From assembly GCA_047495785.1 (NCBI GenBank), contig JBLDXI010000004.1:186001-250000 (forward strand): 64,000 nt of DNA, given 5' to 3'. Made by a program: the position numbers and the translations under genes. Source of the stretch: Lepidodermella squamata (Eukaryota; Animalia; Gastrotricha). Below the pieces are notes generated by a model, which saw only the letters and a program-made list of their open reading frames with translations, had not been told where the DNA came from and did no database searches. Positions 1 through 64,000 of this stretch are shown piece after piece. The stretch's first letter is position 1, and each line of letters starts with the position of its first letter.

Positions 1-49
1 TCAACAAGCAAATCGCGGCGATCCAGAAATAAAGGGAAATTTGTTATAC

Positions 50-1949
50 CTGAGCTATCAAGCAATCGGCATAGTTGCTAGCAAAGTCTGATTTCGCCCT
101 GAAAATCAGTACCTGAAATAGAGAAAACGGCAATTACGCGATAATCAGACTGCTATATCAGAGAAAGCACCCTTCAAATTGAAATAGACAATTTTTCCCA
201 CTTGAACCTCCCAACTGAATGCTCCCCCTAGCACCTTGAGCATAGCCTACCTCTGTCATAGGAGACGGGCAGGAGTTGCGGCAAACCAAGTTGCCAGACG
301 ACGAGCATATGGCCGCAGGCTGCGATATATCCAAAATAAATTCGAAAAATAGCGTTTACGAACAATCCAACTAACGCCGGCGGTACAGCGATATCTGTCG
401 ATGTAGGTTCCGCTGCTGTAGGACTAGATAGTCGGAAATGAGGAATCAGGGAATGCATTTGAATTACTAAATTTAATCAACCTGAGTCATTGTTGCCGGA
501 TCGCAAGGCGTTGATTTACAACCGACGAAGGACCGGTCGCTTTGGAGGAAGCATCGATTGAATGGCACGAAGTCGGCATTGTTGCGGATAACTGATAATA
601 TAGAAAAAAATTGCTGAACCTGGCGGAAGATACTGATAGTTGGCGAAAACACGAAATCTTCAAATTATTGAGATGAATCCAACCAATTTTATTCCGACTA
701 GGTTCAGCTCTGAGGGGGTTAAATCGAGCATTTTGAGACCTAAATCAACAGGGGGACCCTTTCGTTTTTCAACAAATTTCGAATGACAAGGGGGTTTGTT
801 TACCCCATTACCCCCGTACTCGGACCACTGCCATAGGCTGTTGGTGAGAAGAATGAACAAACTCTTTTCCTGGGCCAAGCACATTTGCAATGTGTCGTAT
901 TTGCCGACTGGAGTCTGAATTGGAGAAACAGAGAATCTTGGATTCAACTATCCACATCAGTCGGATTAACGCTCACCGCGCCATCTGGGCATAGGCCGTT
1001 GACCGGGATACACGTTCGCTGACCGTTTTTGTCACAGGCTGTCGCCTGAACGTTCTGTAAATAAGTGAAAAAACGGGAGAACATTAAACTTAAGAGTTAA
1101 ATCGATTGATTTTTGATTGAAGATATGCCTAAATTTCAGCCAAATTTAGAAATTGGGGGATTCTCATAGGGACCAAAGTTAGTGGATTTCACAATATAAA
1201 ACCCGTTTCTATCATCAGTTATACAGTGATTACATTGATTTCTCTGCTGTATTTCATCGTTTGTGGCGCGTGCCAAATAGTGTGGTAAATATTCATTCAT
1301 AATTTTAGAAATTGGCGTTGGCGTAATTTTCAAAATATTCAAATACTGCGTATTTTACAGAGCAAAGCATCGCAGGTAGGAAGTGCTAGTGTCACATTTT
1401 AAGTATTTCTTCAGCTATTTTACAAAAGCGTACCAGGAAATTTTTGATCGTAGATCGGCATACATCGTACTGCGATCCGAAAACGTCTCCGAGAAATTCC
1501 GCAGTCTGTTTCGGAGAATGGGATGATAAGTTTCAATTGCACGTGAAATCCCAGGCACGAACCATAACTTCTTCATTTTTGTCACAGCCGAGGTTACGCG
1601 GGATGCATCGCATGTTGATCGTTTTGTAGTTGAAACAGCTTCGAGCGGCCTTACATCGAAAAGGAGAGATGACAAATTAAAACAGGAATGGATTAACTCA
1701 CACCGGCTTTGCAGCTCGCTAGCGAAGGTAATTGGAGTCCGAGCTTTATCAAATGCAGAAATCCGATTAAAAAATGTTAATTAAAGTTAGAAACAATGAA
1801 CTTGCCTGAACTTCATCCAGGAACGAACAGTTCTGTTTACAACCTGTGAAAGCGTCATTCAAACGGGAGAAACATCGCTTGTACTCTTGTTGATAGGCTA
1901 ACGAAGTTAGGCTTAGGATGAGAAGGGTGCGAAACATTTCGGCCATCAT
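50..1949 (-). CDS. Gene A: secreted four-Cys-module protein, 10 exons visible, 3' end runs off the window start; recent paralog of gene C
   Basis: Exon 1 (1949-1806) is MMAEMFRTLLILSLTSLAYQQEYKRCFSRLNDAFTGCKQNCSFLDEVQ (signal peptide plus module 1). Later spliced exons include LGLQLPSLASCKAG, AARSCFNYKTINMRCIPRNLGCDKNEEVM, NVQATACDKNGQRTCIPVNGLCPDGA, ..NRCFLQSDRSFVGCKSTPCDPATMTQ, PAAICSSSGNLVCRNSCPSPMTE and VLIFRAKSDFASNYADCLIAQ (112-50). They join in frame via GT/GC-AG and are collinear with gene C. Confidence 0.85.
692..830. mobile_element. 5'-truncated copy of the 154-bp hAT-type MITE at 53979-54132, in an intron of gene A
   Basis: TCCGACTAGGTTCAGCTCTGAGGGGG...CCCCGTACTCGGACCACTG matches the 53979 copy; absent from the homologous intron of gene C. 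Confidence 0.75.
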
Positions 1950-2018
1950 TTTAAATATATATTTTAAAAGAGAAAATAATGAATAAAATTTTACGTTGAC
2001 CTCTTTTTTCAAATTGAA

Positions 2019-2025
2019 GCACGCG
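2019..2025. promoter_or_regulatory. GCACGCG/GCACGTG motif upstream of family genes (example: gene A)
   Basis: Same core motif at 3800, 12683, 16616, 16908, 36958, 38144/38188, 51737, 61129 and 63309/63355, each 65-185 bp from a family ATG (or the relic exon). Confidence 0.55.
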
Positions 2026-2118
2026 TTGTTTTCATGCTATTTTGATTTTCAAAAAAACATCTGGCACATTCAACACGCCTGAGTATTATTTTCATCCACA
2101 CCCTTTGAAAATAACATG

Positions 2119-2455
2119 GATTGAATCAAGGACAACAATCCAAGACATAAATTTGAAATTCATTTTTTGTATTTCATTCATTTGTGATATCTGCGATCGA
2201 CTATTGAATTTTCTGCGATTTTACATTTTAATTAATATGGTTCATAGTCAATAGACAGGGAGACACCAGAGGATTTTCTAACCTACTGATTGAATCAAGG
2301 ACAACAATAAATTTGAAATTCATTTTTTTTATTTCATTTATTTGTGATATCTGCGATCGACTATGGAATTTTCTGCGATTTTTAATTGTAATTAATATGG
2401 TCAATAGTCAATAGACAGGGAGACACCAGAGGATTTTCTAGAGCTGAACCTACTG
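2119..2455. repeat. ~170-bp tandem duplication upstream of gene A
   Basis: GATTGAATCAAGGACAACAAT...AGACAGGGAGACACCAGAGGATTTTCTA occurs twice here and once in the paralogous region near 12783-12950. Confidence 0.85.
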
Positions 2456-2594
2456 CTCGACGAAATCCTTGATGGGCTAATCGAGCTGCGTGACAAAATT
2501 CGACGCTTGTACTATTTAATTTTAATAATACTTCAATTAATTTTATGGAAAAGTGATATTTTAGGTATTTAATTTTTAATGAATCAGAATATCT

Positions 2595-2904
2595 TTTAGC
2601 GGAACCAAATTTGCCTGTTTCGGATCCAAATTTCACTGTAGCGGAACCAAATCGGCATGTTGCGGAACCTAAATTTAGGCAAGCAAAAGGTCGCTTTTTG
2701 AATATTTCTACGAAATTTAGGTAATGCATGAATTCTTTAGTGATGAATGCGTCTTGTTCAGAATTTTACGCTGAATTTAATGATGATTTATTTCAAATTA
2801 TGCCGATTTATCATGACAAGTTTGAAAGCTTCGAAAAGTGACTTTAGGCCCATTGAAAATTCCAAAATTTGGTTCCGCTAACAGTCAAATTTGGTTCCGC
2901 TAAA
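2595..2904. mobile_element. MITE-like element with TIRs and subterminal GCGGAACCAAATTT repeats
   Basis: TTTAGCGGAACCAAATTTG ... CAAATTTGGTTCCGCTAAA; missing from the duplicated copy near 13040. Confidence 0.7.
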
Positions 2905-3902
2905 CGTAAGACCATTTAATTAATTTTTTTGACTTCGGGGTTATTGACGGCACTACAAAGAAGCTCAAAGTTCCTACAAAGAGGTGCCACCTGAGTTTGT
3001 ATTTGGGGAATTACCGAATATTTATTTTTTTGTATTTATTTTATTTTCAAGGCGCACAGCTGTTGATCGCGAGCTCGCACACTTGGCTTTATTTCAAGAA
3101 AAACATGTTATTGACGATTTTCTGTCGAAAACCAGGCGATGTCCACGACCAAATAAGCAGATTTTAAAATAGCTCGCATGCACCGGATCTATAAATAGCT
3201 TAAACTACAGGTTCAAAACAGCCAAAAATTGAAAGTGAAACTTGGACAGAACTTAAAGTGTGGGTTAACAGGAAACAAGTAAGTGACACAATGCGATGCC
3301 ACTCAACGTTCAGATACCTATCATATAATTGGCAAATCTTCGGGAAACTAGTTTTGCTTTTCAAGTCAACTGCTCAATTTTCCCAGGAATTTAACGTCGC
3401 CTGCGTACTAGTTTTCAACTAAATAATTCCTTCATGAATCCATGAAAGTTTAGGTTTTTCGTCCCTGATTCATTCCATTTGTTGTTTGTATTTTATTCCT
3501 GAAGCGTGATATTAAATACAATTTAGCGTTTTCATGCGCCAGATGCTTTCTGAAACGGCAAACTGAAAAATAGCAACACGTGCCCAAGACTTTTCTAGAA
3601 AAGGCCAACGCGAATTGTCATTCCTTGATTATTAATTTCCACCAAATGCTGATCAATTTCTTTGCCCAATGATTGTCTATGATACATGTGGAATAAAAAT
3701 CCCATGTATATAACTCGTCTCTAAAAAAATTGACCTTAAATGTTTGAGAAGGCCACAATTTTGAAACGATACGCTTATGTGAGTAGCTTTTTCGCCCGGC
3801 ACGTGCGAAACATGAATGATTGCATGACTGCTTGTATTTTTTATATTTGAAATAATGAAACAATTTTGAATAGCGATTAAAACTTGTATTTTAGGCGAAA
3901 TC

Positions 3903-6501
3903 ATGAAATTGCTTGTCATCATTTTGGCTGGGCTGATCGTTACCACCGAAATTGTGCAATGCGGCGAGTGGGCGCGTTGTTTCTCGCAGTTTGATGACTC
4001 ATTCACTGATTGCCGTCAAGTTCCAGATGGTTGCGTAAAGTTGCGGGAGTATCAAGTAATTTCCAAAACTTTACTTTTCATTACTGTAACAAGCTTTTTG
4101 CCTCCCAGGTTGGTGACAAAATAGCTGATCAAAGTTCATGTTTGAAAGCGGTTTGTTCTTTCTACTGTAGTTATTATTCATGTTCAATAACTTCTCCTTA
4201 ACAGACCGCAAGGTTGTGTTACAGATTTTCTACCAACGCAGCCACATGTCGACCCGGCATTCCAGGATGTGGAAAAACAAACGAAATCCTAGTGAGTTAT
4301 CACCAGCGTTCGAAACTAAATTGAATAATTTTTTATTTGTTCATGAATTTTGTTCCGCATTTAATTGCTCTGGTTGGCAAATTTGTCGAAAATTCTGATA
4401 ATTGAAACCACTAAAAATCAATAAATCAATAGGAATTCATAATTGTTTCTAAACATTTTCGAAAATACTGAAAACTACACAAAACTTTTCTACATATTTA
4501 GGTATGCAGTTAAGGTTAAGAAGTGAAGCTCTCATAAGAGGTTCGCAATTTTTCCTTTCTCATCTTTTAGGAGCGATGGCTCGCAATTTGAGCCCGGGAA
4601 ACACCGCGGTTAAGAAAGAGTTGGTTTAAAAAAAAAGTCGACAATTTTATGCATAATTAGTTGTTAATTGTAATAACCTTACCATATGTATAGATTTTTA
4701 ACCTTTATTTTTTTTATTAAATTTGAACTGGAATCATAAAAGAAACATCGTATGACTAGTTCTTAAATAACGGCTGTGGGGTTTGTTATTCGCAGTTAAC
4801 TTCGCCAGTGTGATGCAAAAACAAAAATACGTATTCATAAAAAATCTGGCAGTTTGAATGTGACCATAATGATGATTCTCCATATTTCCAGGTTGGCGGG
4901 GCTTATAATGGAGCGTTTCCATTTAGAGCCAATCTGGGAGCCTGCATTAAAGACTACAACTCGTTTCCGGTTAGTTTTTTTTATCAAAACGCCAATATCA
5001 ATCCAAGGTAATTATTTGTTTACAGAATCGAAAATTCGATTCGTGCTTTGATTCATCTTGGCAGTTTCTCACATGTGTTCCTAGCGAGTTTTCGTGTCCG
5101 AGTGGGGTAATAAATGTTTCTGTTGAAAATTTCGATCACCATCGGTATATCAATCGATTCAGGGTAAGTATGCCACGGGCTTCTCAAATTTGGACGCCTG
5201 CCTTCGAAATAATACCGGCAAGTTCTAGGTTTTTATTCTCGAGACGTTGTTTTTACAATCGAATTCATGCAATTTTCAGCTGATGCTGCTGACTCAATCA
5301 AGCCGCACATCCGTTGCTTCAACGCTGCCACGCTTGAATTCACCGGCTGCAGGTTGAGCAGCCGAGGCTGCGGAACCGATGAAACTGCTGAATTTTCAAC
5401 TGGCGTCTACAGGAGCAAAGCGAACTGCTTGTCATGGGTAAGCTAAATTTCAATAGAACATGTGATCCAATCACATTCTGCGATAGTATGCTGTCCAGTG
5501 CGATACGCCCAACGGCAAGAAATGTTACAATACTTGTCCGGCTGGTTCAACCGCGGTTAGCGAACTATGTTCCATCGAAACTGTTCTAGAAATTGTGTTT
5601 TTAGGTTACCATTTATGCCAACTCGACGAAATTCGCTGATAACCATGCAGCCTGTTTGAAAGACTCGAAGCCGCCATCTAGGTTCTTTCTCTCACCGCTT
5701 GATGGGGGCGTATTCCGGCAACAATACAAGGCCTGCAAGAATGCTAACGGCCGCCTGGCTGTGTTTGCGTCGTTAGCTGAGGTCGCTGAAGCCGCGGCCT
5801 TGCTCACGGACCTTGAGTTCCCCTACGTCGGGCTGGTCGCTGATTTCACTTGGGAAGATGGCAGTCTTGTTGACATGAACTCGCTGTTCTGGCAAGAAAC
5901 TAGTCCTGGTGGATCAGGCGAATGTGAGGCGATCAAACACTATTTAAAAGGATTGTTGACCGAGACTCTGCTTAAATAGGTATGATTTTGTCTGCCGATG
6001 GCTTTATGGATTCCACCTGCCCAGGCTCAGGCACTTACGGCCTTTGCTCCAACAATGTGAGTGAGCCTTAACCTCGCAACTGCCGTTAATAAGATCTTTT
6101 TAGACACTGGATAGCTTGGAAATCTCGACGGTGGCAGGCTCTTGGGACTCGCTTTCGAACTATTGCGTATCAAAAGGCAAGAGGTTGGCTGTAATCAAGG
6201 AAGAAGCGACGTTCGAGAAAGCAAAATCACTGCTACCAGCGGGTTCTCAGGCTTTCATCGGGGCGAAGCGGAGGAGTGATAAGCTGGACAACCTGTCATG
6301 GATAACTGGCAATCCATTCAACAGAACGGCCTTCGACTTTACTGACGAGATTGACCCGGGAAACCACTGTATGGATAGTTATAACCTATTCAAAATTGAC
6401 ATTGACGATTGAATTATTTCTTAGGCGTGGTGTTGATTAGGGGCTACCTAGCAGCAGGCTATTGCCTTGGCAATGGATATGGCTTATGCGAGAAAATCTG
6501 A
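3903..6501 (+). CDS. Gene B: secreted protein with 5 four-Cys modules and two C-type lectin domains (12 exons, apparently intact)
   Basis: Exons 3903-4055, 4109-4150, 4205-4291, 4892-4969, 5026-5106, 5163-5217, 5280-5437, 5487-5555, then from 5605 on. CTLD1 is ACKNANGRLAVF..YVGL..WEDGS..ECMIL..C..GLCS. CTLD2 is YCVSKGKRLAVI..FIGAK..W..HCVVL..YC..GLCEKI*, with TGA at 6499-6501. Confidence 0.88.
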
Positions 6502-7674
6502 GACTCGTGGAGCAGAAATCTTCTAGAATCTTCGGACTTCGAGAAACTAATTCCATCTTACCATTCCCCCCGATGAAACCCTCAACATTCTCAATTATTA
6601 ATGTATTTCTTTGACTAATCCCTCGTGAAGATCTACAAAATAAATAGTAGATATAGCATGTACAAGGTTTTTCAACTTTTCTAATTTTATGTGTACTATT
6701 TTTACAGTATTTTCTGATCCGCAGCGGATTTCATGACGATTCAGGCCGGTAAAAATTCTACCAAGACTTGCCTTGATATTAAAGACTTGTAAAACTACAG
6801 CTGGCATATGGGAGCGCCTGTTTGGCAGTAGCTTTCACAGTCCTGAACATGTGAGCAGCGATGAAACCACTATACATGTACTGCCAGGCTCATAATCCGG
6901 CATCTCGAAGGCTTGAAATGTCGAATAAGTGATAAAAATTAAATCAAACACGTCAATTAATGTTTCAAGTTTCTAGCCAAAGCAGTGGATGTATAATATG
7001 TATTCGCATGATTAAGTGACGGCTGAAACACGGGTATACAATAAAATCCGCTTATATTTGACATTTGACATGCTTGCTATTTCGAAGATTTTCGTATAAA
7101 TGCTAATTCAATAAATTTAACTCCCGTTTTTCTGCTAAGATTTTCTGTTTTTCTAGACAATTGACATTCTCCTATGATTGAGGCTAAAAAACGATACAGA
7201 AATAGTGTTCCCACATGGTTAGTTCAATGGAAAATGCGATTCCGCCCGGTGTTTCCGCCCGGTGATTCCGCCCGCTCACGCGTGTTAAGGTGCATCTTTT
7301 ATTTTTAATTTCTGTTAAAATCCAAATCACTGAATTACTGGACGAACCAGGCTCCATTAAGGGATTGGACTAGCAAAGCAAAAATTTGAACCAAAGAACG
7401 CATTTTAACAAAAACCATATTTATTGAACGCTTAAACTGTGAGAGATGAGCTTATAAATACAATCAATTATTACCCTCTTGTAGTATTTAACGTCTGAGT
7501 CTTAAAATCAGTCGGCTACTGTGTTCATCATTGTTCGCGGATTAAGTATGAATCGAAGACCTCGATTCATACAGTCATTCGTACAAGAAAAGTGTTTCTG
7601 TATTCTGAGCCATCCAAGATTGCTTAATTCCAGCTAGTCGACCACTTTGTCAAAAATTGTTGTTGCCTAAAAAT

Positions 7675-8484
7675 CATGGTTGTCGTTTTATACAGATTTC
7701 GGGGAGTTTCTACATGTTTAAACGTTTAAACAGTTTTAACATGTAGAAAACTGTTGAAACATGTCAAGCGAAACTCGATATGCGTATTTGGGAGATAATG
7801 GATTTCAATCAGGACTGGAAGTGACCCTGCCTCGGAAACGGTGATGGCTATCAAAATTCTCCAAAAGCCATTCGATTCAGTGGGTCCACTTTCATTTGCG
7901 CTGTTAACTTTCTTTGCTGGCAATAGCTCAGATTCAAGTCCTTTATAGGTAAATTAAGGTCGATTTGAAATTGTACGAGATTTCGAGCATTTTCTGGCCA
8001 TTCTTCCAGCAAAATCTCTAAAAATGGCGTAAACTAAAGCTCGCTTTGCTCGCAAAACACAGTTAGACAGTAACGTTCGAGGTTCCCAATCAAATGACTA
8101 TTTCAGGCAAATCAGGGGGCGAAAAACTGTGGAATAATTTAAAGTAGCAAACTAGCGTTCTTGAAACTCGATAAAATGAGATGGCGTAGCTGTTCGCGAG
8201 CGAGCATAGCGAGCAAAATTCTTTTACAGATAAACTGCGTCCCTGGCAGGTTGGCCGGCCTACTTTCCTCGCTGCCCAAAATATGGCACATGGTCGCTAC
8301 ATTGCATTTTCTGGGGTAACTTTTCACGGAGAATTCAGTGAGTATATGTTTCACCATTGCAGTGAGCTGGGATTCATTTTTGGCCCGCGATATTCTACGA
8401 GTTTACACATATCTGTTTATACATTCTACAGACACCCATGAGTTTCTACATGTTTATACAGTAGTTTATACAACGACGACCCTG
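7675..8484. mobile_element. Non-autonomous hAT-like element carrying a nested insertion
   Basis: Imperfect TIRs CATGGTTGTCGTTTTATACA / TTTATACAACGACGACCCTG; near-perfect 8-bp TSD CTAAAAAT/CTAAAATT; subterminal GTTTCTACATGTTTA repeats. Confidence 0.6.
7933..8274 (-). mobile_element. Truncated copy of the CAGCGAGGAAAGTAG-ended hAT-type element
   Basis: Ends in GTCCCTGGCAGGTTGGCCGGCCTACTTTCCTCGCTG, shared with the full copies at 22878 and 32616. Confidence 0.8.
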
Positions 8485-9116
8485 CTAAAATTATTGTTAC
8501 ATCACTACTAAACTATCTGATTTTGCCAATGTCCTACTCATCTGTAATCTGTCCTGCAATTACATGTTTCCCTTTCAAACTACCTCTTGTCAAGCTGCCC
8601 TCTTTTGTGCGTTAAAGCTTATAAATAAATAAATAAATTCATTCATTCCCCGTGTTGCTTTCAATATCGATCTGCATGATTTTACGCGGTGGTAATTGGA
8701 GATAGAGTAATTAGGAGTATTTCACAGCTTTGCTTCGTGCTTCATATTCTTCCTAATAAGCTCCATCTTCTTAGATGGGAATTTGCAATCTGTAACATCG
8801 TGGGAAGCGTTTCGCGTAGCTTATCCGATGAATTAGCAAAAATCCTTACAACATTTTAAATCTCCCGCTAGAAATGAGGCGAAACAAGCGATCATACACT
8901 TGTCTTTTTCATTAACGGTGTAGCGTGTAGTACGTGGTGGCAAAATTTTACGAAGATGGTGGTTTTTATTTTATTGCGTTTTTATTGAAATAATCCTGCC
9001 TATTCAAATCAGCCTCGCGTACAGTGAAAGGGGTCATTCATTTGACATTAAAATCATCGATTCACTTAATAACCTTTCACTTCATTGTGTTTCAAGTAGT
9101 AAGTAGCACTTTGACC

Positions 9117-9388
9117 CGCGCGCTGATTGGCCAATTTATTGTTGCTATGACTCCGGGATGAAACAATTTAGTCGTGCGATCCACTAATAAATTATTTTCT
9201 ATTTATGCAAAAAATGACCTTGCCACACCCTCTGCACGGTTTCCATTGACCACGAGCGTAAACCCCATAATAATCGTAGCAATTTACTGCGGCAAAAAAA
9301 CACTTGTTGCAAAAGATTTCATGGATCGCACAACCAACATGTTTCATCCGGGAGTCATAGCAACGATCGATTGACCAATCAGCGCGCG
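9117..9388. mobile_element. Foldback/MITE with ~65-bp inverted arms just downstream of gene C
   Basis: CGCGCTGATTGGCCAATTTATTGTTGCTATGACTCCGGGATGAAACA is inverted at ~9322-9388; one arm recurs at ~34900-34970. Confidence 0.7.
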
Positions 9389-9474
9389 CGCAGAAATTCG
9401 ACTATTTAGCTCAAGCACAATGTTATTTATCCTCACTTTGATATCATCTCAAAACTAGCTTGCCGCACAAAATC

Positions 9475-12400
9475 TTACAAAACCGTCTCGCACAAAACGT
9501 TGTTTTTATCAAGCGCGCAGGTAACAGATAAGAAGTAAAAATTGTCCACGTAAAAATGGAACGCAGCGCAGCCATCAAATCTTGTCTTGGGCACCCATTG
9601 CGATTGTAGCCATTGGCTCGGGAAGCTGGAACCATCATCCCATTTAGGCACTCCGCTTTGCCTGGTCAGACCAAGCCAGTAAGTGGTAATATTTCGTGAA
9701 TTAGGATTCACCAGTTTCCTAGCGAGAGCCAGCTCAGCGTCCGTCCTTATCGTAGCTATTGTTGCATTGTTAGCCAGGCATGCCGCTACCGCCGCATCTT
9801 TTCCGTTCAACGCCGCCTGAAGCTTCAAGTACTTCTTGGTTGCGTTCTTACAGCTGTTCTCGTCCGGATACGCGATATTAGCCGGAATTCGCAGCTGAGA
9901 CGTCGCATTGCAGCCTGTCGTCTCCTTCACGCAATTAACCGCCGCGTTACTGTTGTCGACGCAGCGGATAAACGAAGACTACAAATTATAAATGTTCTAA
10001 TTTTGAATTTTGGTTTATAAGGATGGGTGTGATCGAAAGATAAACCGTAGCTAACTATAAGTTTAACTAGTAGTTAGGCTCCCACATACAAAAGTTCATA
10101 GTTAACTTATAGTTAGCAACGGTTTATCTTTCGATCACACCCATCTATGTGTCACTTTTCGAGAAAAATAGCAATCTCCCTAAACTTTGGACTTCAAGCT
10201 CAAGTCCCGAGCTTTTCGACTGAAAAACAGCTGGAAAAGCCCAGTTAATTTTCTCAAGAAAGAAAATGAAAAATGCTTTTGAATTCGCATAATATCTCAT
10301 AGCTTGGACATATGGAATTTTGGAATTTGAAATAATAAAAGGCCACGAGTGGCAGCCGCTCGTAATATTTCGAATTTATGCTAGCATCGCCAAGGGCCAA
10401 GTATTGAGAACCTCAGGGCCAATAAGACAGCTAAAATCTTTAGAGATCACGCTGTGGGACGCATCTTATTCGTGAAATCGATGGGAAAGCCCACGATTGC
10501 GGCGATATGGAAATAGTACGAAAATTTATATACCTGAGCTATCAAGCAATCGGCGTAGTTGCTGGCAAAGTCTGATTTCGCCCTGAAAATAAGTACCTGA
10601 AAAATAGAAACCACTAATTACGTGATAATCAGACTACTAAAGAAAAGCCCCTTTCAAATTCAAGGCTATAATTTTTCCCAGTTGAACCTCCCAACTGGTT
10701 GCATCCTCCCCATAGCTCCTTGATTTATCTTAGGCTTAGCCTACCTCTGTCATAGGAGATGGGCACGAGTTGCGGCAAACCAAGTTGCCAGACGACGAGC
10801 ATATGGCTGCAGGCTGCGTTTTATATATCCAAAATAAATTCGACAAATAGCGTTTACGAACAATCAAACTAACGCCGGCGGAACAGCGAAATCTGTCGAT
10901 GTAGGTTCCGCTGCTGTAGGACTGGATAGACGGAAATGAGGAACATTTGACTTCAAATTTATCGGAATTTATTAACCTGAGTCATTGTGGCCGGATCGCA
11001 CGGTGTTGATTTGCAGCCGATAAAGGACCGATCGCTTAGGAGAAAGCATCGATTGAAGGGCACGAAATCGGCATTGTTGCGGATAACTGAAAAGATAAAA
11101 AGTGTTTGATCATCAGTAAGCATGGCTCAAGCAGAGATTGTTTTTTATTGAAATGTAACAAGTATGATCGATATCCGCATTCGATTTTCAAATCGTTAAC
11201 TGTTGAGGTTGAAATGAACCATGAAACAAACTCTTTTCCTGGGCCAAGCACATTTGCAATGTGTCGTATTTGCCGACTGGAGTCTGAATTGGAGAAACAG
11301 AGAATCTTGGATTCAACCATTTACATTACTCGGATTGACGCTCACCGCGCCATCTGGGCATGGGCCGTTGACCGGGATACACGTTCGCTGACCGTTTTTG
11401 TCACAGGCAGTCGCCTGAACATTCTGGAAAATTGAAAAATCACTAGAATGTGGATGACCATTTGTTACGCCGGCAAATGCCTATTCTCAACTCTCAACCC
11501 TGAACTGTGATAACTTCAAATGAGCGAGCGAGAAGAGCTTCACAGAACCGTCATCAAGAAAGATGATATTTCAAAATCGCAGATATTTTCCAGCCCCCTA
11601 AATTTCACACAAAAGAATTCGATATCGACGAAAATCACTCGGTAAATTCCTGCTCGCTAAAATATAATAATTTAAAATAAAAAAATGTGTCGGGTCCAGT
11701 CTTGCAAATTTTTATTAAAACTGCAATGCAGAAATTCTTCAACTATGTATTTTCCAAAAGCGTACCAAATTTAGAAATTGGGGGATTCTCATAGGGCCCT
11801 AAGTTAGTGGATTTCACAATATAAAACCCGTTTTTCTCATCAGTTATACAGTGATTACATTGACTTCTTTGGTGTATTTCTTCGTTTATGGCGCGTGCCA
11901 AATAGTGTGGTAAATATTGATTCATAATTTCAGAAATTGGCGTGACGTAGCCTATTTTTAAATAAGCAGCCAGTGGAAAATTTACAATAATTTTCAAAAT
12001 ATTCAAATACTGCGTATTTTACAGAGCAAAGCATAGCAGGTAGGAAGCGCTAGTGTCACATTTTAAGTATTTCTTCAGCTATTTTACAAAAGCTTACCAG
12101 GAAATTTTTGATCGTAGATCGGCATACATCGTACTGCGATCCGAAAACGTCTCCGAGAAATTCCGCAGTCTGTTTCGGAGAATGGGATGATAAGTTTCAA
12201 TTGCACGTGAAATCCCAGGCACGAACCATAACTTCTTCATTTTTGTCACAGCCGAGGTTACGCGGGATGCATCGCATGTTGATCGTTTTGTAGTTGAAAC
12301 AGCTTCGAGCGGCCTTACATCGAAAAGGAGAGATGACAAATTAAAAATGGAATGGATTAACTCACACCGGCTTTGCAGCTCGCTACCGAAGGTAATTGGA

Positions 12401-12613
12401 GTCCGAGCTTTATCAAATGCAGAAATCCGATTAAAAAATGTTAATTAAAGTTAGAAACAATGAACTTGCCTGAACTTCATCCAGGAACGAACAGTTCTGT
12501 GTACAACCTGTGAAAGCGTCATTCAAACGGGAGAAACATCGCTTGTACTCTTGTTGATAGGCTAACGAAGTTAGGCTTAGGATGAGAAGGGTGCGAAAAA
12601 TTTCGGCCATCAT
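9475..12613 (-). CDS. Gene C: secreted protein with 6 four-Cys modules and one C-type lectin domain (11 exons, apparently intact)
   Basis: Exon 1 is 12613-12470 (GC donor); exons 2-10 are as in gene A. The last exon (9978-9475) is SSFIRCVDN..CVKETTGC..ENSC followed by a CTLD (ACLANNATIATI..YWLGL..WDDGS..GCAAF..VTC..VLCETVL*). Confidence 0.88.
10022..10145. mobile_element. Short palindromic MITE in the last intron of gene C
   Basis: GATGGGTGTGATCGAAAGATAAACCG ... CGGTTTATCTTTCGATCACACCCATC. Confidence 0.75.
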
Positions 12614-13653
12614 TTTAAATATATATTTTAAAAGAGAAAATAATGAATGAAATTTAACGTTGACCTCTTTTGTCAAATTGAAGCACGCGTTGTTTTCATC
12701 CTATTTTGATTTTCAAAAAAACATCTGGCACATTCAACACGCCTGAGTATTATTTTCAGCCACACCCTTTGAAAATAACATGGATTGAATCAAGGACAAC
12801 AATCCAAGACATAAATTTGAAATTCATTTTTTGTATTTCATTCATTTGTGATATCTGCGATCGACTATTGAATTTTCTGCGATTTTTAATTGTAATTAAT
12901 ATGGTTCATAGTCAATAGACAGGGAGACACCAGAGGATTTTCTAACCTACTGTTCGACGAAATCCTTGATGGGCGAATCGAGCTGCGTGACAAAATTGGA
13001 CGCTTGTACTATTTAATTATAATAATAATTTAATAAATTTTATGGACTTCAGGGTTATTGACGGCACTACAAAGAATATCAAAGTTCCTACAAAGAGGTG
13101 CCACCTGAGTTTGTATTTGTGGAATACCGAATATTTATTTTATTGTATTTATTTTATTTTCAAGGCACACAGCTGTTGATCGCGAGCTCGCACACTTGGC
13201 TTTATTTCAAGAAAAACATGTTGTTGACGATTTTCTGTCGAAAACCAGGCGATGTCCACGACCAAATAAGCAGATTTTAAAATAGCTCGCATGCACCGGA
13301 TCTATTAAGCTTAAATTTCAGGTTCAAAACAGCCAAAAGTGAAACTCGGACAGAACTTAAAATGTGGGTTAACAGGAAACAAGTAGGTGACACAATGCGA
13401 TGCCACTCAACGTTCAGATACCTATCATATAATTGGCAAATCTTCGGGAAACTAGTTTTGCTTTTCAAGTCAACTGCTCAATTTTCCCAGGAATTTAACG
13501 GCTCCTGCGTACTAGTTTTCAACTAAATAAAAATTCTAAAATTTTCATTTCAGAACAGGTCTAACTAAACCTTAAATAAAAATTCCTTCTGAATCCATGG
13601 AAGTTTAGGTTTTTTCGTCCTTGATTCATTCCATTTGTTGTTTGTATTTTATT
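10528..13653 (+). repeat. Direct segmental duplication of ~45-3498 (gene A/C body plus ~1 kb upstream)
   Basis: Collinear sequence, near-identical over the 5' exons and promoter, with indels from MITEs and a tandem duplication; ends at TTGTTGTTTGTATTTTATT. Confidence 0.92.
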
Positions 13654-14800
13654 GGATCTCAACCTCATGGATCTCATGCCCCCGAACCGTAGCACCGAAC
13701 AAGTAAACGCAAATTTAGCCCTCTCAATTCTGAGAGGTTATGGCGTAAATCTAAAATGTAGTGGCACATCATAATCATAATTCCGTGCCTCGCTCGTTTT
13801 ATGGTTTTATCACTAGCCATTTTGGCAAATGTAACCACTGTGTTCTTTATCCACAAGTCAACTCTATTCAACTCTACACTTTATTATCAGCAATTACAGC
13901 AATTATTAGAACTTGACTCTAGCAATGCTACAGACCACATGAACTACTAGCGGTGTAACAAAGCTAATGTTCAACGTGTTTATATAGTGCTGTACCAAGC
14001 TGTTGTCTTGTTAGCGCTGCCCATAAAAGGGTAGATCGGATTACCATATACGGCTTGCTTTGATCCATCGATGTTACCAAATATGGTGAGCGGTATTATT
14101 AGCTGTCGGTATCGATAATGCGAGTTGTTACCGTGTAGATTGAGCGTAGTGCAAATGATTGACAGGTGTAGGTGTGTCGGTGCCGGTGCATTGCGTAATG
14201 CACGCACTCACAAGATATGGTTAAGTACATACACACCAAGAGCGGTAATGTTATGTCATGCGTAACAAGGTGTAAGAGAGTGTATCAAAAATACTTAGCG
14301 CGCTGAGGTTATATTCAGCCGCTACACAAATACAGCAAAGAAATTCAACCCCAGGCAGCTCCCTCCAAGATCCAAGATAAGATTCTAAGGGTTTCAAAAA
14401 CGCTGAACCGAACAAGATGCCGTAAAAAGTACTGGTTTGGTTACCAACTCGATGATTCATCTGACAGTTTGAAAAATTGATCCTGGTTACTTTTGATGAT
14501 CATTTTTTCAAAAGGATCGCCAACACAGATTCCAAATCCCTTTTCCATTTTAGCAAGGTTTGCACGGGGGACCTAATCATGTTATAATAGTTAATAATTT
14601 TATAATAGTTCCATAGTTACAATCACTCTTCGGGTGATAATCACTTTTGTTCCTACAATTTTACTGCTTTTATCAAGTGTTAAATAACCTTTTTTATTTA
14701 GACATTGAGCAATGTTCATCAGAAAAGTAATCTTCCCACTTCATAGCCATTTATTTTCACTTCTTCCTCAAACACTGTTCGAGTTCCCTGGAGAATGTAA

Positions 14801-16543
14801 TCAGGGATACCTTTGGCATAGTACTTTTCGAACTGCGTATCGGCAAGGCATTATGCCGAAGTAGAAACCAGGGGCTGGGACGTTTGTGCTGGTTGTGTAG
14901 AGGATGATACCGCAGGCATCGAATGTACCAATTTGACCGTACCATTTTGATGCATCAAATATGAAATCGGAGCCATCGTCCCATTTGTATAGGCCTTGTT
15001 TCCGAGTGAAACCGATCCAATGCAATGCAGCCTTATCCATCGTTTGTGCGGCAGCGGCCACATCAGCGTCAGTCTTGAGCATGGCCAACGTTGCGTTGTA
15101 TTCGGCGCATTTTGCGATGCGTTCAGATTGATCGTTATTAAGCTGGACTTCAAATGCCAAGTACTTGTCCCCCTGTGTTATGTTATTGCCGTAGATATAC
15201 AAAAGTGAAAGCGTGAAAGCGAACTCACTGGAGATGACAAATTGTTGATGCATTTATCATGATTGAGCTGAAAGGTCGGCGAGTCGGAAAACATCTTATC
15301 CTTGTTACATAGAAATACACTTCATACCAGGGAGAGATATATTCCAGGTCCCTACCTGAGTTTGATCTTGAGGGCAGGCGGCATAGCACGACGTTCGATT
15401 TGAGGAATCCCTGCATGACACAGCATTCTGTTAAGAAATTGTTAGTAGGTGCATAAGCTTCGAAATTGGCTTGACAGCTCACTCCTATCAAGCAAGTTGA
15501 TCTGTTGATGTAAACTTTGGCCGAGTACTGCTGAGTCTCATTGCTCGCATAGCAGCCGGGGCTTTGCGGTCGGCAGTCACTGAATTTGCCAGCTGTCGAA
15601 TCGAAACACCGGATTTGCGGCTTCTCACTGATCGGAACAGTGACTGGAAACGGGAAAAACGCCAGGTTAGACATTCATTTCATTTGGGTTACTAACCGGA
15701 ATTGTTGATGCAAGACGCTAAATTTGAGTACAGCGTTTGCTCAGTGACCTGTGTGGGCATAGCAAAAGTAAAGATTGCACAAAATTACGAAAAGATTACG
15801 AAAGAACGAAAGAATTACGAAAGAATTTCCAACCATTTGAAACTAACCCAGTTTTCGGGGCAAGTGTACGGGTCTGGAACACAAGTTTTAATCGTGCCGC
15901 TAGAAGTGCATCGCCGGAATTGCAATTCCTGGAATGAAAAAACAACCAAGTACCAAGAATTCCGAGGTAGTTAAACATTTCTCACGTCGAAAGCAGCTCG
16001 CTGCTTCTCACACTCGTTGAGGTTGTATTTCAAGCTCAAAGCCGGCGTCTGATCGTCGAACCAGAGGGTCTGAAAGTTAATTGTTTTCTATTTGAATCTG
16101 CCGGAGATATCACGAGAAAGATGAGGCGTACATTCATATCACCCGGATTGTTACAACCGACGTTACCAGGAACGCAAAACGGGGTGAGAGCCTCGTATTT
16201 GTAGCACATTCGGGCATTCTACAGACAAAAGAAGCGCACTTGAAGCAAAACTCATGAGCAGGTAATAAACGGACTCCTTTGTTGCAGACTCCTGTGGTTC
16301 GGGAAACTGAGCCCCACTACAAGTGAAAAGATTCAGTTGAGAACAGATTTCATATCGAATCGAATAACGGCAAACCTGAAATTCTTTGAGTGGATCACAG
16401 CCATCGGCAGCCGGAAGGCAGCTGGTGAATCGGTTGCTGAACTGTGAGAAGCACCGAACCCAGTTCAACTGCTGCTTGCCCCAAGCCACGTCGCTCGATG
16501 CCATCAGAAGCGCCAGTAGCATGGCTTCATAAATATTAGTCAT
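14801..16543 (-). CDS. Gene D: secreted protein with 5 four-Cys modules and one C-type lectin domain (10 exons, apparently intact)
   Basis: Exons: MTNIYEAMLLALLMASSDVAWG..WVRCFSQFSNRFTSCLPAADGCDPLKEFQ | WGSVSRTTGVCNKG | NARMCYKYEALTPFCVPGNVGCNNPGDMN | TLWF..NECEKQRAAFD | ELQFRRC..TCVPDPYTCPENW | ..ASCINNS | ..PQIRCFDSTAGKFSDC..GC..STCLIG | NAVSC..SCYAACPQDQTQ | ..HDKC.. | CTLD (KCAEYNATLAML..HWIGF..WDDGS..DACG..MPC..VLCQRYP*). Confidence 0.9.
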
Positions 16544-16734
16544 TTTCCTATCTCTATAATAAATATTTTCAAACGCGTTTTTCAATGCGGTATATTCGTT
16601 CTCAAACTTCTAACGGCACGTGCTCAATCCGATTTAAAATTTGTGAAAAAGCAACGAGTGTTTTCATTGCCAGCCAGAGACAGATAAAGAAATATTATGT
16701 AATGAAATAGCTCATCAGAATCAAATTAAAGTAC

Positions 16735-17112
16735 AATCTGTGTAAAACCTATGAAAGCATTCAAGTATAGCATCAACTCTTGTTGATAGGCTATGGAAGG
16801 CTTAGGATAAGAAGGATGCGGAACAATCCAGCCCTTATTGAAACTCCTAAATTTTATATAAGAAAATATTGAATGAAAGTTTTACGGTGACCTCTCTTTT
16901 TAAGATAGCACGCGCTGTTTTCATCATATTTTGATTTTCAGAAAAAACATGTGGCACATGACACTCGCCTGATAAATTATTTTTAGCCACACTTTGAAAA
17001 CAAGATGGATTGAATCGAGGACAAAAATATCTCAACGTGTAAAAATTTCATTCAAATGGGAGAAACATCACTCTTGTTTACAGGGTAACTCAATTAGGCT
17101 CAAGATGAGAAT
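16735..17112 (-). pseudogene. Two decayed relics of A/C-type exon 1 (the first with its promoter)
   Basis: ACTCTTGTTGATAGGCTA..GGCTTAGGAT.AGAAGG, GCACGCG.TGTTTTCAT and GGATTGAATC.AGGACAA align with ~1835-2140 with deletions; a second fragment lies at ~17048-17112. Confidence 0.7.
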
Positions 17113-17531
17113 AATAATAATGCGAATAAATTCAATCATTATTGAAATTCATGCTGATCAGGTGTTTTATTGATACTAAAACAGAAATATTCGAATAGCC
17201 AACATCTTTGCCTAAAAGATTGGTTGAAATGTGAATTTTGAGTCAGTTTAAAGAGCAGGCGATCAACTAGCAACGCGTTCAACTAAATGCGATAAACAAG
17301 TATATCAAGGCTAAAAAGCTAACTTGATTTCATGTCTTAAAATTCTTCTGAATCCATCAGTTTTCGAATGACGGCGGACAGCTGCAGACGACTTATTCCA
17401 ACATTAAGATAACTGGAAACATATTATCACATTTTATTGACAACTCATCCGCTACAACTGGGCCGGCCAGGGCTAGTCACCGGTCACCGGATGAGTTGAT
17501 GACGAATTTCGATTGTTCAACAATGGCAAAA

Positions 17532-19720
17532 TTATTCAGAAGCTTGGTCTTTTTTGTATTTTCTATTCAAGTTATTCAACAAATTAACGAAGGCGGTATG
17601 CACCGTCGCCTCGCCATGTGCCGCTTTCATTGCCTCGGCGGTCGCTTCTGTCAAAAAACATAGATTGGAATAATAAAATTGACATTTTTCATGTGCGAGG
17701 CACTCACTTTCCATCTCCTCGAACGTCAGCACGCCGCTTTTGATGGCTTTGAAGGCTTTGTTAGGGCCACCGCCCGCTAAAACCGCGCGTTTTCTGGATA
17801 AAAATAAATTGAGAAATTTTAAGGTGGAAAGATATTGAGAAATTTTTTACATTTCGGTCTCGCTGTGGGCAAACAGTGCCCGGCGTGCGGCGCTTTTTGT
17901 AAATAGCCTCAGCCGTTTTCAACATTAAGCGTAACGAGGACCTTGATCTTTGTTCGTTCTCCATTCAGCCTTAATAACCAAAAAACAATGTAAACATGAT
18001 GATTGATTCAGGAAAAAATTACCTATATGAATACCTTTATGAATTTAGGAACTTGAAAATAAAGCTTACTCTCAGTCTCAGCCTCTCGTTTTCGGCATTG
18101 ACAGCCGCTTCATCTGCAGCTGCCTTCGATTCGGCGGCAGATTTCCGATTTGAAATCTTTGCTTTGCTCGAGGAGCTTGGTACAGCAGTGCAATCCTCAG
18201 TCGTACTTGGAGTATCCACGCCAGGACCATCCAAGGTAGTATCAGTCACGACTACGTCAAGGCCAAGCTCGGCCAAACATGTGGCGAGAAAACCGGCAGG
18301 ACCAGCCATGAGAGGGCAAGCCACGACAGGGGCAACAACCGTTGTTGGAACGGTCGTAGTTGTGTTTGGACAAGCTGTTGTTGCCAACCCAGCCACGCCA
18401 AGATTAGTTGTGCCGGGATGAGACTCGTTCCTCGTTCTGACCAGCCGCAACTCCAGCCAGGCTGACAGTGGATTCGTCGAATTCATCTATCAGCAGCACG
18501 AGAAAGAAAGAAAATGTACCTGCTTCGTGATTTCTTTCTGCCGACTTCTGTAAAAAAATGATGGAAATGTTGGCTCATAAATTTTCTAAACAAACCGGCT
18601 TAATCTTGCCCAACTTGCCCAACACCTGAGGAGAGGGCCTGAGGTTGATCTGAAAAATCATAATTTTTTCTTTTTCCACAGAATATTCAATAAAAATTAC
18701 CAATATTGTCAGCCTCCATTGTCTCCAATGGTGTGGCACCTGGTTGAGATAGATCACCAGGAGGCTCTGAAGCGGCCGGAATTTCACGACAAAAATAATA
18801 GCTCTGATTTACCAGCGTATTAGAAATTGCCTCACTGAGCATCTGAGATCACAACAAACAATTAAAGCGTGACTTTTACATCTGACTGACATCATACCTG
18901 AGGTGAATCGCGGTAAAGTTTGTTGAATCGATCTTCGATATGCCTATAGACTGTGTCAAACTCAGAATCCACTTGACGCATAACGTATCCAGTTTCCTTG
19001 TCCAACGCTTCCGGAACAAAAAAATTCCGCACGTGAAAAATAATTAATTCTTAAATAAGGGCAATAGTGACCTACTTTAATGATTTCACGAAATTCTGGG
19101 GGGAGCATTTTCTGCTAAAAAACATGATGAACGTCACCATGATTTGGATAAAGTTGAGAATTTACTTCTTTGACAGTAGCCGGCGGCTTAGTTGCGATCA
19201 CTGGCTGATTCACCTTCTCAATCAATTTCTGGCCGCTTTCGCCGATTTCATCCAAGCTGACGTTGACGCCGGCGCAATGCAGGATCGCCATGCTAACCTG
19301 TAATATTTTTAGCTTGAAATTTGCAAGTCTTTGAAAAAATTCTTACAGATTTTTGCTCTTTCGATAGAACAGGGGCTGGTTTAGGTTTCGGATTGGACTG
19401 CGCCTGGGCCGATTTAGGCTTCGGTTTAGACGGCGCCGGGACTTTCATTTCGGGAATTTCAGTCGATTCGGCATTTCTTGGAGGGCAATTGTCGAAAACT
19501 GGCTCGCCAATGTCCGGAAGGTCCAAGTCGGCCTCGGTGTCGGCCTCGGTGTCGGCCTTGTTGTTGACCTCGGTGTCGGACTCGGTCTTGGCCTCGGCCT
19601 TGGAGTCGGCCATCAATCTCGGCCTTTTGGCACTTGATTGCTTATTGGCCGGAGGGCGAGATTCTTTCTTAGGCGAATCTTCGTTCGAGACATTGGCATT
19701 TTTCCGAGACGAATTCCTAG
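17532..19720 (-). pseudogene. Multi-exon, partly degraded gene divergent from the CMC transposase; probably the element's accessory ORF
   Basis: Exon-like blocks with GT-AG ends: a low-complexity K/E/A/P-rich block with 12-bp repeats (~19520-19615), a Thr-rich block at 18037-18486, and a terminal exon EATAEAMKAAHGEATVHTAFVNLLNNLNRKYKKDQASE*. Stops occur in intermediate blocks. Confidence 0.45.
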
Positions 19721-20340
19721 TTTTTATCCGAGAATTATTAGACCTTCAATAGTCAACATTTAACAATAAAATGGATGAAAACGTATTCCAATAACCAACA
19801 TGGTAAATGTAGTTGTAGGATCGATGAGAAATGAACTCCTTAACTCGAATTTAAAAAATTGAACAATACTTGGTCGTAAAATAAATGCAAATTCTTTATA
19901 ACATAGTAAATTTCTTGAAAATTTTTGAATGAAGAGCCTTCGCGATTACGCAGATCTGCTTGAAACTTGATGATGACATTGTTGCGAAAGAGCGTTCTAT
20001 AAAAGTTATGAGAATAGTCCTCGCGTGATTAATTAAATTGGCCCACGATAGCAGGAGAAATAACGTGATGATATTTTTTCATAACTGTCTGCAAGTCTAA
20101 GGCCTCACCGTCACTTCGCTTATCAAACTTTTTTTATGACTTTATGATATCAATTTCAGGAAGATTTTTTTAGAATTCTCCATTAATTTATTGAGAATTT
20201 TTATTTATTTTTTTTGACAATTTTTAAGAAATATCCAGAATTCTAAAAAAAATAATCTAGCAAATGCCCAAGAAAAATTTATTGAATTCAAACACCTCCA
20301 TTTCCTTATTTTGTTACTATTTACATTTTTAGGAATTATT

Positions 20341-22877
20341 ATGGGTAATAAAAGGGGTCCACGAGGACCCTATCACAAGCCTCCGAGAGATGTTGAGCCC
20401 GAGGAAATTGAGCCTGATGCAATACAGCCCGAAGAAATAGACTCGGAAATTCTCGACCTGGTCCATAATTTATGCCTTCTGGTTGAAGCCGGCATTGAAG
20501 ACGACCAGATGAATCAGCAAATTTAGAGCCAGCTTAATCCTAGCTCAGACGAAATTGCTGAGATGCCGACGTTTAACAATTGTCAAAGTGATGAATCGGA
20601 ATCGGAATTCGAAAGCCAAACAACTCGCAATGTGCCGCTCGAGACTATCGCGTTTGAAATCCTCTCGTCTTCCTCTGGCTTCTCGAAAAAAAACCAAGAA
20701 TGAGCTGTTGCATTTCATAACAGCTTTTCATCCCGATTCCGAGCTTTATACGGACAACAGATCCCACGAAAACTTGTTCCCTTCAACTTTCAAAGTCACC
20801 AGAGTAGATCAGCCTGACAATTGCAACTTGTTTTTACTGGATTTACCTTCTCAAATTATTCGAATTCTAACTAAAACCAAGTACTGCCGGGCGGTTACTC
20901 AGACGTTAGCCGATCGTTAGCCGTGGCGACGCGCTGTCTCTATCGGTTAATACCGATGGAGTTCCCTTCTTTAAAAGCTCGAAATTGCATCTGGCCGGTT
21001 TTCTGCTTGCAAATGAACTTCCGTATAACTTGAGAATTACTAACCCATTTCTAGCCGGGCTCTGAACCGGGCCAAGCAAGCCAAAGTCTATTAAAGATGA
21101 TCTGGTTCCAATTGTGACTCAAATTGCTCAGTTGGCAAATTCAGGTCTAGAATGGCAGGATTCGGATGAGAATCTTCGAAACTCAAAATTGTTCGTTTTA
21201 CCCGTTGTGCGATCGCTCGGGCGCCTGTTCTCGGAATGCTGCAATTTAATGGGCATTTTGCTTGTTCCAAGTGTTACCAAAATGGGCAATCGATTTATTC
21301 TGGAAGTAAATCTCGATATTTCGTCTATAAATTCAATCAAAATGTTCCTTTGCGGACAAACGAAGAATTCCTTCGAGATTGCAAGCTAGCGATTGACCTG
21401 GGAAAGTATGTTCGAGGAATTTGCGACCCTTCGGCATTTTTTCTAGTTCCACGTTTTAATGCTGTTTCCTATGTAAATATTGATCGAACTCACTGTGCTG
21501 ATTTGGGCGTTGTGAAAAGAGCCTTTATCCTTCATTTTTCGACTACTCTCCCAACTCGGCCGTATAACTTGATGGCGAAAATACCCGCAATCGACAAATT
21601 ATTGAAGCTAGTCAGCGTCCCGGCTGAAATTCCCCGCATTCCTCGGTCTTTGTCGAATCTTGCATTCTTCAAAGCTCATGAATTTCGTTCCTGGTTTTAT
21701 TATTTGTTACCAACCTTGTTGAGAAATGAGAAAATCCATCGATGCGGTTTATTTCGAAAAATTATGCTGTTTCGAAAAGCCTTAATGATATTATCATCTC
21801 AAAACCCAATTTCGAAAATTGACGACTGCGAAGGTTATTTGTCGGATTTTGTTCGAAACTGGGAGGAGCTCTATGGCTCGAGGCACATTCTCTGCTCCAT
21901 CTCGCCGAGGATTGCCGAAATCTGGGACCCCTGTGGGCATGCGACATGTACCCGTTTGAATCCCTCAATGGCATGTTGAAACAACTGGCCAAGGGCACTC
22001 AGGTTAGTCACCTTCCTTTTCAGAATCATATTGCTGAAAATAATAGATTTCCAAGTACCTATCTCGCGAGTTTATTGCGCTTAAAATTCTTCACCAAGTT
22101 TGAGATAATCTTGAAGATAAACGGATTGATTGGATTGAAAAAGCTTGCTTGTGCCTAGAAAAATCCATCATAATTCCGATCGAAGTCCTTATGGGATTTT
22201 CTGGGCCCTGGTTAGGGCGTTAAGATTTTATTATTGTTATAATAAAAATATGACAATTTTTTTTCGTTTGTGTTTCTCCCATGGACTTTTCTTTCAAATA
22301 CCAACTTTACCGTCCGAAAAGGGTCTTCAGGATTTTGAACAGGCCATAGCTTTTTTACGAGATTTTTAATCGTACATGATGCAAATTTACCTTCAAAGTG
22401 TATCATTTCTGCCTATAGAATATTGGAGGGCGAATCATGTCTGCCTTCTGCCGAATATTATCTATGGGTGATCTTCATCCCGATGTACTAAAATCCGCCT
22501 GCCAGCCATCAATGAGAAGCATAGCCCTGCTACGCGAGAAAACGAAGCGGGAAAATGAAAATCGTGTTGATGGATGGTTTCTGCCTGAAACCTTTGCGCA
22601 GCGAAAAGAGATGTTGGAGCCGTTAGTTACCAGTAAATTTATGTCGCGAATTCAGGTCATTTTTAATTACTTTTAGGGATATTCTTGCCTTGAACCGAAT
22701 CGAAGAGCCTCTAGATGAAGCCGAACTGGCTACTTATTACTTGTTTACCTACAAAAACAAGCAACAGCTTAGCACCGAAGCTCGGCAAACCAAGAACCCC
22801 CGCTGTCGAAGGTGCGACTTAGTAATAAAAATCAACGGCGATTTCATTTTCGTCATCGAGGCAATCTTCGTCTATCG
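20341..22877 (+). pseudogene. Decayed CMC-superfamily (CACTA/EnSpm/Mirage-like) transposase
   Basis: Tnp2-type motifs in order: NTDGVPFFKSS (~20950), QFNGHFACSKC, IDRTHCADLGVVK, KAHEFRSW, GPLWACDMYPFESLNGMLK. Several frameshifts and stops; interrupted by a hAT MITE at 22878. Confidence 0.75.
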
Positions 22878-23564
22878 CAGCGAGGAAAGTAGGCCGGCCA
22901 ACCTACCAGGGACGCAGGTTATCTGTAAAAAAATTTGCCGCTCGCTCGCTCTGCTCGCTCGCGAACACCTACACTTTTTCATATTATCGAGTATCGAGAA
23001 CGCTGGTTTTCGAATTTTTTCCCCACAATTTTTTGTCCCCGATTAGCCTGAAATAGTCATTTGATTGAGAACTTCGGATTTTATTTCGTAACTGCATTTT
23101 GCGAGCGAAGCGAGCTATTTTAAGAGATTTTGCAGCAAGGATGGCCTGAAAATGCTCAAAATCTCATACAATTTTAAAAATAAACAACAAAATCGACCTT
23201 AATTCACCTCTAAAGGACTTGAAACTTGATGGAGAAAATTTAGTTTTCCAAGTTGGTTACGAATGAAGTTTTCAACTCAAGTTAATACTTCTGTTCTACT
23301 CTGAAAGCCGAGCGCAAACTTCAAATTAGCCTGTGCTGTTGTTATAGCGAGCGAAGCGAGCTTAGCTGAAGACATTTTGCCGTAATTAAGGCTGAAAATA
23401 GGATTTGCTACACTCATTTTGCGATACAACAACGCTCTACCAGCCAACCTACCGGGGATTTCAGCGTCCCTGGCGGGGACGCCTTGACCCTCAAACCTAC
23501 CAGGTACGCGTCCCTGGTACTACCCTCATCGTCCCTGGCGTCCCTGGTGCTACTTTCCACGCTG
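22878..23564 (+). mobile_element. Non-autonomous hAT-type element (687 bp)
   Basis: TIRs CAGCGAGGAAAGTAG / CTACTTTCCACGCTG; perfect 8-bp TSD GTCTATCG; internal CGTCCCTGG repeats. Confidence 0.9.
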
Positions 23565-24819
23565 GTCTATCGTAAACATCTCTACTTCGGAGAAAGAACT
23601 TACGCTACGACCAGCAATAGCCATAATTGTTTTACAACATCAAATATTTCCGCTGCGTATTCCTCGATTCAAGCGAGCAGATTTCCAACGTTGAAAAAGG
23701 GGCTGTTTTCTGGCAACGTGCCATGTTCAAGGCCCCTTTTGACTTCGTAACTTTAAACTATGACACGATCATCCAGTCTGCTTTGTAATTGATATTGAGA
23801 AATTTATTCGGTTTTACGATTGGATCTGAAAAATTCGTCCTTTTGCCGTTATTTAGCCAATAATCACCTAATGTGGAATTATGAGACCTCGGTTTCTTAA
23901 ATGATAGGAAATTTTTCTGCATCGCAGCTATATCACCGTCTAGATCATTGTCTAATCTTCTTCATTCCTCAACTGTCTATTCGGCTAATTAATAATTATT
24001 TATCGGAATATTTCTGATATTCCTGAAAAATGCTTTCAAGTCGCCACATCGTAAACCAGAACTCGCCTCATTGCTATTGAGAAAAGATAGTTATATTGTT
24101 GAAAGCGCTCGTACCTTCAAACTTGTACTTTTTTGTTAACTACATTACGTGCTTACGTGCAAAGTGAACGTTTGAAAATAAATACTGCTTTATTGAACGA
24201 ATTTTCATCTCATATGAAGAAAAATACACTACGAAAAATAACTACGCCTGAAGAAATTCAGAAAAAGTTGTGTTTTCATTAAAAATCCGAGAAACAAGGG
24301 GATAAACAGGGAGATCGCCATCAATGCTTAAATGTTACAAGAAAAATCTTGTATAACAGGAAAAAACCATAATTTCGGCCTCAAAACAGAATACATATCA
24401 GTAATATGTTTCTTTTCTCTGTTTTCATCTGTATTCTGTTCATACAAGACTCACAAAGAATTTGTTGCTACGGGCAGCCTCGTGTTAGCTCTTGCAATTT
24501 CACGTCCAAGGGGTTTAAAAAGACCTGTGATTTTTTGAAGAAATCAAATCAAAGTCACTGATCGGCACTTTTAATTAAAATTATAAATCATGATATATTT
24601 TCCAACGCTTTTACACCGGCAATTATGAATTGAAATTAAAATACCAAATACCAAAGTATTTTATTCTAATGTGCGTTCACGAAACACACTTTAAAGTCAA
24701 TCATATTACCGTAAACTGAGCAAAATCACGGCAGTACTCTCATTGCAATTTTAACACACGTCTGTCTGTTCCTTCCGTTGATTTGATTTGAAAATCGACA
24801 AAGCCGTAATTACTCCATT

Positions 24820-27800
24820 TTAAAAGCTGCCAGTTAGATCATCATCGACACATTTTTTGTACGAGGCGTACATCGGCACCGGAGTGTCCAGGGTTTTCTG
24901 GAGAAAAGCACGGCATGGATGATCGAAGTCTTTCTAAAAAAACTCACAGTTGATGGCGGGCATTGGGGCAATTCGTTCGGGTCTTCCGGAGCACAAAGGC
25001 TGAATAGCTGAGTCGTATCGTCGAAGCAACGGAAATGTCTTATCTAATATTATTTTAAAAATAATTCATTTTATATTTTAGCAGAGTGTACACAATACGC
25101 AAAATGTATTTGGGAAAAAGAATACAGCGCTCCCCCGTTATCTGCAACCCCGCTATCTGCCCACTCCCGTTAGTAGTCATCGATTTTTAGACCCTGCTAA
25201 ATAAATGAGTTGTAAATTGTTAATTAAACAAAAAATAATTATTTGATGAATTAAAAAAATATGGTGCGAAGGTGCCTAGCGGCGCGTTGCCGTAGTTTTG
25301 AGATATCTGTTTCGGATAAGATTATTTCAAGTTCAGTTAGAACGAGTTGAAAGATCATCAGTGCACATTAAGCTGTTGTTATGGTTTTGAAATAACTTCG
25401 ATTATGCAACAGAGGGTGTGGATTAACTGCCACTCGTGCGTGTGAGATATCCTGCTTTTTTTCGTCAAAATTCCATCAGAAATTACGCCAGTTTATCAGA
25501 AACAACTAGCATTTCGACAACTATAAAAAATGCCCGTCTACTTTCAATCTTCTTGATGTGCAGATTTTTCCCGAGGTTACTTGCTGATCAACCAATAGAC
25601 CCATCTGTAATTCCCTGATACCGTATACAGGGCAGTCCCGTTTATCAGGCAGGGGTTAAAGGTCATTTGGTCAAAATAAAGGGCAGGGCCCGAATATAGG
25701 GCAGTGCCCTTGAGTGGACCAGGGCAGGAGGGGAATGATTTACTGAGTCAAAATCTAAAAATACTTGGAGAAAGTTCTTGGGAATGGATAATTTCTCCTC
25801 TTAGAATCGTTCGCCGCATGTGAAATAAGCGTGATTTTCATCCACCTTCATAATTTGCATATTTGAAAACGTGTGTGCATACGCTAATGAGCGTGAATAT
25901 ACACATGCAAGTGCGCGCGCCTTTTGTTGCAACAAATTATAGGGCAGGGCCCGAATAAAGGGCAGGTCTCGTTTATAAGGCAGGGGTTGCGGGTTGATTG
26001 ATAACATTATAAGGCAGAGCCTTCTAAACCGGTATATACGGTATTTCAGAATTTAGCTTTTTCCCCCCTGACGGAACCAAACGTCTTATGACTTGAGGTC
26101 TGTGATCCCATTTAGGTCGATGCAAATTCATAAAAGAAAGAGGCAGCTTCGTGAAAATTATCAAAACTATTTCATATATTATTAAAATCGAAAATAAGAA
26201 CCCAGGTGCCCAGACATTTAATATTTATCGTGAAACGAGGTAGCGTGAAAAATTATCTTGGATTCGAGTTTGCGGTCAGCATGACTTGAGTCAAGAGGCG
26301 AAATGAAACATCACCACGCGTTGGTATGTTTACTGTTTGTTCAGTGCCATCTGGCTAGCAACTCGCTCTAACATAATCCTTGACTCGCGTACGGCCCCCG
26401 TTAGATGTCTCCCTCGATAATTGCACGACCCTGGTCCTGGCACTGAGGGTTATTTTCGAAGCTGTCTTTTTAGTCGGCTTTTTCTTCTGAAGTCGACTCT
26501 AGCTAAAGTTAGCTAGTTGCTAGTTTATATGATAGAAATAGAGCTAGCTTTATATAAAACGTGATTTTCGAAGATAAAGCCGACTTTATTTGTTAAAAGT
26601 CGTCTTTACCCTGCATATATAAATGTACTAGAGCCGATAAAGACGACTATCCTCGTCTTTATCGCCTTAAAGTCGGCTTTATCGGCATATTTTTGTCCCC
26701 AGACGAGTGATTTGACCCTAAAAGCTCTTGTTCGAAGCCGTTTATTTACGATTTATCACAACAAAAACACTAGCAAAAAGTAGGTCATGACCATTGATGA
26801 GCGATACCGTCATTCATTTATTTCTACGAAATATCATGGCAAAGATGGCTTTACGCAATAAAGTCGACTTGAGCAAAAGACGGCGTCGAAAATAACCCTC
26901 ACTGTATATAGTCGATAATTTCACGACCTCTCTTTCTTCTCCCTCCCATTCCCCCTCGCTGTGTTTACATGTCTGTCTGCCTTCGATAAATAATCCATCA
27001 CCCCGCCCACTTGTGTCCGCAGCGCACTGCCGCCGGCAAGCGCATATAATCTTGTGACCCCGCGTCATTGATATCTTCCACTTATTTCGTCTCCCCTATT
27101 TATGTGATATCAATGAACAATAAATATTTGAATTTAGAATTTTAGCACTGTTAAAATTTGTATAATTTACCTCAGCAGTCCCGATGAAACACTTGTCGTA
27201 GCCAGCACTGGCTGTTGCACCGCTAATGTTTGTTCCAAACTTGAAATCAATCACAAAGCAATCAGAGATTATTAGAATTATGCACATTTACGGATTATTA
27301 GAGATTATTCTCTAAAATTACCTGTCGGTAATTTGTCGGGCACGATTGCGTACCAGCACCTACGCACAGACGGCTGCCGTTACTTGGCGCGTAACAGTAC
27401 GAGAAGCCCTATGTGCAAACAAATATGAAGATTTACTTTTCAATGTGGCAAACTCGAAATTTCACTTCCAAAGAAAAAAGGCTCTGAGAACACTCGCTTC
27501 GGAAATTAACGCAAATGACTTGAGCAATAACGTCTGATACCGGCTGCATATGATGGGCAAAAAAAATTGAACACAAACCGCATTGTTGCATGACGCCAGC
27601 GTGTTGATCCAAGTTCCATCGAATAAATTCTAAGCGCCCAACAGTTGCGGAAAAACGCCGAAAATGTAATTCAAGGATTAACATACCGAACAATTCACGA
27701 TATTCCTGCATTCAACGGTGTCTCCGGAGAAGCAGCGAATGTGGGGCAGGTTTTCTTGAGGCGCTGAATGTAGCCAACAAATTTTAATCAATAAGTTTTA

Positions 27801-30800
27801 CAAATTCGTTAATCCGCCTACCGTAGAGGCACTGGTATCGATTGTCGTAAGTAATCCAATTGGCAGCCACCTTGTGTTTAAACATGCGCGCAAGGTTAAA
27901 ACATCAACGTATAAAACCAAAATGGGTTATGAACAATTTTCTAATTCGAGCTAGGTTGCCATTAAAAACCTCTGTTTACAAGCAATCCGTTTGTTTCTCA
28001 AAGCGATGTACCTATTTCCTACCACAGTTAATTATCATTTTAGTGTAATGCCTTATGGTGCTTTCACAAATGCGTCCGACGGTAACAACTTCGGCTAGCA
28101 ACTAGCAAACTTCGGTAGAGTGAAGTGAAACGTCGGAGAGCGTTATCAATTGCACTTCGGTCGGGCGACCGAAGTCTCTCTTGTGTAGTCGCCGAAGTTG
28201 CTGAGTGTCACGCACTTGAGCGCGCAGGTAACGGGGTCAGGCAAACAAATTTCTATTTCAGCGTAAATGCTGAATTCAACTAAATAATGAGATGTGAAAT
28301 GCGATGCGGATCATACTAATCAGAATTTAATCAAAAAATTATGTGATCAAGACGCATGATTTGCATATCATTAATTTTTCTTGCCGGTTTCGCCGGCCTT
28401 AGATTTTCAGCGTACGCGGCTTTAAAAAATTGAAACATTGGTAATTTTCGAACTCATTTTCTTGACTCGTCGTAATTCAAGACTTCTTGTTTTACAGCCA
28501 GTCAAGCAGTCAAATGGCCGCGCGCGCGCTGATGTCTATTGGTGCGCGTGTAATAATAGTGCGCGCTACAAACTTCGGTTCGGACGCACTTCGGACGGTA
28601 GTTTTGGGGTCTCCGATCCGACGTTCTTTGTTGTGCGTGCGCGCGCGGCGTCGGACGCACGGGCCGAAGTGCGCGCGTTTGTGAAAGGAAATCTAAACGT
28701 CGGACAAGTATTACGCTACTTCGAGTGCCTATTACGAAACTTCGAAAACGCGAAAACGTCGGACGCTCGTCGGACGCATTTGTGAAAGCACCATTACGCA
28801 GGCCTCAAGTCAAGTCTTACGACAATTCTGTGTAATGCAAGACAACAATTTAGGGAACCGTTGCCCTGTGGGTATTACCGTAGAGCTGGATTACCGGGCT
28901 TTGCCTGATAGTTTTAATGGAATTGAAAAATTGTAGAGGCTTTGATAACGACTCTTCCCGAAAAATCATCAGAAATTGCGTCTCTTAGTCTTCGGCGAAA
29001 AACGCGTTGAAAATGCAGCCATGCGACCAAGATGCAGCGATTTTTAGGAAATTCTAATCATCAATCGGATTTGTTTTGAATTTTGAGTGATATTAGACAA
29101 CTAGGACGCGAGATTTCGATTTCAGAAAAGATCGGGTAAACAAGCTAACCGAAAAGAGACAAGCCGGGCGACTTTTGGGAGCACAGTCCACCAGCTTGCG
29201 ATCCGTTGTTGTCAAGCAAGGTACATTTACCTCCTGAAATGAATTGCCCTCGTGATATATAAGCAAACAAGGTGCTCTGGTGACTGACCGTATACTCCTT
29301 GAGGCAGAAGCGATATATATCGCCGAATCCAGTGGTGCTTTGTCCGTAGTCAATGGTATTACCTGGATCGCTCGGATCGCCAATTGGTACTGATGAATTC
29401 ACATTCACTAAGCGATCGGCAACCATGCCATCCGGGCACGAGTTCTCATCGGGGCCTCTATACGCTCGGCAGATACCAGCGGTTGAATTCGCGCTGGGAC
29501 GAGTTGCCGGAATACAATAGACAGCATCCTGTAAATACAAAAATTATAAATATTTACTCTCTGTTGTCTATTGTACAAAAATACACTTTTACCCGAAATA
29601 ATATCAGAAATTTTAGGGACAGAACTAGAACCCATTCATTATAAATCACTAGTTTTATTAGTATTTACTTTCCATTATAAGATAATACTATACTAATTAT
29701 AAGATTTTACAAAAAACGTACACCGTTTTCGCAGAAGCCACGTGTGCTGTAGATTTTAGAGTCAACCGCCTGTGAAAAGACAACCGCCTCATAATAGCTT
29801 GTAGATAGTGACCATTCTGAAAATTATTACATTGGTTTCGCCTGTCAGGCATTGGCCCGGCACAGGCCGGCAACTCGAGAATAGGAGCACCCCGTCGGTT
29901 TTGAAGCAGCGGATGTGCGGGAAGTACTCGGGTTTCGGCGCTGTAAGCAAAAACAAGGGTTCTATCGATTAGAATCATTACTCGGTGCTCTGACTTGCTA
30001 ACAAGAAGCCGTAGTAGATTAAAACTAACCACTGATGCACTCGCTGAAGGTCGTGAAGTCGATACCGGTGGAGAATTCGGAAGTCTAGTCAACAAATGAT
30101 CGAACTGAGTTGAAATTTGAGAGCGTTCCCCAGGTGGCTAGCTCACCGAAGGGGCCGAGCAGTCTTCGAAAGTTTTCACACAAGTGACCAAATTGAAGCT
30201 GCTGGGATCCAAGCACTGTTTATACCGAATCTGTGAATATATATGCAAATATTACACATCAGTCCTCAGAAATTAGTGGTGATATACCGGTGGATTGACT
30301 GATGCCGCGTAGCTTAGGCATGCTGAGTAGGCGGTCGCGAATAAAGATGGCGTCACTTGAAAGACCTTAACCTTAATTAGGGGAATGAAAAACAAGCTAA
30401 ATATATGATTATATTGCTGTTGCTAAATTTCAACTGTTCATTTGTGGATTTCTGGAATTTGCACTGATTTTGAACCGGATGAAGAAATTCATAAACGCCA
30501 TGTACGTCCATGCTGATTTTTAGGATTTTGAACGCAATGTTAAAGGAGTTTCCACTTTGGTTGAGTTGCCCCGAGTGCTTAGTTGAATGCTTCTCCGATA
30601 GCCCTCATTCATCGTAGGCTTCTATCTTCTAACGAGTAACATTGACTTACCAAGTTCCAACCGCTGGGACATCTGTTTCTACATTGGACATGCCCGTTTT
30701 TCCGACATGCAGCCGCATTCTGAGAATAAAGATATATTTTAAGGAGAATCGAAAAGCTAGGCATTAAATGTAAATGAGTATGTAAGACTCTCCAAACTGA

Positions 30801-33800
30801 GGTGAAATGGCGAGTCTTACCCATTTCTCGCAGTGCATACGATCGATGTAAGGCCGGGGGCTGAACGTCTGGATGAAAATGAGCGGAATGACAATGAATA
30901 GCTGAATCGTTTATAGCAGATTTACCGATGTTTCATTCGCAGCTTTTGAACAGCCAACAGATGTCGGGCGACAGCCTAGAAAAGCTCCGGTTGTTTTGAG
31001 AAAACAGCGTACATGTGGTTCGAAATCGACAAGGCGCGATTCTGGCATCGTCATAAAGTCTGTGGGATTTTCAGTCATAAACGATTCATGAACTTACGAT
31101 AGCCTTCTGCGCAATTGGACAACGTTTTGTAAGTCCCATATGGCACCTTAGAGATAAAATTATAATCAGATTCCAGAAAAAACAATAGAAGGCAGATGAC
31201 ATTTAAAAATAAAGACTGAAATTAAATTCGAGATCTTCTTTACAAATTTTTGAAAATAGATCACTCAATCAATGAATAACTCAACCCAGAGTGTGAAGAC
31301 TCTAAAAACCACAGGGTGCGATAATCTTGAGACCGAAAATACCCAAAGGTAGCCCCCAACTCGAGGATCCTCCTTCCTACACTGCAATAATCCATAACTG
31401 GTAAGAGTGATTTGATGTCATCATTTATCTCAGCGGACCAGGGCGCGAAGACCTTGATTTTGACCTTGAAATCACCACCTATTTTGTTAATTAGATTAGG
31501 CCGCATCATCGAGATCAGATCAACTGATAAATTAACTTAATTGAATGCTCTTTATGCCGCATTAAGATTTACCCGATTTTCGGAATTAGTAACAAAATAC
31601 AATTTCGCCGAATCCCATTTTTTGTCCAATTGTTCAATAATTTAAATGTCCACTCACCGTGCCGATAGGACATTTCAGTGTTGACGGCATGCAGGCAGCA
31701 TAATTCGAACCATTGTAGCAACGCTGATAGGTCAAACCCTACGTAAAAAAGGCTAGATGCGGAATAACAACCTTCACGCTCGATCTTTACCGATCTCGTC
31801 GAATTCTCGCAATCGGACAGGCTATTACGCAGCAAGTCGAACCCTCGGAATCGCGCAATCTGATATCAGGTGATATTAATCGGGAGAAAGTATTATCAAT
31901 ACAATATGATCACCTCTAGAGACTTCGCTGGACAAGAAATATCGCCTGGTAAGCAACGCAGTGTCAACGTTTCCGGATTGTAGCAGCTGTGAGCAGTCTG
32001 ACGGGTGAATATCAAACAAACGGTAAATCGAACCTATTCTTTGTTCGAGATTCATACCCCATAGGTGCACAGCGTTCTGTTTGCGTAAATCTTGCCAGAG
32101 AACTGAAAGACGCACAAAGAATATTACGAGGCAAACGAATTACGGCAGCAAAATGTAGAGCCCGCTATCCAGTGTGTGTGCGACTTGCAGGGGAAAGGGG
32201 GATGGGGAGTATCATCCCTCCAGCTCGCCCAGACCGGACGAGAAAATGAAAATTGTATTGAGAGGTTGTGGAGGTGTGAGAGGTTCAAGTGAATAATCTT
32301 CGCTTCGCTTGTTTTTAGGTTGAAATCACTATTCGTATTGGCAAATACAGCAACAAAATTTTACCATCCCTGGCAGCTCCTGGATCGAAGATGGCACGCT
32401 GACTGCTAATCCAGATTACATCCCAGATGCTTGAGAGGTTTTTTTGTCTTATTGGAATTTGTCCTATTCGGTCCCACTCTCACGAGCATCACGGCAGTGC
32501 ACGAAGTATGAGAGGTTATTTCAGAGCCTCAGCTCGATAGTTTCAGCGGTGAAATTACCTGTAAGTAGCCGATCCTAGGGTTGTTTCACCTTTTCTGTCA
32601 AGTTTCACGCTGAAGCAGCGAGGAAAGTAGCACCAGGGACGCCAGAGACGACGAGGGTAGTACCAGGGACGCGTACCTGGTAGGTTTGAGGGTCGAGGCG
32701 TCCTCGCCAGGGACGCTGAAATCCCCGGTAGGTTGGCTGGTAGAGCGTATTTTTATCACAAAATGCGTGTAGCCAAGACTATTATGTACGGCAAAATATC
32801 TTTAGCTTTGCTCGCTTCGCTCGCAATAATCATAGCGCATGCTCATTTGAAATTTGTGCTCGGATTTCAGAGTAGAACAGAAGTATTAATTTGAGTTGAA
32901 AACTTCATTAGCAACCAACTTGGAAAAATAAATGTTATTCATCACAAGGTGATAAGTTTCAAGTCATTTATAGGTGAATTAAGGTCAATTTTGTTTTTTA
33001 CTTTTGAAATTGTACGAGATTTTGAGAATTTTCAGGCCATTCTTGCTGCAATATCTCTAAAAATTGCTCGCTTCGCTCGCATAACACAGTTCGAAAGTAA
33101 CATTATTTGAATTTCCCACTCACATGAAAATTTCAGGCTATAATCAAGGGCGAAATTTGCGGGAAAAGAAAAACGGAATTCGCAAACTGGCGTCTGAGAT
33201 ACGCAATGATATGGAATAGTATAGGCAAATTTTTTTACAGATAAACTGCGTCCCTGGCAGGTTGGCCGGCCTACTTTCCTCGTTGCGCTGAAGTATAATG
33301 ATCTACAGTAATGATAGCCGAAATAAGCTCAGGAAGATTGTGATGAAGGCACCTTAAAATGACGATGAGAGTCAGAAATCAATTGCTAGTTGTTGGAGCA
33401 AAGCCACGAATTTTGATGTCCTATAGCCTATAGTACGTCTCATGTCCTCTGGCCTGACCTGGCCTGGCCAGAAGGGACGGATTACAGTATCGGTTGGCGG
33501 TTGGGATGAGTAATATTCTCAAGCTGTAACCAGACCGGGGAAGATAGCGGTAATAGGGGCTTTCTACCAGGAAAGAGTGATAATAATTAGAATAAATTAC
33601 AGGTTCCAGGTCATCAATGCGTCATAGGCAGCCTTTACATCGACACCTATACGTTAATCCTGTCTGCGCGGGCCTCTTACACGCGTTCGGTGGAACATAG
33701 CCGCCGATTTATGCTCATGAAAGGCGTACTGGCTGCGAGAACTGGATCTACGTGATAGTCGATGGCGTTTCTGTCGAATAAGAGCACGCATCTCAGGGGT

Positions 33801-36800
33801 CATTGTTTTGTCATTCGCTATAGTCGCTATAGTCACAAAGAGGAACTGATGGCATTTCGCTTCTGCGATAGCAGCGCTGATTGCGCAGAGGTAATCGGGC
33901 TAGCCAGGGTGCGATCTTCGATCCGCAAGCTCCCGGGGATAGTAAATTTTTTTTGCTGTTTTTGCCAAAATGACGAGTCATTTCGGCTAATAACCAAGCG
34001 AAGCGAGAAAACTTGGAGATTTTCCACTAAAACACGCCCCAGAACCTTCCAAAATTAAAAAAACAGTGGGATAAATTCTCATTTTGTTGTCTGGCCCGGC
34101 CGAGCTGGGGGGGATGATCCCCCCCATCCCCCCCTGAAAGTCGCACACTGGGGCTAGCGAAAGATTGATGGGACGGCAGAACGGTCAGACCGAACCGCGT
34201 AGCGACGTGAAGGAGCCGGTAGCCGTGCGCATTCCAGAAATCTGCTGTGCACCACATAGGCGCAAGACCCGTGATTGCGACTAACGGGGTTGGCCGGGGC
34301 TCGACGAGGGACGCCGGCCTCAGAGCCGCAATGCGGCATGACGTTTGGCCCAGCGTTGGCCGGTGACGCCACCTCCAGCGTCCAGGGCGGCGGATAGACG
34401 TCGACGCTCCATCATCAGTGTAGAAAGTAGGGGGGGGGGGGGTGGTGGGGATCATCCTGGTCTCGGCAAGACCCCGTCCCTAGCTGGGTGAGGACGAAAC
34501 GTCGTTGGTTCTATTTTTGAATGCTGGGGGTGTATCCAATGGGTTGTTTGTTTAGTAATTTCAGGTTATTCGCATGGAAAATTCGCTAAATCCAAATTTT
34601 TCGCGTATTGCCATCTTTCTTCCCCTCGTTAGATGGCCCAAGGAGAATTACAAGTTCATGCTATTTCCAGTATTTTTTAATTCCACTGGATGAAAATCAC
34701 GACAGAGAAAAGCGTTAGCTAAGCTCGCTAAGCTCGCTAATGCCCATGAAGCCCCATGAATTAAAAAATCGGGGGAATTATAAATGGCAAAATTTTGAAA
34801 TTGCGAAAGCAAGAAAAGACGAGGAATGACATAAGCAAATGCAAATGAACATAAATAAATATAATGCATTGTGGAACCACTGGTAAGTTGAACCTTGGCG
34901 CGCACGCTGATTGGTCAATTTATCGTTGCTAATGACTCCGGAATGAAACATTTCCGTCGTGCGATCCACGTGCGGACGGTGAAAAAGTTTGCGGAGCACT
35001 GGATTAGGCGAAAAATTGCTGCTAATAAGCTTGCTAAGCGCGTTGTAATGGCTCTAACTCATTGCAACTAATAGTATAAATGATTAATTATTAGTTGATT
35101 AACACTTGCTGAGGAGAAAAATACGTTTGCTGAAGAAATAAAATAGGTTCTGACGAAAAAAAATTTCGCTGAACAAAAACACAATTTTCTGACGAAAAGA
35201 ATAAATTTGCTGAGGGTTAAAGTATTCTTCGTTTTTTTTAGTAAACTAGTAACGTAGCAGGCGGCCGCTATAGCGGCCGCCATTGTACAACAAAGGGGGG
35301 AAATTCGAAACTCGGATTTTTGTTCGACACGTCAAGAGTTCCGAAATCTCAACGAAGGACACTTGCCAGAGATCAGCGCATGCCAAATTCATGAAAAGCA
35401 TGGTCGAATTCATTATATGGTAGCATGAAAAGATGCTCGAAACAGAAAAAATATGTTCACTTCAAGCATATGCTATGGCTATGTGTGCATGTATCACATA
35501 GCTCAGTCGAGTCAAACAACTCCTTAGGGGTGAAGGGTAACTCCCCGGAACTTCTACTGTTGTTTTTCGTATTCAGCATGTTTGATTTAGTAATCAAGTT
35601 TTAAATTTTAAATTATTTAAATAAAAAAATTAAAACACGTTCAAAATAAGAAAGCGCTTGATTTCTTTTTTGGCTGTTTTGACGCCGCCGGTTTGACGGA
35701 GTCAAAAAGTCAGAGTTTTCGCACCCATAAAATTTTATTCTCTATCTACTGATATCAAATTTATGATTATGGGCCATACGTAAGTATGATATTAAGCGTA
35801 TGCGTTGAGCGTCCAATCAGCTTTGAGAAATTCAAATCTCAGCCGTTGGGTACCTCCGCCGTTTAGTAGTTTAGATTTTGTTAACAAAAATTACATGTTT
35901 CGTTTATAATTTGTTATAACCAGCTTCAGGTATTTTAGAAATTAAATCAAATTTTAAGTTAAGTTAATATTTAAGAGGAATGTTTTAGAGAATTTTATAA
36001 ATGGAATCGGGCTGGTTTTTCATGGTATATTGGCTCCGTGAATGTAAACCATAAGGCTCTCACAAGCTTTAACCGGTATTAGCCCGGACCCCTTTTTCCG
36101 AAGGAAAATTATGAGGACCTTGCCCCTGACTAAAATTGATGCGCTGATTTCAGATCCGACCTTATTAAAAAAGTTATATAACCACCGCTAATTAGTTACG
36201 TAATCATCGTATTACGCAATCTGTCAAATTTATGACCCCCTGAAAGAAAGCATAGAAGTATAGATAGTAAATTTACTTCAACAAATATTGATGTGAATAA
36301 ATTCAATTTTTTGAATTTTGTTTTTTTCACCAATGACTTTCATAACTTTCTGAGGCGTCTGCGAAAAATCTGAGAAAATCAGTATAATATAAGCTTATTA
36401 ATTATTCCCTCCATATTAAGCAAAAAAGCTGATTTTTTTAAATTTTACAAAATGGTAACACACCCGCATGTTTCCGGGCCAATGCATGTCAACAAGCAAG
36501 CCAACTCAATCAAAGCGAATTCAGGGAGCCATTATACTATCGAAGCTGATTAGGGCAAAACATCTGGCTTGTGAATTGGGCTTGAATTCGGACAATAAAG
36601 AATAATTGACGCCAGGATTATAATAAGTGGAAAATCAGTGAATGTCTGCCGTACCATATAGTTCTCGAGAACGTCACACCCGACGCGAGATCGACGGCAA
36701 ATCTGGTCGAAAGAATCGTCGAATTGCGAGAAACATCGAACCCATGCGGCAGTAGCTGGCGTCACTATGAGGCAGATGATGAAGAAGACACCACTAGTTG

Positions 36801-36825
36801 AAGCAAACAGCCTGGTGTTGCACAT
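24820..36825 (-). CDS. Gene E: secreted protein made only of 12 four-Cys modules (23 exons; introns expanded by TEs); paralog of G
   Basis: Exon 1 is MCNTRLFASTSGVFFIICLIVTPATAAWVRCFSQFDDSFDQICRRSRVGCDVLENYM; exon 2 near 32104 is FSGKIYANRTLCTYG. In-frame exons continue through PHVRCF, PHIRCFKTD, DAVYCIPATR.., PHIRCFSGD and IRHFRCFDD to KTLDTPVPMYASYKKCVDDDLTGSF*. Exon-for-exon match to gene G. Confidence 0.82.
25619..26043. mobile_element. Tc/mariner (pogo/Tc2-like) MITE
   Basis: TACCGTATA ... TATACGGTA ends (TA TSD); internal AGGGCAGGGCCCGAATA repeats. Confidence 0.65.
26441..26904. mobile_element. TIR element (MITE)
   Basis: CACTGAGGGTTATTTTCGA ... TCGAAAATAACCCTCACTG; internal GTC-TTTATCG repeats. 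Confidence 0.65.
28056..28793. mobile_element. PIF/Harbinger-type MITE in an intron of gene E
   Basis: TIRs TGGTGCTTTCACAAATGCGTCCGAC / GTCGGACGCATTTGTGAAAGCACCA flanked by a TTA TSD; the homologous intron in gene G is short. Confidence 0.85.
32170..34150. mobile_element. ~2-kb hAT-like element with ~85-bp imperfect TIRs in intron 1 of gene E
   Basis: CAGTGTG..TGCGACTT.CAGGGG..GGGGGATGGGG..ATCATCCC.CCAGCTCG is inverted at ~34075-34150; degenerate 8-bp TSD (5/8). Confidence 0.65.
32616..33285 (-). mobile_element. Nested full copy of the CAGCGAGGAAAGTAG hAT-type element
   Basis: Same TIRs as the 22878 copy, opposite orientation; perfect 8-bp TSD CGCTGAAG. Confidence 0.9.
35246..35281 (-). mobile_element. 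Helitron-like 3' terminus
   Basis: Perfect 22-bp GC palindrome GGCGGCCGCTATAGCGGCCGCC (35260-35281), followed on the minus strand after 10 nt by CTAG then T. Confidence 0.6.
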
Positions 36826-37204
36826 AACAAGCACGCCTCGAACGGAAAATCGCCAGGTCAAATTTAACAAAATTTCACACTGTTTTCGAGATTAAAATAT
36901 GGCTAATGATAGCAGCAAAAAAAGCAGCTGAATGAATGAGAAAAACAACTCAACTCGGCACGCGCTGAGAAAAAAGAATTGGAAAAACAACATTTGAATG
37001 ACCTCATCGTAAATATCCTAAAATATTTCGAATTTAGATTCAATTTCAATCTTCAAATTGTGAAGCTACCAACAAAATTATACAATAAAATAATCTAGGT
37101 TTGTATCAAATTTGTATTTTAATAAACATCTTAAAGTATGTAAAGTATGAACACACGAGACTAGAATGAATTTGCTCATTTAATTTCTTAAAAATATTCT
37201 TAAA

Positions 37205-37663
37205 TACCGTAGTTACCGAAATACTAACCCGGGCTTATGCAAAAATTGTCAGCTCCAAAAATGGGGAAAAGTAGGCTACTATTCGAGACTAGGCTTCTAT
37301 TTGAGATTTATATTTGAGGCTTATGCAACGATGACCCTACTTTATTTTCCGTCTTTCAATCTCATAACTCATCAAATTGTTCATTATTAACTTTGTGCTA
37401 GGTTTTCTAATAGCTGAAAATTAAGAATAATAAGGAACGCTGCGAAAAGTATAACCGTAAAACGCAGATTATCAAACATCTTCAGGCATTTTTCGTTTTT
37501 AATTACCGTTCAGCGGAGCCAGAGCACATGTTTCGAACGTGCCGTAGTAGCCTAGGCTACTATTCGAGATAGGATTATGCATCGACGATTTTCAATTTAC
37601 CCAGGCTTCTAAACGAGACAGGCTTTTAAACGAGTGGGGGCTTATATTTCGGTAACTACGGTA
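37205..37663. mobile_element. Tc/mariner-type MITE between genes E and F
   Basis: TACCGTAGTTACCGAAATA ... TATTTCGGTAACTACGGTA; internal AGGCTACTATTCGAGA repeats. Confidence 0.85.
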
Positions 37664-38257
37664 TTCTGAATTTTATCAAATTTTTAATCTTCTAATTTTG
37701 AATTCATCATAGTAGAATAATCTAGATTTGTTTTAATATTTAAATTTGATAATTTTGAAAATCGAACTTACTAATCTGAATCCCGCGAAGCTGAACTCAT
37801 TTTTTTATTTAATTTCTAAAATCCCATTTTCATTGACAAATTCACAATATGCTAAATGTATTGGGTGTAGTGATCCAAGCTATTTCAGACCTTAAAAATA
37901 ATTTTCTTCTAAAAAATAAAAACCTTGACGCTCAATGCACAGCTATCCACTGAACTACTGTGTGCCCATTTTGATATGTAATAATTATTGAATGACATTC
38001 AATTACGTGTACTTTAGAATTTTTTAATGTAATTTAGTGTAAATATTCCATTAAATATGTTCCATGTCAACGAATTTACGCGGGGGGGAAGGGGTGGGCT
38101 CATGAGGTTAATTTTTGTGGCTACATCCCAATGTTTCGCTAATCGCGTGTTCGCGTTCATTGAAATAAACAACTTTCAAACTACTAACACGCGATCAACG
38201 TTTGAAAATGAATGAGTGCGCTGTTTTCATTCATTCAAGAATTTTTATGCTCTTTCA

Positions 38258-40739
38258 ATGACAACATTGCAATTTATTTACGTCATAACTGGGCTAATTC
38301 AAGCAGGCCACACTGCTACGTACGTTCCTTGCTTCTCGCGGACGAACGACGCGTTCAATGGCTGCAAAACACAGTGTTCGATTCTTCAAGAGTATCAGGT
38401 AGAACTTAATGGACTTGTATTTTCTAGCTTTTAATGCTGAGATTTCTTCAGCTTGGAGGAACTTATGCGACCTCATCATCATGCAGGACTGGGACTATTA
38501 AATTTTCTATTTGTCTATTCTTTCTATTTGATAAATTTGTTCGCAGTGGGCTCAAAGTTGTTTCAACTACAAAACAATCAGCATGCGATGTCTGCCTGGC
38601 AAGATCAGCTGTTCCGCTGATGAAATCGAGGTAGGGTAAAGTTTGTTTTCCAATTAGCAAAATTTGAATTAGCTTGAATAATTCGGTTTCCACTTTCGAA
38701 CTGAAAGTGAAAGAGAAGAAACTGAAACCGTGACAAACTGCGCCTATTCGTTCAAGATTTCGTCGATCGTGTTCTTCGTCGATTTCGAAGCAGCTCTACA
38801 AACGGACGCGCCGTCGTGACAGTCGCATTGATAGCCATCCGAAGCCAAACGAGCGTAACCACCTTGGTTCAAGAGCCTAATTTCAAGATTTAGCACCAGC
38901 AAGTTGTTGAGCTAGCCAGAAATGCGGTAAATTCGATGTGAAAAAACGAAAAAATGAAGAATGCGAGAAAAAAATGAACAAGAAACAAATCCTATGATTT
39001 TTTCAAGTTGGATATTTTCATTACAAATCAAATCAATAGCAAATCAGCGCGAGTGTATCATGCCATACTAGTAACCCTTTAACACGCATATACGGACGCC
39101 AGGTTATATGGGTTTAAAATCGCCTTCAGGCTGATATTTCGTCCTTCGGCAGCGCCTCAGGCCGATCAATCATATAAACCTGTATATTATATAAAATCCG
39201 AAACATTTTCGCTATTTCAGATTAAAATCGGCCACTTGTTTGGCGCAATGTACAGAACCTGCCGTGCGCAAATTCTGAAATTTCTGGTTTGTCTACTTGA
39301 AAATACTTAGCATATTTCAGTGCTCTTTATGACGCTTTTATGACGCTCTTTGAGATTTTACAATTTCAAAATAGGCAACCTTTTTTAGTTGATAGCTGTT
39401 CACTTTTTGCAGTACATACATTATTACCCTCATCAAGTGACGAGAGCAAAGACGACTGCGCCCTGCGCTGAGTCAGCGAAATGCTTTCAAGAAAATGAAA
39501 AAGCTTTAATTAGGGCAGATTTTGTTGTCGAAAAACTTGACAAAATTTGGGTTACGATGTATTTTGTCCTTATTTACCTATCTGAAAAGAAAATAAAAAA
39601 TGCACGAACTATTTTGGGTGAATTTGGGGTAATTTCAGCAAAATACAGCTTGAGACTCAAACATTTTATTTTTTTTCGCGCTACATCGAATTTATTGAAA
39701 AATGTTTCTTGCCCTTAAAAGTTTGGGCGTTTGAAAAGTTACCGCCAAAACCCTGACCCACTTTGGAGATATAGCGTTTTGTTAACTTGAAAAATCACAA
39801 ATTTACAAAGTAGTCTTTCCAAAGTATTTCAGCTGTGCGGTATTGATCCTGGCGACATAATGACTCTTAGGCGACTTCTGGCTGGCTGTTTACTATGAAA
39901 ATGTTTTGCATGAAAACACCCCAAAACCTAAAAAAAAACCTAAAACCTAACTGGTACCGGTTTGAACCGGTTCATATTGACCCAGAAACTTTTGTTCTGT
40001 AAAGTATTGGAAAGTAAAATATCTCCAGCTGGGAATATTCAAAATTTCCCAAACCGTAAAAACTAAATCGAGTGTAAATTACAAGACAAAAATTTATTTC
40101 CCCCTACATTGAATCTTGATGAAAAAATCTTCATCTTGGTCCTGCGGCTTTTCATTTATCGAGCTCAAATTTATTCAAAGCATTTTATTTCTATATATAT
40201 ATCGTTTGATTACCGAAACGTTATGCGTCTCCTATTTTATAAGATTGTACAGCTGCGTCGCGCCAGATCAAGCCCTCACTTGCCGCAGCCGCTGCTCAGA
40301 TGGCGAAACGCGATACCCGCCATCAAACGTCTTCTCAAATAATCGAATCTGCGATCTCGCACCGAAGACTTTTTCTGTTGTCGGCGGAAGCGAAATGACG
40401 AGAAGTGCAGCTATCGAACTGTGCCTCAGCAACAGAGCTCAAATAGCTATGCCGAAAACTATTGACGAGTCAGGAGGAATATCATTGATAAGGTCGAGCA
40501 GGATCAGACTGAGCCTAAACATTTCAAAGGATGGCTTGGCTTGATTAAAACAGCTGATAACAGGCTGGTCTGGGAAGACGGCACGCAGCGCCCTGATAAT
40601 CGAGACAACCTTGTGCCCAATTTTGTTCCATCGCCGGTTGAGCTTTGCACCCACCTGCAATACGACCGCGGCTTAGACAATTACTTCATAGTACTGGCGA
40701 ATTGCTTCTTATGTTGCCTGCGAGAAATATTCCATCTAA
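38258..40739 (+). pseudogene. Gene F: probable pseudogene of the family with a frameshifted C-type lectin domain
   Basis: MTTLQFIYVITGLIQAGHTATYVPCFSRTNDAFNGCKTQCSILQEYQ | LGGTYATSSSCRTG (no GT donor follows) | WAQSCFNYKTISMRCLPGKISCSADEIE. Middle exons are degraded. The last exon (module + LCLSNRAQIAMP..WLGL..WEDG..LC..ANC..VACEKYSI*) has frameshifts near 40470 and 40705. Confidence 0.75.
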
Positions 40740-41399
40740 CTGCAAGAGCTTATTCTTCGATACATTGGTTCAACTCTATGACCGATTATGTTTTTTTTCT
40801 TTCACGTATTCAAATCGGGAGAACTTGAGAAAATCGAAATGAAACGCAGTTTACCTAATAAATATTAATTTCATTGACCTTCTCGTGGTTGAAGGTGATT
40901 TAGCAGCGGGTTCATTATTCCGGCACAGCAGAAATACTCGAAGTTGCGATGAAAACGGGAGAGCCTATGAGGTGGCTTTTTCCGAGCTCTGATCCAATTC
41001 CGACGGCGATTATGCTAACATCTGTATAGGGTTCTCGCTTGTAAATCAAACGATTATGCAAATCAAACGAACGTAATCAACGTAAGGAAACCTATAATCG
41101 ATAATTGATGAGGTGCACTCCTGACTTATTCCTTATTCCATCGAACATTTAAAAAAAAGTTAAGGTTGTCACCACCCAATCGGAAACTGAGATTAAATAA
41201 AACGTTGAATTTTCTGGTTGTTTTGTTGAAAATATGAAAATGATATAATCCGTTGGTTCCGACGTTTCCAACTCAAAATGGTTAAATGGTTCGAGAAAAG
41301 AAAATGAAAGTTCGAAGGTTTCGTTTTACTCCAGTTAGGCAAGACTGATGTGAAATGCGATGTAACCACCATGATATTTTATTGTTAAAAACAACAAAA

Positions 41400-41950
41400 G
41401 CCCGCAGAATGTGACCCAAGGTTTCCGGTACTCTTCCACATCTACGGCACAAGATATCACCGTTAGCTCGATTACCAGGATTCGTTCGTACGGGAACCAC
41501 GTTACAGCGCATTTTAATCAAATTTGTAACATCGCTGCTGGAAAGACCGTTTCCATTTCTTAACCAGAAGCTCGAAGAAATGGATTCGCCAAACTGGGAA
41601 ACGCCAGCGCCTTATGTTTCAGTGAGCCCCAATAGGCAAACTCGCGATCACGCATCGCTGTTCTAAGGATTTTGACGATCGGCTTATCTTCGTCCAGTTC
41701 AACATCTTCGGGTGTAATTTGCTGGTCTTTTGAAGCAATTTGCAATCTCCAATGACAGGTCACGACTGGCGTTGACGTAAACGTCATCTAGCTTTGCGAG
41801 TCGTTCACATATGTTCGCGTGTTGAATAAAGGCTTCCCACTGACCACGAGGAATATAGCCAGTCCACTGTGCTTAGTTGTTGCATATTTTTTGGCGTTCA
41901 GCTCGAGGCCGATGGAATGAAACAGATCTCTAACTTACTTGGCAACCCAT
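41400..41950 (-). mobile_element. Degraded fragment of an RLE-type (R2/R4/NeSL-like) non-LTR retrotransposon
   Basis: LSSSDVTNLIKMRCNVVPVRTNPG..LCRRCGRVPETLGHIL zinc-knuckle region, homologous to the 58688 ORF; broken frames. Confidence 0.65.
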
Positions 41951-42189
41951 CGTAAAAAATAAACAGGTCAGAAAAATCGACTTGACTCGCGCATATTTGC
42001 TGTGTAGGTTCCAAATGAAAATAAGACCTTTGATTTATTCTTATGAACGATAAAGAAAACGAAACACATTTTCATAACATATTACATACGTGAATCATAA
42101 GTATTAGGGTTACGACTTGAAAATAATTAAGCACACGTCTGTCTGTTTGTTTCGTTAAGAATAATCGACTTCGCTGCAGCATATTCGTC

Positions 42190-45100
42190 TTAAAAGCTGC
42201 CTGATAGATCATCATCGACGCATTTTTTGTACGAGGCGTACATCGGCACCGGAGTGTCCAAGGTTTTCTGCGAGAAAGCACGGTTTGGACAAACGATTTC
42301 TTCAGTTCAACGACGAAAACTCACAGTTGATGGCGGGCATTGAGGAGATTCTTCCGGCGCGCAGAGGCTGAAGTGCTCAGTCGTCTCGTCAAAGCAACGG
42401 TAATGCCTTATCTAATATGAATTGAAAATAACATGGTGCACTTCGTACGAGCCGCAGAACTAGTATCAATCATAATTAGGAAATAAATCAAATCCGCAAT
42501 TGAATAAAAAATTGCGCTAGAGATTCGACTATAAAATGACCTCGGACTTCCTGTTCAAATTTCTAAATTTACCTCGGCAGTCCCGATGAAACACATGTCG
42601 TAACCAGCACTGGCAGTAGCTCCGCTAATTGTTCCATACTAAAAATTACACGAAGCAATCAGAGAATGAATCGGTTCAGTGACTTCATGAAGCATAAATC
42701 ATAAGCCACTGAACCCGGAACCCGCGCTTATTCAAATTCGAAACGTACCACTGGGTAATTTGTCGGGCATGATTGCGTAATAGAGCCAACGCACAACCGG
42801 CTGCCGTTGAAGGGCGTGTAACAGTATGAGAAGCCCTATGCGAAAAATATAGAGACATACATTCCAATGCGGTAAACCAGCGGTTCCCAAACTTTCTGGC
42901 TTACACGAGACAGAAGTGGAAAGGTTTCCAAATTTGACCAAAAAAACTCCTAAAAACTCCTACAAATGAGGCATACCTCCGGGTTTTCCCTGAAATTCAT
43001 TTCCCAATTCTTCAATTCAATTAAAAATATATAAAATCTGTAACGTGCTTAAATAGCAAGGGTTTGTTTTGATTGTAAGTATCCATTATCGTCTCTTAAC
43101 GTGAGTTTGGCTTAAGCTTCTTCATAAAAAAGCTGCCAAGTGGCTATTTTTTCTCGATTCTGGGTCTGACAATGGTCCAAAAAATGCCTTGCTTGTTTGT
43201 AATTCGAGGCCCATAGGACACGAGTTTCCTACAGGACACTTGAAATTTCGCATAGTACACGAGTTTCCTAAAGTCTTTCCTCAAACTGGCTTCGGATGGA
43301 AAAAAATACAAAAATTACCGCTTTGTTACACAACTCCAAGGTGTCAAACCATGTTCCATCAAATATATTCTGAGCGCACAAAAGGCACGAAAACATGGTC
43401 AGAAGCCAGCATGGGATCATGGCGAGAATTAACATACCGTGCAATTATCGATTTGCCTGGTGCATACAACCGTGTTTCCGGAGAAGCAGCGAAAATTGGG
43501 CAGCTTTTCTTCAGGCGGTGGATCTAGCGAACAAAATTTAGTCAAGTGTTTTTCATAGAGCGCCTCTCCTACCGTAGATGCACTGGTATCGATTGTCGTA
43601 AGTAATCCAAGAGGCTTTTACCTGAACAATGGCGACAGGTTAAAGAACAACATTCAGTGCAAGAAGTAACGGGGTGATGTCGTACCTGAGACATGTCGTT
43701 ACAAACCAAGCGCGTTTTGGCAATACAGTCCACTGGCTTGCGATCCTTTGACAAACAAGGCACATTTGGAACCTGGGACGAATCGTTCTCATAACATATG
43801 CAAACAGGGTGATCAGGTGACTGACCATGTACTCTTTAAGGCAGACGCCGTATAAATCGCCGAACGCATTGGTGGTCCCTCCGTACTCCAAAGGTTCACC
43901 TGGATCTATTTCAATTTCTGGTACGTTGTTCGCATTTAACACGCGATCGGCAACCATGCCATTTGGACACGAGTTCTCATTGGGGCCTCTATATGCTCGG
44001 CAGATACCAGCGGTTGAATTCGCGCTTGGACGAGTTGCCGGGACACAATAGACGACATCCTGTCAATACAAAAAATAGAAATTTCTACGCTGAATCTAAA
44101 GAAGAGTTATCTTGAAAAAAGCTGAAAAAGCTGAACGAAAAGTAGTTTTATGCCTATTAAAAATTTCGAAATTTGTTCCCGCTAAAAGTGAGACCCAATT
44201 ATCTGTTATCTGACAAGATATTTGACCAACAATGCGAAGATTTTAACACATTTAATTTAAAATCTAGGCTACGTCCCACGCCAAACATACACCGTTTTCG
44301 CAGAAGCCCCGTGTGCTGTAGATTTTAGAGTCGACCTCCTGCGACAAAAACAGAATATAAGAACTATGAAATCATTCGATGTTTCTTACATTAGTTTGGC
44401 CTGTCGGGCATTGGCTAGGCAGAGGTATGCAGCTCGAGAATGGAAGTAGCCCTTCGTTTTTGAAGCAGCGAATATGCGGGAAGTACTCGGGTTTCGGCGC
44501 TGCAGACAAAACGTTAAATGCAGAAATTCTGAATGCATTTACGACAGGAATACGAAGTGATGGGTCGATCGAATGGCCGAAATCACCGCTAACTTTGACT
44601 GGTGATTTTATAAGAAAAAACGCCATAACTGCGCATTTTGCGATACAATATCGATGGTTTTGCGCTAAAACAGACCGATAGGCTGCATTCTGATATACGC
44701 CAATAAAAACTGTGCGGAGTATATGCGAGTATATGGTTATACACAGGGCTAATAGCATTTTGGTGCATGCACAAGAGAATGCACTCAGACGAGAGCGATC
44801 GATTCTTCCGCAGTAACATGGTATATTTGCGCATTTTGTTCTCTTGTTTTTTCATTTTTATCATCATTCTTTCTTAGATCTCCCGCATCATTTTTGCTGA
44901 AAGTAGGACATTGAAAGCTTGTGCTTTAAATTACCCACGATTTTAGTAATTCTGACCTGGTCTGTTCATGGGACGGAGTAGGAATGATTTCCATAGTTGT
45001 CCATTTTAAATCGCAGCAAAATTTTCTTCTAGAATGATAGAATCTCCGATAGATTGATAGAGGCTTCTTATCAGATTCTTTAGGAGTTTAGTGAAATCTG

Positions 45101-48100
45101 AGCTTACCACAAAGTTAAACTCCTGTTTTGAGGTTTCAGCAAAAATAGGGTAGAAAGGTTGTTTCGGCTGAGATTCCGAAAGTGGCTGCTGGCTACTCTG
45201 TTAGGAAAATATTCCATTATTTCGTTGTTGTGGCGTTTATCAAGCTGATAATGTGGTTTGGGCCCCTGGATAATTTGAAACTATCGCCCTTTTCCTCAAA
45301 CAACCACCTCCAAAACACAACTTCTGATCAAAGATAGAAAGCCAAGTTTGTCGGTTTGGGGCTCAAACTCCACCTAGAACTTGACAGCTACTTAGACGGA
45401 AACTATAGACTTATCGATCGTGCGTGAATCCTACAATCTACTAACGGTCGAAGGTCGAAGCCTTACGAACAATCGAAACAGTCTCTTAATTAGATCTAAC
45501 CAGAAGTACTCTTCATTGCCTTTTAAAATTTAGCATTTGGTATCAGACGCATGCCATCTTCACAATGCTTAGGAGCCGACTATTCCCATGATTGCTTTGG
45601 CCGCTGAGTAGCCACATCTTTACCATATATTACCGGTGAATGGCGGCCCATTCCAGAAGGGAGGATTTGCTTGGCGGTTTCACGCTTCCTGTCAACCCTT
45701 CCTGTCAGCTTGATAAACGCCGCATTCAATGCATGGATGATTGATGTTGCGGTTATTGGGATTGAACACGGTGATTTTGAGATGCCTAGGCCGTTCGATC
45801 ACATGCTACTCACGTGCTAGGGTCAGCTTTTATACGACTGGGATAACCCCATACCAAGTTTCTGCTGCAGTTAAAACTAACGCGATTTATTGGAATTTCT
45901 GGTTTATGTTTTGGCTGATAAATACCTTTCACAGCAATATACAAAGTGAACCTATCGCTTTGTTATGATATTTAAAACTCCCGATTACTGGCCACTTTAA
46001 CTTCCATCTTTACTCAGTTGGGCAATCCTTCATCGGTAGCTGTAAATCTGAGGTCATACAGCCTTAGGTCAAGAACAGAACTTCTCAGATTGGCAATTCG
46101 GCTTTCGACAACTCCCTGTTTTCTATCCTTGACATTTTAATTTATGACGCTTGTCATTTAGGACTAAAGCATTCAACGTTTCATTTTTAACAACGATTTG
46201 AGCTGATGACTGATAACGACCATTGGCTGAAACAGTTTCCTCCGAGGATAGTGGATTCCAGACACCGCCCATCCAAACAAGCGATGGAAAGAAAACGCAA
46301 GCGCAACTCTGGGAAACCCTACCGTCAGTCAGATAAAGGGGTTAGCGCTAAGTTTAATTCCGGTCGTAAGCCTGTTTACTTCAAGTGTGGTTGCTGGCGT
46401 AAATGCTCCTTGAAATTCAATGAAAATTCAGTCAAACAATGCTTTAACACTTACTGGTCCCGAGCATCTATCGACGCTAGACGAGCATTCATCAACCGTT
46501 ACGTCAGTTATAAACAGAAACGAGAGAATGGTCCTCGAAGATTTGATTATTACTTACCAGGCAACTACTTGGCAACCCCTTCGCCTTCACAATCTAGGGA
46601 CTCAATCGAAGTATGCAGGTCTTTCTTTCTGAAGGCGCTCGATGAAACTCGCGCTTTTATAAACACAACTGTTGAGAAAAAAGTCGAAGACGGCTTCTAC
46701 ATCATACCAGATCAACGCGGTCGCCATAAGCCGCCGAATACCACCAGCGATAATTCTTACAAATTTGTTTATCAGCACATCACTTCTTTCGAGCGATTAG
46801 ACAGTCATTATGCGAGAAGTCAAACTAGCAAGCAATATCTCGGGTCCGCGCTCAATCTGAAGGAAATGCATCGAATGTACTGCATAGCACACCAAAACTG
46901 GGCTCTGCGTACTGATGAGAAACCCGTCAAATACGCTACTTACCGATCCATATTCAAGAGATCTTTTCCCAATCTCGCTTTCAGTCATCCGAAGAAGGAC
47001 ACCTGCAAGAAATGCACACGATTTGCGACTTTGCCGGATGAACTGTTCACCCATGAAGTGATCGTGGAGAAACGGAACCACGAATCCAACAGAGACGCTG
47101 CAAGAGATGCCAAGAATGCTGACAAAATTCTAGCAAAACAGTCGAAAGGATTGATCTTGTGCATCCAGTTTGATATGCAGTCAATCCTCGAAAGCCCTTG
47201 CTGCTCGATAATGTACAAAAAAAGTTCCACACCTCAAACCTGACTTTCTACGATACTTCATCAAAAGATGTCTATTGTTTCATGTGGGATCAAACAGAAG
47301 GGGGTCGTGGGACGGATGAAGTTGGTTCATGTCTCTATAAATTCATCACTGAAATGATTCCTGACGAAGTTGAGCAGTTGATTCTATGGAGCGACAGCAC
47401 TGGAAGCCAAAACAAATCTCAGTACATTGTCAACGCTTTATTCGCAGCCTTGTCCAATTCCAAAGGTAATCTCAAAGTCATCGATCACAAGTTTTTCGAG
47501 CCGGGCCACTCGCAAATGGAATGTGATTCCGTGCATGCCACTATTGAAAGGGAAGCTAAGAAACGAGTCAACATCAGCTATTCAAAGGAATGGAGAGAAA
47601 TCGTGGCCGCGTCGCGGAAGGCTCCGATTGATGCTGATCTGAGACTCGAAGTGTTCGGTGAGGAAACGCCAAACCGCTTGAAAGTGAAACCATACAGCAT
47701 AACTGAAATGCAATTTGCAAGCTTCTTCAGCTTTGACAAGTCACCAAAGTTCGCTCAGTATTTGCAAGACGAACAGAAAAATGATGTTAAATGGTCGGAG
47801 CCATGTTGGTTCAGATACGAGAAAGACTACCCTAATTATCTCCAAACCAAGAAAACTTTCGACTTGGCTTTTCATACTTTCGTCGCCAAGCGCTACAACA
47901 AAGACGTCATTTTGTTTCCTTTCCAACTTGTTCAAAAATACGAAAAGCGATTGCCGATCGAATCCAGTCTTAAGAAGGATCTCATCGAAATGGTCAACAA
48001 AGGCACCATTCCAGAAGCTTATCGCTCAGTCATAATGGCTTACGAAGAAGACGCAGACAAACCTACTGCTTGCAGCATTGACGCTAAACCTCCGCCGTAA

Positions 48101-51100
48101 CATTACGCCCTCGAAACTTGGATGGATATGACTACTTGAAAGCGTTTCAAAATTATTAAAACAAGCTTATTGTTGAGAGTTTGAACTGTGTTTTACTCGA
48201 GCTGTCTAAGAACGATTCAGTCCATGAGTTTCTGAAACGTTTCCTCCATGATTATCTCGGAATTCCCAGCGCAGATACCTCAGAATGACCGCAGTATCGA
48301 AGATATTTGTTGGTCATTATTTGTCCAGTACATATATTTTTTTCACACAGAATACAATGGGCTATATCTTACTACATGTGTGCGTAGTACTATTTATAGT
48401 GCGTAGTACTCTGGATAGGAATTTTTTCATTGGCTCCTTATAGCGCAAAATCATCGATATCGCGAAATTCTAGTTCCTTTTGGTAGCATAAGGCATTTAA
48501 AGCAAGGGGCAATTTGCTGACCCTAACACTTTCGAGCTTATTATCGGAAATTAGAGATTGACGGGAGAAATTCACAACAAGATTCGTAGTAAATGTTAGC
48601 CAACCATTGATGCACTCGCTGAAAGTCGTGAAGTCGATGCCGGTGGAGAATTCGGAAGTCTAGTGAAGAGAGTAGCAAATCATAGGTCATACTCCAGAAT
48701 TCAGATGGCTAGCTCACCGAAGCAGCCGAGCAATCTTCAAATGTTTTTACGCAAGTGACCAAATTGAAGCTGCTGGAATCCAAGCACTGTTTGTACCGAA
48801 TCTGTGAACATAATCAAATATGGCACTTCAGTCTTAATGAATCATAGGTGGCATACCGATGGATTGACAGATGCTGCATAGCTCTGACATGCTGAGTAGG
48901 CGGTCGCGAAAGATGATGGCGCTGCTTGAAAGACCTTTACCTTTATTCAAGGAATGAAAAGCAAGAAAACTCAGAGAACTAAAACATTCATCCAGATGAG
49001 TCACATTTTAAATTAATGAGGACGAGCAATGAGGACGGGGGGGGGGGGCAGCTGGCAACTGTCTAAGAGGAAGTGCCCCACCAGCAGAAGCGCCTCCGAA
49101 AACCGGGGCCATGGACTCGCGGTGAATAAAAAGAAAATGCTATATTATCCTGTATTCACTATAGACGAAAAACTGCAATACCTTCACATTTTCCCTAATT
49201 TTATGAATAATTTCTTTATTTATGCTATGGCTATCCGATTTCATGAATTGAAATATACTTTAATTGGCTTAAATCATTTTTACTGCATCTAATTATATTT
49301 TTTCCACATATAAATCTTGTTTTCGCATCTAGGCATTTTTTCTACAGCTAATTCTACTTTTTCTCACATCTAATTTAAAATTAGCCGAAATGACTTCAAA
49401 CAAATTGAAAAATGATTCAGCGCGTTTTTCTTGACAAGAAAATATATGTTTCTTTCCCAGATCTGGCGCGTGGAATAACGCAGGTGGAGAAATGTTCATA
49501 AAATGTTGCAATCATAATCATGAACTACTGAACCCGCACAAGTTGCGGACAAGAGTCAACACCGGAGCCACTAAGTTGACAAAAAATTAAGCAATCCGAG
49601 ATTCAACGCGTTAACAAGTCATTCAACCTCATTAACAATGGAAAACATTATATGGCTCTGGTCCGATGAATTTATCCTGCGATATTTATCGATTTTTATA
49701 TAAATACAAAATTTGCCGTCAAACGTTATTATTATCACACTTTTGCTAAACACGTACGTGATTTTTTACGCAAACACAAGTAACGGTAGCTTCGACGCCG
49801 CTGCGTCCTGATACGTCTCATGATTTTTTAATAAAATTAAAGCAGCCATACCAAGTTCCAACCGCTTGGGCATCTGTTCCTACATTGAACATGGCCATTT
49901 TTCCGACACGCTGCTGCATTCTGAGAATAAAGACATCTTCTTAGGGAGAACTGATCGAAATCAATGGAAATGGTCATGGAAATTAATGAAGAGTCTTGAA
50001 ACTTGAGGTCGAATGGTTTAAGACCCGCAAGTCATACCCATTTCTCGCAATGCATACGATCGATGTAAGGCCGGGGGCTGAACGACTGGATGAAAATGAG
50101 CGGAATGACAATGAATAGCTGAATCGTTTATAGCAGATTTACCGATGTTTCATTCGCAGCTTCTGAACAGCCAATAGATGTCGGGCGACAGCCTAGAAAA
50201 GACCCAGTTGTTTTGAGAAAACAGCGTACATGTGGTTCGAAATCGACAGGGCGCGATTCTGACATTATAAAAAAATTCACTGTGAATGGCAGATGGATGA
50301 TTTGTTTTCAACTTACGATAGCCTTCTGCGCACTTGGACAGCGTTTTGTAAGTCCCATATGGCACCTTAGAGATAACATTTGAAATAATCTGCCGATAGC
50401 ATAATTAATACGTCTACTCACCGTGCCGATGGGACATTTCAGATCCGACGGCATGCAGGCAGCATAATTCGAACCATTGTAGCAACGCTGATAGGTCAAA
50501 CCCTACGTAAAAAAGGCTAGATGCGGAATAACAACCTTCACGCTCGATCTTTACCGATCTCGTCGAATTCTCGCAATCGGACAGGCTATTACGCAGCAAG
50601 TCGAACCCTCGGAATCGCGCAATCTGATATCAGGTGATATTAATCGGGAGAAAGTATTATCAATACAATATGATCACCTCTAGAGACTTCGCTGGACAAG
50701 AAATATCGCCTGGTAAGCAACGCAGTGTCAACGTTTCCGGATTGTAGCAGCTGTGAGCAGTCTGACGGGTGAATATCAAACAAACGGTAAATCGAACCTA
50801 TTCTTTGTTCGAGATTCATACCCCATAGGTGCACAGCGTTCTGTTTGCGTAAATCTTGCCAGAGAACTGAAAGACGCACAAAGAATATTACGAGGCAAAC
50901 GAATTGTGGCAGCAAAATGTAGAGCCCGTGTGTATGTGTGTGTGCGCGCGACTCTAAGGGTAAAGGGGGCTTTGCGGTATTTTCAGCCCCGAATTAAGAG
51001 TGCGCGAAGTAGGATCCTCCAACTATGGGGTATTTTCAAGCAAATTTTATGACCAAAGGGTCCCCCTGTGGTCTTTTTGCGGGTTTCCACATTGACCCTC

Positions 51101-51624
51101 TGAACTAGGGGAAGAGGAGGGTCGCCAGCAAAATTGAAATAGGACTTTCCGAACTGAAGATTTGGAGTGCGCTTTCTAACGGCAAATTGGTTCTTGAATT
51201 GGGTTTTGTGAGGGTAAAGTAAAAAATTAGGCGCCAAAACAACTGTTGGGCGCCAAAAACAGAATTGGGAATTTATGAACTATGACAAATGAAACAACTC
51301 AGTGCCGTTATCAAATTCGTGATTTTAAGTACATTATGGGGCATACATATTGAGGCGATTTTATTTCTACGCAGCGCAGTCATTCCGACGATTACGATTA
51401 TCACTTATCTTATTGGGAAAATTGGGTGATAAGTCAATAAACATCTGCCATACCATATAGTTTTCGAGAACATCACATCCGACGCGAGATCGGCGGCAAA
51501 TCTGGTCGAAAGAATCGTCGAATTGCGAGAAACATCGAACCCATGCGGCAGTAGCTGGCGTCACTATGAGGCAGATGATGAAGAAGACGCCGCTAGTTGA
51601 AGCAAACAGCCTGGTGTTGCACAT
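42190..51624 (-). CDS. Gene G: secreted protein made only of 12 four-Cys modules (23 exons, apparently intact); paralog of E
   Basis: Exon 1 peptide is identical to E. All exons join in frame to KTLDTPVPMYASYKKCVDDDLSGSF* (stop 42192-42190). A ~4-kb transposon lies in the intron between ~48605 and ~44500. Confidence 0.85.
44530..48570 (+). mobile_element. ~4-kb DNA transposon (Sola1-like) antisense within an intron of gene G; ends approximate
   Basis: The homologous intron in gene E is only ~85 bp. Inverted subterminal motif ATATCGATG.TTTTGCGCTA (~44650) / TAGCGCAAAATCATCGATAT (~48440); central transposase. Confidence 0.7.
46206..48100 (+). CDS. DDD-type transposase (Sola1-like), ~630 aa, split by one frameshift near 47215
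   Basis: Motifs CGCWRKC, VCRSFFL, DQRGRH, SHYAR, PKKDTCKKC, FDMQSIL..P, NLTFYD, WDQTEGGRG..EVGSCL, WSDSTGSQNK, FFEPGHSQMECDSVHATIE. Confidence 0.8.
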
Positions 51625-53978
51625 AACAAGCACGCAAGGTCAAATTTAACAAAATTTCACACTGTTTTCGAGATTCAATTGAAGCTAATGATAGCAGCAA
51701 TAAAATATGAATGAGTGAGAAAAACAACTCAACTCGGCACGCGCTGAGAAAAATAAAATGGAAAAACAACATTTGAATGAGGTCATCGTAAATATCCTAA
51801 AATATTTCGAATTTTGATTCAATTTCAATCTTCAAATTGTGAAGCTACCAAAACAAAATTGTACAATAAAATAATCGAGGTTTTAAATTTGAATTTTAAT
51901 AAAAACCTAAGAATGATCACACGAGACTAAATAGAATTGCTCATTCAATTTGCATTTTCATGGAAAAGTTTAAAATATGCGAAATTCATCGACTATAATC
52001 ATTTAATAACTCAAACAATCCTGTTTTGGTTGATATCTTAAGAATTATTTCAAGGAATTAGAAATTCATACATCTTCGATGAGTTAGAATTTGCTAATAA
52101 ATAGCGTAGAATTTAACATTGTTCAAGCATGGGAAATAATAAACCCGATGAATCGTAACCTACAATTTGACACCAATGCATGAAAACGGAATTTGACAGG
52201 GGAGCAACGACGAACACTTGATGGTTCTGAACAACGGCGAACTAACAGATTTCACACGTTTGTTCAGCCGCAATTCCTGTAATTTCCTCCCCGTTATTCA
52301 CAGCAATTTGTTCACATTCGTTCCTGAATGCTTAAATTTAATCCACCATAATTTCAGATTACAGAAAAGAAATTGAAAAATTCATCAGGCTGTGGGATTT
52401 GAACCATAGTTCCCACATTCTACACACAGCCTCTATCACCACTTTGCCACTCATGCTCATACGGTGAGTTAAATGCAAGATACCAATGAGTTCGATCAGT
52501 GTCAGTGCGAGGCGGGCCCCAAGGGCAGTGGGGGTCTCGTACCCCCAATTTGCGAGGTGGAAAACCTCAAAAACACAACAGAGGGACGCCATACAATTTG
52601 GCCCCCTAGTTTCAGCATACTGCTGTGCGCACTGATGAATGGCGCAATGCGCAATCGATTCGAGTGCGGGTTTGGTGATTGCAATCTCTGGTTCGATTTT
52701 TGCAAGCCCCTGATTTTTCGTTGTTTTTTAAATGAGATTTAACAGTTGTTTCCATCACTTTTTGGGATGACACTAATGAGCAGGACAATGTGCGGGGTCA
52801 ATCTAACACAAAGCATCCCATCCTTCTCGCGCCTGATTTATTGCTATTTATTTTTTATAACAATGCTCCGCAAACTCATTGGGGCAGTTCGAGAGCTTTT
52901 CTCCAATGATGGCTGGAATGCAGCCGGCTACCCCGTTTCCTTCGATCATGACGCGAAATCATCCTAATTCAGACCTAATTTTCAGCTCAAATCTTTGTAA
53001 TATTGTTAGCTGAAGCTTGCTTCGCTCGCATGTGTTTTTAACCATTGGTTTGCCGGGTCCAATGTGGCAATGTGGCAATCTTTTGATGAGCATTTTCCCT
53101 CATCTTTAAATAGGTTCAAGTGGGAAACAGATGGGCCAAAACAATGTATGCGAGTCGAAGCCAAAACCCCTCAGGCCCCAGAAAAGAAAAATTTGCCGCT
53201 TTCAAGTTGATAAAACGGAGAGATTTCATAAAACGTTGTACCTGTTTTCTATCTGGAACATCCATTAAAAATTGCGTTTTAAACCTTTTAAACCTTTCCA
53301 TTTTGACTTCATCCTGGACTTGGAACGTAGTATGCAATTGTTTTTTATTAAGGTGAATCTGGAATTCGAGACTGGTACCAAGACAGGTGATCAATGATAT
53401 AACCCAAGAAGGCTGGGTTGCATTTGTGGCTTTTGTGCAGTCTCGTAAAATGTTCTGCATGTACAACTGGGAATGGGTATTAATTTTGACTTCTGTTATC
53501 GAAATCTTGATTTAGAGAAAATCTTTACAAAGAAAATAAGTTGATTTGGCCAATGACATGTTAAGGTATTCCGGCAGAGCGGCCAGTTTAAGAAGCCGAG
53601 AGTGTTGCGGCCGTTTAGGGACATTTCTGGCCGCCAACATTTTCAGTAGTTTAACAAGTTTGCGCATCACTGTACTAGATGATGATAACAAAATGTAACT
53701 TTGCATCAACTTCTTTTCCCGCGCTGCCATCCTTTGCAGTGATTTGCGGACCGTAACAAATAACGCTGTTAAAAATCCGCTGGTGGGTTCCGTTAGGTAA
53801 TTTACTCCGAAATTGCTCAACCTTGACTAAGATAAAAAAGTGAATTCCATTACATGAGTGTGCTCATTGCTGTTAGAATTCGCCAAAAATAAACGAACGA
53901 TAACATCAACCAGGATTAGCGGTTGAGATTCAAAATGTTAATAGGATTCACATCAATTATCATAAGTAATCATAGTTC

Positions 53979-54132
53979 CAGTGATCCGACTAGGTTCAGC
54001 TCTGAGGGGGGTAAATCGAGCATTTTGAGCCCACAATTTCCAAATCAACAGGGGGGACCCTTACGTTTTTCTGAAATTTTCGAACGCCAGGGGGGATCCT
54101 TTACCCCCTTACCCCCCGTACTCGGAGCACTG
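53979..54132. mobile_element. 154-bp hAT-type MITE
   Basis: TIRs CAGTGATCCGA / TCGGAGCACTG; perfect 8-bp TSD CATAGTTC; empty site in the paralogous flank near 56570. Confidence 0.9.
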
Positions 54133-54185
54133 CATAGTTCAATAAGATGTAAATATAAGAGTCAGTATATTCGCTGGCTATTGGT

Positions 54186-55392
54186 TTAGCGCATGCCTGG
54201 TACGGCGAAAACGGCGCAATTGATTTCGACAATTCGCTGCTGGCCGAAAGTGAGAACTTGGGTGAACAGGTTCAAGCAAGACAAACTCCCAAACAGGTTA
54301 TCTTGCGGATCCGCCCAGGACCTAGGCAAAGAATAATGAAGAATTACATTACGACATTAGCCGCAAAATTAGCTGAAACCTACCGCCCTAGAATGAACTG
54401 ACCCATTTTCGTTATAGGCCGCGAACCATTCCCAACCAAGCCACCGATCCTGTCGGCATAAAAACTTAGCTTATCGCCATCCGCATCGAGCGTGATTGCT
54501 AGAAACTGCCACGGAGAATCCGTTGTGCAGCCCAGACCGGCACGAGCAATTTTGGCTCATTCGAACAACTCCGAACAATTCGATTTGACCCCTTTGTTCG
54601 CCTGTTTTTGAGAATTTTCCAGCCGAACAACTCCGAACAAATCCTAAAATAGACGAACAGGCTCAAAAACAGGCGAACAAAGGGGTCAAATCGAATTGTT
54701 CGGAGTTGTTCGAATGAGCCAAAATTGCTCGTGCCGGTCTGGGAGGGGATTGAAATTGCGTTTTGGCCGTACGGCCGAATGCTAAAGGATTTGTTATCGG
54801 CCCCTGATAAGACCTTAAGCCCAAGCGTCGTTTCGTCTGGAGCGAATTCGAGTAACGGCTTTGCGAAGGCAACATTGACAAAAAATGCGATAGTGAAACT
54901 TCCGTTGTCCAGCTTAACTTTCTCAGCAGCTACAACAATAGGATCAGTTGTGCTAAAAAAGAAGGATGTGCTCGACACGTTGAAAGGCCCAGCTCTACGC
55001 AGCAGGCCCTTATTCGGAGGCGTTGCATTGGCTTTAGGATCTACGACATCATTGAAGTCGGACACTAACGGCCAAATAGCTATGTTTGAAGGCAGAAGGG
55101 TTGCCAGGGCTTCGGGAAGCCAGGTTTTGCCAGCATGAATTTGCAGGCACCTTTTCCTTACAATCCACAGCTGTTCGCCCAACAGAGCATGATCAAATAT
55201 TGACAGACACGTAATTTGTCCCGGAAGACGACTGGTGTCGGCGAGATTGCCACCAACCCTCATTTTATTGCTCGTTGTTATCGAATATACAAATTGAGTT
55301 AGCGCCCGGTCACAATATACCTTCGATTGCTTGGATGTTCCATCGTAAATAAGCGCGATAAATACCCATGACTGAGATGTCCCAGTTACTGC
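54186..55392 (-). pseudogene. H': 5'-truncated duplicate of the LamG-coding 3' end of gene H, disrupted by a MITE
   Basis: SWVFIALIYDG..LPGQITCLSIFDHALL..IWPLV..FTIAFFV plus a last exon ending AVPGMR* align with 56631-57620; 3' flank ~53795-54185 matches ~56335-56630. Confidence 0.85.
54531..54743. mobile_element. Palindromic MITE with CCC...GGG ends (CMC-like), inserted in the H' coding exon
   Basis: ~85-bp inverted arms starting CCCAGACCGGCACGAGCAATTTTGG; 2-bp TSD AG; absent from gene H. Confidence 0.85.
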
Positions 55393-56630
55393 GATGCTGC
55401 CCACAAAGACGACAGACGCCGGAAAAACTACGTCGCGTCGAATGAACTTGAACGCCACTAATTAACTTTAATTTTTGCGATTAATGCCTGGATCACTATT
55501 TTGTAAACAGTTCGTTGTAAAACATAAGAAGTACAGGGCGTTCGCGTATTAATACTCTGACTGAGCTAAAAATAGCTACAAAAACGCTAAAACGCTAATA
55601 CAAAAAGTAGCAAAGCTATTTTTAGGAGAGTATAATCACGCGAACGCATCATGTCGAGTTGTCGTTTTGCCGAATTGTCGAAATTGGACACTTTGGAATT
55701 GCTACATCTCATGCTAATATTGGCCAGTGTTCAGTCAAACAAACCGAAATAAGCAAATACCGGGTAAACAATCATTGACTGTCTGGGCCATATAGCTTGT
55801 TTTAAGACTTAAGTCTGCGAATCGATTTTCTAATTCTAAGGTTTTTACAAATAAATAATTAAAATGGCGCCTGAATGCTTGCTGGATAAATTGGGTCTGC
55901 TGATCAAGAACGACATCAACAACTTTCTTCTCGAAAAGTACGGTCTCACAAAAAAGCAAGTCTTGAAAGGAATCGAGGAGTTCCGAGCAAAGCACCGGCA
56001 ACTTCACGATGAATTTATGAAAGCAAAGGATCAACTGGCCGAGAAGACGGCTACAGGGACACAGCCGGTTAATCGACTTGAAGAGGCTGAGATCGAGTTT
56101 ACTGCGTTAACTAAGGAGAACGCTAGACTTGGTACTTTTCGGCCTCGATGGCAAGCGAACTTTCGAGCTGAAGCGGCAACGTGATGCCAATGGGTAACCT
56201 ATTCAAAATGATTTTTATTACGCGCGATCAAGCGGAAAAGGCTCACGAGTTATGCGCGAGCAAAACATTGAAGTGGAATGGCTCGAAACTCGAAACCAAG
56301 CACGACCGCGTGATGCGCGTGGCAGGGGGTTCCATTAGGTAATTTACTCAGAAATTGCTCAACCTTAACCTTGATTAAGATGACGGTGAATTGAATTGCA
56401 TAAGGGTACTTTATTTACTTGCTCATTGCTGTCAGAATTCACCTAAAAATAGCATAGTTTATAACGTTCAATACGAACGATAAGAACGATAACATCGATC
56501 AAGCTTAGCGGCTGAGATTCAAATATCCATAAGATTCCCATACTATCATAAGTTGGCATAAGTAATAATTATTTCCATAAGATTTCAATCAAAATGCCAG
56601 TATCTTCGCTTGCTGTTGCTTGTTGTTGTT

Positions 56631-59600
56631 TTATCGCATGCCTGGTACAGATAAAGCGGCGCAGTTGATTTCGATGACTCGCTGCTGGCCGAAAGTGAGA
56701 ACTTGGTTGAACATGTTCAAGCAAAATAAACTTCCATACAGGTCCTCCAGCGGATCAGCCCACGACCTAGCCAAGCAAATATGAACTATGATTACATATT
56801 TAGCTGCATACTCAGCTGAAACCTACCGCCCCAACATGAACTGTCCGCTTTTCGTGACGGGTCGCGAGCCATTCCCAACCAAGCCACCAATCCTGTCGGC
56901 ATAAAAACTCAGCTTATCACCGTCCGCATCCAGCGTGATTGCTAGAAACTTCCACTGAGACTCCGTTGAGCTGGTGATTGAAATTGTATCCTGGCCGTAA
57001 GGCCGAAGGCCATAAGAACTTTTAGAGTTCACTGTGACCTTAAGCCCAAGTGTTGTTTCGTCCGGAGCGAATTCGAGTATTGTCTTTGCGAGGGCAAGAG
57101 AATTGACAAAAAATGCGATAGTGAAACTCCCGTTGTCCAGCTTAACCTTGTCAGCAGCTACAGAAATGGGGTCACCTGAGCTGAAGAAGAAGGCTGAGTT
57201 TGTTACGTTGAAAGGCCCAGCAATACGTCCCATAGTCCTATTTGGAGGCGTTGCATCGGCCCTGGGATCGACGACATCATTGAAGTTATACACCAACGGC
57301 CAAATAGCTATGTTTGAAGGCAGAAGAGTGGAAAGGGCTTCGGGAAGCCAAGTTTTTCCAGCATGAATTTGCAAGCATCTTTTCCTTGCAATCCACAGAT
57401 GTTGGGTCAACAGAGCTTGATCAAATATCGACAGACACGTTATTTGGCCCGGAAGACGACTGGTGTCGGCGAGATTGCCACCAACTTTCATTTTACTGCT
57501 CGTTTTTATCGAATATGCCGCTGCATTGAGCACCCGGTCGCAATATATCCTCAATATCTTGGATTTTCCGGCGTAAGTTATCGCGATAAATACCCATGAT
57601 TGAAATGGCCCAGTTACTGCATTGCATTTGGGCGATGCAACTATAGCATCATTACCTGTACAGTTTTCGAATGAAAGTGGCATATGATCAGAATAAAAAT
57701 CAGAAAATTTACCGAAGTTTGTTCCCATGACGTTGGTCGCAGGGTTGTAGGATATTTGTAATAGCGCTGTATTTTCGTAGAACTCAAATATTGGAAAGGA
57801 CGCATTTGGGAAATCCACGAATCCAACATAAGCAGAGATCGTAAATGAATTGTTGAGAGCAGCGTCGAAAACGAGCTTGCTACTCGCCACCTCTAAATAA
57901 CCGGTTGACATGCCGACCGAAAGGGCTGCGTTAGGATAATCGAAAGGTCCAGTGACGAACGAGGGCGAGGTGCCGCCAGTGAAAGCAGCGCTCATTTTAT
58001 TCGCACTGATATCGTTGATGCCGTATTCCTGCGTGAGGGGGAAGAAAGCCAGGTCTTGGGGTAAGCCGAAAGGCGTCTCTATGATAGGGAAAAGTTCGCT
58101 TTCAGATAAACCGAACGAGCACGTAAACGTACGGTAATTGCACATTTCCAAAGTGTCATACGTAGTATTACTGGATTGCACCTAAGTATATTATATTTTA
58201 TATTTAAATATATTTTGTGATAAAATAAATGGTTTGAAAAGCGGTTGAGCTCACCGAATTTTGCGGGCAGTTTTCCACCACAGGTACGCAAGTCGCCGCC
58301 ATCAGAAGCTGATTAGTGCATAGTTTGTACTATAACATGAAAATAATTAGCTGAAAATAAGCGCAAATGCATTCATAGACTGAGGAAGGAAAGAAATGTT
58401 AATAAATTCGGAAACCCCAATTTTAGGAAGATGCAGTGCTGGTGTTACGACCACATCGGTATGTTGGGTTCTAAACCGAGAACAAAAGACGCGTTAAAAT
58501 CGCAGGGAGGGCTGGTAGCTGTCAAACGCAGTAGGGCTCTGGCTCATGAGGGCGTGAGAGCTTGAGCACGACTGATGAGTGGCGTGAGCATACATTGTTA
58601 CGGTTTCGAAAACATAGCTGTTCAAAATAAATTGTTGTTGGTGAAGAAAACTAAACTTCAGTCAACGAATGGACTACGGCGATCAAAATGACGACGGACA
58701 CCTGTGCGGTTCGTGCACTGCCTGGAAGAAGCCTTGATGGACCCCGCTGCCGCCACTGCGACTGCGAGTATGAATCCCTCTCACATGTCCTTGGTTTCTG
58801 CCCTCGCGGTGCTCTGCTTCGCAACGCCCGCCATCATAGAGTGCGAACTATGATCGCAGACTCCTTGCGTAAGAACAAGACCCTTGAAGTCTACGAGGAA
58901 GTTTCCTGCCTCGCAAAAAATGACGGCCTCAAAAGGGTCGACATTATCGCCTTCAATAAAAACACGAGAGAAGGGTGGATCTTGGACCCTACCATCCGCT
59001 TCGAAAAAAGCCCAGATCAAGCCCTGGAAGTCGACAAAGAAAAACGGGCACACTACGAGCCTTGCGCAGAATACTTCAAGGAAAGATACAATCTAACTTC
59101 CCTCGAAGTAATCGGTCTCTTTGTTGGAGCCCGTGGTACCATCACCAAGTTCTTCCGCGACTTCGCAAAACGTCTCGAACTACCGCAGTCACTCATGTGC
59201 GACATCGTCATTTCAACGATAAAAGACTCATGCAAAATCATAAATAATCATTTGTACGGAAAGAATTAGTTAAATGTAAATACCCGCGTCTATAGGCAAA
59301 CTGTTACTTAGTATCAGTTGTTTTAACAATAAACTACTACCCCCACCACTGGGAATTCAATAATAGACATTTCAATAGGTTTTTGGAAATGTTCGAGAAT
59401 CCTTTTAAGGTAGGTTTCGAAGCAAGTCATAGCGGCCAAATCAAATTAATTTGAGAACAACGCAGCAGATTTGACGAAGCATTCAAGAATGTTTGCCACG
59501 CTTTGTCATCTTCATGCCGTGAAATAACGAACCTTGATGGAGAGACAGTCAGCGTAGTTTTTGCCAAAATCAGTCGAGGCTCTGAAGGTTGAAACCTAAA

Positions 59601-61016
59601 CCATAAAATAAGCATTCAACATTTTTTGTTTGTAATATCGAGCATATATTTGGTTAAATTGCGATTTGTAAAAGATTCTCATTTTTTTTTAGGAGAAATC
59701 ATTATTTCATGAAGCTTCTCCATGTCAAAAATGAACTTGTCCCCATTCATAAATTTACGCTCGCTAAAAATAGCAGCACGAGTTTTTTAAAAATCACGGT
59801 TAAGTTTCATTGAAAAAATGGAAACAATTCTTCAAAAAAACTTGAAAAAAGTTCGATGGCAGGAAAAGACGAAGATCTAACCAAAGTAAGCGGCGACGGG
59901 CAGGAATTTCGGCAAATCGGACCGTTGGCAGATGAACACAAGGCTGCTGGCTACAAATTAAAAAAAAATAAACAGTACGAGATAGAGAAAAGTCATCATT
60001 TTCTCACGCCGGCAATACAGTAAGCCTTGTTCATGAATGGACCGCTGCTGAATTCCTGTGTGATACAACAATTAAAATTTTGGCAAAAGAAATCAAACAT
60101 CCAATTACTGGTGTCAGGCTGGTGTCGGTGCATTGCGTAGATCGACAGCCAACAAAAGTCCGATTGCTCTTCGCAAAACACCGGTAATTCACCACAAAAT
60201 CGGCAGTGTTGCGAATGACTTGAAATTATTCAATTTTAATACTCAGAAAAATGACCTAGGTTGTGTTGGACTTACTTCCTTGTTGATCCAAGCAATCTTG
60301 CATCGTCGGAAAAGTTGTGACAACGGTCTAAAATTAATTTAGTATGAAAATGAGTGGAACAAATAAAAAATTATGCTTAATTCACCCCGCTATTCGGACA
60401 CGAGCCAACGCTTGGGATACACGTTTGTTGGCCGTTGCTGCTGCAAAGCGTTGCTGGGCTAGTCTGCTCGTTAAACATTACATCAAAATAATCAGAAATC
60501 GAGGTTATTAGTTGTGAACCATGAATCGCCTGATGTTGTAGCGGCATTCGTCGTAATTTGTTCCGAAATTGGTACCCATGTATTCGGCGATCTAAGGAGA
60601 ACAGATTTCATGGTAATAATAAATATTAAATTCTAGCCCTCACCAGAAATTCATCACTGGTACAGCCCAAGTTGCGGGGTATGCATCGCATGTCGATTGT
60701 CTTGAAATTGAAACAGCTTCGAGCAGACTAAATTAATCACGTATGACTCTCAATTTTCGAATAGAAAAAGCCCCACCCCTTGTTTGCAGGAGGTAAGACT
60801 TGGCAGCTCAAGTCCCAACTGAATTCGAAGTCAAGGTTTGTATGGATAGTTGTAAATTTTCCTTTTGAATGTTACCTGGGTCTCATCCAATGTAGAGCAT
60901 GTTTCTTTGCAGCCGATGAAAGTGTCATTGAAGCGTGAGAAACAGCGCTTATAATTCGCGGCTAGCGAAGCTGCCACGGAATAGAGAAAAATGACCAAGA
61001 AAAACAAAAGCCTCAT
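56631..61016 (-). CDS. Gene H: secreted protein with 6 four-Cys modules and two LamG/pentraxin-like (concanavalin-A fold) domains (~13 exons)
   Basis: MRLLFFLVIFLYSVAASLAANYKRCFSRFNDTFIGCKETCSTLDETQ | LGLELPSLTSCKQG | SARSCFNFKTIDMRCIPRNLGC.. | .. | VSTFRASTDFGKNYADCLSIK | YKLCTNQ..TCVPVVENCPQNS. A large exon (58181-56827) has two FTI(S/A)xxV..FEF..W.F.AIT..G repeats and LPGQITCLSIFDQAL. The last exon is ..YGSLFCLNMFNQVL..MR*. Confidence 0.82.
58620..59340 (+). mobile_element. 5'-truncated RLE-clade non-LTR retrotransposon, antisense in an intron of gene H
   Basis: ORF 58688-59269 has the CCHC knuckle CRHC..ESLSHVLGFC, RHHRV, and restriction-like endonuclease motifs RVDII..LDPTIR..KRAHY; short 3' UTR ending AATAAACTACTAC. 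Confidence 0.85.
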
Positions 61017-61623
61017 AATATTTCAGCTAAAAAAGTGTTTCGAAAAATAGTTACCATTGAATAAATTGTGAATGAACAATTTAAATCGCGTAATTTTTTT
61101 CCGGTCTCGAGTGTTTTTTTTAGGTAATCGCGTGCCAAGTTGAATTGGCTAGAAAAACATCTTTTTCACTTTTAATTTTTTTCAATTTTAAATGAGGCTT
61201 TGTTGAATGATTGATTAGTTGAAATAGATTAAAATGCCTAAAAAATCTCATTCTTATCGAAGCTTTCGCTGAATCGAAGTCTGAGCAATTTTGGTGACAC
61301 ACGTCCTAAACTAGAGACTGTCAAAGTCAATAAACCGGCAGCATTACGCTGCCTATTTTTTGAAGCATGAAGCAAAAAGCTGTCTGCTCTGTAATCAAGC
61401 AATGCTGCTCCGATCTGGCATTGACACTCGCGAAAAGCTGTTCTCGAAAAGTTTTCTGAAGAATCACAGGCCAGATTTCCCATTTCGCAAAAAATATTTA
61501 AAGTCGCTAAACCGACGCCAAATCAGGGCAACGGATGTTAACAGTAACAATTATTGAAATGTTTTGATAACATTGAATTTTCGATATCGTTTATCTTATT
61601 TCATTTACAATGGAACTTACCAC

Positions 61624-62584
61624 TAGTGATGCGCGCCGATTATTTTTTCTTTAATCGATTAAAATTCGATTTCCACGATAATCGAATCGTGTTAATCGCG
61701 ATTAAATCGTCAATCGAATCGCCCGACAAATCAAATCGATTAATCGTGGGCGCTGTATTAAATTCAAGTATTGTAACAAATATTTGAACGCGCTTCTAGC
61801 ATTACTATCAACTCGTATCCTCAATCTGACAATTCCACGAGATTCTACGCAAAAAACTGAGTAATTCTATGTGTTACTCGACCTAAATTGGTTTTGGTGA
61901 TGCAAAATAAATTGAGTGCAATAAAGCAATAAATTTATTAATTAGTACTAATTATTTCCGGAAGTATGATGGCTATTGAAATTCTGAAAGCAGATTCTGA
62001 TTCCTCGTGAAAAACTACCCTAAGGCGTTTCTAGGGGGGGTTTCGACATGAAAAGAAGCGGTTTTGCCGATTTCTTTGAGATTTTTATTTTTATAATCCA
62101 ATTAATTGATCAATTCAATAGCCGGAAACCAAATTTTGATTGCGCGATTTCTTCACAACCATTCACCCTGTTTTGATGAAAATTGGGGCTCTAGGATAAC
62201 TTTTTACGCTGAACAAGATGATGCGAACCGTTAATTGATAGAGACGATTGGATGAGCGCAAATCGATAATCGATAATCGATAATCAATCAGTTTCCTGTT
62301 ATGCTTGCAATTTTCAAATAGCGAATAGATTTTTCTTAACAAAGCATCCTCCTCATCGAACAAAATGCTTAGAAAAAAGAATGCAGTAGAAGAAAAATAG
62401 AAATAGGAATGAACGTAAGCAGATTCGCCTCTACACTGTCTTGTCAGAACATCTATCATAGCCGATTAATCGGGCGATTAATTGATGCCAGGAAAGACGA
62501 TTTTTGGACGAGCGCCATGATTTAAATTCGATTCGACTTAATCGTGATTTAATCGCGATTAGCCAAAATCGGAGCGCATCACTA
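61624..62584. mobile_element. Non-autonomous hAT element between the divergent genes H and I
   Basis: TIRs TAGTGATGCGC / GCGCATCACTA; perfect 8-bp TSD CTTACCAC; AATCGATT-type subterminal repeats. Confidence 0.9.
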
Positions 62585-63491
62585 CTTACCACCAAATTTA
62601 GTCGAAATTAAATAAATCAGGCTGAAATCGAACAAATGTTTCGCCCTGTTAGGTTGACTTGTTAGGTTGACCGCCACAAAAAGCCAATATTACTATTTCA
62701 TAACTCGGATACAAATTAAAAGTAATTTATTCAATTTATTTAACAGGCACCAAAGTCTGAGATTATTTTGCCTGAAGCGGAAAGGGCTGGTATTATTCTG
62801 CTTTTATGTTGTTGTGATCATTCGGATTTTTGAGAACAAACTTTAAATTTAAATTTTTTAAATATTTTTTGCGAAAAATAAAACTTGAATGTTGACAAAG
62901 GTCGTAGTGGCGAGTACGCCCATGATTTCGGACACTTAGGTACAATGGCGAATTTGCGCAAATTAAAGCGGCAGTCAACATTTGAGTAAATACCTTTCCG
63001 TTGAAACTAAATAACAACAATGCAGCAAATGATGGTCTAAATTAACGAGGGCCACCATCATATAAAAACGAAGAATTATAAAATTCGGAAAAATAGGATC
63101 TGACCCTGAAATGGACGCCAGGTCGGAAGTATACTCTTTGACACGCGACCATCTGTTGCACAGTTGTTTATCAGGGCTGGGCGCCAAAAAATGAAACCCT
63201 AGTTTTTCACTCGTTACGATTTTTTTCAAATTCACACTGATATTTTTGGATTTTTTCAGCATTATCTTTGCGTTTAAATGATTGTTTATCTCATGGCAAT
63301 AACAACAGCGCGTGCTGTTTTCACATATTTTCAAATGCGTCAGATGGAAGTGAACGCGTGCTTTTGAAAACACTTGAACGCCTGGGCTTGAAATTGACAC
63401 AACGAAATTCACATTTCATACAGTTGTATTTTTCAAATTCAAATAAATTATGGTAAATTGATATATGCTATCATTTTTATTGATAATTAGA

Positions 63492-63897
63492 ATGACTTTA
63501 CCTCAATGCCTTGCTACTGGCGCTTCTGATGCTGGCTTCAATCGATGTTGCTTCAGGCAAGCAGTTGAACTGGGTTCGGTGCTTCTCGCAGCAAAGCAAC
63601 AGATTCACCGCCTGCGTGCCAGCTGCGGATGGATGTGATCCAGTCAAAGAATTTCAGGTTTACCTTTTTCTTTGATATGACATTGCCAGCTTGATATTTT
63701 CACCAACAGTGGGGCCAAATTTTCCGAACCACCGGCGTCTGCAATACTGGGGTCCGTTCATTCATTTTCTCGCATTGTATTGCACTAAGTTTGTTTTGAT
63801 TTCTCTACAGAATGGCCGAATGTGCTACAAATACGCGGCTCTTACTACGTTTTGCGTTCCTGGAAATGTCGGTTGCAACAATCCTGGTGATATGAAT
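63492..63897 (+). CDS. Gene I: close paralog of gene D, first three exons (continues past the window end); start may be frameshifted
   Basis: LLLALLMLASIDVASGKQLNWVRCFSQQSNRFTACVPAADGCDPVKEFQ (to 63657) | WGQIFRTTGVCNTG | NGRMCYKYAALTTFCVPGNVGCNNPGDMN (63811-63897). ATG 63492 is out of frame with the signal peptide. Confidence 0.75.
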
Positions 63898-64000
63898 GTA
63901 TGCCATAATCCTAATTCATCCTAATGGAAATTTCAACAAATGTCTTAAATTCATGATGGTCAAAGAATTTTAATATAAATAATTTCTAGACGTTTTGGTT

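Follow-up and report, generated by a model that had tools for sequence, protein, structure and literature searches.

Predicted secreted proteins with stalks of an apparently undescribed four-cysteine module and differing heads in a tandem gene cluster of the gastrotrich Lepidodermella squamata

The analysed stretch of Lepidodermella squamata DNA (64,000 nucleotides, here called the window) carries a tandem gene family in which stalks of cysteine-rich repeats are combined with lectin-type heads. This raises the question of whether the genes form a recognition system of a kind known from other invertebrates or serve another secretion, and whether the repeated module belongs to a described domain. 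Nine copies (A to I) and one LamG relic were found, all where an earlier note had placed them. Its count of nine copies plus relics holds, with the qualification that F is decayed and that A and I are cut by the window edges.

50..1949, minus strand: copy A, predicted signal peptide and modules 1-5, 10 exons, open frame of 255 aa
3903..6501, plus strand: copy B, 486 aa, predicted signal peptide, 5 modules and 2 CTLDs, 12 exons
5280..5437, plus strand: B exon 7, complete module 4 (four Cys) within a single exon
5605..5923, plus strand: B exon 9, single open frame joining the fourth Cys of module 5 to the first part of CTLD 1
9475..12613, minus strand: copy C, 422 aa, predicted signal peptide, 6 modules and a CTLD, 11 exons
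9978-9475, minus strand: last exon of C, module 6 and CTLD
14801..16543, minus strand: copy D, 396 aa, predicted signal peptide, 5 modules and a CTLD, 10 exons
24820..36825, minus strand: copy E, 647 aa, predicted signal peptide and 12 modules, headless, 23 exons
38258..40740, plus strand: copy F, decayed, predicted signal peptide, module 1 and part of module 2
within 38258..40740, plus strand: 3' portion of F, module-5-type unit and CTLD-like end across two frames
42190..51624, minus strand: copy G, 645 aa, predicted signal peptide and 12 modules, headless, 23 exons
54189..55392, minus strand: LamG relic, partial duplicate of the second LamG domain and last exon of H, interrupted by an insert
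56631..61016, minus strand: copy H, 774 aa, predicted signal peptide, 6 modules and 2 LamG_3 domains, 13 exons
58181-56827, minus strand: H exon that joins module 6 (its fourth Cys) to the two LamG domains
63511..63897, plus strand: copy I, exons 1-3 of a D-like paralog, ambiguous start codon

The exon-by-exon models of A, B, C, D, E, G and H are open, with no internal stops. Their 95 introns have a median length of 58 nt and comprise 92 GT-AG and 3 GC-AG introns, 81 of the 95 being in phase 0. Copy A is a recent duplicate of C (97% identity) and G is a paralog of E (84% identity). The heads of A and I are not seen because the two copies cross the start and the end of the window, respectively. 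Copy F is broken: the donor after exon 2 is not GT, the CTLD lies in two frames and the middle exons were not recovered; its head was assigned as CTLD-like by eye alone, and its pieces gave zero matches in the Pfam search. In B, C and H, a single exon encodes the last part of the stalk together with the beginning of the head, which supports the claim that both belong to one protein. The copies have a hydrophobic N-terminus and no downstream membrane segment, suggesting secreted, soluble proteins, the signal peptide being called from hydrophobicity.

Copy B is transcribed and spliced, as RNA contigs cover its exons only and show splice joints; they agree with the genome to at least 99%. These data are assembled contigs from unchallenged animals, and such contigs lose rare variants. 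The gene models, for which confirmation by RNA had been proposed, are thus supported in the exons and joints of B, while none of the listed RNA contigs spans its stalk and head as a single molecule. Many further paralogs are present in DNA and RNA runs, several of them in whole-animal RNA. Assembly duplication via whole-genome amplification was ruled out for the pairs A/C and E/G, since their dS values are 0.12 and 0.28, their introns have diverged and the DNA depth over B is flat.

The stalk consists of modules of about 45 aa with exactly four Cys, spaced C-x7-11-C-x3-7-C-x15-23-C with some longer loops. The family has 51 complete modules here, with 5 in B and D, 6 in C and H and 12 in E and G, and the Cys count per stalk is always a multiple of four (exactly 48 in E and G). 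The motif [RS]C[FY]x6-10Cx3-7C occurs 30 times, compared to a mean of 0.55 and a maximum of 4 in 100 Markov shuffles; this count, the open frames, the RNA joints and dN/dS values below 1 rule out chance or artefact. The modules follow each other as a-b-c triplets (period 3, p=0.0015), the boundaries between triplets being marked by phase-1 introns that follow Cys 12, 24 and 36, and the classes a, b and c recognise each other above Cys-fixed shuffles. The four-Cys modules of the earlier note therefore stand, whereas its five-module order gives way to triplets, with six modules in C and H. Likewise, the additional modules ascribed to E and G are there, twelve in each, and no head follows them. 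The triplet is unlikely to be one obligate 12-Cys domain (beta-trefoil or prism), given the five-module stalks of B and D and the confident folds predicted for isolated modules.

Among the heads, Lectin_C of Pfam was matched by C at 4e-9 and by D at 4e-5, while two matches of B, on part exons, are under the curated cut-off. The heads of B, C and D combine the CTLD profile match with a WIGL-type strand and four core Cys. The motifs EPN or QPD together with WND mark calcium site 2 of calcium-dependent C-type lectins (PMC5842395); neither these nor close variants occur in any of the four CTLDs, which leaves the idea of working lectins unsupported. The head of H matches Laminin_G_3 in two stretches (E 5e-11), with Atlas features at 0.97 to LamG_3 clusters. 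As H lacks the pentraxin signature HxCxS/TW, it is classed as LamG_3 and not as pentraxin; the Pentaxin profile was unmatched at E up to 0.1. The head types proposed earlier are thus retained for C and D (one CTLD), B (two CTLDs) and H (two LamG domains), the pentraxin label is dropped, and F is called by eye.

Values of dN/dS for the stalk range from 0.11 to 0.42 in the measurable pairs, with 0.11 for A/C, and no sign of positive selection was found among these pairs. The sequence comparison indicates that the copies are under purifying selection, including the headless E and G. The stalks of C, with a CTLD, and of H, with LamG, share a common lineage (AU p=0.027), pointing to at least one exchange of heads. 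The proposal of interchangeable heads is supported by this apparent exchange.

A comparable case is the clec family of C. elegans, with 283 CTLD genes, some of whose products attach to bacteria or influence feeding (PMC8051790). It resembles the gastrotrich family as a big, diverse CTLD family of a small bacteria-eating animal, and is a precedent for diverse secreted CTLD proteins of this kind. However, the gastrotrich family is defined by its stalk, and the CTLD is merely one optional head. The partner domains in clec proteins are CUB, CW, VWA and similar.

We tentatively favour, at a little short of an even chance, the reading that these are disulfide rod proteins of the gastrotrich lineage, with spacer stalks, which are secreted where microbes are met and bind bacteria in the manner of clec proteins. 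An early triplication turned one four-Cys domain into an a-b-c cassette bounded by phase-1 introns. Stacking of cassettes then yielded 6 or 12 modules, and 5 by loss of one, and the head-bearing last exon was apparently swapped or lost in a cluster that gained copies by duplication and lost others by decay. The stalk would serve as a spacer or multimerising scaffold keeping the binding head off a surface, perhaps in the gut lining, the pharynx or the body-surface mucus of this bacteria-eating animal. There, the heads might bind or clump bacteria through non-canonical, calcium-independent contacts, in a way comparable to the secreted clec proteins of C. elegans, and in the headless E and G the modules would do this work. 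Open models with canonical introns, exon-only RNA with joints, the hydrophobic N-terminus without a later membrane segment, the mutual recognition of the module classes, the triplet order, the shared topology of the two fold models, purifying selection, the head swap, the many paralogs and the clec precedent speak for this reading; the CTLDs without sugar or calcium motifs, the two intact headless genes, the lack of positive selection in the measured pairs and the absence of a listed B transcript running from stalk to head speak against it.

A possible, though less probable, alternative is a structural or adhesive secretion (cuticle, scale, eggshell or duo-gland glue) in which Cys modules cohere and heads cross-link glycoproteins, on the model of the Cys-rich, CTLD-bearing adhesives of flatworms. 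Such a role would suit the retention of headless 12-module genes by purifying selection, the non-canonical CTLDs and the presence of several paralogs in whole-animal RNA. Mlig-ap1 of the flatworms, which are the gastrotrichs' sister group, includes a C-type lectin domain, and Cys makes up 11% of its domain region; like the sea-star protein Sfp1, it is secreted, Cys-rich and lectin-domain-bearing, as are the gastrotrich proteins (PMC6410801). However, both adhesive proteins are giant and carry vWD, C8 and EGF domains, to which Mlig-ap1 adds TIL domains and Lys/Arg-rich tracts. All of these, as well as low-complexity tracts, are absent from the gastrotrich copies, the charge of which is balanced. 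Many mid-sized paralogs with fast birth and death also fit less well with a single glue.

Turning to the module itself, no match was obtained in Pfam, even at E values up to 1, and none was accepted among PDB sequences, where CHCH subunits of complex I, with E values no better than 0.05, share a Cx10C by chance. A 37-position part-module profile found no genuine match among 1.84 billion proteins; two matches proved to be one-Cys YxRCF repeats in unrelated proteins, aligned over 9-13 residues. These results uphold the view that the module cannot be assigned to a known domain. No homologs came from word-index searches that used H exon 12, C exon 11 or a whole-module alignment, and the Atlas feature, viral fold and metagenome contig searches were likewise blank, but these blank searches carry limited weight because the libraries lack L. 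squamata's own proteins.

Two fold models (pLDDT about 86-90; 86 for B exon 7, module 4) show the same topology, a beta-hairpin followed by a short third strand and a helix. In the second model, the CTLD region had low confidence and was left out of interpretation. The closest shape for both folded modules is MbtH-like, a weak match with Z 4.2-5.3, which is within the tool's range for common arrangements. The best pairs reach an rmsd of 1.5-1.6 A over 43 residues (Atlas TM 0.66), at 4-15% identity. MbtH-like proteins are bacterial, cytoplasmic NRPS accessories, whereas the gastrotrich modules are Cys-rich and apparently secreted, and the profile PF03621 was not matched by the modules in the Pfam search. 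The match of the predicted folds is a resemblance and not homology. Extracellular disulfide domains all scored Z 2.1 or less in the wide single-module search. A Kunitz origin, an idea from the helix-cap motif, is unsupported: each module has four Cys instead of the six of Kunitz/BPTI domains with their spacing and fold, the Foldseek TM is about 0.3 and no Kunitz chain is listed at Z>=2. The Pfam and structure comparisons suggested at the outset thus yielded no named family and only the weak MbtH-like shape, and the four-Cys module is apparently an undescribed domain. It is rather improbable that it is a diverged member of a described family poorly covered by libraries, which would make this family ordinary: databases are poor in small spiralians as well as missing L. 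squamata itself, and the large library was queried only with the part-module profile, but Pfam, PDB sequences and the disulfide domains of the fold search speak against it.

The design is a lineage-specific variant of the known secreted scaffold-plus-lectin plan, with an unfamiliar module. It would not surprise a specialist, since lineage-specific Cys-rich repeats with lectin heads are common in invertebrates. The gastrotrich genome paper does not mention lectins, and our literature search found no description of a gastrotrich four-Cys stalk family. Secreted proteins of gastrotrichs are scarcely studied; this large family, built on a compactly folding disulfide module, offers what is probably a new domain as well as a clear exon-level case of head swapping, and its copies are candidates for gut defence, mucus, cuticle or glue.

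Among molluscs, VIgL proteins (FREPs, CREPs and GREPs) combine a constant N-terminal scaffold with varied lectin-type heads, including C-type lectin (PMC5433772). A secreted constant scaffold with differing heads is common to both families. The VIgL scaffold, however, consists of one or two Ig folds, while the gastrotrich stalk has 5-12 four-Cys alpha/beta modules (hairpin-strand-helix) without an Ig match in Pfam; fibrinogen and galectin heads are absent here, and headless members occur. A C-terminal lectin head is found in C and D, is below the cut-off in B, and is lacking in E, G and H. Given the non-Ig stalk and CTLDs without EPN, QPD and WND, the genes are not FREP/CREP members. It is unlikely, too, that the module is an undescribed extracellular domain serving gastrotrichs as a general chassis that joins triplet cassettes to unrelated heads (CTLD, LamG_3) via last-exon swaps, as an Ig-free FREP/CREP counterpart of independent origin.

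Immune recognition of the FREP/CREP type with actively diversified heads is more improbable still, even though a constant scaffold with at least three head kinds, a head swap and the gain and loss of tandem copies in a region rich in transposons recall it. The stalk fold is not Ig, dN/dS is far under 1, and the B contigs, in which rare variants would be lost, give no hint of somatic variation. Amphioxus VCBPs also combine a secreted scaffold with a binding domain at a microbe-exposed surface; their V-type Ig and chitin-binding domains are both absent from the gastrotrich copies. Immune molecules of gastrotrichs are not described in the searchable literature. Of the analogy with diversified recognition or secretion systems drawn in the earlier note, the secreted constant scaffold with variable heads remains, while FREP- or VCBP-like diversification is not supported by the dN/dS range.

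Kazal, Kunitz and antistasin are tandemly repeated protease-inhibitor domains. That the module is itself active in this way, as a tandem small disulfide inhibitor merely localised by the head, is the most doubtful reading, as the Kunitz comparison failed and wide searches gave neither Kazal nor antistasin, although the module is reminiscent of Kunitz domains in its size, its alpha/beta fold and its [FY]x[STND]xxxC helix cap, and the headless genes are intact.

The genes were modelled exon by exon across the window, which consists of animal-type DNA with short introns and a GC content of ~41%; the L. squamata genome comprises 122 Mb in 157 contigs with 43% GC (PMC11660948). All nine copies proposed in the earlier note are present with stalks of ~45-aa four-Cys modules, followed by heads in B, C, D and H, with the amendment that C and H carry six modules, E and G twelve without a head, and F is decayed.

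Features of the gene family in the window (CTLD, C-type lectin-like domain)
50..1949, minus strand: A, partial, extends beyond the window edge
3903..6501, plus strand: B, 486 aa, 5 modules and 2 CTLDs
9475..12613, minus strand: C, 422 aa, 6 modules and a CTLD
14801..16543, minus strand: D, 396 aa, 5 modules and a CTLD
24820..36825, minus strand: E, 647 aa, 12 modules, headless, stop position as in G
38258..40740, plus strand: F, decayed; non-GT donor after exon 2, middle exons not recovered, CTLD-like end broken over two frames
42190..51624, minus strand: G, 645 aa, 12 modules, headless, stop position as in E
55392-54189: relic of the second LamG domain of H
56631..61016, minus strand: H, 774 aa, 6 modules and 2 LamG_3 domains
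63511..63897, plus strand: I, partial, extends beyond the window edge

Open frames were obtained for seven copies (A, B, C, D, E, G and H). Their 95 introns have a median length of 58 nt, 81 are in phase 0, and all are GT-AG except for three GC-AG introns. The latter lie at 1806 (A), 5217 (B) and 12470 (C), that of A and C being one intron retained by both duplicates. The motif [RS]C[FY]x6-10Cx3-7C occurs 30 times, compared to 0.55 occurrences expected by chance. Every protein has a hydrophobic N-terminus, is of secreted type by hydrophobicity and features no membrane segment after the N-terminal stretch.

The proposed joining of stalk exons to lectin or LamG exons is supported. A single exon encodes the final module's fourth Cys together with the beginning of the head in B, C and H, and in C it holds the entire sixth module and the CTLD. 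B is transcribed and spliced: the run X2, probably of RNA, gave contigs that cover its stalk and head exons while depth falls to zero over the long intron and flanks, and 38 of them match B exons at ≥ 99% identity, none of the contigs listed spanning the whole gene. GT-AG joints were observed at 4055>4109 and 4969>5026 and in two runs at 6368>6425; the joint 5437>5487 comes from a contig of a paralog. A 2,092-nt paralog contig matches B exons 4 and 8 with 291 nt in between (294 nt in the spliced B model) and continues for ~1.6 kb beyond module 5, leaving room for a long head. Since a DNA run yielded dozens of paralog pieces with < 90% identity, the family reaches well outside the window.

Four Cys were found in 51 of 51 modules, usually spaced C-x7-11-C-x3-7-C-x15-23-C; the loops of module 8 are longer in E and G. 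A typical module consists of a three-Cys exon followed by a one-Cys exon, both in phase 0. Similarity between module positions has a period of three (p = 0.0015), periods of 2, 4, 5 and 6 not being significant, and phase-1 introns interrupt the stalks only after Cys 12, 24 and 36. Modules of class a (1, 4, 7 and 10) contain RCF and are joined by 7 residues to the module that follows; those of class b mostly terminate in F-x3-Y-x2-C and those of class c in [FY]-x-[STND]-x3-C. Profiles trained on two classes score the third above the 95th percentile of Cys-fixed shuffles in 15/18, 12/18 and 11/15 cases, so the classes are a single domain, triplicated into a cassette. AlphaFold models of B module 4 (pLDDT 86) and C module 6 (pLDDT about 90) share a beta-hairpin, a short third strand and a helix.

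The earlier reader could assign the module to no known domain, and neither could we. It matched nothing in Pfam, PDB sequences, Atlas features, a 5.8-billion word index or metagenome contigs, and fold searches with both single-module models gave no significant match. MbtH-like proteins ranked at or near the top for both (Z 4.2–5.3, 4–15% identity), a range that the search tool calls a common arrangement. Among 1.84 billion representatives, a 37-position profile found no genuine match; two matches were rejected as spurious one-Cys repeats. A Kunitz identity, suggested by a helix-cap motif, was unsupported by the fold search. No literature description of this protein family was found. The module is probably undescribed, and only probably, because the queries were single exons or the 37-position profile and the libraries are poor in small spiralians; that a known domain was missed is unlikely.

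In B, C and D, the CTLD sequences match Lectin_C (Pfam) and lack the EPN, QPD and WND motifs, which are tied to calcium-dependent sugar binding (PMC5842395). The CTLD heads are lectin-like folds judging by sequence, with putative binding function. Of the LamG/pentraxin-like heads first assigned to H, two Laminin_G_3 domains stand, while a pentraxin signature is not present. Module 8 of E (29289-29528) and G (43826-44059) is a single exon whose third and fourth Cys are separated by a long, acidic loop rich in Pro and Gly; this most divergent module is a candidate binding site of the headless proteins.

Stalks, including those of headless genes, are under purifying selection (dN/dS 0.11 for A/C, 0.15 for C/H, and for E/G 0.13 in modules 1–6 and 0.42 in modules 7–12). 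Stalk identity is 32–37% between subfamilies, whereas C (CTLD) and H (LamG) share 57%. A tree of the stalks, with six rows and long branches, places C and H as sisters (support 98/95), and grouping of all CTLD-headed genes is rejected (AU p = 0.027), which points to at least one head exchange. Birth and death are evident from recent duplicate pairs (A/C, D/I and E/G), from the decay of one copy, from the relic and from transposons that lie in introns.

The proteins are soluble, modular and of secreted type, optionally end in binding folds and are maintained by purifying selection. The modules would form a disulfide-stabilised spacer presenting the head. The clec proteins of C. elegans bind bacteria or affect feeding (PMC8051790), and by this analogy the family may quite plausibly act in secretions meeting microbes. 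A role in cuticle, eggshell or glue, analogous to flatworm Mlig-ap1 (PMC6410801), is a more doubtful possibility. The FREP-like diversified immune system of the earlier note appears distinctly unlikely. Inhibitor-type activity on the part of the modules is the least probable. A constant scaffold with variable heads is shared with the VIgL families (mollusc FREPs/CREPs/GREPs), but the family lies outside them because Ig folds are their defining feature (PMC5433772). The architecture is thus of a known kind, whereas the domain is probably undescribed.

Intron 12 of G contains a ~3.8-kb element (44648-48460) whose terminal inverted repeats measure 23 nt (91%). Its two ORFs, of 345 and 300 aa in overlapping frames (46206-48100), resemble a split DDE transposase and have no Pfam match. 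A 193-aa ORF in intron 10 of H (58688-59269), likewise without a Pfam match, combines a restriction-like endonuclease motif with a CCHC finger; by eye it is the 3' terminus of a non-LTR retrotransposon of R2/NeSL type. Near the H relic, repeated short ORFs of coiled-coil character (55864-56184, no Pfam match, and 53512-53820) probably belong to a mobile element. Between D and E, spliced pieces of other genes, Pro/Ala/Thr-rich and Lys-rich (17600-19750, minus strand), neighbour a transposase-like region (20340-22300, plus strand) that contains a CxxC motif and, at 21236, an ORF of 247 aa; 17300-22400 is probably a decayed cargo-carrying DNA transposon. A dispersed repeat with at least three copies of 80–85% identity (7964-8275, 22877-23564 and 32616-33300), one of them within E's first intron (4.5 kb), is probably a non-autonomous transposon.
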